A stretch of 64,000 bases of DNA, from the NCBI GenBank assembly GCA_963707915.1, contig OY970178.1, positions 1,344,001 through 1,408,000 on the forward strand, read 5' to 3'. The notes below the pieces were generated by a model. That model saw only the letters and a program-made list of their open reading frames with translations. It was not told the origin of the DNA and ran no database searches. Source of the stretch: Candidatus Eiseniibacteriota bacterium (lineage in GTDB: Bacteria > Eisenbacteria > RBG-16-71-46). Positions 1 through 64,000 of this stretch are shown here, piece by piece. The position numbers were made by a program, and so were the translations under genes. Every line of letters starts with the position of its first letter. Within the stretch, counting starts at the first letter, position 1.

Positions 1-254
1 GAGGCCAGGAAGCTCCGCCCGACGAGATAGAGGGTGCCCAGCGAGACCAGGGTGTAGAAGACGAAGCTCAGGACGAGCCTCAGGCGGGGCAGCTCGTAGA
101 CTTCGCGCAGGCCCGCCGCCCGGGCCGAGAGGATGGCCACCAGCAACAGGAGCGCGGGCAACCAGACGAGACGGCCCGGCAGCCCCCGCGGCCGATCGAC
201 GCGCGTCCGGCCGGACGCCGGGCCGTGGCCCGCCTTCGGCCCGGCAGCGCTCAT
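1..254 (-). CDS. Partial membrane protein (N-terminus only; possibly a membrane sensor domain)
   Basis: Manual translation from ATG at 254 gives MSAAGPK...LVWLPALLLLVAILSARAAGLREVYELPRLRLVLSFVFYTLVSLGTLYLVGRSFLA, with two hydrophobic segments. The frame is open to the window edge. Confidence 0.55.
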   Translation of the reverse strand, partial: MSAAGPKAGHGPASGRTRVDRPRGLPGRLVWLPALLLLVAILSARAAGLREVYELPRLRLVLSFVFYTLVSLGTLYLVGRSFLA

Positions 255-818
255 GACGGGTCTCCGGCGGTCGGCGCGGATGCGGACGGGCAGCGTGGGA
301 AGCTCCGCCGCGCGGGGAGAGCCGTCCTCCGCTCCCCGTCCGGGCCGTGCCCGCCTGGGCAGGGCACCGGGTCGACGAGCCCGGGCGAGGTGCATTCCGC
401 ATATCCCGTCGGTGCGCTGATGTTGGAGTCGTCCATCCGCCCACCCGCATGACTGCAGCCGGGCCCCGCGCCAGGAGACCCCGGGGCCACCCTTCCACGA
501 TCTCGAGAGATTACCGCAACCGCGCTTCGACCTGAACTCGAAACGGCCGGCGAGGGTGCACCGGGGCCGACCGGCGGGATCGGGAGTGCCGGGCGAGCCC
601 CGTGCGAGGGAGCGTCTGCCGCCGGTCACCAGCCCGGATTTGCCGCACGGCCGCAGCATCTCTGACACACCGCGCGACTAGGCTGCAGGTGAAGCGAGCG
701 GCGTATCCCCCCATCCGGCCGGGCCCGTGCAGCGAGCCCGGTCACCGGGGTGGTAGGCTGCAAGGGGGAAGTCCGGGATCCACGCCCGCTCATGCGAATC
801 CGTTCCGGGAGGCACGCC

Positions 819-3185
819 ATGCCATCGCAAGGAATCTTCCGCTCGATCCGTCGGGCCGCAGTCGGGGCGTTCATCGCCACGCTCGTGGCGACCGCCGCGC
901 TCGCGGTCGCCGTTCCCGCTCGCGCCGCCGATCCGGCCTGGCCGCGCCAGATCGATTCGCCGAGCGGCTCGTTCGTGATCTATCAACCGCAGCCGGAGGA
1001 TCTCGACGGCGACCTGCTCACGGCCCGCGCCGCGTTCTCGCTGCAGAAGAGCACGGATGCCGACCCGACCTTCGGCGTGCTGTGGTTCACCGAGCGCATC
1101 GCGATCGACCGCGACAGCAGCACGGTGACCGCGCGCAGCCTCGACGTGACCAAGGTCCGGCTCCCGGGCATCACGGCGGACGAGGAGAGCGGCTACGAGA
1201 AGCTCGTCGAGTCCGAGGCGGCGCAGTGGGACCTCTCCGGCTCGCTCGAGGAGTTGCGGGCGGGGCTGGCCGCGACCGAGCGGGAACGCGCGAGCGTCGC
1301 GGGCCTGGGCACCGCTCCGCCACGGATCATCTTCGCCTACGAACGCGCGATCCTGGTCCCGTACGACGGCGCACCCGCGCTCGAGCCGATCGAGGGCTCC
1401 AGCCTCCAGCGCGTCGCGAACACGCCCTACGCGGTGGTCTTCGACCCCTCGAGCCGCACCTACTACCTGAACGGGGCGAACCTCTGGTACGCGGCCCGGA
1501 GCCCGCTGGGTCCGTGGACCGACACGCTGCGTGTCCCCGCCGCGGTGCGCGCGATCGTGCCGCCCGACACCGCGGCGGCCGCCCAGGTCCAGGGCCCCCC
1601 GCCGCTGGTGCTCACCGCCACCGACCCCACCGAGCTGGTCTCGACGGACGGCCCGCCGCGCTACGCGCCGCTGGTCGGCGACGAGCTGCTCTACGTCACC
1701 AACACCGAGAGCGACGTGCTGCGCGAGGTGAGCTCGCAAGCGCTGTACGTGCTGCTGGCCGGCCGCTGGTACCGGGCTTCCTCGCCGGACGGGCCGTGGA
1801 CGTTCGTGCGGGGCGACCAGTTGCCCGCCAGCTTCGGGCGGATCCCGCCCGGCTCGCCCAAGGGCGGTCTCCTGGCGAGCGTGGCGGGCACCGACCAGGC
1901 CGAGGACGCGATCGCGGACGCCGAGATCCCGCAGACCAGCGCGATTCGGCGTAGCGAGGACGGCTTCACCGTGAGCTACGACGGCAGCCCGGAGTTCCAG
2001 CCCATCGCCGGCACGACCCTGCAATACGCCGTCAACACGGACGCCGAGGTCATCTTCGCCGACGGACGCTACTACGCCTGCGACCAGGGCGTCTGGTACA
2101 TCGCCGACGATCCGGAGGGCCCGTGGAGCGTGAGCGAGACGCGCCCGCTCGGCGTGGACGGCATCCCCCCCGACTGCCCGGTCTACAACGTCCGCTACGT
2201 CTTCATCTACGACGCGACCCCGGACGTGGTCTACATGGGCTACCTGCCCGGCTACGTCGGCTGCTATCCCTACTACGGCACGGTCGTGTACGGGACCGGC
2301 TATCGCTACGTGCCGTGGCGCGGTCGGCAGCACTACTACGCGCGACCCGCGACCTGGGGATTCTACGCCCGCTACAACCCCTGGCTGGGCCGCTGGAGCT
2401 TCGGCTTCAGCTACGGCACGGGCTTCCTCCGGGTCGGCACGCGCTGGATGTGGCCGCACGAATCCGCTCGCCACCACGGCGCGGCGGCCTGGTTCGGACC
2501 GGGCGGCTATCGCCGCCCGCTGCTGGCCGCGGACCTGACTCCCGTGCGGGCCCGGCGTGCCGGCATGACGCGAGCGACCCTCGGGGGCAGCCCGCCCGCG
2601 AACCTCTACAACCGCACGGAGAACGTCACCCGCGTGGATCGCGCGGCCTTCCGCGTGCCCCCGCGCCGGGTCGCGCGCCTCGCCCCGAAGCCGGCCCCGT
2701 CGCCCAACAACGTGCTCGCCGGCAAGGACGGCAAGGTCTACCAGCGCGACGCGCTCGGGAACTGGCGGGTGAACGATGGGCGCGCGTGGAGGCCGGCCCT
2801 GGTCCCCGCCCGGCCCTTCGTCGCGCCGCCGGCGACCGGCCGGAGAGCGCCCGGCACCGCGACGGAGGAAGTGGCCAGGCCCGCGGAGCGCCCGCCGTCG
2901 CAGCCGGCGCCCGGATCGTGGCCCAGCGAGCGCCCGGTGCGACCGCGCGCCGTGCCCCCTGCCAGCCCCGCACCACCGGCGATGGGGCCGTCACCGGGCG
3001 ACCTCGAGCGCGAGTACCGCGCTCGCGAGCGCGCCAGCGAGAAGACCGCTCCGGACGCCGTCGCGCCGGCCGAGCGTCCTGCGCCGGCCCGCGAGGAGCG
3101 TCCCGCCCCGGTCCGCGAGGAGCGTCGCGCCCCGGCCCGCGAGGAGCGTCAGCGGCCGGGGGACCCGGCCGAGCGCAGGCGATAG
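819..3185 (+). CDS. Large secreted hypothetical protein (resembles proteins loosely annotated 'carbohydrate-binding family V/XII'), with a Pro/Arg-rich disordered C-terminus
   Basis: GGAGG RBS at 808-812 before ATG 819. Signal peptide (...AVPARA-ADPAWPR), aromatic-rich repeated G-P-W motifs, YYGTVVYGTG segment, low-complexity tail. Confidence 0.7.
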   Translation: MPSQGIFRSIRRAAVGAFIATLVATAALAVAVPARAADPAWPRQIDSPSGSFVIYQPQPEDLDGDLLTARAAFSLQKSTDADPTFGVLWFTERIAIDRDSSTVTARSLDVTKVRLPGITADEESGYEKLVESEAAQWDLSGSLEELRAGLAATERERASVAGLGTAPPRIIFAYERAILVPYDGAPALEPIEGSSLQRVANTPYAVVFDPSSRTYYLNGANLWYAARSPLGPWTDTLRVPAAVRAIVPPDTAAAAQVQGPPPLVLTATDPTELVSTDGPPRYAPLVGDELLYVTNTESDVLREVSSQALYVLLAGRWYRASSPDGPWTFVRGDQLPASFGRIPPGSPKGGLLASVAGTDQAEDAIADAEIPQTSAIRRSEDGFTVSYDGSPEFQPIAGTTLQYAVNTDAEVIFADGRYYACDQGVWYIADDPEGPWSVSETRPLGVDGIPPDCPVYNVRYVFIYDATPDVVYMGYLPGYVGCYPYYGTVVYGTGYRYVPWRGRQHYYARPATWGFYARYNPWLGRWSFGFSYGTGFLRVGTRWMWPHESARHHGAAAWFGPGGYRRPLLAADLTPVRARRAGMTRATLGGSPPANLYNRTENVTRVDRAAFRVPPRRVARLAPKPAPSPNNVLAGKDGKVYQRDALGNWRVNDGRAWRPALVPARPFVAPPATGRRAPGTATEEVARPAERPPSQPAPGSWPSERPVRPRAVPPASPAPPAMGPSPGDLEREYRARERASEKTAPDAVAPAERPAPAREERPAPVREERRAPAREERQRPGDPAERRR
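3081..3152 (+). repeat. Three 24-bp tandem coding repeats (APAREERP/APVREERR/APAREERQ)
   Basis: gcgccggcccgcgaggagcgtccc / gccccggtccgcgaggagcgtcgc / gccccggcccgcgaggagcgtcag. Confidence 0.85.
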
Positions 3186-3276
3186 GAAGAGCGGGCCCGC
3201 GGCGGGCAGGCCTGCCCTGCCTCCGCGGGCTTCACGGACCCGCAGCCGCCATCCGGGCGGCCGCGCGCCGCCCGGG

Positions 3277-3996
3277 TCACTCGTAGACCCGTTCCACCGA
3301 GCCGGGCCTGATCCATCCGCCGCTGCCGCCGGGCAGTTGCACGAGCAGGTAGCCGCCGCGCCGCTCGCGGATCCTGACCTCCGTGCCGTCGTGCAGCAGC
3401 AGGATCTGCTTGAACTCCCCCCCCGGCCCGCTCAGCGCGCTGACCTCCGGCGCGATGACCACCGCCGGCTGCGCGCTCACCTCTCCGGCCCACACCCAGC
3501 GGGTGACGAGGCAGAACAGCGAGAGCGCCGCGAACAGCGCCGCGCCGACGGCGAACGCCGCGCCGCGACGGACGATCCAGGCCGACAGGCTCAGCGCGGC
3601 CAGCAGGAAGGTCACCGCCGCCAGCAGCGCGGCCTCTCTCCGCGAGAGCAGGTGGAAGGTTGCGTCCAGGGCCGTGGCCACGGGCCCCGGGACGGTCAGC
3701 ACCTTGTCCGCCCGGTAGCCGCGCGCGAACGAGAGGTTCCGGTCGATGTCCGCGTCGCGCGGGCTCAGGGCGCGGGCCCGCCGGTATTGCACGATGGCCG
3801 CGCCGATCCTGCCGGACTTGAACAGGGCGTTGCCGAGGTTGTAGCAGGCGTCGGCGCTGGGCCCGCCCGCGAGGGCCTGCCGGTAGGCACGGACCGCGCC
3901 GGGGTAGTCCTTCCGGGCATAGAGCTGGTTGCCCTGATTGTACGGGCCGGACGGCGCGAGGACCATCACCGACAGAAGAATCAGGCTGGACAGCAT
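3277..3996 (-). CDS. batE: BatE-like TPR + C-terminal SH3-like protein
   Basis: Signal peptide, TPR (YNLGNALFKSGRIGAAIVQYRRA), two TM helices, LHDGTEV...GGWI SH3-like end. Last gene of the Bat operon. Confidence 0.8.
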   Translation of the reverse strand: MLSSLILLSVMVLAPSGPYNQGNQLYARKDYPGAVRAYRQALAGGPSADACYNLGNALFKSGRIGAAIVQYRRARALSPRDADIDRNLSFARGYRADKVLTVPGPVATALDATFHLLSRREAALLAAVTFLLAALSLSAWIVRRGAAFAVGAALFAALSLFCLVTRWVWAGEVSAQPAVVIAPEVSALSGPGGEFKQILLLHDGTEVRIRERRGGYLLVQLPGGSGGWIRPGSVERVYE

Positions 3997-4021
3997 CTCG
4001 AGCGCTCCCGTTCGATCGAGG

Positions 4022-5794
4022 TCACAGCTTCCCCATGACGTCGCGCGCCTTCTGGAACAGTTCCTTCGGGTCGTCCGTGGCCCGCATCCCCGGCGAGAAG
4101 CGGGCGACCTCGCACCGCTCGATGACCTCGAGGACATCGGCCACCGTGCCCGGCGCCACCTGCAGCTGCAGCAGCTCGGCCTGCAGCCGCTCCTTGGTCA
4201 TGGCCTGGACGTCGATGTTGAAGCGGTCCCCGAGATAGCCCAGCACGGCCTGGGTCAGCGCCGCGTGGAAGCCCCGCTCGTCCTTCTTCTTCAGGGACTC
4301 CCCGGCCTGCCGGAAGCGCGCCCGCACCAGCTTCGACGATCGCACCTTGCGCGCGTAGCCGCGATCCGACAGCAATCGCTGGCTGTGCCCACGGTACCAG
4401 AAGGCCCCCGCCACCAGGCCCAGCGACACGGCATAGAGCAGGTCGGACCACCCGGGTGGATCGAAGGGCGTGACCTCCAGCCCCTTCGCGTCGGCCTTGA
4501 TGTACTCGATGTCCGTGCCGAGCACCTTCAGCCCGGTGGCCTCCACCACCGGCGCGCTCTGGATGGAGCCGCTCGCCGAACACTCGAAGGGCCCTGCCGC
4601 GAGGGTCTTGTAGACCTTCGACTGCGGGTCGAAAGTGGCGAGCCGGACTTCCGGGATGACGAACTTGCCGTCGGCCTGCGGGATGACGGGATAGCGGAAG
4701 GTCCGGCTCCCCTGCACGCCGTCCGGGCCCGCGCGGACGTCCTCCGTGATCTCGGGATCGAGGATCCGGAGCCCGGGGACCGCAGCGATCGCGGGCTTCC
4801 CGATCATCCGGACGTTGCCGCTGCCGCTGACCCGGAGCGTCAGGTTGATCGGCTCGCTGCCCGTGGTGGACGTGCGGTCGAGGGCCCCGGAGAGCGTGAA
4901 CCGGCCGACCCCGCCGGTGAACTCGGCGGGCTTGTCCCGCTCCGGCAGCGGCAGGACCTTGATGGTCACGGGCTTGGACTCGACCCGCACCGTCTGCGTG
5001 GTCCCGAACATGTCGAAGAAGTCACGCGAGGTCTGCATCACCGCCACGTTGAAGGCCATGGGCTTGACCGTGACCTCGCCGGGGGACATCGGGAAGAGGG
5101 CGACGCTCTTGAGCCGCGAGACGTCGTACGCCTTGCCGTCCAGCGTGCGGCGCTGGAAGTCGAAGCGACCGGCGTCGTAGACCTTCTCGGCCCAGAAGCC
5201 GTCGAAGGACGGCAGCTCGGCCCAGCCGCCGTCGGTGATCCGCAGCCGCGTGTAGAGCGAGACCTCGAGCATGACCGGCTCGCCGACGAAGACGGTCCTG
5301 CGACCGGGGACCGCCGACAGGAACAGGTTGCCCTCGATCGGCACGTTCGCGTCGCGGGGCCGGGCCCCGGGTCTCGCCGGCATCGGCTGGGCCTGGCCCT
5401 GGGCCGCCCTGGCGACGGTCATCTCGATCGGCTGGCTCGCGTACTCCCGTCCCTCGTAGGTCAGCTTGCACGGCGGGATGACGAGCCGCCCCGTCCTCTT
5501 CGCGGACAGGACGTACAGGAAGCTGACCGACGCCTGCTTCCTCATCTGGCCGTTGACGAACGAAATGTTCGTGGACTGGGACGACGTGCTGCCCAGCACG
5601 TCGAAGTCCGGCAGCGCCGGGAGGACCGGCCGGGGCGCCGAGACCATGTCCTCGCCCTGCACGGCCAGCTCGAGCTGGAACTGCTCGCCCACCCCCACCG
5701 TCGTCCGGTCCACCGAGGCGGAGAAGCGCACCTCGGCCGGGAAGGCCGCCGCGGGGAGCGCGAGGAGCGCAAGCAGGAGGAGGACGCGTCTCAC
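4022..5794 (-). CDS. batD: BatD family protein
   Basis: Signal peptide; SASVDRTTVGVGEQF start, GSGNV motif, C-terminal TM and 'ARFSP' tail typical of BatD; operon context. Confidence 0.85.
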   Translation of the reverse strand: MRRVLLLLALLALPAAAFPAEVRFSASVDRTTVGVGEQFQLELAVQGEDMVSAPRPVLPALPDFDVLGSTSSQSTNISFVNGQMRKQASVSFLYVLSAKRTGRLVIPPCKLTYEGREYASQPIEMTVARAAQGQAQPMPARPGARPRDANVPIEGNLFLSAVPGRRTVFVGEPVMLEVSLYTRLRITDGGWAELPSFDGFWAEKVYDAGRFDFQRRTLDGKAYDVSRLKSVALFPMSPGEVTVKPMAFNVAVMQTSRDFFDMFGTTQTVRVESKPVTIKVLPLPERDKPAEFTGGVGRFTLSGALDRTSTTGSEPINLTLRVSGSGNVRMIGKPAIAAVPGLRILDPEITEDVRAGPDGVQGSRTFRYPVIPQADGKFVIPEVRLATFDPQSKVYKTLAAGPFECSASGSIQSAPVVEATGLKVLGTDIEYIKADAKGLEVTPFDPPGWSDLLYAVSLGLVAGAFWYRGHSQRLLSDRGYARKVRSSKLVRARFRQAGESLKKKDERGFHAALTQAVLGYLGDRFNIDVQAMTKERLQAELLQLQVAPGTVADVLEVIERCEVARFSPGMRATDDPKELFQKARDVMGKL

Positions 5795-5865
5795 GCGACG
5801 GACTCTACACGACCACCGATGGGATGCCAGTCGGACCCCCGCTCGTCGTCACCGGGGCGCACGCC

Positions 5866-7581
5866 TCACCAGTCCTTGCCGCCGGGCGCCGCCTGCTTCG
5901 GCTCCTTCGGCTGCTTCTTCCGGTCCTCGCGCTCCCGGCTCTGCAGCGCCTGGAGCATGCGCTCGGCCTGGTCCTTGCCGATCTCGCCCTTGCGGGCCGC
6001 TGCCTGCTGCGGCTGCGGCGACTGCTGCGGCTGCCGGGGCGGCTGCTGCTGCGGCTGCCGGGCCCCGGTGGAATCGCTCTTCTGCTGACGGGGCTGGTCC
6101 TTCATCTTCCAGCAGTACTCGAGGTTCTGCTTGGCCTGCCGGTCGTTCGGGTCCAGCATCAGCGCCCGGGAGTAGCTGGTGATCGCGGCGTCCAGCGCGT
6201 TCTGCCGGAACTGGCAGTTGCCGATGTTGTACAGGCTCCGGGCCTTGAGCCGCCGGTCCTTCGACAGGAGACCCAGCTGGAACTCCGCCGCGGCCTCCGG
6301 ATGCTTCTTCGTCCGGTAGAGCGCGCGGCCCAGGTCGTAGCGGATCCGGACGTTGTCGGGCTCGAGCACCAGCGCGTCCTGGTACTTGCGAACCGCCTCC
6401 TCGACCTTGCCCTGCTTCTCGAGCGCAAGCCCTTCCCGCATCCGCGCGCCGACGCCGGCGCGGGCCGGCCCCGCCCACGCGGCCAGCGCCAGCACCACGA
6501 CGAGGGCGCTCCCGGCGCCGCGCCCGGCGGGGCCGTGGAGCGGACGGCCCCACGGCCGGCGGAATCCCGCGAAGGACGGCCGGGCGAACCAGCGTCCCCG
6601 GCGGTCGCTGAGGAACAGGCCCGCGAAGGTGAGCACGAAGGCGGCGGCCAGGAAGTACTGGAAGCGTTCCTCGTACTCCACGTACTCGCCGCCGACGATC
6701 TGCTTCTTCTGCATCTGGTCCAGCGCCGCCGCCAGGGCGTCGAGGTTGACGCTCTCGGAGCGGAAGTACCTGCCGCCGGTGGCCCGGGCCATCACCAGCA
6801 GCAGCCGCTCCGCGAGCCGCGAGATCACGAGCTTGTCGTCGCGGTCCTTCATGTACGTCGTGGCGGAGCCCTCGACCTCGGGGACCGTCGAGCCCTCCAG
6901 CGTGCCGACCCCCACGGCGAAGATGCGGATCCCCGCCCGCGCCGCCCGTTCCGTGGCCGCAGCGGGGTCGCCCTCGAGGTTGTCGCCGTCGGTGACCAGC
7001 AGCAGCGCCTTGGACGCCTGCTCGCGCGCGTCGAAGAGCGAGGCGGCGGTCTCGATGGCGCGCGGGATGTCGGTGCCGGGACGCGGCATGTTGTCCGGAT
7101 CGATGATGTCCAGGAAGAGCTTGGCGGCCTCCACGTCCGGCGTCAGCGGGCACATGACGTGGGCGTCGCCGGCGAAGGCCACCACGCCGACCTGGTTGGT
7201 GCTCAGGTTGTCGAGCAGCGAGGCGATCTCGGTCTTGGCGCGCGACAGCCGGCTGGGCTTGACGTCGGTGGCGAGCATGCTCTTCGAGGCGTCGAGCGCG
7301 ATGACGATGTCGATGCCGCGACCCTTGACCACCTGGAGCTTCTCACCCCACTGGGGCCGGGCCGCCGCGAGGATCATGAACGCCAGGCCCAGCACGAGGC
7401 AGACGGCCTTGGCCGCCGCCAGCTGCGGGCTGCGGCTGTCGGTCAGGCGCGGCACCAGCACCGGGTCGGCAAGGCGGCGCAGGTTCCTGCCCTTGAGCCA
7501 GTTGCCGGTGGCGATCGCCGCGACCACCAGCGGGAGCACGAACAGCAGGACCAGGTACTGCGACGCCGCCCAGCGGATCAT
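5866..7581 (-). CDS. batB: BatB-like VWA domain fused to BatC-like TPR and Gln-rich tail
   Basis: ARPQWG, MIDAS DASKSM, TDGD; then TM, TPR (YNIGNCQF...AKQNLE), Q/P-rich linker and a KDW terminus typical of BatC. Start ATG 7581 overlaps the batA stop. Confidence 0.85.
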   Translation of the reverse strand: MIRWAASQYLVLLFVLPLVVAAIATGNWLKGRNLRRLADPVLVPRLTDSRSPQLAAAKAVCLVLGLAFMILAAARPQWGEKLQVVKGRGIDIVIALDASKSMLATDVKPSRLSRAKTEIASLLDNLSTNQVGVVAFAGDAHVMCPLTPDVEAAKLFLDIIDPDNMPRPGTDIPRAIETAASLFDAREQASKALLLVTDGDNLEGDPAAATERAARAGIRIFAVGVGTLEGSTVPEVEGSATTYMKDRDDKLVISRLAERLLLVMARATGGRYFRSESVNLDALAAALDQMQKKQIVGGEYVEYEERFQYFLAAAFVLTFAGLFLSDRRGRWFARPSFAGFRRPWGRPLHGPAGRGAGSALVVVLALAAWAGPARAGVGARMREGLALEKQGKVEEAVRKYQDALVLEPDNVRIRYDLGRALYRTKKHPEAAAEFQLGLLSKDRRLKARSLYNIGNCQFRQNALDAAITSYSRALMLDPNDRQAKQNLEYCWKMKDQPRQQKSDSTGARQPQQQPPRQPQQSPQPQQAAARKGEIGKDQAERMLQALQSREREDRKKQPKEPKQAAPGGKDW

Positions 7582-8555
7582 GGCAGCCTCCGCATCAGCA
7601 GTGCGGTGGCCGCCAGTGCGAGCAGGAGGAGCGCGGCGGCCGGCAGCAGGAAGACCTCGGCCCGCTCGGCGTAGACCGTGTGACGGGCGACCTTGAAGGT
7701 CGTGGGCTCCATGCGGTCGATCTCGTCGTAGATCCGCTTGAGCGCCTCGTTGTCCGAGGCGAGGAACGCCTTGCCGCCGGTGATGGCCGAGATCTGGTCG
7801 AGCGTCTTCATGTCGAAATCGACCTGCATCGTCTGGGGCCGGCGCCCCCACAGCGGATCGTCGACCATCACCGTCACCGGGCCCTGGGAGCCGATGCCGA
7901 TGCAGTAGACCTTGATGCCGTAGGTGCGGGCCAGCTGCGCAGCGGTCAGCGGGTCGATCTCGCCGGTGTTGTTCAGCCCGTCGGTCAGCAGGATGATGAT
8001 CCGGTCCCTGGACTTGGAGTCCTTGATCCGGGCGACGGCGCTCGCCAGACCCATGCCGATGGCGGTCCGCGACGGGTCGAGGGTCCCCACCTGCAGCCGG
8101 TCGATGATGGCACCGAGCACCGTCCGGTCGACCGTGAGCGGGCAGCGCGCCATGGCGCCGTTGGCGAAGATCACCAGCCCGGCCCGGTCGCCGCGCCGCC
8201 TGGCGATGAACTCCCGGGCCCGTTGCCGGGCCACGGCGATCCGGCTGGGCTGGTAGTCGGCGAAGGTCATGGTCTCGGAGACGTCCATGCACAGCATGAT
8301 GTCCACGCCCCGGGACTCGACCTCCTCGTAGACGCGGCCGCGCTGCGGCCGCGCCAGGGCCAGCACCATCAGGACCAGGACCAGGGTGTTCGCCGCGAAC
8401 AGCGCCGCCTTGAGGTGCCGGCCCGGCCCCCGGTGCGCACGCAGGAACGAGACGTCCGAGAACCGCACGGCGGCGGTCCGCTTGCGCAGCTCCAGCCAGG
8501 CCATCGCGGCCACCGGGGCGAGCAGGAGCAGGTACCAGGGCGAGGCGAAGCGCAT
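7578..8555 (-). CDS. batA: BatA-like VWA domain protein
   Basis: MRFASPWYLLLL N-terminal BatA motif, LARPQ, VWA DVSETM, TAIGMG, LLTDGLNN. Confidence 0.85.
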   Translation of the reverse strand: MRFASPWYLLLLAPVAAMAWLELRKRTAAVRFSDVSFLRAHRGPGRHLKAALFAANTLVLVLMVLALARPQRGRVYEEVESRGVDIMLCMDVSETMTFADYQPSRIAVARQRAREFIARRRGDRAGLVIFANGAMARCPLTVDRTVLGAIIDRLQVGTLDPSRTAIGMGLASAVARIKDSKSRDRIIILLTDGLNNTGEIDPLTAAQLARTYGIKVYCIGIGSQGPVTVMVDDPLWGRRPQTMQVDFDMKTLDQISAITGGKAFLASDNEALKRIYDEIDRMEPTTFKVARHTVYAERAEVFLLPAAALLLLALAATALLMRRLP

Positions 8556-8557
8556 GG

Positions 8558-9508
8558 CTACGGCCGTTCCTTCCCCGGCCCGGCCGGGACCGCTGCGGCC
8601 GGCGCCTCCGCGGCCGGCACGGGCGCCAGGGGCGCCGCGGGCCGCGTGCTCGTCACGAAGTCGCGCACCTGCGCGATGGCGGACCGCGCCTCCGCCTCCG
8701 GCGGCACCGTCTTCGCGTACTTCACGAAGTCGGACCGGGTGAGGAACCGTGCGACCTCGTCCCGCATCGGCGTGCGGGCGGCCCGCATGCTGGCGAGGAT
8801 CTCGGTCGTCGTCTGCTCCACCGCGTTGAACTCGAAGCGCCGCTCGATGTAGCGCTTGAGCACCTGCGAGAGGGCGTAGTAGAAGCGCTTGACCTGGCCG
8901 GCGGCGAGCCACTCCTGCCAGGGCATCTGGTCGAGCGCGGCCAGCGCCTGCTCCCACGGCGGCAGCGGGCTCGCGGCCAGCTCGCGGGCGCGCCGGAGCC
9001 GGCGCAGCAGGCGGGAGCCGGCATAGGCCAGGCCGGCCGCCAGCAGCAGGATGCCCGGGACGATCCACAGCCAGGGGTTGGGGAAGGTCTCCGCCGGCTT
9101 GAGGTCGTTGATGTCCTTCATTCCCGGCGGGAGCACGCTGGCGATGGTCACCGCGGTCGTGTCGCTGCGGAGCGTGTCCACCCTGGACCCGGTGCGAACC
9201 AGGAAGGTGAAGACCGGCAGCCGGTGCCGGCCGGGCTTGAAGGCCGCGAGGCTCAGGCGGTGGACCTCGGGGCCCCTCCCCCCGCGCGCCGGGGGCTTCG
9301 GCTGCCGCGCGGCCGGGAGGAACACGCCCATCGAATCGGCCAGCGGCCCGATCACCTGGCTCGAGTCGGCGCGCGTCAGCGTGAGCACCACGTCGAACGG
9401 GTCACCGACCGTGAGCCGCGCCCGGGCCTCCGTGCGCGTCGTCAGCGCGGGCCGCCCGGGGAACGGCGTCGCCAGCAGGAGCACCAGGAGGAGCCGGGCC
9501 GCGACCAT
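8558..9508 (-). CDS. Bat-operon membrane protein (DUF4381-like)
   Basis: Signal peptide, 'INDLKP' motif before a single TM helix, C-terminal 'EQTTTEIL...DFVKYAK'. Lies between DUF58 and batA. Confidence 0.7.
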   Translation of the reverse strand: MVAARLLLVLLLATPFPGRPALTTRTEARARLTVGDPFDVVLTLTRADSSQVIGPLADSMGVFLPAARQPKPPARGGRGPEVHRLSLAAFKPGRHRLPVFTFLVRTGSRVDTLRSDTTAVTIASVLPPGMKDINDLKPAETFPNPWLWIVPGILLLAAGLAYAGSRLLRRLRRARELAASPLPPWEQALAALDQMPWQEWLAAGQVKRFYYALSQVLKRYIERRFEFNAVEQTTTEILASMRAARTPMRDEVARFLTRSDFVKYAKTVPPEAEARSAIAQVRDFVTSTRPAAPLAPVPAAEAPAAAVPAGPGKERP

Positions 9509-9510
9509 GA

Positions 9511-10485
9511 TCAGTGGAACCGGCGCGCCCGCAACCGGAAGAACTTGTGCAACCGGGGCGTGAAGTCCTCGTGCGTGTGCAGGCGGATGCTGTCGATGCC
9601 GAGCTGCCGGAACATCCGGTCGCGCCGCGACTCCAGTTCCCGCGCGTGCCGCTCGTAGGCCTGCCGCAGCCGCGCATCCGACGTGTTCACCGTGACGATC
9701 TCGCCCGTCTCCATGTCCTCCAGGTCCACGAGGCCGGCGCGCGGCAGCTCCTGCTCCGCCGGGTCGACGATGGGGATGGCCACGAGGTCGTGCCGGCGGG
9801 CCACGATCCCCAGCGGGATGCGGACGTTCTCCGGCGCGAAGCCCGGCCCCATGAAGTCGCTGATCAGGAAGACGATCGCGCGGTGCTTGAGGATGTGCAT
9901 CAGGTACTCCAGCGCCGCCGCCGGTCCGGTGCCGCGGCGCTCGGGCCGGAACAGCAGGATGTCGCGGACCAGCCGCATCACGTGCTGCCGGCCCTTGCGC
10001 GGCGGGATGAACCGCTCCACCCGGTCGGTGAAGAACAGCAGTCCCACCTTGTCGTTGTTGACCACCGCCGAGAACGCCAGCGTGGCCGCGACCTGGGCCG
10101 CCTGCTCCAGCTTGAACTGTGCCCGGGTGCCGAAGTAGCCCGAGCCCGAGGCGTCCACGCACAGGATCACCGTGAGCTCGCGCTCCTCGACGAACTTCTT
10201 GACGTAGGGCCGCGCCATCCGGGCGGTCACCTTCCAGTCGATGGCCCGGATGTCGTCGCCCGGCAGGTACTCGCGGACGTCGACGAACTCCATGCCCGTT
10301 CCCTTGAAGGTGGACCGGTACTCGCCGACGAAGCTGGTGTTGAGGATCTTCCGGGTGTGCAGCTCGATCCGGCGCAGCGTCTTCAGGAGCTCGAGGCTCC
10401 GCGTCGCCGGCGCGGGCGCCGGGGCCGGCCGGCTCCCCCGGGTCCGCGCGCGGCCGGCGCTCGTCGGCCCCGCCGGGCCGGTCAC
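9511..10485 (-). CDS. DUF58 domain protein
   Basis: GEYRSTFKGTGMEFVDVREYLPGDDIRAIDWKVTAR signature. Confidence 0.9.
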   Translation of the reverse strand: MTGPAGPTSAGRARTRGSRPAPAPAPATRSLELLKTLRRIELHTRKILNTSFVGEYRSTFKGTGMEFVDVREYLPGDDIRAIDWKVTARMARPYVKKFVEERELTVILCVDASGSGYFGTRAQFKLEQAAQVAATLAFSAVVNNDKVGLLFFTDRVERFIPPRKGRQHVMRLVRDILLFRPERRGTGPAAALEYLMHILKHRAIVFLISDFMGPGFAPENVRIPLGIVARRHDLVAIPIVDPAEQELPRAGLVDLEDMETGEIVTVNTSDARLRQAYERHARELESRRDRMFRQLGIDSIRLHTHEDFTPRLHKFFRLRARRFH

Positions 10486-11480
10486 GGGACTTCGACCGAG
10501 GCCAGGATCCGGTGGACGATGTCGTCCGTCGTCATCTCCTCCGCCTCGGCCTCGTACGAGAGGATGATGCGATGGCGCAGGACGTCGGCCGCCAGCTCCT
10601 TGATGTCCTCGGGGATGACGAAGCCCCGCCGCCGCAGGAAGGCCATGGCCCGGGCCGCGGTCGTCAGGTAGATGGAGGCCCGCGGCGACGCCCCGAAGCG
10701 GATCAGCGGCCGGAGCTCCGGCAGGCCGTACTTCTCGGGCTCGCGCGTGGCGAACACCAGGTCGATGATGTAGTCCTGGATCTTGCTGTCGATGTAGATC
10801 GACTTGCAGAGCTCGCGCGCCCGGATGATGTCGGCGGGCTCCACCACGGCCGAGATCTTCGGCTCGCCGGCGACCGCGATGCGGTCGACGATCTCGCGCT
10901 CCTCCTGCCGGGTCGGATACGTGATCCTGATCTTCAGCAGGAAGCGGTCGAGCTGCGCCTCGGGAAGCGGGTAGGTCCCCTCCTGCTCGATCGGGTTCTG
11001 GGTGGCCAGGACCAGGAACGGGTCGTCCAGCTTGAAGGTCTTGTCCCCGATCGTGACCTGGCGCTCCTGCATCGCCTCGAGCAGCGCGCTCTGCACCTTG
11101 GGCGGCGTCCGGTTGATCTCGTCGGCGAGGATGAGGTTCGAGAAGATCGGGCCCTTGCTGGTGACGAACTCGCCGGTCTTCTGGTTGTAGATCAGCGTTC
11201 CGATGATGTCGGACGGCAGCAGGTCGGGCGTGAACTGGATGCGCTGGAAGCGGGTCCGCAGCGCGGCCGCCAGGGTCCGGACCGCGTAGGTCTTCGCCAG
11301 GCCCGGCACGCCCTCGATCAGGATGTGTCCGTCGGCCAGCAGGCCGATCAGCAGCCGGGTCACCAGGTACTGCTGGCCGACGATGGCCTTGGACACCTCG
11401 GCGGTGATGGTCTGGACGACGATGCTCTCCTTCTCGATCCGCTCGTGGACCGCCTTGATCTCGTCTGTCTGGATCTCCAT
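10482..11480 (-). CDS. moxR: MoxR family AAA+ ATPase
   Basis: Walker A EGVPGLAKT, RIQFTPDLLPSD, LADEINR, ATQNPIEQEGTYPLPEAQLDRF, GASPRA. GGAGG RBS before ATG 11480. Confidence 0.93.
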   Translation of the reverse strand: MEIQTDEIKAVHERIEKESIVVQTITAEVSKAIVGQQYLVTRLLIGLLADGHILIEGVPGLAKTYAVRTLAAALRTRFQRIQFTPDLLPSDIIGTLIYNQKTGEFVTSKGPIFSNLILADEINRTPPKVQSALLEAMQERQVTIGDKTFKLDDPFLVLATQNPIEQEGTYPLPEAQLDRFLLKIRITYPTRQEEREIVDRIAVAGEPKISAVVEPADIIRARELCKSIYIDSKIQDYIIDLVFATREPEKYGLPELRPLIRFGASPRASIYLTTAARAMAFLRRRGFVIPEDIKELAADVLRHRIILSYEAEAEEMTTDDIVHRILASVEVP

Positions 11481-11541
11481 CTTCCCTCCGATGTCGCCGG
11501 TTCCGCTCCGTCCGTCCGGGTGCCGGATCCTGCGGGCGTCG

Positions 11542-11572
11542 ATTCTACCGGGCCGGGCTCGGCCCGGGTCAA
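11542..11572 (-). promoter_or_regulatory. Possible sigma70 promoter for the moxR-bat operon
   Basis: Minus strand TTGACC-N19-TAGAAT; the spacer is longer than ideal. Confidence 0.35.
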
Positions 11573-11744
11573 GGCTGCGCAAACTCGCGGCAACGCCTTG
11601 GAAAAATCCCGCGGCGGTCCGGCCTCCCGGCCGCCGCGCGTCCCCGCCCGCCCGCTCCCGCGAATCGAAACGGCCTGCCCGCCGTGGCATCCGGCGGGCA
11701 GGCCCGTGTCGCTGCCGAGCCCCGGGCGACGCCCGGTCCCGGTG

Positions 11745-12833
11745 CTACGAATTGCGCTTCTGGAAGTCCGCCATGAACTGGGCGAGGCGCTCGGCGCCCT
11801 CGACCGGCATGGCGTTGTACATCGATGCGCGGCAACCGCCGACCGAGCGGTGGCCCTTGAGGCCCGACATCTCGGCCTTGCTCGCCTCGGCGATGAACTT
11901 CTCCTCGAGCTCCTCGCTCGGCAGCCGGAAGACGACGTTCATCCGCGAGCGGGACGCCTTCTCCACCGGCGAGCGGAACCAGCCGCTGGAACCGTCGATG
12001 GCCGCGTAGAGGATGTCCGAGCGCCGGCCCGCGCGCCGGTCCATCTCGGCCAGGCCGCCCACGGACTTCACCCAGTCCAGGTTGAGCTTCATCATGTAGA
12101 TCGCGAACACCGCGGGCGTGTTGTACATCGACTTGTCCGGCACGTGGCTCTTGTAGGCCAGGTAGGCCGGCATGTCCTCCCGGCACTGCTCGAGCAGGTC
12201 CTTGCGGATGATGACGACCGTGTTGCCCGCCGGACCGAGGTTCTTCTGCGCGCCGCCGTAGATCAGGGCGAAGCGCGCGAACGGCACCGGGCGGGAGAGG
12301 ATGTCCGAGCTCATGTCGGCGACCAGCGGGACCGCGCCGGTGTCCGGGTACTCGCCGAACTCGATGCCGCCGATGGTCTCGTTGCTGGTGACGTGCAGGT
12401 AGGCGGCGTCGGCGCCGGCCCTGAGCTCGGCGGCCTTCGGCATGCGCGTGAACTTGTTCGCCTCGTCGGTCCACACCACCCGGGTCGGGCCGACCTTCTT
12501 CGCGTCGGAGATGCCCTTCTTGGCCCAGGCGCCGGTGTTCACGTACTCGAAGGTCTTGCCCTCGGCGCGCAGGTTCATCGGCACCATCCCGAACTGCAGC
12601 GTGGCCCCGCCCTGCAGGAACAGGATCTCGAACGTGTCGGGCACGCCGAAGACCTCGCGCAGCGACTCCAGGGCCTGGTTGTGCACCGCGTCGTATTGCT
12701 TGCCGCGGTGGCTCATCTCGATGAGCGACATGCCCGAGCCGCCGTACTCCACGAACTCGCCGGCGGCCTTCTCCAGCGCCGGCAGCGGCAGCGTGCACGG
12801 CCCGGCGGCGAAATTGAAGATCCTCTTCGTCAT
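11745..12833 (-). CDS. serC: Phosphoserine aminotransferase
   Basis: FNFAAGP, EMSHR, LQGGATLQF, DMSS, GAQKNLGPAG (PLP Lys), GHRSVGGCRASMYNA. Confidence 0.95.
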   Translation of the reverse strand: MTKRIFNFAAGPCTLPLPALEKAAGEFVEYGGSGMSLIEMSHRGKQYDAVHNQALESLREVFGVPDTFEILFLQGGATLQFGMVPMNLRAEGKTFEYVNTGAWAKKGISDAKKVGPTRVVWTDEANKFTRMPKAAELRAGADAAYLHVTSNETIGGIEFGEYPDTGAVPLVADMSSDILSRPVPFARFALIYGGAQKNLGPAGNTVVIIRKDLLEQCREDMPAYLAYKSHVPDKSMYNTPAVFAIYMMKLNLDWVKSVGGLAEMDRRAGRRSDILYAAIDGSSGWFRSPVEKASRSRMNVVFRLPSEELEEKFIAEASKAEMSGLKGHRSVGGCRASMYNAMPVEGAERLAQFMADFQKRNS

Positions 12834-12843
12834 CTTCCGCTCC

Positions 12844-13716
12844 TCACTTGCTCGCCCGCTTCTCGAGGATGTCGACCACCGTGTCGCCGATGCGCAGGAG
12901 GTTCTCCTTGCTCGACGCGCCGAGGTGCGGCATCACCACCGTGTTCGGCGCACCCACGATTGGGCTGCCGTAGATCTCGTCCTTGTACCAGACGTCCGTA
13001 CCGTAGCCGCCGAGCTGGCCCGAGTTCAGGGCCTCCACGATGTCCTCCTCGACGACGCACTTGCCGCGCCCGGTGTTGATCAGGATCGCGCCCTTCTTCA
13101 TCTTCGCGATCGTCTGCCGGTTGATCATGCCCCGGGTCTCGTCGGTGAGCGGCGTGTGCAGCGACAGGTAGTCGGACTCGGCCAGCACCGCGTCGAGCGG
13201 CTTGACCTGGGCGATGGCGTGCTGGGTCACGACCTTGTCGGCGGCCACGACCTTCATGCCGAAGGCCTGGGCGCGCTTCGCCACTTCCGTGCCGATGCGG
13301 CCGATGCCGATCAGCCCGAGCGTCTTCTGGTACAGCTCGGTGCGCTTGAGCTCCGACTTGAGGAACTTGCCGGCCACGATGCCGTTGTGCCCCTCGACCA
13401 GGCGGCTCGGGATGGCGATCATCAGCGCCATCGCCAACTCGGCCACCGCCACCGACGAGGCCTCCGGCGTGTTCACGGCCGTGATGCCCTTCTCCTTGCA
13501 GTACGCCGCGTCGATGTTGTCCATGCCGACGCCGCCGCGGATGAAGAGCTTCACGTTCCGGGCCTGGTCGATGTACGCGCGGTCGGCCTTGGTCTTGGAG
13601 CGGACCAGGATGACGTCCGCCTCGGCGACCCGCGCGGGATCGTCGAACACCTCGCCGAACTTCTCCAGGCGCTTGGGCAACCCCTTGTCGAAGGCGTCAG
13701 CGATCAGGATCTTCAT
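12844..13716 (-). CDS. serA: D-3-phosphoglycerate dehydrogenase, short form without ACT domain
   Basis: GVGMDNID, GIGRIG Rossmann motif, INTGRG, PHLGAS; adjacent to serC. Confidence 0.85.
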   Translation of the reverse strand: MKILIADAFDKGLPKRLEKFGEVFDDPARVAEADVILVRSKTKADRAYIDQARNVKLFIRGGVGMDNIDAAYCKEKGITAVNTPEASSVAVAELAMALMIAIPSRLVEGHNGIVAGKFLKSELKRTELYQKTLGLIGIGRIGTEVAKRAQAFGMKVVAADKVVTQHAIAQVKPLDAVLAESDYLSLHTPLTDETRGMINRQTIAKMKKGAILINTGRGKCVVEEDIVEALNSGQLGGYGTDVWYKDEIYGSPIVGAPNTVVMPHLGASSKENLLRIGDTVVDILEKRASK

Positions 13717-13767
13717 GGCTCTCTCTCCTCCCTGGACGGCGACCACGTACCAAGTCAGACTGGCTGG

Positions 13768-13796
13768 AATCTACTGAGTACGGCGCGGGATGACAA
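13768..13796 (-). promoter_or_regulatory. Sigma70-like promoter for serA-serC
   Basis: Minus strand TTGTCA-N17-TAGATT, about 50 bp upstream of the serA start. Confidence 0.6.
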
Positions 13797-13915
13797 CCCC
13801 GGGCGGGGCCCGGTGACGCGGTGGATCCGCGGCCCGCGCCGGAGGTCCGCCCGGCCGGGCGATGGCCTGCACGGGCGGCGCTGGAATGGCCCGGCCGCCT
13901 CCCCGGCAGGCCCCG

Positions 13916-14743
13916 TCAGGGCAGCAGGACCACGCGCCGGGACGTGACCCGGTCCCCGGCTTCGAGCGTGACCAGGTAGACGCCCGCCGACAGGCGCCCG
14001 CCGGCGTCGTCACGGCCGTCCCACGGCACGGTCCGCGAGCCGGCGGCGCACCAGCCGTCCGCCAGTCGGCGGACGGTGCGGCCCTGGACGTCGCGCACGG
14101 TGAGGCGCTGGATGCCCGCGCGGTCCGCACCCACCTCGAAGCGCAGGGCGCCCCGGCCCGGGTTGGGCACGGCGCCCAGCGCGAGAGGCGGCACCGCCCG
14201 GTCGCCGACCCCGGCCGGGGCCGCCACGCCGACGCCGACCAGGGCGCCGGTGGCGTGGACCGGTTTCACGTACATCCCGGCCCGGTAGAACTGCAATGCG
14301 ACGATCTGCACCGTGGTCACCTGCGGGGTGTCCGCGGCCCGGAAGCGGAGCCGGTACAACGGGCCCGGCCCGGGGAGATAGACGCCGTCGCACAGCAGCG
14401 CGTCCGAGATGGTGTCGGTGCTCGCGCCCCGGCCGAAGACGTGGAAGGTGCTGCCGCACGCCTCCTTCATGTACGAGCCTTCCTGGAGGGAGAACGGCGA
14501 GAGCGGTACGAAGGTCAGCGCGGCGGGGTCCCACGAGACGACGGCCCGGAACGCGTTGAAGAGGTCGCCCGCCTCGGTGCATTGCAGGACCAGTTCGAAC
14601 TCCGCCCCCGGAGCGACGGTCTGCCCGGTGGGAAGCAGCGCGGCCGTCACGCCGTCGGCGCGGAGGGCGGCCGGAGCAGCGCACAGCCCGGCCGCGGCCG
14701 CGAGCGCGACCGCGATCGCCCTTCGGAACCGTGCCAGCGCCAT
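13916..14743 (-). CDS. Secreted cohesin-like domain + FlgD Ig-like (T9SS-CTD-like) protein
   Basis: Signal peptide; VAPGAEFELVL...VSWDPAALTF...LYRLRFRA cohesin-like pattern; C-terminal PNP...DVQGRTVRRL...WDGRDDAG...GVY. Paralog of 29248-30108. Confidence 0.75.
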   Translation of the reverse strand: MALARFRRAIAVALAAAAGLCAAPAALRADGVTAALLPTGQTVAPGAEFELVLQCTEAGDLFNAFRAVVSWDPAALTFVPLSPFSLQEGSYMKEACGSTFHVFGRGASTDTISDALLCDGVYLPGPGPLYRLRFRAADTPQVTTVQIVALQFYRAGMYVKPVHATGALVGVGVAAPAGVGDRAVPPLALGAVPNPGRGALRFEVGADRAGIQRLTVRDVQGRTVRRLADGWCAAGSRTVPWDGRDDAGGRLSAGVYLVTLEAGDRVTSRRVVLLP

Positions 14744-14806
14744 GGCTGCCTCCCGTCGGCCCCCGCGGGCCCGCGCGCCTCGCGCGCCGCGCCCGCGGCC
14801 GGCCCG

Positions 14807-17800
14807 CTACCTGAGATACGTCAGCGTCCGCGTGAATCCACGCTGCGCGGCCCTCAGGCGCACGTAGTAGACCCCCGCCGACATCGCGTGGCCCCGCTCA
14901 TCGCGACCGTCCCAGGTCACCCGGTATTCGCCCGGCTCGCGGGACTCCCGCACCAGGGTCCTCACCCGCCGCCCGTCCACCGAGAAGACCGCCAGCTCGA
15001 CCGGCCCGCCCTGGGCCAGGCTGAAGGCGATCGCCGTGGCCTCGCGGAACGGGTTCGGCGCCGCCGGGGCCAGCTGGGTGACCGTCGGCAGCGCCCTCGG
15101 CACGCGCAACGACGTGGCGAGGCTCACCGGTCGGTTCCGCGCATCGCGCGCGTCGACCGAGGCCAGCCGGATCTTCGGATCGCCGGCGGCGAGGGCGCGG
15201 AAGGTCACCGTGGCGGCCACGCCGTCGCCCCGGAATCCCGCACCCGGGCCGAGGACCGCGGCGTCCACCGCCCCGGGCGCGGCGGACAGCACCAGCGCGC
15301 CCAGGCTCCCGGCCAGCTCGCCCGCCCCCCAGCCCACCGGCGTCACCACGGCGGGATCCCACGCCAGCCTGGCCGCCAGGCACTGCACCGCGCCGGTGCC
15401 GCGCATCCGCAGGCCCACCTGCACGTCCCCGCCCTCCGCGACGCGGTCCACCGTCTCGAGCATCAGCTCGTCGCGGTCCGCCGCGACCGGCAGCGCGGAG
15501 GCCTGGGGCGCCGTGACGCGAGCGAAGGTCATCGCGAATACCACCAGGTCCTCGAAGTCCAGGATGTTGTCGGTGGTCGGCAGCGTGTTCGCCGAGTAGT
15601 CGGCGGTCGGTCCGACGTCCAGCGCCGTGTACCGGGAGCCCGCGACCAGCGTCGTCCCGTAGTGGGCGCCGAGCAGGGAGACGTCGGCGACGTCCACGCG
15701 GTCGTCCCCGGCGAGCAGCGAGTCCGCCGGGTCCACCACGTCGCCGAGGTGGTAGTTGAGCGTGCCCGTGGTCATGTTCGACACCGCCGAGTGCGAGCCG
15801 TACCGGTCGGTCACGACGGCGACGTAGTAGTAGAAGTCACGCAGCGGGACCAGGTCGTCGTGCGACGTGCCGGGCGACGCGACCGCGGCCGCGCGCGTCC
15901 AGCGTCCGGCCGGCGGATACGCCGTCGGCAGCGGCGGCACCGAGCCCGGGACGGGCCCGTCGTCGTACTCCGGGTAGTTGCCGAACCCGGCCCGGTAGAT
16001 CTCGACCGTGTCGCCCTCCCCCACCGCCGGCCAGGCGATGCCGATCGCCGTGGTGCTGCCCGGGGCGTTGCCGGTCTTGCGCTGTGTCGCGGTCAGCAGG
16101 GTGATCCCCGGCACCGCCGGGTTCACCGCGAAGGTCACCCGGATGGCGTGGTCCGCCCGCACGTCCGCGACCGTGTAGGGGCTCGCCGGGCCGACCGGGA
16201 CACCGTCCACCAGCAGGCTGTCGAGGTGGTACCCGGCGTCCGCGGTCGAGGTGAACGCCTGGCTCCCGCCGTACTCCACCGCCACCGCTCCGCCGGGGGA
16301 GATCGAGCCGTGGGCCCCCGCGCTCGCCGTGATGGTGAAGACGTCGATCGCGAACGTGGCGTGGAGGGTGTGGTCGGTGGTCACGTGGGTGAACGTGTAG
16401 CCCGTCGCCGGCGCCACCGGGCTGCCGTCCACGAAGAGGCTGTCGAGGTGGTACCCGGTCGCGGGCGTGATGGCGAAGCCGCGGTCCGCGCCGTAGTCCA
16501 CCGGCACCAGCCCGGCCGGGTCGATCCCGCCGTTCGGTCCGGCGCTCGCCGCGATGGTGAACACGTCGATCGCGAACGTGGCGTGGAGGGTGTGGTCGGT
16601 GGTCACGTTGGTGAACGTGTAGCTCGTCGCCGGCGCCACCGGTGCGCCGTCCACGTAGAGGCTGTCCACGTGGTAGCCGGTCCCCGGCGTGAGGGCGAAG
16701 CCCAGGCTGGAGCCGTGCGCCACGGTCACCGGGCCGCTCGGGTCGATCGCCCCGTGGGCCCCCGCGCTCGCCACGATCGAGTAGTAGTTGATGGCGAATG
16801 TCACGTGGATCGCGTGTCCGGCCTGCAGGTCGGTGAACGTGTAGCCCGGCGCCGGGGCGACCGGCACGCCGTCCACGTACAGGCTGTCCACGTGGTAGCC
16901 GGTCTCCGGCGCGAATGCGAAGGCCTGGTCCTCGCCGCGGGTGACGCCCACGGTCCCCGCCGGGCTGATGCCGCCGTGGGGACCCGCGGTCGCGGTGATC
17001 GTGAAGTCGTTGACCGCGAACGTCACGTGGATGGCGTGGCCGGCCGTCACGTTCGTGAACGTGTGACTCGTCGCCGGGGCGACCGGCACGCCGTCCACGT
17101 ACAGGCTGTCCACGTGGTAGCCCGCATCCGGCGTCAGCGTGAAGCCCTGGTCCGCGCCGTGGTCCACCGTCACCGGCCCGCTCGGGTCGATCGCACCGTG
17201 CGCCCCGGCGCTCGCCATGATCGTGTAGGTGTCGATCGCGAAGGTGGCGCGGATGGAGTGGTCCGCCGTCACGTTCGTGAACGTGTGACTCGTCGCCGGG
17301 GCGACCGGCACGTCATCCACGGTGAGGCTGTCCACGTGGTAGCCCGACGAGGGGCTGATCGCGAACCCCTGGTCCGCGCCGTAGTCCACCGCGACCCCCC
17401 CGCTCGGGTCGATCGTCCCGTGCGCGCCCGCGCTGGCCGCGATCGTGAAACGGTCGATGGCGAACGTGACGCGCACGGCGTGGTCGGACTGCACGTCGGC
17501 AAGCGAGAAGGGCAGCACCACCGGCACCGGGACGCCGTCCACGGTCAGGCTGTCCACGTGGTAACCCGGGTCCGGCGTGATCGTGTAGGGCTGGGTCGCG
17601 CCGTGCTCGACCGAGGCGCTCGGCGGGGCGATCGAACCGTGCGGACCCGCGGTGGCGGTCAGCGAGTAGAGCCCGATCGTGAAGTCGGCGTCGCTGGCGT
17701 CCGTGGCCGAGTTGCCATTCACGTCGTGCGCGGTCACGCGCACGCGGACCGTCGTGGAGAGCGTGTTCGGCACCGTCCAGAGGTGGGAGCCGGAGTTCGC

Positions 17801-20746
17801 GATGCCGGTCGCGATGGCGGCCGTGTAGCTCGCGCCGCCGTCGGTCGAGTAGGCCAGGTCCACGCTCCCCACGCCGGCGTCGTCGGTCGCGGTCCACGTG
17901 ATGCTGTGTGGCGAGCCGACGGCCCAGGACTGCCCGCCGTTCGGCGCGGTGACCGTCACCGCCGGGGCCGAGTGGTCGATGCGCACCTCGGCCGCGGTCC
18001 CGACCGCCGCCGGCAGTTTCGAGTCGTCGCAGGTGCCGAGCGACCAGCGCAGCACCGTGACGGTGTCCACCGCGCTCGCGGCCGCGCTCGACAACGCCAC
18101 GTCGAACAGCGTGGCGAGCGCCTGGTCGGAGCCGCACGGGCCGGCCACGACCGCGCCGTCCGCGCGGTACAGCCCGCCGCCGAGGTCGGTGGCCTGGAAG
18201 CTGGTGGTGCGCCCGCCGCCGGCGAGGAAGTCCCCCTCGGTGATGCTGCCCACGCCCGCGGGCAGGGCCAGGTGCGAGGAGAGCCGGAACGTCACGCTGA
18301 AGGTCCGGGCCAGGCTCGCGCCGCTCCGCGAGACCCGGACGGGCACGGTCACGGTCGGGTGGTCCGGCGAGATCGTGGTGGGCGGGGCCACCGCGTCCGC
18401 CGTGGCCGCGGGCTCGTCCACCATGAACGTCGCCCGGATGCTGTGGGCTTCGGTCACGCCCGTGAACCGGTAGGTCGTGTCCGGCGCGACCACCGTCCCG
18501 TCCACGACCAGGCTGTCGACCTGGTAGCCCGCATCCGGGGTGATGGCGAAGGCCTGGTCCGCCCCGTGAGGCACCGCCACGGACGGCGACGGGCTGATCG
18601 CGCCGTGGGCGCCCGCGCTCGAGACGACCGGGTAGGTGTTGATGGCGAAGGTGGCCCGGATCGTGTGGGGCGCGGTGACGTTCGTGAACGTGTAGGTGCT
18701 CTCCGGCGTCACCGGCGATTCGTCCACGTAGAGGCTGTCCAGGTGGTGGCCCACCGCGGGCGTCATCGTGAACACGATCGATCCGCCGTTCACCACCGAG
18801 ACCTCGCCCGCGGGATCGATGGTCCCGTTCGGGCCGGCGCTCGCCGTGATGGTCCGGCCGGTGGTCTGGCCGATGGCGAAGTCCCCGAACCCGTCGGCTC
18901 CCAGCACCTGCGTGCTCGTGGAGGCCCGCGTCCCGACCGCCGGGTACGACCAGGCGCCACCCTCGCGCCGGCCGACGATGAAGATCCCGGGGTCGGCACC
19001 CCCCTGCAGGTCGCCGCCCGTGAAGTGGAAGGTCGCGTCGTAGGGCCCGGTCACGCCGCCGCTCAGCAGCGTCCAGGCGCGCTTCACGTACCGGGCCTGG
19101 CTGATCATCGAGGAGGCGAGGTCCGGCGGCACCTCCGCCGCGACCCCGACCGTGAGGTCGCCCGCGCCCGTGCCGTCGCCGAAGGTCAGCTCCACCGGCG
19201 TGTAGTCGGTCGCGTCGCCGATCTCGAACACCGGGACCGAGGCCCCCGCGGGCACCGCGCGCTGCAGTCGGCCGACGACGTAGCCGCCGCCCGAACGCGT
19301 GAGGCTCGAACCGGCCGGCAGGATGACCTTGTTGCCGCCGGTCGTGATCCGGCCCGCGCCGAGGGCCAGCGTGCCGTTGACGGTCAGGTCGCCGGAGCCC
19401 AGCGCCATCCCGCCGCCGTCGAACGTCAGGTTCCCGGGCACGGTCCGCGGAGCGTCCGGCAGGGTCACCACGCCCTGCTCGACCACGACGTGCTGCGGGA
19501 CGCCCGCGCCGGCGGCGCCGCCCGCTCCGCTCCACTCGGGTCCCACGGCGGTGCCGCCCGGCGCGTTGTAGACCAGGTTCGAGTTCCCGCCGTAGGTCGG
19601 CGCGACGGCGAGCGAGCCGCCGGTGTCGATCCGGAGCGTGCCGTTGACCGCGGTCGTCCCGCTGTTCGTCAGCGGGGCCGCGATGGCCAGCAGGGCGCCT
19701 TCGTTCACGGTCGTCGTGCCCGGCAGGGTGAGCGCGCTCTGGACGAAGACACCGCCGGGATTGCCCACCGTGACGTTCGCGAGACCGTTGAACGTGAGCG
19801 TGCCGCCGTTGGAGACGGTCTGCGCCGAGGTCCCGCCCAGGGAAATCGCGGCCGCGGCGGTCGGGTTGAAGTCGAGAGTCGCGCCCGGGGCGACGGTGAG
19901 GTCCCCCTTGATCACGACGCTCAGGAGCTGCAGGTGCGCCGCCCCCGAGGTCATCGTGAAGTTGTCGCAGGTGAAGGGGGGCGTCCCCGTCGAGATCCGG
20001 TTGTACGCCGCGAAGTCGATCTCGAAGTCCGCGCAGGCGCGGTTGGCGAAGCTGGGGGCGGAGTTCTGCCGGAACGAGAACAGGCTCCCGCTCTGGAAAT
20101 TGACCTTCGAGTTGGGCGCGGAGAGCCCGTAGGGATTGGCGCCCGCCAGCTGGATGAACGACGAGCCCGAGGTGAACAGGATGACGTTCGCCGTCCCGGA
20201 ACTGGTGAAGACGTTGCCGGTGCAGCCGATCCCCTGGGTGAACGTCGCGCCGCTGCCGAACTGGATGGCGCTGACGCTGGCCGCGTCGAGCTTGTGGGGG
20301 CCGCCCGAGAAGGTCATCGCCCCGCCGACGGCGCCGGTCGCACCCGCGGAGAGCGCGAGGGTGAGCACGGTCGCGCCGCTCACGTTGAGCTGCGTGCCGG
20401 CCGGCACGGACAGGTCGGTTCCCGGCCCGCCGGAGATGGTGAGCACGTTGGTCGCGCCCGCCTGGAGGGTCACCGCCGAGCCGTTGGACACGAGCAACTG
20501 CTGGATCGACAGGGCCGGGACCGCCGTCACGGTGAACGTGCCGCCGCTGCCGAACTGGACGACGTCGCCTGCCGCCGGGGCCCCGCTCGGAGTCCAGTTC
20601 CCGGCCAGGGTCCACGCGCCGCCGCCGGCGTTGTTCCAGCTCTTCGTGGCCGCCCCGGCCGCGGCGCCGAACGCGACGCTGAGGGCCGCCATGAGGCCGG
20701 CGATGACCGCCAGCCGGGTTCCGAAACGACTCGCCGAGGTGTTCAC
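14807..20746 (-). CDS. Large secreted surface protein: beta-helix-like N-terminus, 9 InlB-B/Flg_new-like repeats, Ig-like, cohesin-like, dockerin-like and FlgD-Ig domains
   Basis: GTG start at 20746 with GGAGG RBS. Signal peptide; SWNNAGGGAW...NWTP; G/T/N-rich beta-helix pattern; 74-aa repeats; YPEYDD; GDV..VDVADVSLLG; PNPF...WDGRDE tail. Confidence 0.85.
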   Translation of the reverse strand: MNTSASRFGTRLAVIAGLMAALSVAFGAAAGAATKSWNNAGGGAWTLAGNWTPSGAPAAGDVVQFGSGGTFTVTAVPALSIQQLLVSNGSAVTLQAGATNVLTISGGPGTDLSVPAGTQLNVSGATVLTLALSAGATGAVGGAMTFSGGPHKLDAASVSAIQFGSGATFTQGIGCTGNVFTSSGTANVILFTSGSSFIQLAGANPYGLSAPNSKVNFQSGSLFSFRQNSAPSFANRACADFEIDFAAYNRISTGTPPFTCDNFTMTSGAAHLQLLSVVIKGDLTVAPGATLDFNPTAAAAISLGGTSAQTVSNGGTLTFNGLANVTVGNPGGVFVQSALTLPGTTTVNEGALLAIAAPLTNSGTTAVNGTLRIDTGGSLAVAPTYGGNSNLVYNAPGGTAVGPEWSGAGGAAGAGVPQHVVVEQGVVTLPDAPRTVPGNLTFDGGGMALGSGDLTVNGTLALGAGRITTGGNKVILPAGSSLTRSGGGYVVGRLQRAVPAGASVPVFEIGDATDYTPVELTFGDGTGAGDLTVGVAAEVPPDLASSMISQARYVKRAWTLLSGGVTGPYDATFHFTGGDLQGGADPGIFIVGRREGGAWSYPAVGTRASTSTQVLGADGFGDFAIGQTTGRTITASAGPNGTIDPAGEVSVVNGGSIVFTMTPAVGHHLDSLYVDESPVTPESTYTFTNVTAPHTIRATFAINTYPVVSSAGAHGAISPSPSVAVPHGADQAFAITPDAGYQVDSLVVDGTVVAPDTTYRFTGVTEAHSIRATFMVDEPAATADAVAPPTTISPDHPTVTVPVRVSRSGASLARTFSVTFRLSSHLALPAGVGSITEGDFLAGGGRTTSFQATDLGGGLYRADGAVVAGPCGSDQALATLFDVALSSAAASAVDTVTVLRWSLGTCDDSKLPAAVGTAAEVRIDHSAPAVTVTAPNGGQSWAVGSPHSITWTATDDAGVGSVDLAYSTDGGASYTAAIATGIANSGSHLWTVPNTLSTTVRVRVTAHDVNGNSATDASDADFTIGLYSLTATAGPHGSIAPPSASVEHGATQPYTITPDPGYHVDSLTVDGVPVPVVLPFSLADVQSDHAVRVTFAIDRFTIAASAGAHGTIDPSGGVAVDYGADQGFAISPSSGYHVDSLTVDDVPVAPATSHTFTNVTADHSIRATFAIDTYTIMASAGAHGAIDPSGPVTVDHGADQGFTLTPDAGYHVDSLYVDGVPVAPATSHTFTNVTAGHAIHVTFAVNDFTITATAGPHGGISPAGTVGVTRGEDQAFAFAPETGYHVDSLYVDGVPVAPAPGYTFTDLQAGHAIHVTFAINYYSIVASAGAHGAIDPSGPVTVAHGSSLGFALTPGTGYHVDSLYVDGAPVAPATSYTFTNVTTDHTLHATFAIDVFTIAASAGPNGGIDPAGLVPVDYGADRGFAITPATGYHLDSLFVDGSPVAPATGYTFTHVTTDHTLHATFAIDVFTITASAGAHGSISPGGAVAVEYGGSQAFTSTADAGYHLDSLLVDGVPVGPASPYTVADVRADHAIRVTFAVNPAVPGITLLTATQRKTGNAPGSTTAIGIAWPAVGEGDTVEIYRAGFGNYPEYDDGPVPGSVPPLPTAYPPAGRWTRAAAVASPGTSHDDLVPLRDFYYYVAVVTDRYGSHSAVSNMTTGTLNYHLGDVVDPADSLLAGDDRVDVADVSLLGAHYGTTLVAGSRYTALDVGPTADYSANTLPTTDNILDFEDLVVFAMTFARVTAPQASALPVAADRDELMLETVDRVAEGGDVQVGLRMRGTGAVQCLAARLAWDPAVVTPVGWGAGELAGSLGALVLSAAPGAVDAAVLGPGAGFRGDGVAATVTFRALAAGDPKIRLASVDARDARNRPVSLATSLRVPRALPTVTQLAPAAPNPFREATAIAFSLAQGGPVELAVFSVDGRRVRTLVRESREPGEYRVTWDGRDERGHAMSAGVYYVRLRAAQRGFTRTLTYLR
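16125..17670 (-). repeat. Seven tandem 222-bp (74-aa) coding repeats; two further copies at ~18420-18855
   Basis: Consensus FTIxASAGxHGxIxPxGxVxVxxGxxQxFxxTPxxGYHVDSLxVDGxPVxPATxYTFTxVTxxHxIxxTFAI. An identical ~45-bp block occurs at 16341 and 16563 (offset 222). Confidence 0.9.
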
Positions 20747-20878
20747 AGAGCCTCCAGGAGACACGGCTCCCTGCCGGGACGACGCAGGAACCTGCTCGCT
20801 TCGATCGTTCACTTCTCCACCCTGGGTGCCGCCGTCGATGCGCCCCCGGAGACTCCGTCGCGCCCCGGGGGCCCGGTC

Positions 20879-23800
20879 CTATTCCACCCGCACGAGCGTC
20901 CGCGTGAAGCGGCCGTCCGGCGTGATCAGTCGTGCGTAGTACAGGCCGGGCCTGACGGTCCGGCCGCGGTCATCGGTTCCCGTCCACACGGGCCGGTACG
21001 TGCCCGCCTCCATCGTCGCGCGCGACAGCGTGCGCACCCGGCGGCCGTCCACGGCGAAGATCGCGAGTTCCACCGGCCCGGGCCGGGCCAGGCTGAACGC
21101 CAGCGTCGTCGCGCCCCGGAACGGGTTCGGCGCGGCGGCCGCCAGGGCGGTGGCCACGGGCACGGGCTCGGCCGGCCGGCCGTGGCCCAGGCTGGTCTTG
21201 CGGTTTCGCAGGTCGCGGGCGTCCACCGAGGCGATGGCCACACCCGGCGCCCCGGCGGCCAGGGCGCGGAACGTCACGGTCGCGAGCACGCCCGTCCCCG
21301 CGAGCCCGCGTTCCCGCGCGCCGATCAGCGCGGCGTCCACGACCCCGGGCCTCCCCGAGAAGACCACCCCACCCTGCGCTTCGACGAGCGCGCCGGGGCG
21401 GACCCCGAGCGGCTCCGCGATGCGGTGGTCCCAGTCGAGACGCGCGGAGAGGCCCCGCAGGTTGCCGGCCCCGGCGATGCGAAGACTGGCGACGAACACC
21501 TCCCCCGCCGCGACCTGGGTCGGTGCCAGCAGCGTCACCTCGTCGCGCTCGGCCGGCGCCGGACCGGCCTGCGGCTCGGGAGCCTGGTTGAAATTGGTGG
21601 TGAACAGCATGAGGTCCTCGAAGTCGAGCGAGTTGTCGGTGAGCGGAAGTCCTTCCTCGCTCCCGTCGCTCGTGGGCCCCACGTCGAGGCAGCCCAGCGA
21701 GTCGCCGGGCGCCAGGGCCGCGCCGTAGCGGCTGCCCAGCAGCGACAGGTCCTCGGCCCACACGCGGCCGTTCCCTTCGCACCGGGTCACGCCGTCCGAG
21801 ACGTCGCCGAGGGTGTAGCCGAGCGTTCCCGTGGTCAGGGCGGGCAGCGACACGGCGCCGCACTCGTCCTGCACGAAGACCGCGTAGTACCAGAAGTCGC
21901 GCATCCGCGGGTCGTCCTCGTAGGCGGTGCCGCCCGGCAGGCTGGCGATCTGGACCCAGCGCTCCTCGGGCGGCCACGAGGGCACGGCCGGGGCCGAGCC
22001 GCCGGCGTCGTCGTACTCGGGGTAGGCGCCGAAGCCGGTGCGGAACAACTCGATCGTCTTCCCGCTGCCGGGCGCGTCCCAGCTGACCGTGACCTTCGAC
22101 GTGCCGCCGCCGGTGCCCGGGGCCTGCTGCGTCGCGACCAGTCCGCTGACCGGGGCGGGGCGCACGTTCTCGATGACGATGGAACCCGCCGGGCCCGCGT
22201 CCGCGGCGACCGCGCGGTTGTCGCAATCGCGCAGGGCGACCGCGACCGGGGTCACCGTGCCGGTGCCGCTGACGGCGTCGCTCGCGAGGTGGAGCAGGAA
22301 CAGGGTCCCGCTCGACGCGGTCGGCCCGCAGGGCGGGCCAAGGATGACGCCGTCGACGGTGACCAGGCCGCCGCCCAGGTCACGGACCTGCAGCGAGCTC
22401 GCGGGGTTGAAGGAGCCGAAGTAGCCGCCCTCGCTGACCCGCGCGCCGCCGAGCCGCAGGTTCGCGGAGAGCTGCAGTCTCACGCTGAACCCGATCAGCG
22501 GCTCGGCCGTCGTCCGCTGGATGAGCACCGGCATCGCCACGCAGGAGTCCGTGGCGGTGAGGCAGCCCGCGGGCGGCCCGAGCGTCACGGGATTGTCGGG
22601 CGGCAGGATGGGGACCGTGACCATGCCCGGCGACGCCACGCGGCAGGGGATGCCGTCGTTGGCGCAGTCGCGCATCGTGACCGACGAGAGGGTGACGCGG
22701 CCGATGCCGCTGCTCGAATCGCTCGCCAGGCGGAGGGTGAAGAGCGTCCCGCCGGAGGCGGTCGCGCCGCAGGGCTCGCCGAGGATGGCGCCGTCGATGC
22801 TGTAGACGCCGCCGCCCCGGTCCACGACGCCCAGCTGAACGTTGGGATTGGCACCGCTCAGGTAGCCGCCCTCCTCCGCGCGCGCGCCGCACAGGCGCAG
22901 CGACGCGGACAGACGCACGGTGGCGCTGAAGCCGAGCACCGGCTCGGCCGAGGTGCGCTGGATCGTCACCGGCACGCTGACGCAACCGGCCTCGGGCGTG
23001 ATCGACCCGGAGATCGGGCCGAGGGTCACGGGGTTCGCCATCGGTGGCGGCGCGGCGTTCAGCAGCACCGTCACGGTGTTGGTCGAGAAGCAGGCCACGA
23101 CCAGGTCCTCGCCCTGGTCGTCGTTCACGTCCGCGGCCACCACTGAGCGCGCGTAGGTGCCCGCGCCGTACGCGGTCTTGGGAGCGAAGGTGCCGTCGCC
23201 GTTGCCCAGGAACACCGAGACCGAGTTCGACTGCTCGTTCGCCACGACCAGGTCGGGGTGGCTGTCCCGGTCGAGGTCCTTGACGATGACCGACTGGGGG
23301 AAGAGCCCCGCCAGGTGGTCGGTGCGCGGCGCGAAGGTCCCGTCGCCGTTGCCCAGCAGCACCGAGACCGAGTTGGTGCCGCGGTTGGCCACGGCCAGGT
23401 CGAGCCGCGCGTCGCCGTCCAGGTCCGCGATCGCCACCGAGTAGGGCTGCCCGCCGGTGGCGAAGTCGGTCTTCGCCTGCAACGTGCCGTCGCCGTTGCC
23501 CAGCAGCACCGAGACCGTGTTGGAGCTGCTGTTCGCGACCACGACGTCGGGCTTCCCGTTCCCGTCCAGGTCGCCGACCGCCACCGCGAAGGGATCCGGG
23601 CCGGTGGCGTGGTCGGTCCGCGCACGGAACGTGCCGTCGCCGTTGCCGGGCAGCACCGAGACCGTGCCCGCGCCGCGATTGACGACCACCAGGTCCGGCC
23701 AGCCGTCCCCGTTCAGGTCGCCGGTCGCCACGCACATCGGGCTCGTGCCGACCGCGAAGTCGCGCCGGGGCGCGAACGAGCCGTCGCCGAGGCCGAGCAG

Positions 23801-25210
23801 CACGGAGACCGTGGTGGCGCCCCGGTTGGCGATCGCCAGGTCGAGCCGGCCGTCCGCGTTGAAGTCGCACAGCGCCACGCTGACGGGATTCACGCCGGTG
23901 GCGAAGTCGGTCTTCGGCGCGAAGGTCGCGTCGCCGTTGCCGAGCAGGACGGAAACGGTGCTGGCGCCGTAGTTCGCCACCACCAGGTCGGGGGTCCCGT
24001 CCCGGTTCAGGTCGCCGCTCACCACCGCCCAGGGATCGGCCCCGGTGGCAAGATGCCGCTGCACGCCGAACGTCCCGTCGCCGTTGCCGTGCAACACCGC
24101 GACCGTGGCGAAGTCCCAGGTGAACCAGTCGCTCACCGCGAGGTCCGCGTCCCCGTCGCCGTCCAGGTCGCCAATGGCCAGGGCGTTGGGCTGGTTCCCG
24201 GCCCGGTAGTCGGCCCTCGCGGCGAAGGTCCCGTTGCCACGCCCGAGCAGGACCGAGCTGGTGTTCGCGGAGTAGTTCGCGGTCGCCAGGTCCAGGCTGC
24301 CGTCGTGGTCGAGGTCGGCGACCGCCACGGCCTGCGGGTTGGCGCCGACCGCCTGGCTGGTCCTTGGGCCGAAGGTCCCGTTGCCGTTGCCGAGCAGGAC
24401 CGAGACCGTGGACGGCGAGGCGTTCGCCACCGCCAGGTCGAGACGCCCGTCCCCGTTCAGGTCGCCGAGCGCCAGCGAGCGCGGCGCGGCGCCCACGCTG
24501 ACGTCGGTCTTCGGCTGGAAGGTCCCGTTGCCGTTGCCGGGCAGCATCGAGACCGTGCCCGCGCCGCTGTTGGCGACCAGCAGTTCGGGGTTCGTGTCCC
24601 CGTTCAGGTCGCCGATCGCGACCCACATCGGGGTGGCCCCGGCCGCGTACTGGGTCCGGGCCGCGAAGGTCCCGTTGCCGTTCCCGAGCAACACCGAGAC
24701 CGAGTTCGTCCCCCGGTTGGTGACCGCCACGTCCAGTCGCCCGTCGTGGTTGAGGTCGGCCAGCGCGAGGTGCTGGGGGTACGAGCCCGCGGCGTAGTCC
24801 GTCTTCGCGCGGAACGTGCCGTCCCCGTTGCCGAGCAAGACCGAGATCGTGTGGACGGAGTAGTTCGTGACGACCAGGTCCGCGCGGCCGTCGCCGTCGA
24901 GGTCGCCGATCGCGACCGTCTGGGGGTTCCGGCCGGTGGCGAAGTCGGTCCTCGCGCCGAACGACCCGCCGCCGTCACCGAGCAGAACCGAGATCGCGTC
25001 CGAGTTGTAGACGCTCACGGCCAGGTCGGGGTGGCCGTCGCCGTTCAGGTCGCCGATCGCGACGGAGGAAGGGCTGCGGCTGACGTCGAATGGCAGGAAC
25101 GGCGCGTCGAACAGCACCCCGGCACGAACGGGGAACGCAGCGAGCAGGAGCATGGCCCCGGCCACGAGCGCGGCGCTTCCATGGGAAGCCGGCCCCCGAT
25201 CCGCTCTCAT
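20879..25210 (-). CDS. Secreted FG-GAP/VCBS repeat protein with two cohesin-like, dockerin-like and FlgD-Ig domains
   Basis: Signal peptide; 14 x GD(L/F)NGDGxxDL repeats; tandem NPVTLGP...EGGY...ILG.PCG.TAS.GTLF domains; YPEYDD; PNPF tail. GAGG RBS before ATG 25210. Confidence 0.85.
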   Translation of the reverse strand: MRADRGPASHGSAALVAGAMLLLAAFPVRAGVLFDAPFLPFDVSRSPSSVAIGDLNGDGHPDLAVSVYNSDAISVLLGDGGGSFGARTDFATGRNPQTVAIGDLDGDGRADLVVTNYSVHTISVLLGNGDGTFRAKTDYAAGSYPQHLALADLNHDGRLDVAVTNRGTNSVSVLLGNGNGTFAARTQYAAGATPMWVAIGDLNGDTNPELLVANSGAGTVSMLPGNGNGTFQPKTDVSVGAAPRSLALGDLNGDGRLDLAVANASPSTVSVLLGNGNGTFGPRTSQAVGANPQAVAVADLDHDGSLDLATANYSANTSSVLLGRGNGTFAARADYRAGNQPNALAIGDLDGDGDADLAVSDWFTWDFATVAVLHGNGDGTFGVQRHLATGADPWAVVSGDLNRDGTPDLVVANYGASTVSVLLGNGDATFAPKTDFATGVNPVSVALCDFNADGRLDLAIANRGATTVSVLLGLGDGSFAPRRDFAVGTSPMCVATGDLNGDGWPDLVVVNRGAGTVSVLPGNGDGTFRARTDHATGPDPFAVAVGDLDGNGKPDVVVANSSSNTVSVLLGNGDGTLQAKTDFATGGQPYSVAIADLDGDARLDLAVANRGTNSVSVLLGNGDGTFAPRTDHLAGLFPQSVIVKDLDRDSHPDLVVANEQSNSVSVFLGNGDGTFAPKTAYGAGTYARSVVAADVNDDQGEDLVVACFSTNTVTVLLNAAPPPMANPVTLGPISGSITPEAGCVSVPVTIQRTSAEPVLGFSATVRLSASLRLCGARAEEGGYLSGANPNVQLGVVDRGGGVYSIDGAILGEPCGATASGGTLFTLRLASDSSSGIGRVTLSSVTMRDCANDGIPCRVASPGMVTVPILPPDNPVTLGPPAGCLTATDSCVAMPVLIQRTTAEPLIGFSVRLQLSANLRLGGARVSEGGYFGSFNPASSLQVRDLGGGLVTVDGVILGPPCGPTASSGTLFLLHLASDAVSGTGTVTPVAVALRDCDNRAVAADAGPAGSIVIENVRPAPVSGLVATQQAPGTGGGTSKVTVSWDAPGSGKTIELFRTGFGAYPEYDDAGGSAPAVPSWPPEERWVQIASLPGGTAYEDDPRMRDFWYYAVFVQDECGAVSLPALTTGTLGYTLGDVSDGVTRCEGNGRVWAEDLSLLGSRYGAALAPGDSLGCLDVGPTSDGSEEGLPLTDNSLDFEDLMLFTTNFNQAPEPQAGPAPAERDEVTLLAPTQVAAGEVFVASLRIAGAGNLRGLSARLDWDHRIAEPLGVRPGALVEAQGGVVFSGRPGVVDAALIGARERGLAGTGVLATVTFRALAAGAPGVAIASVDARDLRNRKTSLGHGRPAEPVPVATALAAAAPNPFRGATTLAFSLARPGPVELAIFAVDGRRVRTLSRATMEAGTYRPVWTGTDDRGRTVRPGLYYARLITPDGRFTRTLVRVE
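23060..25100 (-). repeat. Fourteen ~49-aa (147-bp) FG-GAP repeats, probably two 7-bladed beta-propellers
   Basis: Counted 14 DxDxDG-type motifs, most followed by SVLLGNGDGTF. Confidence 0.85.
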
Positions 25211-25313
25211 CGATCCTCGCCCAGGTGTCGTCACGGTGAGCCAGCGGCCATCCGATCGGCCGACCCCGACCGCGCCGGGCCCGGCCGGCGGGAAGGGTTT
25301 GCCACTCCTTCAC

Positions 25314-25319
25314 ATTATA
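25314..25319 (-). promoter_or_regulatory. Perfect -10 hexamer (TATAAT) upstream of the FG-GAP gene
   Basis: ATTATA on the plus strand in an otherwise GC-rich intergenic region; no clear -35. Confidence 0.45.
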
Positions 25320-25329
25320 CACCAGGGGG

Positions 25330-25357
25330 GGCGGGTCCCGGATTCCCGGGACCCGCC
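25330..25357. terminator. Perfect 12-bp-stem hairpin downstream of the 25389-28313 gene
   Basis: GGCGGGTCCCGG-ATTC-CCGGGACCCGCC. There is no U-tract on the minus strand, so the terminator role is uncertain. Confidence 0.45.
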
Positions 25358-25388
25358 TTTCCCATGTCTCCGATTCGAGGCAGCCCGT

Positions 25389-28313
25389 CTACCGGGTCAG
25401 GACCAGGGTGCGAGTGAAGCGGCCCTCCGGCGTCGTCAGCCGCGCGTAGTACAGCCCGGGCTGCACGCCCGCGCCGTCCCAGCTCAGCCGGTAGTTGCCG
25501 GCCGCCTGCACCCCGCTCGCCAGCGTCGCCACCTTCCGCCCGTCCACCGAGTACACCGCCAGGCTCACCGCCCCGCCCTTCGCCAGCGCGTAGCTCAGCA
25601 CCGTCGACCCGCGGAACGGGTTCGGCGTCGCCGGCGCGAACTGCGTCGCCAGCGGCGCGCCCGGCACCACCGGCTTCGTTCCCGCCAGTTCCACCGGCCG
25701 GTTGCCCAGGTCACGCGCGTCCAGCTTCGCCAGCACCACCGCCGGCGCGCCGTTCGCCAGCGCCCGGAACGTCACCGTCGCCAGCACGCCCTCGCCCGCC
25801 AGCCCACGGTTCGCTCCCAGCCGCGCCACGTCCACGTTGCCCGCCCCGCTGCTCAACACCACCCCGTCCTGCTCCGTCGCCAGCGCCCCCGCCACCACCG
25901 ACACCGGCTCGGCCACCGCCGCGTCCCAGCCCAGTTGCGCCGAGATCCCCTGCAGGTCCCCCGCGCCCCGCATCCGCAGGCTCACCGCGAACGTCGTCCC
26001 GGCCGCCACCTTCGCCGGGCCCTCCAGCCACAGCTCGTCCCGCGCCACCTGCGGCGACGCCCCCGCCGCCGGCACCCCCTGCGGCGCCGACACCTGCCCG
26101 TGGTTGATCGCGAACATCATCAGGTCTTCGAAGTTGACCTTGTTGTCCGTCGTCGGCCGCGCGTTCACCGAGTAGTTCGTCGTCGGACCCACGTCGAGGC
26201 AGTTCCAGCCCGCCCCGGGCGGGACCACCGCCCCGTAGTGCGCGCCCAGGAAACTGATGTCCGCGATGTCCACCACGTTGTTCCCCGCGCAGTCCGCCAC
26301 GCTGTTGTGCACGTCTCCCAGGTGGTAGTTCAGCGTCCCGCCGGTCTGGTTCGACACCGCCGAGACGTTCCCGCAGCCGTCCTCCACGAACGCCACGTAG
26401 TACCAGAAGTCACGCGCCGTGGTCTCGTCGTCGAACACCGCCACCGGCGCGGTCAGCGTCGCCGCCAGCGTCCACGCCCCTCCCGGCGGGTACGCCGGGG
26501 TCGCCGGCACCCCGCCACCCACGTCGTCGTACTCCGGATAGTTGCCCCAGCCCGCCCGGTACAGGTGCACCTTGGCCGCGTCCGCGGGGGCGGTGAAGGT
26601 CAGCCGCACCTTCGTCGTCCCGTCCCCGTCGTTCCCTGTCCTCACCTGCGCCGCCGCCAGGTTCGCGATCGCCGCCGGTGCGGTGTTGTCGATGGTGATC
26701 GTCGCCGCCGCTCCCGGGATCCCCGCCACCGGCGCGTTGTCCACGTCGCGCACCGTCACCGAGTTCACCGTCACCGTGCCCGTGCCGGTCACCGCGCCGG
26801 CCAGGTTCAACGTGAACAGCGTCCCCGAACCGGTCGCCCCGGCGCTCCCGCCCAGGATCGCGCAGTCCACCGTGTAGACCCCGCCCCCCAGCGACACCAC
26901 CGGCCCGAACTGGGTCGGGCCCACCCCGCTCAGGTAGCCGCCCTCGACGATCCCGCTGCCGCACAGCGCCAGGCCGCCGCCCAGCGTCAGCGTCACGCTG
27001 TAGCCCCGCACCGGCGTCGTGTCCACCCGGTCGAAGTTCACCGGCACCGCCACGCACGCCAGCGCCGGCGTGATGCACGTCGCCGGCGGCTGCGGAGTGA
27101 CCGCGTCCCCCGTGAGCAGCGCCTGGACGACCTCGGCCGAGACCTCGGGGTACTCGCCGCTGCCGTCGTCCACGACGCCGCTGGCCTGGGGGAGCGCCAA
27201 CAGCCACTGCTGGCCCAGGAAGGCGGCGTGCATCGCGATCGGGTCGTCATGACGCTTCGCATACTCGCCCAGCGCCAGCACCGCGTAGGCGGTCGTCTGC
27301 GCGTCCTGCCCGTAGAAGCTGCCGCCGTACGACAGGCCCCATGAGCCGTCGGCCAACTGGCCGTTCACGAGCGTGTCCCGAATGGCGGTGGCCAGGGCGT
27401 CGTCGTCGGTCCGCTGCGACGCATCGAAGACCCGCAGCGCCCCGGCGAGGCCGGTCTGGTGGTAGTTCTGCGCGAAGTCCGACGGGTTCCAGCCCCCCGG
27501 GCCCAGGAGCCCGTTCATGTCGTCCATGAGCACCTGGGAGACCGAGTCCACTTCGGCCTCGTAGGCGGCGGCAGCGCCCGGGAAGGCCAGCGCGAGCGCC
27601 TTCGAGTCGTTCGAGAGCATATGGATGTCCCAGGGCCACATGCCGGAGAGACCCTGGCTGCGGCGGCCCAGACAGACCGTGCGCGCCCGGCCGCCGGCAC
27701 CGCCACGCACGAGGAGCTCGGTGTCGTGCCGGACCTTGATGGTGTCCTTGAGCGCGGCGTTCCCGGTCTTGCCGGCCCAGCGGATGTAGGCCGTGGCGAC
27801 GTCACCGTCCCAGATGCGGAAGTACGGAGTGCCGAGCAATCCCAGGCCGGTCTTCGAGATGCCGGCGAAGACGTCGCTCGTGCCGATGCCGAGGCGCACG
27901 TCACCGGTGAAGATGGCGGCATCGGCAAGACCGCGTCCGATCGGCCCGTAGAGGTTCTCGTACGAGGCGCCGGCCGGATGCCACGTGGCGCCCGTCGTTT
28001 CCCAGTCCCAGCCGCCGTCGTCGGCATCCGAGTCCCCGGGGTCGGCGCCATTGCCGGCGTTGTCGCTGGTGACGTCGGCCTGGAGGTCCACGAGGCGGTT
28101 GCCGACGGCGAGCGCCGCGGCGACCGGGTCGGTGAAGAAGCCGGCCGTGCTCGTCGCACCCAGCGGCGCGAGCCTGAGCGCATCCGCGGGCGCGCGCGAG
28201 GCGTCCGGAACGCCCGGGTAGGGGACGGCGCGCGGGGGGGCTGCATGCGCGAGCGTGACGAAGGCGCAGGCGAGGAGTACCAGGAGAATCGGGAAGAATC
28301 CGGTGCTTCTCAT
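25389..28313 (-). CDS. Secreted protein: alpha/alpha-toroid (prenyltransferase/squalene-cyclase repeat-like) N-terminus plus cohesin-like/dockerin-like/FlgD-Ig cassette
   Basis: AAAGGA RBS before ATG 28313. Signal peptide; DDGGWDW, QLADGSWG, TTAYAVLAL and QWLL motifs; shared C-terminal cassette with YPEYDD and PNPF. Confidence 0.75.
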   Translation of the reverse strand: MRSTGFFPILLVLLACAFVTLAHAAPPRAVPYPGVPDASRAPADALRLAPLGATSTAGFFTDPVAAALAVGNRLVDLQADVTSDNAGNGADPGDSDADDGGWDWETTGATWHPAGASYENLYGPIGRGLADAAIFTGDVRLGIGTSDVFAGISKTGLGLLGTPYFRIWDGDVATAYIRWAGKTGNAALKDTIKVRHDTELLVRGGAGGRARTVCLGRRSQGLSGMWPWDIHMLSNDSKALALAFPGAAAAYEAEVDSVSQVLMDDMNGLLGPGGWNPSDFAQNYHQTGLAGALRVFDASQRTDDDALATAIRDTLVNGQLADGSWGLSYGGSFYGQDAQTTAYAVLALGEYAKRHDDPIAMHAAFLGQQWLLALPQASGVVDDGSGEYPEVSAEVVQALLTGDAVTPQPPATCITPALACVAVPVNFDRVDTTPVRGYSVTLTLGGGLALCGSGIVEGGYLSGVGPTQFGPVVSLGGGVYTVDCAILGGSAGATGSGTLFTLNLAGAVTGTGTVTVNSVTVRDVDNAPVAGIPGAAATITIDNTAPAAIANLAAAQVRTGNDGDGTTKVRLTFTAPADAAKVHLYRAGWGNYPEYDDVGGGVPATPAYPPGGAWTLAATLTAPVAVFDDETTARDFWYYVAFVEDGCGNVSAVSNQTGGTLNYHLGDVHNSVADCAGNNVVDIADISFLGAHYGAVVPPGAGWNCLDVGPTTNYSVNARPTTDNKVNFEDLMMFAINHGQVSAPQGVPAAGASPQVARDELWLEGPAKVAAGTTFAVSLRMRGAGDLQGISAQLGWDAAVAEPVSVVAGALATEQDGVVLSSGAGNVDVARLGANRGLAGEGVLATVTFRALANGAPAVVLAKLDARDLGNRPVELAGTKPVVPGAPLATQFAPATPNPFRGSTVLSYALAKGGAVSLAVYSVDGRKVATLASGVQAAGNYRLSWDGAGVQPGLYYARLTTPEGRFTRTLVLTR

Positions 28314-28692
28314 GGAACGTGTCCTTTCACGCGGCCACGCCGCAGGGCATGCGGCCCTGGGCATGCGGCCCCGCTCTGGAGGTGGGACGACGCTCCGCGC
28401 ATCGGGACTGCCGGTACAACTGCGATCGGGGGGCCACAGGTGAGGCCGGACCTTCGGAACGATCGCGGAGCGATTCAAGGCGAAATAGGGTCAGCGCTTC
28501 CCGGGGGGCGACCTCGGGACCACATCGGTGGCGATCCTGTGGCACATGGGGTACGGCCTCCCACAACGACGGGCACCTTCTGCGTCGGGCGTCGGGGCCA
28601 TAGCGGGGGACGGATGTGAATCCAGGGCCCTCGACCATTCGACCCGCGGGGTTCCGGAGCGATCCGGACAGGTCGAAGTCATGCGAATCCGG

Positions 28693-29229
28693 TCAACGGT
28701 AGAGCGTCTTGACCCTCCCCCAACTCGCCACGCGCGCGGGCGTGGCGGCAATGATGTGCACGATCCCGCCGGTGCAGTCCGGCAGCGTGATGGCGTTGTC
28801 CGAATCGCGGAAGTCCGCTTCGATGCACGGCACCGGGGCTTCCCCGACCGAGACCGCCTTGAAGCGGAAGGACACCAGGACACCGGGCCCCGCGGTCGAG
28901 CCGGTCAACACGGCCGCGTCGTAGAGGACCGAATCCGCGCCCGCACCCGGCGTCACGATGACGTAGTCCGTGTACGGCCTGCCCGTGCCCGTCAGCACGC
29001 CTCCCGCGTCGGCGCCGAGGAACTGCAGCTTCGCCGGATCGAATTGGAACCGGAGGTGGAACCCCTTGAGGTCCTCGAAGGCGTCGGTCACGATCCGCAG
29101 TTCGAGCTCGTCCCCGACGTAGACGCTGGTGTCGGCGGGCGACATGCCGACGGTGACCGCCCGGGCGGGCGCACCGGGGAGCACCACGAAGCAGAGCAGG
29201 ATGAGGACGACCCGCGGCAGATGCTTCAT
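28693..29229 (-). CDS. Small secreted cohesin-like protein with C-terminal SWGRVKTLYR motif
   Basis: Signal peptide (...PARA-VTV); VGDELELRI...FQFDPAKLQF...GVLVSFRFKA; terminal ASWGRVKTLYR. Confidence 0.75.
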   Translation of the reverse strand: MKHLPRVVLILLCFVVLPGAPARAVTVGMSPADTSVYVGDELELRIVTDAFEDLKGFHLRFQFDPAKLQFLGADAGGVLTGTGRPYTDYVIVTPGAGADSVLYDAAVLTGSTAGPGVLVSFRFKAVSVGEAPVPCIEADFRDSDNAITLPDCTGGIVHIIAATPARVASWGRVKTLYR

Positions 29230-29247
29230 TGCGGCCTTCTCTCGAGG

Positions 29248-30108
29248 CTAGGGCAACAGGACGACCTTCGCGACGGCGCTCGCACCGGGGGATCCCACCA
29301 GCACTCGGTAGACGCCGGGCGCGAGCCTGGTCCCGGCGTCGTCTCGTCCATCCCAGGCGATGCGCCGCGTGCCCGGCGCCGTCGCCCCGTCCTCGAGGTG
29401 CCGCACCGTGCGGCCCTGCACGTCACAGACGATGACCCGCTGCCAGCCGGCGGCCGCGGTCTCGACGAACACGGTCGCGGCCGCCCGGCACGGGTTCGGG
29501 GTCACCCTCAAGCGGGTCTTCCCGGGAGGGGCTCCGGAACCGGGCACTCCCACCGGGACCCCCATCGCGATCGCCGCGTCGGAGGAATGCGAGGGGTTCA
29601 CGAAGAATCCGGCGTTGTAGAACTGGATGTTCCGGATGCTCACCGAGGTCCACTGGGGCGGACCGGAGGAGCGGAAGCGAAGCTTGTAGAGCTGGCCGGG
29701 ACCCGGCAGGAAGAGGCCGTTGCACAGCAGCGAGTGCACGATCACGAGCGAGTCGGCGGCAGTCGTGAAGTTGTGGCTCGTACTCCCGCACGCCGTCTTC
29801 ATGTACGCGCCCTCCTGCAGGGAGAGCGGTGAGGTCGGGAGGAGCGTGAGCGCCGCGGGGTCGTACGCGATGGTCGCGACGTAGGCGTTGAAGAGGCTGC
29901 CGGCCTCGGTCACCTGGAGCTCGAGGGTGAACTCGCTGCCGGGACTCACGTACGCCGAGTCGGGAAGGACGGCGACGGTCACACCCGAGGCGTTCGCGAT
30001 CGCGTGCGGCAGGCATGCCAGCAGCAAGGCCGCGACCCAGCCGAGCACCGGCGGGGAGCCGCGTGGATGCACCTTCGCCCGGAAGTCGTTCGCGCGCTCC
30101 ACCGTCAT
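29248..30108 (-). CDS. Secreted cohesin-like + FlgD Ig-like protein (paralog of 13916-14743); start uncertain
   Basis: GVTVAVLP...PGSEFTLELQVTEAGSLFNAY...YDPAAL...SLQEGAYMKTACGST...LPGPGQLYKLRFR; PNP...WDGRDDAG tail. Confidence 0.75.
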   Translation of the reverse strand: MTVERANDFRAKVHPRGSPPVLGWVAALLLACLPHAIANASGVTVAVLPDSAYVSPGSEFTLELQVTEAGSLFNAYVATIAYDPAALTLLPTSPLSLQEGAYMKTACGSTSHNFTTAADSLVIVHSLLCNGLFLPGPGQLYKLRFRSSGPPQWTSVSIRNIQFYNAGFFVNPSHSSDAAIAMGVPVGVPGSGAPPGKTRLRVTPNPCRAAATVFVETAAAGWQRVIVCDVQGRTVRHLEDGATAPGTRRIAWDGRDDAGTRLAPGVYRVLVGSPGASAVAKVVLLP

Positions 30109-30416
30109 CTCGAGCGGGAACGCGCTGACGTCACGTCCCCTGTTGGAGTCGAGTAGCTGGACACGCCCGGGGCCGGTCGAATCCGGACCGGGCGGCCACC
30201 AGTTCCCTCGAAGACAAGCTCGAATCCGCGGGGCGCAGGAAGCTCCACGAACCTGGGGGAGGAACGCAAACAACCATACGGCCTGAGCCGTGGCCGTTCA
30301 AGCAATGATTCCGCCGTCTCCCATCGGAGGCACCGCCTACCTGACCGTGGCACCCCGTGCCGGCCGGGCGACCGTGCCTGCGTCGCGGGAACGATCACGC
30401 CGGGCGCGGCCCCGGG

Positions 30417-32948
<2,532 letters not shown>

Positions 32949-33173
32949 GGGGACTCCTTGTGCGGCTCCGCGCGGGCGGACCGGGACCGGACCGGCGCGC
33001 GAAGGTCACTCGCGCGTCACACTACAGCCTGCGCCATCGCGATGCGAGCGAGCGCAGGGGCGCCGCCGGAACGCGCGCCGCGCGGCCGGGATCGAGGCCC
33101 GACCGCGCGGAACCGGGGCGTGGGGCCGGCCGCGCGCCGACGGACCACGGGGTCCGGCCGCGCGCGACCAGGC

Positions 33174-34433
<1,260 letters not shown>

Positions 34434-34449
34434 CGGGGGTCCCGTCTTC

Positions 34450-35034
34450 CTAGCGACGCTTCTCGATGATCTCGTCGATGAGGCCGTACGCCTTGGACTC
34501 CTCGACCGACATGAAGTAGTTGCGGTCCATGTCCTTCGAAATCTGGTCCACCGACTTGCCGGTGTGCTTCGCCATGATGCCGTTGAGCTGGTCGCGCATC
34601 TTGACCATCTCCCGGGTGTAGATCTCGATGTCGGTGGTCTGGCCCTGCGTCCCGCCCGACGGCTGGTGGATCATGATGCGCGAGTTGGGCAGCGCCGAGC
34701 GCTTGCCCTTCGCCCCCGCCGCCAGCAGCACCGCCGCCATGCTGGCCGCCTGCCCCATGCAGAGCGTGGCCACGGCGGGCTTGACGAACTGCATGGTGTC
34801 GTAGATGGCGAGTCCCGCGGTCACGTAGCCGCCCGGGCTGTGGATGTACAGGTTGATGTCGCGATCCGGATCCTCGCCCTCGAGGAAGATCATCTGCGCG
34901 ATCACCAGGTTGGCGATCGTGTCGTCGATCGGCGTGCCGATGAAGATGATGCGGTCCTTGAGCAGCCGCGAATAGATGTCGTAGGCGCGCTCGCCGCGGC
35001 CCGTCTGTTCCACCACGATGGGAACCAGTCCCAT
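34450..35034 (-). CDS. clpP: ATP-dependent Clp protease proteolytic subunit
   Basis: [26 protein letters not shown] (Ser), MIHQP (His). Confidence 0.97.
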
Positions 35035-35063
35035 GAGCCCCTACCTCCCTGTTCCGTCCCGAC

Positions 35064-36386
35064 TCAACGGCCGGCCGGTATGATGAGCGGCGCTGCACCC
35101 GCCGCCACGTCCTCGATCTCGGCCGCGTCGATCAACCAGTCCAGCGCCTTGTGCTCCAGCAGCGAGTCGCGCAGGGCTTCGCGCCGCTCGGCCGACTGGT
35201 AGCGCGCCCGCACCCGGGCCGCCTGCCGCGGGTCCGACTGCGCCATGCGCTGGATCTCCCCGGCCACCTCCTCGTCGCTGACCTCGAGCTTCTCCTGGCG
35301 CGCCACCGCGTCCAGCAGGATCTCGCGCTTCAGCGAGTGCTCCACGCCCGGACGGTACCGTTCCTCGAGCTGCTTGCGCAGGTCGTCGGGGACCGTCCGC
35401 CCCTGGACCGCCTCCTCGATCACCCGCTCGAGCGTGCGCTGCGTCAGCCCGCCCGGCAGGTCGAAGGGGTTGCGACGGACGAGCTCGGCGGACACCGCCG
35501 AGTCCAGCTCCCGCCGCACCCGAACGCGCTCCTCTCCCTCGAGGTTCTGGCGGACGCGCGAACGCAGCTCCTCGAGCGACGGCAGCCCGAAGACCTCCCG
35601 GGCGAGGTTATCGTCCAGGTCACGCAGTTTCTTCTCCTGGATTTTCCGCACCGAGACCAGGTACCGGGCGCTCTTCCCGGCCAGCTCCCCGGCCGGGTAG
35701 TCGGCCGGGTACTGGATCTCGACGGTGCGCTCCTGGCCGGCCTCCGCCCCCAGCAGCCCGCTCTCGAGCTCGGGCGCCACCCCCGCGGCCCCCAGCTCGA
35801 TGCGCCGGTTCTTCGCCCGCGTGCCCGACATGCGCCGGCCATTGGCGTCCACCCGGACCGAGTCGAGCAGCACCACGTCGCCGCGCCCGGCCGGCCGGGC
35901 CAGGTCCGCGAAGACCGCCGAGTCCTCGAGGAGCTGCTGCAGGACGGCGGCCACCGCGGTGTCCTCCACGGGGGCGGCGCTGCGCTGCACACGGATGCCC
36001 TTGTAGTCCTTCGCCTCCACCTCGGGCCGGACCTCGACCACCGCCTCGAAGCTCAGCGGCTTGCCGGGCCCGAAGTTGAGGTTGCGCACGATCGGCGTGA
36101 CGACCGGCATGAGCTTCGCCTCGGCGATGGCCTCGGTGGCGAAGCGCGGCACGAAGGTCTCGAGGAACTCCTGCTCCACCGCCTCCGCGTACTGCTGCCG
36201 CACCATGTCGAGCGGCACCTTTCCCTTGCGGAAGCCGGGCAGGCTCGCCCGGCGCTGCATCTGGCGGGCGACTTCCTCCAGCCTGCGCTCCACTTCCTCC
36301 GCCGGGACCTCGATGTCCAGCGTGTGCTGCCAGTTGCCGGTCGAACGTACGGTCTGGTTCATGCGTCGAGTCTCACTCCGTGACAT
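35064..36386 (-). CDS. tig: Trigger factor (alternative start 36362)
   Basis: PGFRKGKVP ribosome-binding signature; canonical tig-clpP-clpX-lon order. Confidence 0.92.
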   Translation of the reverse strand: MSRSETRRMNQTVRSTGNWQHTLDIEVPAEEVERRLEEVARQMQRRASLPGFRKGKVPLDMVRQQYAEAVEQEFLETFVPRFATEAIAEAKLMPVVTPIVRNLNFGPGKPLSFEAVVEVRPEVEAKDYKGIRVQRSAAPVEDTAVAAVLQQLLEDSAVFADLARPAGRGDVVLLDSVRVDANGRRMSGTRAKNRRIELGAAGVAPELESGLLGAEAGQERTVEIQYPADYPAGELAGKSARYLVSVRKIQEKKLRDLDDNLAREVFGLPSLEELRSRVRQNLEGEERVRVRRELDSAVSAELVRRNPFDLPGGLTQRTLERVIEEAVQGRTVPDDLRKQLEERYRPGVEHSLKREILLDAVARQEKLEVSDEEVAGEIQRMAQSDPRQAARVRARYQSAERREALRDSLLEHKALDWLIDAAEIEDVAAGAAPLIIPAGR

Positions 36387-36411
36387 GGAAGGAACGTCGG
36401 TCCGGGGATTC

Positions 36412-36493
36412 TGCGAGAGGGGGGATTCGAACCCCCAAGAGTTTCCCCACCGGATCCTAAATCCGGCGCGTCTGCCAGTTCCGCCACTCTCGC
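36412..36493 (-). tRNA. tRNA-Leu (anticodon TAG), CCA not encoded
   Basis: Reverse complement GCGAGAGTGGCGGAACTGGCAGACGCGCCGGATTTAGGATCCGGTGGGGAAACTCTTGGGGGTTCGAATCCCCCCTCTCGCA: acceptor stem, D-loop, CCGGA/TCCGG anticodon stem, long variable arm, GTTCGAA T-loop. Confidence 0.95.
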
Positions 36494-36573
36494 ACTGGAA
36501 GTCCTGGGGAACCGCGGACCCCGGGATCCGGCAGTCCGTCCCGGGCCGGGGCCACCGGGCCGGAAGCGGGCGC

Positions 36574-36582
36574 AGTCTAGCA
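36574..36582 (-). promoter_or_regulatory. Possible extended -10 promoter for tRNA-Leu/tig operon
   Basis: Minus strand TG-C-TAGACT, about 80 nt upstream of the tRNA. Confidence 0.4.
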
Positions 36583-36653
36583 CATGGCGCCGGGCGCGGA
36601 CCGGGGGCCCCGGGCGGCCGGGCGGGCTCGTCCGCGTCCCGCTCCGGGCCTCC

Positions 36654-37778
36654 TCAGATCCCGACCGTCACGCCGGCGACCACCCGGTCGTCGTACGACG
36701 CGGCCCGCCCGGGGCGGGCGAACGAGCGGCGCATCGCGCCCAGGTCGAACCGCAGGGTGCCGGACTTCCAGCCCGCGCCCAGCGCGAAGGCGCCGGCACG
36801 CGGTTCGGGCGCGCCGTCCTGCTGCTCCTGGCCCAATCCGAAGCGGATGGTGAGCGGCTGCCCGGGCTCCTCGTACTCGAATCCCCCGGTCCAGCTCGCC
36901 GCGCGCCCGCTCGTGGCGCCGAAGCCGTCCCACGCCTGCGCGGTGCGGCCTCCCAGCGAGGCGAACACGCGCAGCACCTCGGTCACGCTCCAGCGTGCCG
37001 AGAGGCCCCCCTCCCAGCCCGCCGCGCGCGCCGCCGCGACGTCCTGCACGAGCTCCCCGGCGGCGCGCGTCTCCGTGCCGCGGAGATCGAGCGACGGCAC
37101 GTAGCGCAGCGCGGCACCGAGCGTGACGGCCGCGGCGACCGGCACGCGCGCGCCCGCCTGGAAGCCGACGCCGTCGCCGGAGAAGTCCACGTGGTCCTGA
37201 CGGCCCTGGTAGACCGATCGGAAGTCGTAGGAGTCCTCGCGGCGCGTCCATTCCACCGCCGCACCGAGCCGCGCTCCCCGCCAGGCCCGCGACAGCGCCA
37301 GCCCGGCGCGCAGCTCGCGCGCGCTGCTGGTGACGGCGAAGGTGCCCGGGGGCCCCGTGTCGTCCGGCTTGGTGGTGAACGTCGCGTCCTCGGACCGCAG
37401 CACGGGATCGAAGGCGTAGAGCGTGAGCCCCACGCCGCGCACCGGGAGCGACAGCCAGCCCCCCGCGAGGTCCAGGTTGCCCTGCGTCTCCTGGTAGTTG
37501 GCGTAGTCCACGAGCAGGTCCTGCCGCTTCACCCGCTGGAACTCGGGCGCCACCATGACGCCGCGGGCCGGCGCGGCCGAGGGATTGTCGAACGGCTCGT
37601 CGCCCAGCCAGCGGTCGGAGAGCCCGAGCCCGGTCGACGTCGCGGACGCCGGGCCCGAGAAAGCGCCCGGGAAGGAGTAGAAGCGAACGAGGTCGAGCGG
37701 GGCGGGAGCCTGGGCTGCCGCACCCGAAGCCGTGATCAGGAGCACGGCCGCACACCAGCAGGACAACGAGGTCCGCAT
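36654..37778 (-). CDS. Putative outer-membrane beta-barrel protein (FadL/PorV-like)
   Basis: Signal peptide; N-terminal plug-like 'GLGLS...FDNPSA'; alternating amphipathic beta-strands; terminal VAGVTVGI strand. Confidence 0.6.
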   Translation of the reverse strand: MRTSLSCWCAAVLLITASGAAAQAPAPLDLVRFYSFPGAFSGPASATSTGLGLSDRWLGDEPFDNPSAAPARGVMVAPEFQRVKRQDLLVDYANYQETQGNLDLAGGWLSLPVRGVGLTLYAFDPVLRSEDATFTTKPDDTGPPGTFAVTSSARELRAGLALSRAWRGARLGAAVEWTRREDSYDFRSVYQGRQDHVDFSGDGVGFQAGARVPVAAAVTLGAALRYVPSLDLRGTETRAAGELVQDVAAARAAGWEGGLSARWSVTEVLRVFASLGGRTAQAWDGFGATSGRAASWTGGFEYEEPGQPLTIRFGLGQEQQDGAPEPRAGAFALGAGWKSGTLRFDLGAMRRSFARPGRAASYDDRVVAGVTVGI

Positions 37779-37780
37779 GT

Positions 37781-38998
37781 TCACGCTCCGTACTTGTCGA
37801 GGCGGCCGGCGTTCGCCATCAGCACGGCCATCAGGTCCTTGCTCGGGAACACGCCGAGGCTTCCGGCGCGCGCGTTCCGCTCGTGGAAACGGGGCAGCCG
37901 GTCCGCGCCGCAGAAGGGCGCGTGCACCAGCGTCGGCACCGGGTGCCAGGAGTGCTGCTTCACGGGCACCGGCGTCGAGTGGTCGCCGCTCACGCACAGC
38001 ACGTCGGGCGCGAGCGCGAGCAGCGCGGGCAGGGCCTGGTCCACGGCCTCGATGGTGGCGACCTTGGCGGCGAAGTCGCCGTCCTCGCCGGCCTGGTCGG
38101 TGCCCTTGACGTGGATGAAGAAGAAGTCGTGGTCGTTCCACGCCTTCGCGGCCGCCGCGAAGGCGTCGCCGGGGGTGTCGCCCACCGGCAGCACCGCCAT
38201 CCCGGCGAGCTGCGCCACCCCGCGGTACATCGGGTAGGCGGCCAGCGCCGCGGCGCGCAGCTTGAAGCGCTCGCGGAGGCCCGGGAAGTGCGGGTGCGCC
38301 GAGAAGCCGCGCATCAGCGCCGCGTTGGCCGGGCGCTCGTCCTTCAGCACCTCGGCGGCCCGCGCGACCAGCGCGTTGACGATGCGTGCGGTCTTCGTCG
38401 CGCCGGCCTCCTTCGTCAGCGGGAGCGCCGGCGGGATCTTCTTTCCCTCCTTGTGCGGATCGGCGTCGCTCACGTCGCCCGTCATCCCGGGACCGCGCAG
38501 CACCACGACGAAGCGGTGCCCCTTGCCGGGACGGATCAGGATCTCGACGTCCTCGAGGCGCGGGACCGCCGTCGTCAGGCGCGCCACCAGCCGCGCGCAC
38601 TCCTCGCTCGGGATGCGTCCCGCGCGCCGGTCGGTGATCACCCCGGCGGCATCCACGGTGCAGAAGTTGGCGCGGGCTGCGACGTCGCCGGGCTGGAGCT
38701 CGAAGCCGGCGCCGATGGCCTCCAGCACGCCGCGCCCCACCACGGTCTCGACCGGGTCGTAGCCGAAGAGCGCGAGATGCCCGGGACCGCTGCCGGGCGT
38801 GATCCCGGTCGCGACCGGCAGGATCCGCCCCATCGCGCAGCCCGGCGCGAGCGCGTCGAAGTTCGGCGTGCGTGCCGCTTCGAGCGGGGTGAGCCACTCG
38901 CGCTCACGGTTCGGCAGGTCACCCAGCCCGTCGAGGACGAGCAGGACGATCCGGGTCGTGTTCTCGATGGCGAGCGATTCGACGAGCGATGGGGTCAC
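37781..38998 (-). CDS. apgM: 2,3-bisphosphoglycerate-independent phosphoglycerate mutase, archaeal ApgM type
   Basis: LVLDGLGD, TPLEAARTPNFD, PGSGPGHLALFGYDP, DRRAGRI, HVKGTDQAGEDG, GDHSTP...HSWHPVP. GTG start with GAAGGAG RBS. Confidence 0.9.
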   Translation of the reverse strand: MTPSLVESLAIENTTRIVLLVLDGLGDLPNREREWLTPLEAARTPNFDALAPGCAMGRILPVATGITPGSGPGHLALFGYDPVETVVGRGVLEAIGAGFELQPGDVAARANFCTVDAAGVITDRRAGRIPSEECARLVARLTTAVPRLEDVEILIRPGKGHRFVVVLRGPGMTGDVSDADPHKEGKKIPPALPLTKEAGATKTARIVNALVARAAEVLKDERPANAALMRGFSAHPHFPGLRERFKLRAAALAAYPMYRGVAQLAGMAVLPVGDTPGDAFAAAAKAWNDHDFFFIHVKGTDQAGEDGDFAAKVATIEAVDQALPALLALAPDVLCVSGDHSTPVPVKQHSWHPVPTLVHAPFCGADRLPRFHERNARAGSLGVFPSKDLMAVLMANAGRLDKYGA

Positions 38999-39287
38999 GA
39001 AAGACGCTCCTTCGGAATGGCAGGGGTGGTCGCGGGCCCGGGTCCGGGCCCGCGGCCGAAGGAGGCCCGGCGGCTCACTCCCCCGGCAGGACCGGTCGGA
39101 TGGACTGTAGCGAAAACCCGGCCGCGCGAGAAGCGCGACCTGCGGCCCCCGCCGCCCGCTGCGACCCCGCGGACGAACCGGCCTCGACCGGGCCGCGGGG
39201 GCGCGGCCACGCCGGGACCCGGCCCGGGCGGGCGACGGCGCGGCTCCCCCTTCACGCACGACTCGAAGTCCCCTCCGGGAGCCCGGT

Positions 39288-39707
39288 TCACTCGCCGATC
39301 ACCTTGACCAGGACGCGCTTCCTGCGGCGGCCGTCGAATTCGCCGTAGAAGATCTGCTCCCAGCGCCCGAGGTCGAGCCGGCCGGCGGTCACGGCCACGA
39401 CCACCTCGCGTCCCATGACCTGCCGCTTGAGGTGCGCGTCCGCGTTGTCCTCCCCCGTGTCGTTGTGACGGTACTGCTCGACCGGCGCGTGCGGCGCCAG
39501 GCGCTCGAGCCAGCGCTCGTAGTCGCCGTGCAGCCCGGCCTCGTCGTCGTTGATGAAGACGCTGGCCGTGATGTGCATGGGATTCGCCAGCACCAGCCCC
39601 TCGCGCACCCCGCTCTCGCGCACCACGCGCTCCACCTCGGGCGTGATGTTCACGAACCCGCGCCGGTGCGGCAGTTCCATCGTCAGGTACTCGGTCTTCG
39701 ACTTCAT
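39288..39707 (-). CDS. yjbQ: YjbQ/UPF0047 family protein (secondary thiamine-phosphate synthase)
   Basis: [37 protein letters not shown]. Confidence 0.9.
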
Positions 39708-40044
39708 CGGCTCGTCGCCCTCCGCTGCGCGCGGTCGTCGCCGCCTTCCGGACGCGCACGACGGTCGTGGCGTCCCGGCACCTGCCCATCCCCCGGTCCG
39801 GGACCGGACCGGGGCCCGAGTCTCGCACAGAGCGGCACTCGGGGAATCACCTTCGCTTGATCCGGCCTCTCAGGCGTGAGCGGCAATCGTCTGCCGCACA
39901 ACGCGGTCCCGGGCACCCCCGCCCCACCCCGTGCCCCGGCGGCGGCGGCCGGCCGGAGCGCCGTGCGCCGGTTGTGGGAGGGTGTCCGGCGGGCTACTCT
40001 GCGGCCTCGCCCGACGACCCGTCACCCTGGAGTCTCCGAGCCCC

Positions 40045-41298
40045 ATGGATCAGCCAGCGCCGATGTACGACTGGAACGAGGCCGGCGAGCGCTGGGAGAA
40101 GCCCGCGTTCCGCATCCAGATCGACGACCAGACGCTGCGCGACGGGCTGCAGGCTTCCTCGGTGCACAGCCCCACGCTCGAACGCAAGATCGCCATCCTG
40201 CACCTGATGGACCGGATCGGCGTGGACACCGCCGACCTCGGCCTGCCGGGCGCCGGTCCGCACGCGGCGCGCGAGGTGACGCGGCTCGCCCAGGAGATCC
40301 GCGACGCGCGGCTCGCCATCCGCGCGAACTGCGCGGCGCGGCCGCTGCGGACCGACATCGCGGCCATCCTCGAGATCTCGCAGGCGGTGGGTTTCCCGAT
40401 CGAGGTGTGCGTGTTCATCGGCTCCTCCCCCATCCGGCGCTACGCCGAGGGCTGGACGGTGGACCAGATGCAGCGCAGCACCGAGGAGGCCGTGGGCTAC
40501 GCGCTCACCAGCGGGCTGCCGGTGACCTGCGTGACCGAGGACACCGTGCGCGCCGGGCCCGACACCCTGCGCCGGCTGTTCCTCGCCGCGATCCGCAGCG
40601 GCGCCGGGCGGCTCTGCCTCTCCGACACGGTGGGGCACGCCACCCCGGCGGGCGCGGCGGGCCTGGTGCGCTTCGCGCGCGAGGTGGTGCGCGAGAGCGG
40701 CGCGGAGGTGGGCCTCGACTGGCACGGGCACTCCGACCGCGGCCTCGGCGTCGCCAACACGCTGAGCGCGATCCGGGCCGGGGTGAGCCGCGCGCACGGC
40801 TGCGCGCTCGGCCTGGGCGAGCGCGCGGGCAACACGCCGCTGGACCAGTTGCTCGTGAACCTGCGGCTGCTGGGCTGGATCGACAACGACCTCACCGCGC
40901 TCGACGAGTACTGCCACGCGGTGAGCTCCGCGACCGGCGTGCCGATCCCGCCCGGCTACCCTGCGATCGGCCGCGACGCCTTCCGCAGCGGCAGCGCCGT
41001 GCACGCCGCGGCGATGCTCAAGGCCGTGCGCGAAGGGCGGGAGACGATCGCGGAGCGGGCCTACTCCGGCGTGCCGGCGGAACTCGTCGGACGCCGCCAG
41101 GACATCGAGATCGGCCCGCTCAGCGGTGCGGCCAACGCGGCCTGGTGGCTCCAGAGCCGCGATCTCGACCCCACGCCCGAGCGCGCACAGGCGCTGCTCC
41201 AGCGTGCGCGCAGCGTGGATCGCGTCCTCACCGAGACCGAGATCCGCGCGGTGCTGGACTCCCTCGAGGAGACCCGCGAGCCGCGGGAGCTGCCATGA
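40045..41298 (+). CDS. LeuA-family (2-isopropylmalate/homocitrate synthase-like) DRE-TIM enzyme lacking the regulatory domain
   Basis: DQTLRDGLQ, LSDTVG, HGHSDRGLG, GLGERAGN, GPLSG. Confidence 0.8.
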   Translation: MDQPAPMYDWNEAGERWEKPAFRIQIDDQTLRDGLQASSVHSPTLERKIAILHLMDRIGVDTADLGLPGAGPHAAREVTRLAQEIRDARLAIRANCAARPLRTDIAAILEISQAVGFPIEVCVFIGSSPIRRYAEGWTVDQMQRSTEEAVGYALTSGLPVTCVTEDTVRAGPDTLRRLFLAAIRSGAGRLCLSDTVGHATPAGAAGLVRFAREVVRESGAEVGLDWHGHSDRGLGVANTLSAIRAGVSRAHGCALGLGERAGNTPLDQLLVNLRLLGWIDNDLTALDEYCHAVSSATGVPIPPGYPAIGRDAFRSGSAVHAAAMLKAVREGRETIAERAYSGVPAELVGRRQDIEIGPLSGAANAAWWLQSRDLDPTPERAQALLQRARSVDRVLTETEIRAVLDSLEETREPRELP

Positions 41299-41389
41299 GC
41301 CGGCGGCGGACGGCGGGCCCGGCGGCGCGAACAACGGCCGGTCGCGGACCCGCCCGCCGGCCGCTCGCCAGGGCCGTCCCGCGCCCGTG

Positions 41390-41842
41390 CTAGCGGCTGC
41401 CGGAATTCTCGGCGTTGGGTGACAGCCGCCGCTCGATCCAGCGATACCACTCGAGCACGACCAGCGTGAGCACGGTGCCGAAGATGGCCAGCATGTAGGC
41501 GTGCACGCCGACGGCCGTGCCGATCGCCGCCACGATCCAGATGCTCGCCGCGGTGGTGAGGCCCGCCACGTAGCCCTCCTGGCGCATGATGCTGCCCGCG
41601 CCCAGGAAGCCCACGCCGGTGATGACCCCGTGCACGATGCGCGTGGGATCGAACTGGTTCATGCCGAAGCTCCGCATCGCGTGCGGCGCCAGCAGCACGA
41701 ACATGGTCGACCCGAGGCAGACCAGCACGTGCGTGCGCAGGCCCGCCGGCTTGTGCCCCAACTGCCGTTCCCAGCCGATGATGGTGCCGAGCACGGTCGA
41801 GAGCAGCATGGCGAGCAGGTCCCGCACCTGGGTCGGGTCCAC
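41390..41842 (-). CDS. MgtC/SapB family membrane protein
   Basis: IGWER...KPAGLRTH, DPTRI, GVGFLGAG, GLTTAASIW. Confidence 0.9.
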   Translation of the reverse strand: MDPTQVRDLLAMLLSTVLGTIIGWERQLGHKPAGLRTHVLVCLGSTMFVLLAPHAMRSFGMNQFDPTRIVHGVITGVGFLGAGSIMRQEGYVAGLTTAASIWIVAAIGTAVGVHAYMLAIFGTVLTLVVLEWYRWIERRLSPNAENSGSR

Positions 41843-41843
41843 G

Positions 41844-42638
41844 TCATCTCCCCCGGAAACCCGCGGGACGCTTCTCGAGGAAGGCCCGCAGCCCCTCGCG
41901 CATGTCCTCGGTGGCCGCCAGGCGGCCGAACCTGGCGCTCTCGAGCCGCAGCCCCGCGTCGAGCGTCACCTGCATGCCGTCCCGCATCGCCTCGATCGCC
42001 GCCGCCACGGCCAGCGGCCCGTTCTTGAGGATCGCGAGGGCGAGCGATTCGGCCTCCGCGAGCAGCGCGGCCTGCGGCACCACCCGGCTCACCAGGCCCA
42101 GCCGCAGCGCCTCGTCCGCGCGCACGCGGCGTCCGGTCGCCACCATCTCGATGGCCGGCCCCAGCCCGATGGTGCGCGGCAGCCGCTGCGTGCCGCCGTA
42201 ACCGGGGATGGCGCCCAGCCCCACCTCGGGCAGCCCCAGCACCGCGTTCTCGGCGGCGATCCGGACGTGGCAGGCCAGCGCCAACTCGCAGCCGCCGCCG
42301 AGCGCGAAGCCGTTGACGGCGGCGATGACCGGCTTCGCCGAGCGCTCGATGCCGTCCATCACGGCCTGGCCGGCGCGCGAGTATTCCTCCGCCTCGTCCG
42401 GGCCCAGGGCCGCGAGCTCCGCGATGTCGGCGCCCGCGACGAAGCTCTTCTCCCCCACGCCGGTCACGACCAGGGCGCGCTGCCCGGGGTCCTCGGTGAA
42501 GGCGCGCACCGCCCGCCCGATCTGTCCCAGGGTGTCGCGGCTCAGGGCGTTCAGCCGGTCGGGACGGTTCACCGAGAGCACCGTCACCGGGCCGCGGGGA
42601 TCGAGGAGGAGATCGGGGAACGCCGCAGCATTGCTCAT
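41844..42638 (-). CDS. Enoyl-CoA hydratase/crotonase
   Basis: NRPDRLNAL, FVAGADI, GFALGGGCEL, LPEVGLGAIPGYGGTQRL. Confidence 0.9.
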   Translation of the reverse strand: MSNAAAFPDLLLDPRGPVTVLSVNRPDRLNALSRDTLGQIGRAVRAFTEDPGQRALVVTGVGEKSFVAGADIAELAALGPDEAEEYSRAGQAVMDGIERSAKPVIAAVNGFALGGGCELALACHVRIAAENAVLGLPEVGLGAIPGYGGTQRLPRTIGLGPAIEMVATGRRVRADEALRLGLVSRVVPQAALLAEAESLALAILKNGPLAVAAAIEAMRDGMQVTLDAGLRLESARFGRLAATEDMREGLRAFLEKRPAGFRGR

Positions 42639-42753
42639 GTCGGTGGGCTCCTTGCGGCTCCGGGAAGGATGAAGGCCGGGCTCACCCGGCCTGGCGGTGC
42701 GGACCGCAGTATAGGAATCCGTCGCCACCCGAGGCAAGACCCGATGGGATCCC

Positions 42754-44250
42754 TTGTACGAGAGCAGCATGGTGACCGCGTTGGAGCAGCGAAGTGACCG
42801 CTCCGGTCTGAACCGGCGGTCGGGGGGGACGGAAGCAGCACCCCGACGGCACCGCCCCGGCCCCCTGTGCCCCACGCCGAATGGTCTGGCGGTACGGGAA
42901 TCGTTCGGGCTAGACTCCCCTCCGACCCCGCTGGAGGAGGCAACCCTGGTCCCCCCGGACGCATCCGACGAACTCGCAGCCGCGCGGCTGCGCAAGGCCA
43001 TGCACTTCCTCGCCGAGCTCGGCGCGGTCGTGGCCTCGAGCACCCGGATGCAACCCATCCTCGACTGGATCGTGCTGAAGACCACCGGGATGCTCCAGGC
43101 CGACGAGGGCTGCCTGCGGCTCATCGTGGCCGACCCGACGACCTCCCAGACGATGATCCGTCCGAAGTCGCACCAGCTCGCCGCCGGCTCGTGGCCCCGC
43201 GCCGTGGCCATGTCGGTCACCGGCCACCTGCTGCAGCGCGAAGGGCACCTGGCCACGTCCGACCTGCTGGCCGACGAGCGCTTCCCGGGGCTGCGCGGCT
43301 GCGACACCAGCGTGCGCGCCCTGCTGGCCGTGCCCCTGCGGATCGAGAACCGCGTCACCGGCGTGCTGGCCGTTACCCAGGGGGTCCCCGGCCGGCGCTG
43401 GACGGAGGACGAGATCGAGCTGCTCTCGATCGTGGCCAACCATTCGGCGGCGGTCATCGAGCAGGCCCGGCTGCGGGTCGAGGCCGACGAGAAGCAGCGG
43501 CTCCAGGAGGAGGCGACGCGCCTCGAGCACGAGCTCGACCAGGCGCGGGACACGCAGATGCGGCTCGTCCCGGCGGAGCCGTTGCGGCTCGGCGCCTGGG
43601 AGGTCACGGGGCTCCTCACGCCCGCCCGGCAGGTGGGCGGGGACTCCTTCGACTACTTCGTCATCGGCGACCAGCGGCTCGGCTTCTCGATCGGCGACGT
43701 GTCCGGCAAGGGCCTGCCCGCCGCGCTCCTGATGATGACGGCGCAGGGCTACCTGCGGGTCACCTGCAGCAGCGACCGGCCGCTGCCCGAGAAGATGCGC
43801 CAGCTCAACCAGGGCGTGGTCCGCTCGGCCCAGCCCGGGAAGTTCATCACGCTCTTCTACGGCGAGCTGGACCCGGCCGAGGGGCGGCTCCGCTACGTCA
43901 ATGCCGGGCACAACTACCCGCTCCTGCGCCGCGCCGACGGCTGCCTCGAGCCGCTCATCGAGGGCGGCCTCGTGCTGGGCTTCGGCGCGGACGTCGAATT
44001 CGCGCAGGGCGAGGTCACCCTCGCGGCCGGCGACGCGCTGCTGCTCACCAGCGACGGCGTGTCGGAGGCCATGGACCTTCGCGGCGGGGAGTACGGGGAG
44101 GAGCGCCTGCAGGAGGCCTGGCGGCGGCACGGGGCGCGGCCGCCCGCCGAGTTCATCGCGACGCTGATGGCCGACATCGAGTCCTTCCGCGACGGGGCGC
44201 CGCAGAGCGACGACATCACCGTCGTGGTGCTGGCGGCCGCGCGAGCGTGA
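42754..44250 (+). CDS. GAF + SpoIIE/PP2C (RsbU-like) serine phosphatase; true start probably further downstream
   Basis: GAF (LLAVPL...GVL...W), coiled coil, VGGDSFD, GDVSGKG, NAGH, SDGVSE, QSDDIT. Confidence 0.85.
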   Translation: MYESSMVTALEQRSDRSGLNRRSGGTEAAPRRHRPGPLCPTPNGLAVRESFGLDSPPTPLEEATLVPPDASDELAAARLRKAMHFLAELGAVVASSTRMQPILDWIVLKTTGMLQADEGCLRLIVADPTTSQTMIRPKSHQLAAGSWPRAVAMSVTGHLLQREGHLATSDLLADERFPGLRGCDTSVRALLAVPLRIENRVTGVLAVTQGVPGRRWTEDEIELLSIVANHSAAVIEQARLRVEADEKQRLQEEATRLEHELDQARDTQMRLVPAEPLRLGAWEVTGLLTPARQVGGDSFDYFVIGDQRLGFSIGDVSGKGLPAALLMMTAQGYLRVTCSSDRPLPEKMRQLNQGVVRSAQPGKFITLFYGELDPAEGRLRYVNAGHNYPLLRRADGCLEPLIEGGLVLGFGADVEFAQGEVTLAAGDALLLTSDGVSEAMDLRGGEYGEERLQEAWRRHGARPPAEFIATLMADIESFRDGAPQSDDITVVVLAAARA

Positions 44251-44269
44251 AGCCCGGGCGGGTCTCCGC

Positions 44270-45085
44270 GTGAAGCGGGTGCTGGCGCTGCTGGCGCTGC
44301 TGCTGCTCGCCGCCGGCGCGCTCCTCGTCGGCCTCTCGGCCACGCGCGCCGGGCTCTACGACGTGGCGGGCCTCGCGCGCGCGGTCCCCCGCCGCACCGC
44401 GCTGATGCTCGAGCGCGAGGAGCAGGCGGCGCGCCGGGGCCGGCCCTGGCGCATGCGCCAGGTGTGGGTACCCTACGACCACGTCTCCCCGCTGCTGCGG
44501 CGCGCCGTGCTCACCGCCGAGGACGACGCCTTCTACCAGCACGGCGGACTGGACTGGAGCGAACTGCGCGCGGCGGCGCGGCGCGACCTCGAGGAGCGGC
44601 GCGTCGTGCGCGGCGGCAGCACCATCACCCAGCAGCTCGCCAAGAACGTCTTCCTCGGGGACGATCGCACCGTCACGCGCAAGCTCACCGAGGTGTTCCT
44701 GGCGTTGCGCATGGAGCGGGCGCTCTCCAAGCGCCGCATCTTCGAGCTCTACCTCAACCTGATCGAGTGGGGCGACGGGACCTTCGGGGCCGAGGCCGCG
44801 GCGCGCCGCTACTTCGGCGTCTCCGCCGCGGACCTCTCGCCGCGGCAGGCGCTGCTGCTGGCGGCGGTCATCATCAACCCGCACCGCTACCCGGTGCTCG
44901 ATCCGCCGCGCCGCATCGAGCGCCGCGTGCGCATGATCGCCTCGCGCATGCGGCGCCGGGGCGCGCTCGACCCGGCCCAGTACGACCAGGTCCTCGGCCT
45001 GCCCCCTGCCGCCCCTCGGCCGGATTCCACCGCGGCTCCGGGCGGGGCACCGGACCCGCCGTTCAGCCCCCCAGCGACTCCTTGA
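44270..45085 (+). CDS. mtgA: Monofunctional peptidoglycan transglycosylase
   Basis: AEDDAFYQHGG, GGSTITQQLAKN, RKLTE, SKRRIFELYLN, GAEAAA. Confidence 0.9.
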   Translation: MKRVLALLALLLLAAGALLVGLSATRAGLYDVAGLARAVPRRTALMLEREEQAARRGRPWRMRQVWVPYDHVSPLLRRAVLTAEDDAFYQHGGLDWSELRAAARRDLEERRVVRGGSTITQQLAKNVFLGDDRTVTRKLTEVFLALRMERALSKRRIFELYLNLIEWGDGTFGAEAAARRYFGVSAADLSPRQALLLAAVIINPHRYPVLDPPRRIERRVRMIASRMRRRGALDPAQYDQVLGLPPAAPRPDSTAAPGGAPDPPFSPPATP

Positions 45086-45524
45086 CCAGCCGCGAGACCA
45101 GCGTGCCGTCGGCCCGGCCCTTCACCTGCGCCATGACCACGCCCATCACCTTGCCCAGGTCCCTCGGGCCGGCCGCGCCGGTCTTCGCCACCGCCGCCAA
45201 CACCAGCGTGCGCACCTCGTCCTCGGAGAGCATCTGCGGCAGGTAGCGCCCGGTGACCACGATCTCCCGTTCCTCGCTGGCGACCAGGTCCTCGCGCCCG
45301 ATCCGCTTCAGCTCCTCGATGGTCTCGCGGCGCTTCTTGGCGTAGCGCTGGAGCACCTCGATCTCCTCGTCGCGAGAGAACGCCGCGTCCTTCGGCTTCT
45401 TGGTCCGGGCCTCCATCAGCGCCGCCTTCAGCATGCGCAGGGTGCTCAGGGTGTCCGCGTCCCGCGCCTTCATCGCGACCGTCATGTCCTGCTGGATCCG
45501 TTCGGAAATCGATTCGTCGGTCAT
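45063..45524 (-). CDS. GatB/YqeY domain protein
   Basis: AMKARD, YLPQML, DLGKVMG, GRADG. Confidence 0.88.
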   Translation of the reverse strand: MTDESISERIQQDMTVAMKARDADTLSTLRMLKAALMEARTKKPKDAAFSRDEEIEVLQRYAKKRRETIEELKRIGREDLVASEEREIVVTGRYLPQMLSEDEVRTLVLAAVAKTGAAGPRDLGKVMGVVMAQVKGRADGTLVSRLVKESLGG

Positions 45525-46624
45525 ACGCTCTCCTCCCTGGGCCCGCGCGCCTCGGCGAAGGCCCGGACTGCATCCTGGAACGTGTCGAGCGCGGCGGCGC
45601 AGCGGGCGGCCTCCCCGCCCAGCGCGATGCGCACGCCGCGCGGCTCTCCGAAGAAGCGTCCCGGCACCACCAGCAATCCGAAGCGCTCGGCGGCGAACAG
45701 TGCGAACGCGTCGCCGCCGGCGTGCCCCGGGAAATGGACGAAGGTCGTGGTGCCCTGCGAGGGCACGCCCGCGTCGCAGGGCAGCCCGTCCGCGACGAGG
45801 CGGCGCCAGGACGCGTGGTTCGTCGAGAGGATCGCCCGCGCGCGGGCGCGCAGCGCGTCGAGGTGCGGCGCCAGGGCGAGCGCGAGCGCCAGCGACGGCC
45901 CGGCGGGCTCGACCGACAGGGCGTTCTGCGCCTCCGCGCAGCGCGCCAGCGCCTCGGCGCTCCCCGCGACCCAGCCCACGCGCAGGCTGCCGAGCCCGTA
46001 GGACTTGGTGAGCGTGGAGGTCGCGACCCAGCGGTCCGAGAACTCGCTCGTCGTCCCCACCGGCCGCTCCCCCGCGTCGCGGAAGGTCTCGTCGCAGACC
46101 AGCCACAGGCCGCGGCGCTCCGCGAGCGCGGTGAGGGCCGCCCCATCCGCGGGCTCCAGCGCCACGCCGCCCGGGTTGTGCAGGTCGGTGAACAGCACCA
46201 GGCGGGTCGCGGGCGTGAGCGCGGCCTCGACCGCCTCGCCCAGCCGGCCGTAGCCGTGCTCGCGCCGGCGCGCGAAGGTGCGCACCCGCGCGCCGAAGAA
46301 GGGCGGCACCGCGCGGTGCGGCTCGTAGCCCGGGGACTCGACCAGGGCCTCCTCGCCCGGCTCGAGCAGCCCGGCGAGCACGCAGGCGTTGGCCTCGCTC
46401 GCCCCCGACGTGACCAGCACGCGCCCGCCCGGGGCGCCGAGCCGGGCGCCCAGCGCCCGTTCGAGCTCGGGCAGCACGTCCTCGGGGTGCGGCGTGCCCG
46501 CCCGGCAGGGCAGGCCGAGCGCCTCGAGGTCGGGCGTGGCCACGGCGCTGTCGGCGAGGCTCAGCGGCCAGCGGCCGTGCTGGGCCTTGCTCCAGGCGAG
46601 GTGTTCGAGGCGCGGCCGGCTCAT
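45521..46624 (-). CDS. PLP-dependent aminotransferase class I/II
   Basis: HNPGG, DETF, STLTKSYGLGSLRVGW. Confidence 0.85.
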   Translation of the reverse strand: MSRPRLEHLAWSKAQHGRWPLSLADSAVATPDLEALGLPCRAGTPHPEDVLPELERALGARLGAPGGRVLVTSGASEANACVLAGLLEPGEEALVESPGYEPHRAVPPFFGARVRTFARRREHGYGRLGEAVEAALTPATRLVLFTDLHNPGGVALEPADGAALTALAERRGLWLVCDETFRDAGERPVGTTSEFSDRWVATSTLTKSYGLGSLRVGWVAGSAEALARCAEAQNALSVEPAGPSLALALALAPHLDALRARARAILSTNHASWRRLVADGLPCDAGVPSQGTTTFVHFPGHAGGDAFALFAAERFGLLVVPGRFFGEPRGVRIALGGEAARCAAALDTFQDAVRAFAEARGPREESV

Positions 46625-46628
46625 CGGC

Positions 46629-47645
46629 TCAGTAGCTGTGCTCGTCCAGCTTCACGGGCCCCTTGAACCGGCGGTAGATGAAGATCGTGTAGCCGACCAC
46701 CAGCGGCATCCCGGCCAGGGCGATGACCAGCATGACCTTCAGGGTCAGCGGCGTGGAGCACGCGTTCGTCACGGTGAGCGACTCCCCGCCGCCCAACGCC
46801 GGCACCAGGTCGGGGTAGAGCCCCTGTCCCACCAGCGCGAGCAGCATGGCGATCGCCACCGAGAAGTGCACGAAGGCCAGCCCCGGCCGCTTCCCGCCGA
46901 CCAGCACCCGGAACCCCGCCGCGGCGATCACGAAGAGGACCGGCGCGACCCACGCCAGCGGGTGCGAGGTGACCTGCCACAGGCGCGGGATCGCGACGCG
47001 CGAGTAGATCGTGGCGGCCAGCCACAGCACCGCGAAGGCGAGCCACGATGCCCTGGCCCAGGCCCGCGCGCGCTCGCGCACCGGGCCCTCGGTCTTGAGG
47101 CCGAGCCAGGCCGCGCCCTGGGTGAGGAACATCGCGACCGAGAGCAGTCCGACGAGCAGCGCGAAGGGATGGAGCAGGCCGAGGAACGTCCCCGCGAACT
47201 CCTGTTCGGGATCGAGCGGCAGGCCGCGCAGGATGTTCCCGATCGCCACGCCGAAGAGCAGCGAGGGCAGGAACGACGAGACGGCGAAGACCGTGTCCCA
47301 GGCGCCGCGCCAGCGCGGGTCCGCCAGCTTGCTGCGGAACTCCAGGCACACGGCGCGCAGGATGAGCGCGGCCAGCACCAGCATCAGCGGCAGGTAGAGG
47401 CCCGAGAACACCGTGGCGTAGACCTTCGGGAAGGCGGCGAAGAGCGCGCCGCCGCCGGTCAGCAGCCAGACCTCGTTGCCGTCCCACACCGGCCCCACCG
47501 AGTTGATGACCTGGCGCCGCTCGGCGTCGCTCCGGGCCACGAAGCGGTGGAGCATTCCCACGCCCAGGTCGAAGCCGTCGAGGATGGCGTAGCCCGCCAG
47601 CAGCAGGCCGACCAGCAGGAACCAGGCGGTCTCAAGCGGCAGCAT
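46629..47645 (-). CDS. cydB: Cytochrome bd ubiquinol oxidase subunit II
   Basis: [25 protein letters not shown]. Confidence 0.95.
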
Positions 47646-48979
47646 GGCGCACCTCCCCTTCGCTCCCGGCCGGCTGCGGCCCGTGGACGATCTCCCGGCG
47701 CAGCAGGAACAGCCACAGCCCCCCGAGCACGGCGTAGATGACGCCGAACAGCACGATCGAGAACAGGATCTGCGGCGCGCCGACCACCTTCGACACCGCG
47801 TCCCGGGTGCGCATCAGCCCGTAGACGATCCACGGCTGCCGGCCCACCTCGGCCCCCAGCCACCCCAGCTGGATGGCGATCATCGGCAGCGGGATGGACC
47901 AGAGCACGAGGTGCTGCCACCAGCGCGCGCGCTCCAGCCGTCCGAGCAGCAGGAGCGCCAGCCCGACGAGCGCGATCAGCAGCATCAGGTTCCCGAGGAT
48001 GACCATGTTGTGGAACGCGAGGAACGTGACCGCGACCGGCGGCCAGTCCGCCTGCGGGAACTCCTCCAGCCCCTTGACCGGCGCCTCGAAGTTGCCGAAG
48101 GCCAGGAACGAGGTGAGATTCGTGATGATCAGCTCGGGCCCCGGCCGGCGGGCCGACTGCGTGGGCGGCAGGCAGAAGAGGATGAGCGGCGCCCCGCGCT
48201 GCGTGGAGAAGAGCCCCTCCATGGCCGCGAACTTGGCCTCCTGCGTGTGCGCCACCTGCTTCGCGTGCCGGTCGCCCGTCCCGAAGTTGAGCGCGCAGGC
48301 GATGACCGCCATCACCGTGCCGAGCTTCAGCGACACACGCGCCACGTCGCCGCCGCGGCCCCGGAGGAAGTACCACGCGGCGATGCCGGCCATGAAGAAG
48401 GCCCCCATGGTCCAGGCCGCCGCGACCGTGTGCAGGAAGCGCGGCAGCGTCGAGGGATTGAAGACCGCGGCCGCGAAGTCGGTCAGCTCGGCGCGCCCGT
48501 TCGCCAGGCGGAACCCGGCCGGCGTCTGCATCCACGAGTTGGCGACGATGATCCAGAAGGCCGAGAGCATGGTCCCGAGCGCCACCATCAGCGAGGCGAA
48601 CCAGCGGGTGAAGGAAGAGATGCGCTTGCGCCCGAGGATCAGCAGCCCGAGGAAGCCCGACTCGAGGAAGAAGGCGAAGACGCCCTCGGCCGCCAGCGGG
48701 GCGCCGAAGATGTCGCCCACGAAGCGCGAGTAGCTCGCCCAGTTCGTGCCGAACTCGAACTCCATGACGATGCCGGTGGCGACGCCGACCACGAAGGTCA
48801 GGGTGAAGAGGCCGAGCCAGAAGTCCGACGCCCGCCGGTAGACGTCCTTCGCCGGTGCGCCAGCGGGCGGTCTCCAGCAGGAAGACCAGGAAGGCCAGCC
48901 CGATGGTGATGGGCGGGAAGAGGAAGTGGAACATGATGGTCAGCGAGAATTGCAGCCGCGCCAGCCAGACTACGTCCAT
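47632..48979 (-). CDS. cydA: Cytochrome bd oxidase subunit I, split by one +1 frameshift at ~48848
   Basis: Frame 1 has [16 protein letters not shown]; frame 2 has [47 protein letters not shown]. Removing one base from GGCGAAGGAC restores [14 protein letters not shown]. Confidence 0.9.
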
Positions 48980-49133
48980 GCGACCTCCATGCGATCAGGA
49001 TCGAGCCAATGGGAGCGGCCCGGGATGGCCCCGTGGAACGGCCGCGATTCGGATGCGGCACGGCGCGGATGGATGCGGGACCAGCGGGTCCGGCCGACCC
49101 GAGCCGGCCCCCGTTCGGCCGGCGTGAGCCGCC

Positions 49134-49475
49134 TCACCCGCCGCGGAGCGCGTCGATCTTGGCCGCGAGGATGAAGTCGTTCTCGTGCAGGCCCCCGATC
49201 TTGTGCGTCCAGGTCTCGACCGCCACCCTGCCCCAGGCGACGTGGAGGTCGGGGTGGTGCTGCTCGCGTTCCGCCACCTCCCCCACACGGACCGCGAAAG
49301 CCATCGCGGTGCGGAAGTCGGGGAAATCGAACTCGCGCCGCAGCCTCAGGACGCCGTCGACCTCCGCGACCCTCCAGCCCGGTACCTGCGGCAGGAGCCG
49401 GACCGTCTCCTCGGCCGTGAGCGTCGGAGCGCCCTCGCGGCAGGGGACGCAGCTGCGTTCCTTCAGGTCGCTCAT
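49134..49475 (-). CDS. phhB: Pterin-4-alpha-carbinolamine dehydratase
   Basis: CVPC, AEREQHHPDL, WTHKIGGLHENDFILAAKID. Confidence 0.9.
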   Translation of the reverse strand: MSDLKERSCVPCREGAPTLTAEETVRLLPQVPGWRVAEVDGVLRLRREFDFPDFRTAMAFAVRVGEVAEREQHHPDLHVAWGRVAVETWTHKIGGLHENDFILAAKIDALRGG

Positions 49476-50812
49476 CTTCGTGCCTCCTCGCGGACGGGCG
49501 TGAGAGCGCGGCCGGACCCGGCACGGGCTCCGGCGGGGGCGGGCACCTCGAGCAAGCGACGGTTCCACGCCCACAGGAGCGCGGTCGTCGCGAGCAGGAT
49601 CGCGCCGTTCGCCTGGTGCAGGGTGGTCACGAGCACGCGGAGCAAGGCCGACGACTCGGCGTTCCCCGCCTGGGAAAGGACCAGGAGGGCCCCGATCCCG
49701 AGCGCGATCTGGAGGCCGAGGAAGACCAGGAGCGCACGGCCCAACCGTTCCAGGATCGGCTGGCCGCGGACGAACCAGCTCGCCCGGGCTCCGACCGCCA
49801 CCGCCACGACGGCGACGAAGGCCGCCAGGGTGACGTGGACGAGCAGTCCGCGCGAGACGTGCCGCAGGATCGCTCCCAGCACCAGCTGCGCCACGAGCAG
49901 CCCGAGGAGGAACAGGGACAGGGCGCGATCGGTGGAAGCTCCGGAAGTCCGAGTCGCGGGCCGGTCCGAGGTCCACGTGGGCGAGGCGAACGCGCTCAGG
50001 GCCGCGAGGCTGGCCAGGAAGATCTGTCCGGTCACGCCATGGACGATGGCGAGGACGATGCTCGGCCGGGTCTCGAGCGGGGACGTGCTCGTGGTCCAGC
50101 GGCCGGTGACGCGCAATCCTCCCAGGATCCCCTGGACGATCACCAGGGCAAGAGTCGCCAGGGCGAAGCCGCGAACCCAGCGGCGGGTCTCGACCCGCTG
50201 GATGTAGATGACGAGCACCAGCGTGGTCAGGCCCACCAGGGAGCCGAAGAGCCGGTGGGCGTGCTCGTAGTAGATCCCGCCCGTCATCTTGCTCAGGGGA
50301 TAGAGGAACATCCCGTAGCCGAAGGTGTTCGGCCAATCGACCACGGCCAGTCCGGCGCCGGTGCTGGTCACCACCCCCCCGGCGATGAGGAGCAGCAGCG
50401 TGGCCGAGGCGGCGACGATGCAGAATCGCGCGGTCCAGGTCGAGGCCGGGGCCACCGGGGACGCGACGCGGCCTGCCAGGATGGCGCCCAGGGCCCCCAG
50501 GGCCGCACTGGCGAGGATGGACCCGGGGATCCACCAGAGCGCGCCGGGAGCGACGGAGTTGGCGCGGGCTCCTCCCAGCAGGCTCCCCAGGATGAGCAGG
50601 TTGACCGCGGAAGACAGGAGCCCGACCCGCAGGCCGGCCCTCCAGCCCTGTCCCGTGGTCCGGCCCGCGGCGTATCCTCCGGCCACGAGGCAGAGGAGCA
50701 GGAGCGTGAGCAGGAGCCAGTCCGGAACGAGCGCGGGAGGCAGACGACAGAGGTAACCCACCCACCACATCAGCACCGACGTTCCGAATCCGAGAGTCAG
50801 CATATCGGCCAT
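49472..50812 (-). CDS. ctaA: Heme A synthase (COX15/CtaA) with extra N-terminal membrane region
   Basis: GGVVTSTGAGLAVVDWP, EHAHRLFG, QGILGG, HGVTGQ, HQANG. Confidence 0.85.
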   Translation of the reverse strand: MADMLTLGFGTSVLMWWVGYLCRLPPALVPDWLLLTLLLLCLVAGGYAAGRTTGQGWRAGLRVGLLSSAVNLLILGSLLGGARANSVAPGALWWIPGSILASAALGALGAILAGRVASPVAPASTWTARFCIVAASATLLLLIAGGVVTSTGAGLAVVDWPNTFGYGMFLYPLSKMTGGIYYEHAHRLFGSLVGLTTLVLVIYIQRVETRRWVRGFALATLALVIVQGILGGLRVTGRWTTSTSPLETRPSIVLAIVHGVTGQIFLASLAALSAFASPTWTSDRPATRTSGASTDRALSLFLLGLLVAQLVLGAILRHVSRGLLVHVTLAAFVAVVAVAVGARASWFVRGQPILERLGRALLVFLGLQIALGIGALLVLSQAGNAESSALLRVLVTTLHQANGAILLATTALLWAWNRRLLEVPAPAGARAGSGRALTPVREEARR

Positions 50813-50913
50813 GGTCCCTGGCTCCTTCCCGGGTTCTGCGGCGGCATGATAGCATGCCGCGCAGTGTGCCGATCCGGGGAATCCACGTACCCCGACGGAG
50901 GGAACTGTTCCGC

Positions 50914-51906
50914 ATGCCAGACCGTCCCCCAGCGCCCCCGCGCCGCGGCGCCTTCCACCACCCGATGCCCCGATACCTGGAGCTCTTCAAGGCGCGGCTG
51001 ACGGCGCTGGTCCTGCTCTCCTGCGCGGCCGGCTTCCTCAGCGGCAACGGAACCCCGTGGGAGGCGACACGCTTCTTCTGGACCCTGCTGGGCACCGGCC
51101 TGGCTGCGGCCGGCGCCAACGCCCTCAACCAGTGGCTCGAGATCGGCCCGGACGCACGGATGGAACGCACCCGCGATCGGCCCCTGCCCGCGGGCCGGAT
51201 GAGCCCGAGGCACGCGCTGCTGGTGGCCCTCCTGGCCGCCGTGACGGGTGTGGGCGCTCTCGCGCTCCGGGTCAACGTCCTCACCGCCGCGCTCGCCGCG
51301 TTCGTCGTCGTGCTCTACGTCTTCGTCTACACCCCCCTGAAGAAGCGCACCCCGTTGTGCACCCTGGTCGGAGCCGTCTGCGGCGCGATCCCGCCGATGA
51401 TGGGATGGACGGGGGCCACCGGATCCCTCGGCTATGGCGGATGGGTGCTCGGTGTCACGCTCTTCCTCTGGCAGATCCCGCACTTCCTGTCCCTGGCGTG
51501 GCTCTACCGCGGGGACTATGCACGGGGAGGCTTCCGCATGTTGCCGTCGGTGGATCCGTCGGGACGGATGACCGGTACGCTGGCGGTGTTGTACAGCCTC
51601 GCCCTCCTGCCCCTGGGGCTGGCCGGCCTGTTCACGGGGATGGCGGGCTGGGTCTTCCTGGTGGGATCCCTCGGCCTGGGAACGGGACTGTTCCTGCTGA
51701 GCCTGCGGCTCCAGCGGGAGCACAGCGATCTGCGCGCCCGCCAGCTCTTCCTGGGCAGCATCGTCTATCTTCCCTTGATCCTGGTCCTGCTCGTGGCCGA
51801 TCGCGGGCCGGCTCGCGGACTGGAGCGGATGTCCGTGGCGGGCTTCGGTCCCGTTCACCTGGAGGCGCCGCAACCACAGCCGGGGCCCGAGCCGGCCGGG
51901 CCGTAG
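50914..51906 (+). CDS. ctaB: Protoheme IX farnesyltransferase (heme O synthase)
   Basis: NALNQ...DARMERTRDRPLPAGR, YTPLKK, GAIPP, WQIPHF, DYARGG. Confidence 0.93.
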   Translation: MPDRPPAPPRRGAFHHPMPRYLELFKARLTALVLLSCAAGFLSGNGTPWEATRFFWTLLGTGLAAAGANALNQWLEIGPDARMERTRDRPLPAGRMSPRHALLVALLAAVTGVGALALRVNVLTAALAAFVVVLYVFVYTPLKKRTPLCTLVGAVCGAIPPMMGWTGATGSLGYGGWVLGVTLFLWQIPHFLSLAWLYRGDYARGGFRMLPSVDPSGRMTGTLAVLYSLALLPLGLAGLFTGMAGWVFLVGSLGLGTGLFLLSLRLQREHSDLRARQLFLGSIVYLPLILVLLVADRGPARGLERMSVAGFGPVHLEAPQPQPGPEPAGP

Positions 51907-51944
51907 CTGCCCGGCCGTAGCCTTCTCGTCGCGGGAGGAGCGCC

Positions 51945-53045
51945 ATGGAAACGCCGATGGCCCAGGGTCCGCCCCGGCTCCCCCGAGGCTCCTTGCGCCA
52001 CGGGGGCTGGGTCCTGGCCCTGGCCCTCGTGCTGGTCACGGCGGCCACTCTGTGGCGTGTCTTCGACATGCTCTCCAGCCGGGGGTCGCGGGCGGTCGGG
52101 GACGGGCACGATCCTGCTTCCTACGGCTTCGACCTGGGCACCTGCCTCGTGCCCCGCGATCTCATCGTGGGAGGAGGCGTGCCCCGGGACGGCATCCCGG
52201 TCCTGGACCTCCCCCCGCTCTGGACGGTGGCGCAGGTGGAGTCACTGGCCGGAGTCCGTGGCGCGAAGTACCTCGTCCCGGGGGATCGCGTGATCGGGGT
52301 GGTTCGAAACGGCCAGGCGCGCGCCTACCCTACGCTCATCCTCGACTGGCACGAGGTCGTGAATGACACGCTCGGCGGCTGCCCGATCCTCGTCACCTAC
52401 AGTCCGCTCTGCGATGCGGTCGCCGTCTTCGACCGCCGGGTGCCTCCCGGCTCCGAGGCCCTCCGGTTCGGGCACAGCGGGCTCCTCTTCGACTCGGATC
52501 TCGTGCTCTACGACCGGCGCCCCGGGCACCGGGGAGAGAGCCTCTGGAGCCAGCTGCAGGCGCGGGCCATCACGGGACCGGCGGCCGACTCGGGCCGGGA
52601 GCTCACCCTGCTCCCCTGCTCGTTCGTGCGCTGGGCGGACTGGCGCGCGCGCCATCCGGCCACGACCATCCTGGCCCGGGATCCGGCGAGGACGGAGGAG
52701 TATGCGCGCTCCCCCTACAGCAGCTATCGCGGCTCGGACATCCTCCGCTTCCCGGCCCGTCCCCTGCCCGCTTCGGGGGCGCGACCCCTCAAGACCCCGT
52801 GTGCCGTCGTCTTCGTCGCGAACCGGCCCGTGGTCTACCCGCTCCCGCTCGTCGCCTCACGAGCGGACCGCCAGGGCGTCTGGCGGACCACCCAGCAGGG
52901 CCGACCGCTGATCTTCACCTACCGGGACCGGCCTCCCACTCTCTTCGTGGACGCGGAAGGGGACGCTGGGCCACCGGCGGTCCTGTACAGCTCCTGGTTC
53001 GCCTGGTTCGCGACGCACGCCGGGAGGGTCGTGGAAGGACGCTGA
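51945..53045 (+). CDS. DUF3179 domain protein with N-terminal membrane anchor
   Basis: GGVPRDGIP, ARAYP...WHEVVND, TYSPLC, FGHSGLL..SDLVLYDR, ESLWSQ, WFAW. Confidence 0.8.
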   Translation: METPMAQGPPRLPRGSLRHGGWVLALALVLVTAATLWRVFDMLSSRGSRAVGDGHDPASYGFDLGTCLVPRDLIVGGGVPRDGIPVLDLPPLWTVAQVESLAGVRGAKYLVPGDRVIGVVRNGQARAYPTLILDWHEVVNDTLGGCPILVTYSPLCDAVAVFDRRVPPGSEALRFGHSGLLFDSDLVLYDRRPGHRGESLWSQLQARAITGPAADSGRELTLLPCSFVRWADWRARHPATTILARDPARTEEYARSPYSSYRGSDILRFPARPLPASGARPLKTPCAVVFVANRPVVYPLPLVASRADRQGVWRTTQQGRPLIFTYRDRPPTLFVDAEGDAGPPAVLYSSWFAWFATHAGRVVEGR

Positions 53046-53102
53046 GGCAGGGATCCGCACGCGGCACGACTTCCCCGCCTGGGCTTCCGGCCCTCCAGCG
53101 GC

Positions 53103-53714
53103 TCAGCCGGCGGTCATCAGGACCGCGAAGAGCACCAGCCAGACAGCATCCAGGAAGTGCCAGTACATCGAGAGGAGCACGACCCCGCCGTGATGATCGG
53201 GCGTGTAGCGCCCCTGCCCGGCGCGGCGCGCGGCGAGGGCCATCGGCACGAGTCCTCCCACCACGTGGATCCCGTGCAGGCCCGTCAGGAGGTAGAAGGT
53301 GAAGGCGTAGAGGTTGCTCTGGGCCGGCAGGTTCTCCACCCGCAGCAGGTGGACCCAGTTCAGGACCTGGCTGACCAGGAACGCCGCCCCGAGCAGTGTC
53401 GTGCCGGCCAGCCAGCGCACGAGGGCGCGGGACCGGCCCGCGCGGGCGCTTCCCAGGGCCCGGTGCATCGTGAGGCCGCTCAGGAGCAGGAGCAGCGTGC
53501 TGATCCAGAGCCCTCCGGGGAGTCGAGGGCTGCCTTCGGGCGGCCAGGTGGGCGCACGCATCCTCACGGCCAGGTACCCGACGATGCTGGCCAGGAAGAG
53601 CATCCCGATGGCGACCAGGAACAGGGTCATCCCGAACCGGGCCCGCTCGGCCGCAGCGGTGCCGGAATCCGCCGGGCGCGGGCCTTCGGTCTCAGGGACG
53701 GATGGCGGGCGCAT
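53103..53714 (-). CDS. coxC: Cytochrome c oxidase subunit III (second copy)
   Basis: FYLLTGLHGIHV, YWHFLDAVW. Confidence 0.85.
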   Translation of the reverse strand: MRPPSVPETEGPRPADSGTAAAERARFGMTLFLVAIGMLFLASIVGYLAVRMRAPTWPPEGSPRLPGGLWISTLLLLLSGLTMHRALGSARAGRSRALVRWLAGTTLLGAAFLVSQVLNWVHLLRVENLPAQSNLYAFTFYLLTGLHGIHVVGGLVPMALAARRAGQGRYTPDHHGGVVLLSMYWHFLDAVWLVLFAVLMTAG

Positions 53715-54087
53715 ATCCCGGGATCATCTCCGGCTGGTAGCTCTGCGTGTCGAGGAGGGCCAGACCCACGAAGAGCGTGACGAATACCAGGGCGGCAAGC
53801 AGGATGACGGCGTAGACCGGACGGTCGTAGCGCAGGTGCATGAAGTAGAGCGCCACCAGGCAGGCCTTGGTCGTGGCGATCACCATGGCGAGCCAGAGAT
53901 TCATCCCCCCGAGGTCGACCTTCGCCGCCGCGAGGGTGAGCCAGGTCAGCAGGGCGAGCACGGCCCAGACCCCGAGCAGGATCCCGGGGGAAAGGACATG
54001 CCCGAGGGCAGGCCTGCCGGAGACGCGGACCTCTCCTGCCCCCTGCGCCTGCCCTGACTGACGGTCGTGCATCGTCGACTCGCTCAT
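53692..54087 (-). CDS. coxD: Cytochrome c oxidase subunit IV
   Basis: LLTWLT, IATTKACLVALYFMHLRYD. Confidence 0.85.
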   Translation of the reverse strand: MSESTMHDRQSGQAQGAGEVRVSGRPALGHVLSPGILLGVWAVLALLTWLTLAAAKVDLGGMNLWLAMVIATTKACLVALYFMHLRYDRPVYAVILLAALVFVTLFVGLALLDTQSYQPEMIPGYAPAIRP

Positions 54088-54142
54088 CTCTTCCGTTCCG
54101 TGCGGGGCCGTCTCCGGCCCGGTTCGGTCGACTCCCTCCGGC

Positions 54143-55024
54143 TCAGCGGATCAGGTAGAGCAGGGGGAACAGGTAGATCCAGATCATGTCCACCAGGTGC
54201 CAGTAGAGCGCGGTCAGCTCGACCGGCGTGAAGTACGCGGCGCCGAACTCACCCCGAAGCGCCCGGCGCAGGAGCCAGACGAACGCGGTCATGCCCGCCA
54301 CGACGTGGAGGGCGTGGAGCCCGGTCATGGCGAAGTAGATCCCGAAGAACACCTGGACGTTCCGGGGCCGTTCCCCTGGCATCCCCTCGGTCCCGGACGC
54401 ACCCGCGCGCCCGGCGCCCAGGCCCCGCTCCGCCGGGGCCAGGCCCGCTGGACCTCGAGCCGCCAGGGGAATCGTCGAGTGGACGTCCATCGGGTCCGCG
54501 CTCGTGGCCGGAACGGCCGAAGCGACGTTCCCCGGCGGGAGGGATCCCGCAGGCGAGGCGCGCTCGCGGCCACGGACGGCGGCCTCGACCGGATGGAACC
54601 TGCGCCCCCAGAGGAGCCCGTGCTTCCACTTCTGCTCGTACTCCACCGCCTTGATCCCGAGGAAGCCGCAGGCGCAGAGCAGGGTCGCCAGGATCAGGCC
54701 GATCAGGAGTCTCCGCTGGCCCAGCTGGGCGGCGCGCACGGCCCAGGCCGCGGTCAGGCTGCTCAGGATCAGGATCAGGGTGTTGATCGCGCCGAGCGAC
54801 TTGTCCAGGAAGCGGTGCGGCGTAGACGAAGATCTCGGGGTGGTTGGCCCGGTAGACGGCGTAGGCGCAGAAGAGCCCGGAGAAGAGGAGGATCTCCGTG
54901 GCCAGGAAGAGCCACATCCCCGTCTTGGCCGATTCGTAGCTGCCGTCTCGGATCGTCCGAGCTCCGGGGCCACGGTCGCCCGCGGAGCGCCGGGATCGGC
55001 CGGCATGGAGACCGTCCGACTCAT
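54143..55024 (-). CDS. coxC: Cytochrome c oxidase subunit III with internal soluble insertion; frameshifted near 54820 and ~54940
   Basis: Pieces in different frames: [60 protein letters not shown]. Confidence 0.8.
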
Positions 55025-56696
55025 CCCCGATTCACCCATCCCCCCACCCGCTCATCGAAGGTCAGTCCGGTGAAGTCGTAGGGATCCCCCACCACCGGCG
55101 GCTCCGCGAAGTTGTCGTGCGGCGGCGGCGAGGCGCAGTGCCACTCCAGTGGTTCGCGCCCCAGGGATTGGCCGGGGCGGCCCGGCCCCGGAGCAGCGAG
55201 TGGATCAGGTAGACCGCCGCGATCACGAAGCCGACCGCCAGGAGGTAGGCGCCGACGGTCGAGATCCGGTGGTAGGGGATGAACTCGGGCAGGTAGTTGA
55301 AGTAGCGCCGCGGCATGCCCATGGCTGCCCATGATGAACTGGGGGAAGAACGTGAGGTTGAAGCCGACGAAGATGAGCACGACGGCGATGCGGCCCCACT
55401 TCTCGTTGTACATCCGGCCGATCATCTTCGGCCACCAGTAGTGCAGGCCGGCCAGGAAGGCGATGACCGCTCCCGCCCATCATCACGTAGTGGAAGTGGG
55501 CCACGACGAAGTAGGTGTCGTGCAGGTGGACGTCGGTCGCCAGCGCGCCGAGAAAGAGCCCGGTCAGCCCGCCGATGGCGAAGAGGAAGAGGAAGGACAG
55601 CGCGTAGAGCATCGGGGTGTCCAGGCTGATCGAGCCCTTGTACATCGTGGCCAGCCAGTTGAACACCTTGATCGCCGGACGGGATCGCCACGGCGAACGT
55701 CAGGAAGCTGAAGATCAGTGTTGGCCAGCGCCGACTGGCCGCTGACGAACATGTGGTGCCCCCAGACCAGGAAGCCGATCAGCGCGATGGCGACGGAGCT
55801 GAAGGCGATGAACCGGTAGCCGAAGATGTGCTTGCGGCTGAAGACCGAGATCACCTCGCTGATGATCCCCATGCCGGGCAGGATCATGATGTAGACCGCC
55901 GGATGGGAGTAGAACCAGAAGAAGTGCTGGAAGAGGATCGGGTCGCCGCCCAGCCGGGGGTCGAAGATCCCGACCCCGAGCACCCGCTCCACGATCAGGA
56001 GCAGGAGCGGTGATGCCCAGGACCGGCGTGGCCAGGACCTGGATGATGGCCGTGGCGTAGAGCGCCCAGAGGAAGAGCGGCATCTTGAACCAGGTCATGC
56101 CCGGCGGACGCATCTTGTGGATGGTGACGATGAAGTTGATGCCGGTGAAGATCGAGCTGAAGCCGAGGACGAAGACCCCGAGCACCATGGCGACGACGCG
56201 GGTGTTCGTGGTGGTGCTGTAGGGAGTGTAGAAGGTCCAGCCGGTGTCGACCCCGCCCAGCACGATGGACAGGACCGCCAGGAGAGCCCCGGCCACGTAG
56301 AGGTAGTAGCTGCCCAGGTTCATCCTGGGGAAGGCCACGTCCTTGGCCCCGAGCATGAGGGGCAGGACGAAGTTGCCCAGGGCCGCGGGGATCGCCGGGG
56401 ATGATGAAGAGGAAGATCATGATCGCGCCGTGCAGGGTGAAGATCCGGTTGTAGATGTCCGCGCTCATGATCGTGTGCCGGGGCTCGAGCAGCTCGGTGC
56501 GGATGAGCATGGCGAGGATGCCGCCCAGGAGGAAGGCGGAGAGGATCGAGACCAGGTACATCACGCCGATCCGCTTGTGGTCCAGCGTGAAGATCCAGGA
56601 CCGGAACCCGTGGGCGTGGGTGAGGTAGTTGTCCGGCGGGGCCGCAGCAGTCGAGGCCGATTCTCCGATTCCCGGCGACGTGTTCATGGCGTTCAT
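55021..56696 (-). CDS. coxA: Cytochrome c oxidase subunit I, A2-type, multiple frameshifts
   Basis: Fragments [39 protein letters not shown] (YS motif), [25 protein letters not shown] across changing frames. Confidence 0.9.
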
Positions 56697-56763
56697 GGGC
56701 TCCTATGGCCTTCGCCCCGGCCCGCGATCCCCGGGCGCGGAACGCCGGCAGGCGGCGGTTGGG

Positions 56764-57752
56764 CTACCGCACGGTCTTCAGGTACTCGATGATGGCCGTG
56801 ATCTCCTTGTCCTTGATCCTCCCCTTGAAGGTCGGCATCACCGGGTCGTATCCCGACCACGATCTTCGCCATCGGCTCCAGGATCGACTCGCGAACGTAG
56901 TCTTCGTCGGCCGTGACCCTCCTGCCGTCCGAGAGGGGCACGGAGCTCCCGAAGAGGCCCTTGAAGGTCGGACCGATTCCGGCCTTGCCGTCCACCGAGT
57001 GGCAGCTCGCGCAGCCCCGCGTCTCGTAGAGCCGCTGCCCCGCCTCGGCCGGGGGCAGGCGGTCCACGAAGTTCGAGGCGCTGGCCAGCCACTTCTCGAA
57101 ACCTCCCGGCTCGTGCACGACGACCTCGGAGAGCATCCGGGAGTGCCCGGCCCCGCAGTACTGCGGAGCAGATCAGGGGGTACCTGCCCGGCCTGGTGGC
57201 CTGGAACCAGGCCTTGTTGTAGCGCCCGGGCACGACGTCCTTCTTCAGGCGGAAGGCCGGCACGTAGAGCAGTGGATCACGTCCTCGGAAGTCATGACCA
57301 GGCGCACCGGCGTGTTCACCGGCACGTGCAGGGTGGCGTCGGTGTACCCGTTGGGGTAGGTGAACTGCCAGGCCCACTTCTGCGCCGTGACCAGGATCTC
57401 GTAGGCGTTCTGCGGCGCGACGCTCATGTCCAGGTAGGTCTTGAAGCCGAAGTAGAAGATGACCAGCACCAGGACGAGCGGGATGATGGTCCAGGTCAGT
57501 TCCAGCGCGATGTTGTGCGTGGGGGTCGCCACCGCCTCCACCCCCGGCCGGCGCCGGTAGCGCACGACGAACAGCGTCATGAGCACGACCACGAGCAGGA
57601 AGAAGACGACGGAGATGATGAGGATGAACTCGAAGAGTCGATCCACCTCGGGCGCAAACGTCGATCCCTGGACCGGCATCCAGAGGCTCGGGTCGCCCGC
57701 CCGCCAGGAGGAACGAGGCGGGCAGGCCGATCCCATGGAAACCACCGCTCAT
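56764..57752 (-). CDS. coxB: Cytochrome c oxidase subunit II with fused C-terminal cytochrome c (caa3 type), frameshifted
   Basis: LELTWTIIP, WAWQFTY, SEDVIH, KKDVVPG; CuA motif reconstructs as C-S-Q-Y-C-G-A-G-H-S-R-M; CASCH heme motif; ends IEYLKTVR. Confidence 0.85.
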
Positions 57753-58669
57753 GAACCCGTCCCCGCTTCGCCGGCGCGCCCCTTCGACTTGAGGCTCTCG
57801 CCCAGCCAGAAGCCGAGCAGGACGACCGCCAGGATCCCGGCGGCCGCTCCGCCCACCACGCGCATGATGGCCAGGGCGACCGGCGCGTAGCGACCGGCGG
57901 CGGCGTCGTAGTGGAAGCAGTAGAGGACCAGCTGGTCGAGGGTGGTGCCGATCTTCCCCTGCGAGGCCTCCAGGAGCCCCAAGCGCAGCGTCTGCCGTTC
58001 GTATTGGATCCCATAGAGATAGCGGGAGAGGCGCCCGTCCGGGGTGCAGAGCATCGTCACCGCCGTGTGCATGAACTGCCGGGTCTTCGGGTCGTAGCGG
58101 TAGCCGAACCCGACCGCCCGGGCCAGCGCGGTGATGCTCTCCTGCCTGCCGGTGAGGAAGTGCCAGCCCGCCCCGGCGCCCGGACGTCCGTAGGTCTCGA
58201 GGTAGTTCTCCTTCTTGATCCGGGCGAGGGCCGGGGTCTCGGCCGGGTCGATGCTCACCGTGACGATCTCGAAATCCTTCCCCATTCGCCAGGCGAGCCC
58301 CTTGATGCCCTCGACCACGCCGTTCAGGACCAGCGTGCAGAGCATGGGACAGGTGTAGTAGGCCAGATTGAGGATGACCGGGCGCTTCCGCTCGAAGTAC
58401 TCGCCCAGGCGGACGGTTCGCCCCTCTTCGTCGGCGAAGTCCAGATCGAGCGGGAGCCGCGCGTCAAGGTGCTCGGTGATTCCGACCCCCTCCAGCTCCT
58501 TGGGCAGCGGCTCGGTGCGGTCCTTCTCCGTCACGGCTCCCGGAGGCGGTCCCGGGGCGGTCGGGCCGGCGCCCGCCCCGAGCGATCCGGCCGACCCGAC
58601 GGCCGCGGCCGTCCCCGGCGGGCCCGCGAGGACCAGCCAGAGCAGGATGGTGACGGCACCGCGCCTCAT
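57749..58669 (-). CDS. SCO1/SenC family copper chaperone
   Basis: YYTCPMLC (CxxxC), VSIDP, WHFLTG, FMH, LYCFHYD. Confidence 0.9.
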   Translation of the reverse strand: MRRGAVTILLWLVLAGPPGTAAAVGSAGSLGAGAGPTAPGPPPGAVTEKDRTEPLPKELEGVGITEHLDARLPLDLDFADEEGRTVRLGEYFERKRPVILNLAYYTCPMLCTLVLNGVVEGIKGLAWRMGKDFEIVTVSIDPAETPALARIKKENYLETYGRPGAGAGWHFLTGRQESITALARAVGFGYRYDPKTRQFMHTAVTMLCTPDGRLSRYLYGIQYERQTLRLGLLEASQGKIGTTLDQLVLYCFHYDAAAGRYAPVALAIMRVVGGAAAGILAVVLLGFWLGESLKSKGRAGEAGTGS

Positions 58670-58992
58670 GGCGCCGCCTTCTTGGCTCCGCCTTGCTCCC
58701 GCACGATCAGCTCCATGGCCCGCTCGATGGGGATCGCGACGACCCCCTTCCGGGGATCGATCCATCGGTAGGAATGAAGCTCCTCCAGCTGCTGCGCCCG
58801 CAACCGCGCCAGCTCCTCGGGGACCTGCGAGTCGACCTTGCTGACCCGCTCCGCCTCCTGCGCGTTGTAGAAGAAGGCCTGGAGAGCGACGATGATGACG
58901 AACACGAGCAGGGTCCCCACCACCGTGACCACGATGGTCATGGGAGCCCGGGGGTCGTCCTCTCTCGATTCGGTCCGTGTCAACGCGCCCAC
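58666..58992 (-). CDS. Small single-TM protein, ActG-like
   Basis: One TM helix; LHSYRWID...IPIERAMELI. Lies between actF and sco. Confidence 0.6.
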   Translation of the reverse strand: MGALTRTESREDDPRAPMTIVVTVVGTLLVFVIIVALQAFFYNAQEAERVSKVDSQVPEELARLRAQQLEELHSYRWIDPRKGVVAIPIERAMELIVREQGGAKKAAP

Positions 58993-58993
58993 C

Positions 58994-60208
58994 TCAGGCG
59001 TTCTCGAAGGCCAGCGACTCCGCCAGCCGGGGGTCCTTCAGCGGGATGAGCGGACGGTCGCGCAAGCGCCAGGCCGTCCCTGCCAGGCAGAGCCCTCCGA
59101 CCCCGAGGGCGCAGGTCAGGTCCAGCAGGTGCAAGGGCACCCTCCCGGGGCTGACTCCGGGCATGACCAGCCAGTAGACGTCCACGTAGTGCATGAGGAG
59201 CACCCAGGCGGCGATCGGCCCGAAGAGCTTCGGCCTGCGCTTGACGAAGCGCGGCAGGAGGAGGACGAAGGGCAGGAGGAAGTGCCCGAAGAGGAGCAGC
59301 AGGCTGACGGCGGTCCACTGGCCCGTCTGCCGGGCCAGGTACCAGGCGGTCTCTTCCGGGATGTTGGCGTACCAGATCAGCATGTACTGGGAGAACGCGA
59401 TGTAGGCCCAGAAGATCGTGAAGGCGAAGACCAGCTTGCCCAGGTCGTGGTAGTGCTCGTCGGTCACGGCCCCACCCAGCCGCCCCGACCGCTGGAGGAG
59501 AGCCGCCAGGATGGAGAGCAGGGCGAAGAACCCGACCACCGCCGCCGGAGAAGACGTAGACGCCGAAGATCGTGCTGTACCAGTGCGGGTCCAGCGACAT
59601 CAGCAGATCGACGGAGGCGAAGTTGGAGGGTCACGGCGAAGAGGACCATCCCGGGGGCGCTGGTGCGCTCGCGCTGCAGGGTCCAGCGCGGATCCCCGGT
59701 CCTCCTCCTGGCGGAGCGAGCGGGTCCAGAAGTAGCGGGCCAGCCAGATCCAGAGGCGAAGTAGACGACCCAGCGGACGACGAAGAAGGGCGGGTTCAGG
59801 TACGGCTGCTTGGCCGCCGTCAGCGGGTCCGCGGCCAGCGACCCTGGCGTCGGCCCAGGGTAGAGCGCCCGCAGACCGAACAGGAGCGGCAGGAAGAGGA
59901 GCGCCAGGAGCGGCAGGTTCATGGCCAGGGCCTCGGCCAGCCGCCGCACGACCACGCTCCAGCCCGCCCGCACGAGGTGCTGCAGCAGCACGAAGAACAG
60001 CGCGCCCAGGATGAGGGTGAGGAAGAAGGCGAAGGCCACCAGGTAGGAGTGGAGCAGCCCGCTGGAATCCATCGTGGCAGGCGAAGCCCAGACCCAGGCT
60101 GGCGGCCAGCCCGACCACGCCGACCACGAGGCCCGTCCACGTCAATCGCGGGCCCAGGCCTTCGAGCCTGGCCCTGATCGCGTCGCTCTCCACCCTGTCC
60201 GCTCGCAA
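58994..60208 (-). CDS. actF: Alternative complex III subunit ActF, frameshifted
   Basis: Fragments AGWSVVVRRLAE, YLNPPFF, MSLDPHWYSTIFG, HYHDLGK..FAFTIFWAY..FSQYMLIWYANIPEE. Confidence 0.85.
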
Positions 60209-60220
60209 GCCTCCTCCTCC

Positions 60221-60915
60221 TCAGCGCAGCGCGGGGCGCAGCTCGGGCGGCACATCGTCCACCGTGGCGTGCCGGCTTCGCTGCAGGGCCCGGACGTAGG
60301 CCACGATGGCCCAGCGGTCGCGCTCCGGGATCTGCGCGCCGTAGGCCGGCATGTTCCGGATGCCGTTGGTGATCGTGTTGTACAGGTGGCCGACCGGGCG
60401 GTCCACGACGAGATCACCGGTCAGGTCGGCAGGCGGAGCCCAGGTCCCCTCCTGCAGGCGGTCCGCCCGCACGTTGACGATGCCGTCCCCCCGGCCGGCC
60501 AGGCCGTGGCAGGGCGCGCAGTAGATGTCGAATCGCTCCTGCCCCCGCCGGAGAGACTCCTCCGTCAGCGGCACGGGGAAGGTCTCGGCCCACCGGCCCA
60601 CACTCTGGCCGCGATGGAAGAGCGTGTCCAGGCCGGCCTCCCCCCGCGCCACCGCCCCGGCCACCGGGGGACGCATGGCCCGTCCATCGGCGAAGAGGGG
60701 GTTGCCGCTCTGGGCCTTGAACTTCGGCTGCTGATCCATGTCCGGGATGATCTGGATGGCGCGTATGCGGCGGGTCGGTCACCGCGCGCTTCCGCGCGAT
60801 CAGGGCGGGCGGCACGAGGGCGAGCACGGCCAGGACGCAGAGGGCGGGCACGACCCAGCGCGGGCAGGGGGCCCGAAGGGGAAGGCTTGCGACCGCCGGT
60901 ATCCATCGGGCTCAT
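60221..60915 (-). CDS. actE: Alternative complex III monoheme cytochrome c ActE, frameshifted at the 5' end
   Basis: MDQQPKFKAQ, FADGRAMRPPVAG, YCAPCHG, NMPAYG, DRWAIVAYVRALQ. Confidence 0.85.
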
Positions 60916-61454
60916 TCCTCCACCAGCTCGACGTGGACGCTGCCCAGGCACTCGAGGAAGTCCTGGACCGGCTCAGCCGTCGAACTTCGGATCCCGCGCC
61001 TCGATGCTGATGAAGAACCGGTCCTGGGTGGCCCGGCGGAACCGCTCGCTGGAGAAGAGTGGATGGTGGTACTCCGGCAGGAGATTGAAGGCCAGCATTC
61101 CGAGGAAGGCCCCCAGCGCGCTGAAGAGGACCGTCAGCTCGAAGAAGATCGGGATGTTGGCGGGCAGGCCGAAGAGCGGCTTCCCGCTGATGAGGAACTT
61201 GTAGTCGACGCCGTTCATCCACCACTGCATGAGGAGGGCCAGCCCTCCCCCGATCAACCCGCCCCCCAGCACGACGAGCGGAAGCCGGGTCGTGCGGATC
61301 CCCATGGCGTCGTTCAGGCCGTGCACCGGGAAGGGAGCGTGCGCGTCCCAGCGCTGGAATCCGGCGTCGCGGCACCTGGGCCGACGCGGCCAGCAGGTCC
61401 TCGACGGTGGCGAACTCCGCCAGCAGGCCCCACACCCTGCGCGTTCGCCTTCAT
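60912..61454 (-). CDS. actD: Alternative complex III subunit ActD (DUF3341), frameshifted
   Basis: GLLAEF, PFPVHGL, ISGKP, IPIFFELTVL, RATQDRFFI. Confidence 0.8.
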
Positions 61455-62948
61455 GGCCTTCTCCCCTCCAGGAGCCTCCGGCAGTGGCTGACGTCGTGCT
61501 GCTGCGGGATGTCGCCGTGATAGTCCCCCTGCCCCCGGTGCCCCGCCTCGTCCAGGCGGGCCTGGGGCATGACGCTCTTGACCTCGGCCATGGCCACCAT
61601 CGGGAGGTACCGGAGGAAGAGGAGGAAGAGCGTGAAGAAGAGCCCGAAGGAGCCGGCGAAGGTCAGGACGTCCACGTAGGTCGGCCGGAAGTATCCCCAG
61701 GAGGAGGGCAGGAAGTCGCGGCTGAGCGAGGTCACGATGATGACGAACCGCTCGAACCACATCCCCACGTTGACCAGGATCGACCACCACCAAGAGGACC
61801 CAGAGGTTGGTCCGCGGCCTTCTTCGACCAGAAGACCTGCGGCACGAGCACGTTGCAGATGACCATGATCCAGTAGGCCCAGGCGTAGGGCCCCAGGGCC
61901 CGGTTGAGGAACGGTGAACCTCTCGACCGGATTCCCGCTGTACCAGGCGGTGAAGAACTCGACTGCCATAGGCGAAGCCCACCATGGCTCCCGTCGCGAG
62001 CAGGATCTTGGCCATGTTCTCGAGGTGGCGCAGCGTGATGAGCTCCTTGCAGCCCGAAGAACTGGCGCGAGGGGATGAGCAGCGTCAGCACCATGGCGAA
62101 GCCGCTGAAGATCGCCCCGGCCACGAAGTAGGGCGGGAAGATCGTGGTGTGCCAGCCCGGCGAGCTGGGAGACGGCGAAGTCGAAGCTCACCACCGAGTG
62201 CACGCTGAGCACGAGCGGCGTGGCCAGGGCGGCCAGGAGCAGGTAGGCCACCTCGTAGCGGTGCCACTGCCGGTTCGATCCCCGCCAGCCCAGGGCCGAA
62301 CAGGCCGTAGACGAACCCCCGCATCTTCGTCCGGGCCCGATCGCGCAGGGCGGCCAGGTCGGGGATCATGCCCATGTACCAGAACATGAGCGAGACCAGC
62401 GACGTAGGTGCTGACGGCGAAGACGTCCCAGAGGAGCGGGCTGCGGAAGTTGGGCCACACCGAACATGGTGTTGGGCAGGGGGAAGACCCAGAAGAGCAG
62501 CCAGGGCCGCCCGACGTGGATGGTGGGGAACAGCAGGGCGCAGATCACGGCGAAGATCGTCATGGCCTCGGCGAACCGGTTGATGCCGGTGCGCCACTTC
62601 TGCCGGAAGAGGAAGAGGATGGCCGAGATCAGGGTGCCGGCGTGACCGATCCCGACCCAGAAGACGAAGTTGGTGATGTCGAAGGCCCAGCCGACCGGGA
62701 TTGTTCAACCCCCAGACTCCGACCCCCTTGAAGAAGAGGTAGCCGATCATCGCGAGGAGGACGGCGGTGAGCGCCGAGGAGATCCCGAAGGCGATGTACC
62801 AGGCCCGGGGCGGCCTGGGCCGCTCCACCACCCCGCAGACCTTCTCGGTGACGGTGGTGAAGTCGTTGTCCCCCAGGACCAGCGGCTGGCGGATCGTCGG
62901 GTCCTCCACCGTGGTGGTGTCGAGCACCGCCGCTCGTCCGTCGCTCAT
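61451..62948 (-). CDS. actC: Alternative complex III subunit ActC (NrfD/PsrC family), frameshifted
   Basis: Fragments [59 protein letters not shown]. Confidence 0.88.
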
Positions 62949-64000
62949 CTCAGCCCCTGGTCCCTCGGCTCCCCCGGGTTGCGCAGCCGGGCCAGGTAGG
63001 CGTGCGCGGCTTGATGTTCAGCTCGGCCAGCACGTGCGTAGGAGCGGGGCAGCGCCCTGCAGGCTGGGAGACCCGGCTGGCCGGATCGCTCAGGTCGCCG
63101 AAGACGATGGCCTGGGTCGGGCAGGTCTGCGCGCAGGCCGGGACGATCTCGCCGTCGCGGAGGGCCCTGCGCTCGTTCTTGGCCGCGATCTTCGCCGCCT
63201 CGATCCGCTGCACGCAGTAGGTGCACTTCTCCATGACCCCGCGGCTGCGCACCGTGACCTCGGGGTTGTAGGCCATCTTCTCGGGTCGGCGCGACAGGGC
63301 CTTGCGGTAGTTGAAGAAGTTGAACCGCCGGACCTTGAAGGGACAGTTGTTGGAGCAGTAGCGGGTGCCGATGCAGCGGTTGTACACCATGACGTTCAGG
63401 CCCTCGCGCATCGTGCATGGTGGCGGCGACCGGGCACACCTGCTCGCAGGGCGCCATCTCGCAGTGGGCGCAGGCCACCGGCTGGTGGGCCACCGCCGGC
63501 TCCTCCGGGTCGCCCACGAAGTAGCGGTCGACGCGGATCCACTGCATCTCGCGTCCCCGCCGGACCCGCTCCTTGCCCACGACCGGGACGTTGTTCTCCG
63601 CGGTGCAGGCGACGACGCAGGCGTTGCAGCCGGTGCAGGCCGTCAGGTCGATCGCCATCCCCCAGCGGTGCCCCTCGTACTTCGTGCTCCTGCCAGAGCG
63701 AGACCAGCGGGGGATGCTCACTCCGTTGGCCCGCGAATCCCGGATGCTCCCGGTACTCGGCCAAGCGTCCCCTCGCGCACCAGGACGGGCGCGCGCCGGC
63801 CGGTCTCGCGCTGGCCCACCGTGTCGATGGCGTGGTGGTCCTGGGTGCAGGCCAGCCGGTACCGGCGACCGGTCCGGGACAGGGTCAGACCCCGACCGAA
63901 GTCCAGGGCCCCGCTGGTCCGCAGCCGGAATACGTCGAACCCGGCCCCGTTGCCCACCCGACCCGCCGCCGTGCGGCCGTACCCGAGGTGCACGGTGGCA
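62945..64000 (-). CDS. actB: Alternative complex III subunit ActB (Fe-S C-terminal part), partial and frameshifted
   Basis: [82 protein letters not shown]. Confidence 0.9.

Follow-up and report, generated by a model that had tools for sequence, protein, structure and literature searches.

The closest described counterparts of the system reported here are the type II cohesin/X-dockerin pairs of clostridial cellulosomes (2y3n, 4u3s, 2b59 and 5k39), in which a dockerin of two loop-helix halves follows a beta-sandwich module that packs on it, with cohesins that occur as single modules on anchoring proteins at the cell surface; the anchors of clostridial cellulosomes are of the SLH or sortase type. 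Cohesin and dockerin modules also occur outside cellulose degradation, as in NagH/NagJ of Clostridium perfringens (2ozn), and pairs of this type connect glycoside hydrolases that a Firmicute secretes. A survey of non-cellulosomal cohesin-dockerin modules is reportedly that of Peer et al. 2009. For Ca. Stygibacter (Cloacimonadota) a cellulosome-like system has been inferred in which separate enzymes (GH18, GH57, S8 and C25) bear Pfam-detectable dockerins and a 3,755-aa scaffoldin has tandem cohesins and CBMs (PMC8542988).

A cluster of six genes (A to F) at positions 13916-30108 of the 64,000-nucleotide stretch that we analysed (the window), from a Candidatus Eiseniibacteriota bacterium, shares the modules of these systems in another arrangement. 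Unlike the clostridial type II pairs, it belongs to a Gram-negative-type organism and has a type IX secretion (T9SS) C-terminal domain (CTD) as its anchor, the loops of its dockerin (DocL) carry 9-11 extra residues and are missed by Pfam Dockerin_1, plug and socket stand in the same chain as parts of a fixed tail, and no enzyme cargo was seen. The NagH/NagJ-type pairs, for their part, lack the T9SS CTD, the FN3-dockerin-cohesin fusion and the socket-only neighbour genes found here. Unlike in the Ca. Stygibacter system, cohesin and dockerin are here joined within a single tail, borne by adhesin-like proteins, and Pfam does not detect the dockerin. We lean, by a little, towards reading the cluster as a cohesin-dockerin assembly system of the non-cellulosomal kind, with export by a type IX-like secretion route.

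The cluster extends from the stop of gene A (13916) to the ATG of gene F (30108). As stated in the earlier note, its genes are co-oriented and lie between serA and lon; all six are on the minus strand, with GC3 values of 0.87-0.96. The flanking lon was confirmed by TIGR00763 (907 bits), serC was confirmed as a further flanking gene, and serA is a short, PGDH-like form that scores 249 bits, under its cut-off of 454. Putative signal peptides, also named in the note, could be read by eye in all six proteins: in each, the N-region is basic and is accompanied by a hydrophobic stretch and a site of the A-x-A-like type.

Proteins B, C and D have in common their last ~520-580 residues (43-49% identity) and a tail with the order CohL1, FN3, the divergent dockerin DocL, Coh2 and T9SS-type CTD, preceded by mutually unrelated, adhesin-like N-terminal parts: beta-strand repeats in B, an FG-GAP propeller array in C and a domain of unknown family in D. 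The ordered C-terminal cassette that had been described for these proteins was recovered with all of its quoted motifs, but CohL1 is set apart from the remaining tail of B by an Ig module and eight InlB-type B-repeats, and is present as two tandem copies in C. The small proteins A and F share 51% identity, and each aligns with the final ~250 residues of the three large proteins. The description of the small genes as a signal peptide, a cohesin and a sorting tail fits these two, but not E, which lacks the FlgD-Ig/T9SS tail and ends in SWGRVKTLYR. Every cohesin and DocL module in the genome falls inside this single cluster, and DocL occurs in three proteins only. Coordinates are collected in Table 1.

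Table 1. Positions in the window of the six cluster genes, their modules and a neighbouring feature.
Feature	Position	Strand	Details
Gene A	13916..14743	-	275 aa; signal peptide, CohS-type cohesin, T9SS-type CTD
A, CohS cohesin	14198-14662	-	CohS vs Coh2 hhalign 95%
A, T9SS-type CTD	13919-14194	-	FlgD_ig 38.6 bits; TIGR04183 23.6
Gene B	14807..20812	-	2001 aa; N-terminal part of beta-strand repeats
B, CohL1	17975-18418	-	aa 801-944
B, Ig module and 8 InlB B-repeats	about 16139-17725	-	
B, FN3 module	15767-16138	-	
B, DocL	15512-15778	-	
B, Coh2	15131-15484	-	
B, CTD	14810-15091	-	
Gene C	20879..25234	-	1451 aa
C, 13 FG-GAP/VCBS repeats	about 23135-25072	-	
C, two CohL1	22610-23050 and 22169-22609	-	
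C, FN3 module	21830-22186	-	
C, DocL	21578-21841	-	
C, Coh2	21200-21556	-	Cohesin 25.8 bits in genome scan
C, CTD	20882-21163	-	
Gene D	25389..28478	-	likely ATG at 28313, giving 974 aa, also the length listed for this protein with the precomputed Pfam lists
D, N-terminal domain of unknown family	27114-28241	-	
D, CohL1	26688-27119	-	
D, FN3 module	26340-26705	-	
D, DocL	26088-26351	-	
D, Coh2	25698-26051	-	Cohesin 32.9 bits
D, CTD	25392-25658	-	TIGR04183 31.4
Gene E	28693..29229	-	178 aa; signal peptide and CohE-type cohesin (26.2 bits), without CTD
E, C-terminal tail SWGRVKTLYR	28696-28725	-	10 residues
Gene F	29248..30108	-	286 aa; signal peptide, CohS cohesin, CTD; paralogue of A
F, CohS cohesin	29533-29994	-	
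F, CTD	29251-29526	-	
Terminator-like hairpin, lon/gene F gap	30278..30297	-	consensus match only

Judged by Pfam scores, profile matches to solved cohesins and profile-profile links, the cohesin modules are real and all four classes are linked. Pfam Cohesin (PF00963, gathering score 24.1 bits) was exceeded by Coh2 of D and by E (Table 1) and, in the genome scan, by Coh2 of C, which scored 22.8 bits in the whole-protein scan; F (17.9 bits), A, Coh2 of B and all CohL1 modules were below the cut-off or without a match. Among 92 relatives, 29 passed the same model at the Coh2 position. Profiles of Coh2 and CohE match ScaB cohesins, and the solved cohesins retrieved include 3l8q_A (5.7e-8) and 2vn5_A (1.4e-5) for Coh2 and 3l8q_A (1.3e-10) for CohE, and no PDB match was obtained with the CohL1 profile. 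By hhalign, CohE and CohS are linked to Coh2 at 98.8% and 95%, respectively, and CohL1 to CohE at 95.8% and to Coh2 at 80.9%. These results bear out the cohesin-like domains named in the earlier note.

DocL consists of two loop-helix halves, with the consensus LGDV...GDNxVxxxDISxLGAHYG and LDVGPT...TDNxxxFEDLxxFAINYG, that align with each other (E 1e-4, probability 58%, 22 columns). The segment, previously noted as a duplicated dockerin-like one, models as a divergent dockerin fold that Pfam misses. When its AF2 model (pLDDT 85.4, two helices at 29-38 and 74-82) was compared all-against-all in VIA with 48,161 representative chains, 15 reached Z≥2 and 15/15 were dockerins, the top chain being 2ozn_B (Z 6.2, rmsd 1.9, 53 residues); chains of 2y3n, 4u3s, 2b59 and 5k39 were among the best structural matches, and 2y3n_B, with 58 of 60 residues aligned at rmsd 1.8, gave Z 7.8, all Z values being <8 and modest for a small domain. 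Foldseek returned dockerin chains in 16/17 matches (best E 0.049, probability 0.97), with no match at E≤0.001, and the DocL profile reached solved dockerins at E 0.16-0.5 at best. Pfam Dockerin_1 (PF00404) matched 0/55 DocL modules at E≤10 and 0/92 full-length relatives at E≤1e-5, it was present in 0/120 precomputed Pfam lists, and its sole match in the genome lies outside the cluster and is sub-threshold (19.1 bits).

The canonical 12-residue EF-hand calcium loop has the pattern D-x-N-x-D-G-x-x-x-x-x-D. This loop is absent from DocL, each half of which has an insertion of 9-11 residues between positions 2 and 5; acidic or amide residues stand at the loop positions read as 1, 5 and 12 (D13, D/N24 and D31; D53, D69 and D76). 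DocL may bind a cohesin partner, and may do so in a calcium-dependent manner. Together with the preceding FN3 module, DocL models with high confidence (pLDDT 93.2, pTM 0.89) as what may be one rigid unit resembling an X-dockerin, its own confidence being about 92-96 alongside FN3 and 85 when modelled alone. In fold searches with this two-module model FN3 domains filled the lists, with no solved X-Doc chain among the matches listed. The concern that the modules might be generic Ig/FN3 folds applies to one alone, the 'YPEYDD' module, which has a generic FN3 fold. A dockerin that escapes Dockerin_1 and has no canonical calcium loops, next to a generic FN3 module, would also suit a tail of structural spacers, in which cohesin- and dockerin-derived folds no longer bind each other and merely extend T9SS cargo from the membrane. 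We consider such a loss of binding improbable: conservation of the tail is strong (mean column identity is 54-57% in DocL and FN3-DocL, where there are D, G, P, T, Y and F positions that stay invariant in 50-55 copies), hundreds of clusters keep to one fixed architecture, and the co-occurrence with socket-only genes described below points to a specific interaction.

As in T9SS type A cargo (TIGR04183 / Por_Secre_tail, PorU-processed), the proteins other than E end in a domain of ~85 residues with a PNPF-type start. The CTDs of A and D pass the TIGR04183 cut-off of 23 bits (Table 1). Unlike typical type A cargo, those of C (20.9 bits), B (19.8) and F (12.9) fall under it and the domain scores better as FlgD_ig, whose cut-off of 27 bits is exceeded in A, B and F; protein E has no TIGR04183 CTD. 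A purpose-built CTD HMM found 83 ORFs with the domain in the genome, which also encodes PorU (464.9 bits, cut-off 420) and SprA (501 bits summed, cut-off 200). The tails of these five proteins are thereby of the T9SS type A-like kind that the earlier note had proposed, and the proteins would be secreted by this route. A PorV-like ORF adjoins PorU (81 bits vs a cut-off of 250) and GldK scored 85 bits vs 350, both far under their cut-offs; GldM had no match in the genome, with a model that was equally silent in all control genomes. These searches did not confirm the T9SS motor, a point that counts against the proposed export.

The cluster is a real cohesin-dockerin variant, new and widespread. 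At least 399 cluster representatives match the tail at E≤1e-30, and of 151 genomes in the phylum 79 have DocL; the genome counts given here take in the unpublished genome G015. CohS was found in 73/79 DocL genomes (none was seen in the other 6/79) vs 1/72 genomes without DocL. The clustering itself is kept in relatives: 28 of 42 related loci have a small cohesin gene ≤6 kb from the DocL gene, and where at least 3 kb of downstream sequence was available one was nearby in 20/28 loci and none in 8/28. The loci and DocL genomes without such a gene speak against the assembly reading.

These features would fit an assembly in which each large protein presents adhesin-like cargo, be it repeats of the beta-helix or beta-strand kind, an FG-GAP propeller array or a domain without an assigned family, on a fixed tail of one or more optional CohL1 sockets, an X-dockerin-like FN3-dockerin plug, a Coh2 socket and the CTD. 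A and F would be socket-only parts, a cohesin with a CTD, and so would E, whose cohesin has a different C-terminal tag. Once past the Sec step, the proteins would be carried by the CTD via the SprA/PorU machinery to the cell surface, where the dockerin of one protein may plug into the cohesin of another (A or F, or the Coh2 or CohL1 of a neighbour), and such contacts would link the adhesin-like proteins to one another, as chains or as a surface layer of several proteins.

Nevertheless, DocL and Coh2 are always on one chain, the most diverged loci included, and their spacing of 8-16 residues in the window proteins is as compatible with pairing inside one chain as with assembly in trans. The FN3-dockerin unit could bind the Coh2 of its own chain, making the tail a rigid pedestal between cargo and membrane anchor, and the small cohesin proteins would then be competitors, regulators or chaperones of this clasp, or have some other function. 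The fixed order is in line with such a clasp, because 146 of the best 150 representatives end DocL-Coh2-CTD and Coh2 proved to be present in 6/6 diverged tails that at first seemed to be without it; so is the Pro/Ala-rich linker of about 8-16 residues, which is short and, on inferred geometry, could span the cohesin face. In addition, each of the large proteins carries a CTD and needs no docking to be anchored, which counts against assembly in trans. A clasp would, however, leave unexplained the co-occurrence of socket-only genes and their adjacency to tail genes, as well as the extra CohL1 sockets, at least one of which was found in 116 of the best 150 relatives. Sequence data cannot tell cis from trans because both use the same interface; weighing these points, we regard the clasp as a rather unlikely account of the cluster.

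The cargo bears on whether the proposed assembly could instead be a true cellulosome-like complex, in which cohesin scaffolds gather polysaccharide-active enzymes, as has been put forward for Ca. Stygibacter. At E<0.1, Pfam gave no match to catalytic families of glycoside hydrolases, lyases, esterases or peptidases for any of the six window proteins, and at E≤1e-5 it gave none for the 92 of 150 relatives scanned, one exception to note being GSDH in P0047. The cargo families of these 92 were led by Beta_helix (11), followed by He_PIG (10), Flg_new_2 (9), FG-GAP (6) and Big_3_5 (5). The right-handed beta-helix fold is common to many pectate lyases and hydrolases, and its frequency (11/92) would suit enzymatic cargo, as would PF01095, which we take to be pectinesterase, in the precomputed Pfam list of one relative (P0219). 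The statement of the earlier note that glycoside hydrolases are lacking stands by Pfam but needs a reservation for the N-terminal domain of D, which gave weak alpha/alpha-toroid leads (atlas scores 0.76-0.83), GH88- and GH127-like clusters included. Against these leads, the genome has neither a long scaffoldin with tandem cohesins nor separate dockerin-only enzymes, and we hold an enzyme-carrying complex to be very improbable.

The non-cellulosomal assembly system that we favour is probably an unstudied way to assemble adhesin-like surface proteins rather than an enzyme-carrying cellulosome. A more specific form of it, which we think unlikely, is that the FN3-dockerin-cohesin-CTD tail is a self-complementary plug-and-socket, through which T9SS cargo on the outer membrane polymerises head-to-tail to form a lattice or chains, with A and F as primers or caps, E holding the plug before export, and the long-loop dockerin as a new subtype. 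If this were true, the C-terminal tag of E would be of a second, undescribed kind, and the cluster would encode an outer-membrane-anchored 'adhesin-some' specific to Eisenbacteria-type phyla.

The six genes encoding the candidate cohesin-dockerin surface system, which we call A to F (B, C and D large; A, E and F small), lie between lon and a short, PGDH-like serA. Because the window has a G+C content of 72%, long ORFs occur on both strands; the real genes, told apart by a third-position G+C of 0.87-0.96, are all on the minus strand. Read by eye, each of the six proteins opens with basic residues, followed by a hydrophobic segment and a site resembling A-x-A. A terminator-like hairpin 3' of lon and a promoter-like site 5' of serA are consensus matches only.

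Genes of the cluster and its flanks, in order of transcription.
Feature	Coordinates	Strand	Remarks
lon	30417-32948	-	NCBIfam 907 bits; first in transcription order
F	29248-30108	-	CohS + CTD
E	28693-29229	-	CohE, without CTD
D	25389-28478	-	ATG likely at 28313
C	20879-25234	-	
B	14807-20812	-	
A	13916-14743	-	CohS + CTD
serA, short, PGDH-like	12844-13746	-	NCBIfam 249 bits, under cut-off 454
serC	11745-12833	-	NCBIfam, above cut-off; last in transcription order

The ordered C-terminal cassette that the earlier note had described for the three large proteins is borne out by BLASTP among the six proteins, in which the last 520-580 residues are common to B, C and D at 43-49% identity. The order of this tail, derived from the alignment and from HMMs built from tail pieces, is a cohesin-like module (CohL1), an FN3-like module with the invariant motifs G-x-Y-P-E-Y-D-D and R-D-F-(W/Y)-Y-Y, a divergent dockerin-like module (DocL), a Pro/Ala-rich linker, a second cohesin module (Coh2) and a T9SS-type C-terminal domain (CTD) beginning PNPF. 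CohL1 is present once in B and D and twice in C, and in B an Ig module and eight InlB-type B-repeats stand between CohL1 and the remaining tail. The whole tail of D had no match at E<=10 among PDB sequences. A and F are 51% identical, and both align to the C-terminal ~250 residues of B, C and D. The description of the small genes as a cohesin-like domain plus a sorting tail thus fits A and F, which join a CohS-class cohesin to a CTD, but not E, whose CohE-class cohesin comes without one.

The cohesin assignment itself stood up. Pfam Cohesin scored above its gathering threshold in D (32.9 bits) and E (26.2 bits) when the proteins were scanned and in C (25.8 bits) in a whole-genome scan, whose three matches all fall inside the cluster. 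Profiles of Coh2 (34 modules) and CohE (10 modules) matched the solved cohesin 3l8q_A at E-values of 5.7e-8 and 1.3e-10, respectively, and the CohL1 profile found no solved relative in the PDB, just two fimbrial chains at E 0.15. Profile-profile comparison linked the four classes to one another (CohE-Coh2 98.8%, CohL1-CohE 95.8%, CohS-Coh2 95%, CohL1-Coh2 80.9%). In some relatives the small socket occurs fused too, with a CohE-type cohesin at the N-terminus of larger proteins bearing the CTD or the full tail (L011:5365-7491, L024:7757-11296, G149:C134 and G127:C69).

The dockerin-like segment was supported by its modelled fold but not by Pfam, since none of 55 DocL copies matched Dockerin_1 at E<=10. 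A DocL profile likewise found nothing significant in the PDB, where dockerin-bearing chains appeared at E 0.16-0.5, after two OmpC chains at E 0.11. DocL comprises 88 residues in two similar halves, each a loop followed by a helix ending (H/N)-Y-G, that align to each other at E 1e-4 with a probability of merely 58%. The canonical dockerin calcium loop follows a 12-residue pattern; each half of DocL retains the residues at its positions 1, 5 and 12 and has 9-11 residues inserted after position 2. An AlphaFold model built from 55 DocL sequences (pLDDT 85.4) was compared by VIA all-against-all with 48,161 representative solved chains, and all 15 matches at Z>=2 were dockerins, the best being 2ozn_B (Z 6.2, rmsd 1.9 over 53 residues). 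With Foldseek, 16 of 17 matches were dockerin chains (best E 0.049, probability 0.97; none at E<=0.001), and VIA re-examination of these matches gave 2y3n_B a Z of 7.8 and an rmsd of 1.8 over 58 of its 60 residues. Such modest scores are normal for a domain of this size, but the matches are strikingly specific, and for this reason we take DocL for a diverged, long-loop variety of the dockerin fold. The DocL modules of C (21578-21841, -) and D (26088-26351, -), and those of many relatives, carry two Cys, one within the first long loop and one immediately N-terminal to L-D-V-G-P-T; the corresponding residues of B are Leu and Ala. In some copies a disulfide may hold the halves together.

The module N-terminal to DocL folds as an ordinary FN3 domain, with Z scores of 8.5-7.4 against many domains of that kind. 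When FN3-DocL of B (residues ~1560-1768) was modelled jointly from 50 sequences, pLDDT was 93.2 and pTM 0.89, and confidence in DocL was higher than when it was modelled alone. Such values would be expected of a rigid two-module unit, and the model recalls type II X-module-dockerin dyads. A fold search with the joint model listed FN3 domains alone, which filled the lists, so that residues 132-209 were barely compared.

The cassette recurs widely across related MAGs. The FN3-DocL-Coh2 stretch of D matched 1,213 cluster representatives (E<=0.001), of which 399 reached E<=1e-30; among the best 150, the architecture was CohL1-FN3-DocL-Coh2-CTD in 107 and FN3-DocL-Coh2-CTD in 30, the rest having a doubled FN3 match or doubled CohL1 (9) or being truncated (4). 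A second search returned 542 proteins at E<=1e-20, named in their sources 'hypothetical protein', 'T9SS type A sorting domain-containing protein', 'cohesin domain-containing protein', 'NosD' or 'FlgD'. The names 'flagellar hook assembly protein FlgD' and 'NosD' given to family members P0221 and P0177 are misleading because they derive from single-domain matches (to the CTD and to a beta-helix). With few exceptions, the 43 related loci belong to MAGs that are labelled as Candidatus Eisenbacteria or Krumholzibacteriota. Tail-bearing contigs with other labels include L010 (Bryobacterales) and L026 and L037 (uncultured Fibrobacteraceae), which may reflect a broader distribution, binning errors or imprecise labels.

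DocL was found in 79 of 151 sampled genomes of the phylum (a count that takes in one unpublished genome, G015), at 1-9 copies each, and CohS in 74, namely in 73 of the 79 genomes with DocL and 1 of the 72 without it. The raw CohE tally of 73/151 is not specific because the CohE profile cross-matches Coh2 and CohS; at E<=1e-27, CohE-type matches occurred in 36 genomes, 35 of them among the 79 with DocL. The gene clustering on which the earlier note leaned is kept in relatives as well, with the order F-E-D-C-B of the window repeated at one related locus (L006, 71% identity) and a small cohesin gene no more than 6 kb from DocL in 28 of 42 related loci; where at least 3 kb of downstream sequence was available (n=28), such a gene was nearby in 20 and absent in 8.

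Six diverged loci (L036, L038 and L040-L043) had the appearance of gene fission, with dockerin proteins lacking Coh2 beside cohesin-CTD genes. This reading was dropped because the 150-220 residues after DocL at these loci match the Coh2 HMM (1e-5 to 1.5e-16) and, by hhalign, alignment A5 (98.1%). Coh2 is therefore kept between DocL and the CTD in even the most diverged tails.

The simplest reading of these sequences is that the dockerins would dock onto cohesins of other molecules, thereby building a surface layer. FN3-DocL would serve as the plug and the various cohesins as sockets, with the CTD directing them to the cell surface; the dockerins of the large adhesin-like proteins would plug into sockets that could be the small anchored proteins A and F, or Coh2 or CohL1 of neighbouring proteins, and these contacts would make the layer a multi-protein one. 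The chief alternative, suggested by the finding that DocL and Coh2 were never separate, is an intramolecular clasp in which DocL would sit on its own Coh2. Prediction of a three-chain complex (CohS of A, Coh2 of B and FN3-DocL of B, with 2 Ca) counts neither for nor against binding: three runs scored 0.73, 0.70 and 0.65, swapping FN3-DocL for unrelated proteins gave 0.10 and 0.00, and swapping CohS with FN3-DocL kept gave 0.77. With three chains, the score may come from the chain that is kept.

Export of these proteins by a T9SS-like route is likely because the CTD, PorU and SprA are all present. The CTD scored above the TIGR04183 (T9SS type A) cut-off in A and D and just under it in B and C, and it scores as FlgD_ig too. 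The last ~90 residues of D have matches at 66 places in the genome, and a purpose-built HMM found the CTD in 83 ORFs. PorU (465 bits versus a cut-off of 420) is directly followed by a PorV-like ORF (81 bits versus 250 needed; G000:C1:472003-476379 of the source genome), and SprA scored 501 bits against a cut-off of 200. For the motor, GldK reached 85 bits, far under its cut-off, while GldM gave no match in the genome with a model that matched none of the control genomes either; the T9SS of this lineage seems to have diverged too far for Bacteroidota-based models.

Gene E ends SWGRVKTLYR (28696-28725, -), and the tail [ST]WGx[IVL]KxxYR stands at the very end in all 10 aligned CohE homologues. 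The motif occurs in 24 ORFs of the genome (E and 23 others), forming the last residues in every one, and looks like a second class of C-terminal tag beside the T9SS-type CTD. Twenty of these ORFs were scanned with Pfam: one has CBM_20, three LTD, two NHL propellers and 14 no family. The genome's sole Pfam Dockerin_1 match (19.1 bits versus a cut-off of 22.9) is a 307-aa ORF (L053; G000:C1:1781976-1782896, +) that has no Pfam family at E<=0.001 and likewise ends TWGxxKxxYR.

The cargo of B combines a beta-strand-repeat N-terminal part (atlas lead 0.88) with its InlB B-repeats, and that of C consists of 13 FG-GAP repeats. The N-terminal domain of D (27114-28241, -) belongs to no known family and gave weak alpha/alpha-toroid leads (atlas 0.76-0.83 to TED, prenyltransferase and GH88/GH127-like clusters; cyclase 6vpt_A, E 0.0031; SQHop_cyclase_N, E 0.074); with atlas scores <0.9, the matches for B and D are leads only. 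Among 92 of 150 relatives, sampled as every third in two passes, cargo families were Beta_helix (11), He_PIG (10), Flg_new_2 (9), FG-GAP (6), Big_3_5 (5) and assorted propellers. The earlier note saw no glycoside hydrolase domains in the window; in these 92 relatives, too, no such family, and no peptidase catalytic family, appeared at E<=1e-5. Two exceptions were noted, a GSDH-type propeller in P0047 and a precomputed PF01095 entry for P0219. The beta-helix cargo may nonetheless act on carbohydrates.

Cohesin-dockerin pairs are familiar chiefly from clostridial cellulosomes, which they hold together, and are widely used in protein engineering. Among known systems, those nearest to the cluster are the type II cohesin/X-dockerin anchoring pairs, non-cellulosomal pairs of the NagH/NagJ kind, and an inferred cellulosome-like system of Ca. 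Stygibacter that has its cohesin scaffoldin anchored by a CTD (PMC8542988). The present cluster differs from all three in its fused, invariant FN3-Doc-Coh-CTD tail, in a long-loop dockerin that Pfam misses, and in its adhesin-like cargo with socket-only neighbour genes. Our literature search found no paper tying Eisenbacteria or Krumholzibacteriota to cohesin or dockerin.

In the tail described here, a cohesin and a dockerin are joined in a fixed order to a type IX secretion tag. Hundreds of adhesin-like proteins carry it; by their labels, they belong to the uncultured phyla Eisenbacteria and Krumholzibacteriota, which are not known to have cultured members. If the modules bind as proposed, they would represent a new way to build a surface protein layer on the outer membrane and a new family of orthogonal plug-socket pairs, and would open the cell-surface biology of these phyla to study.
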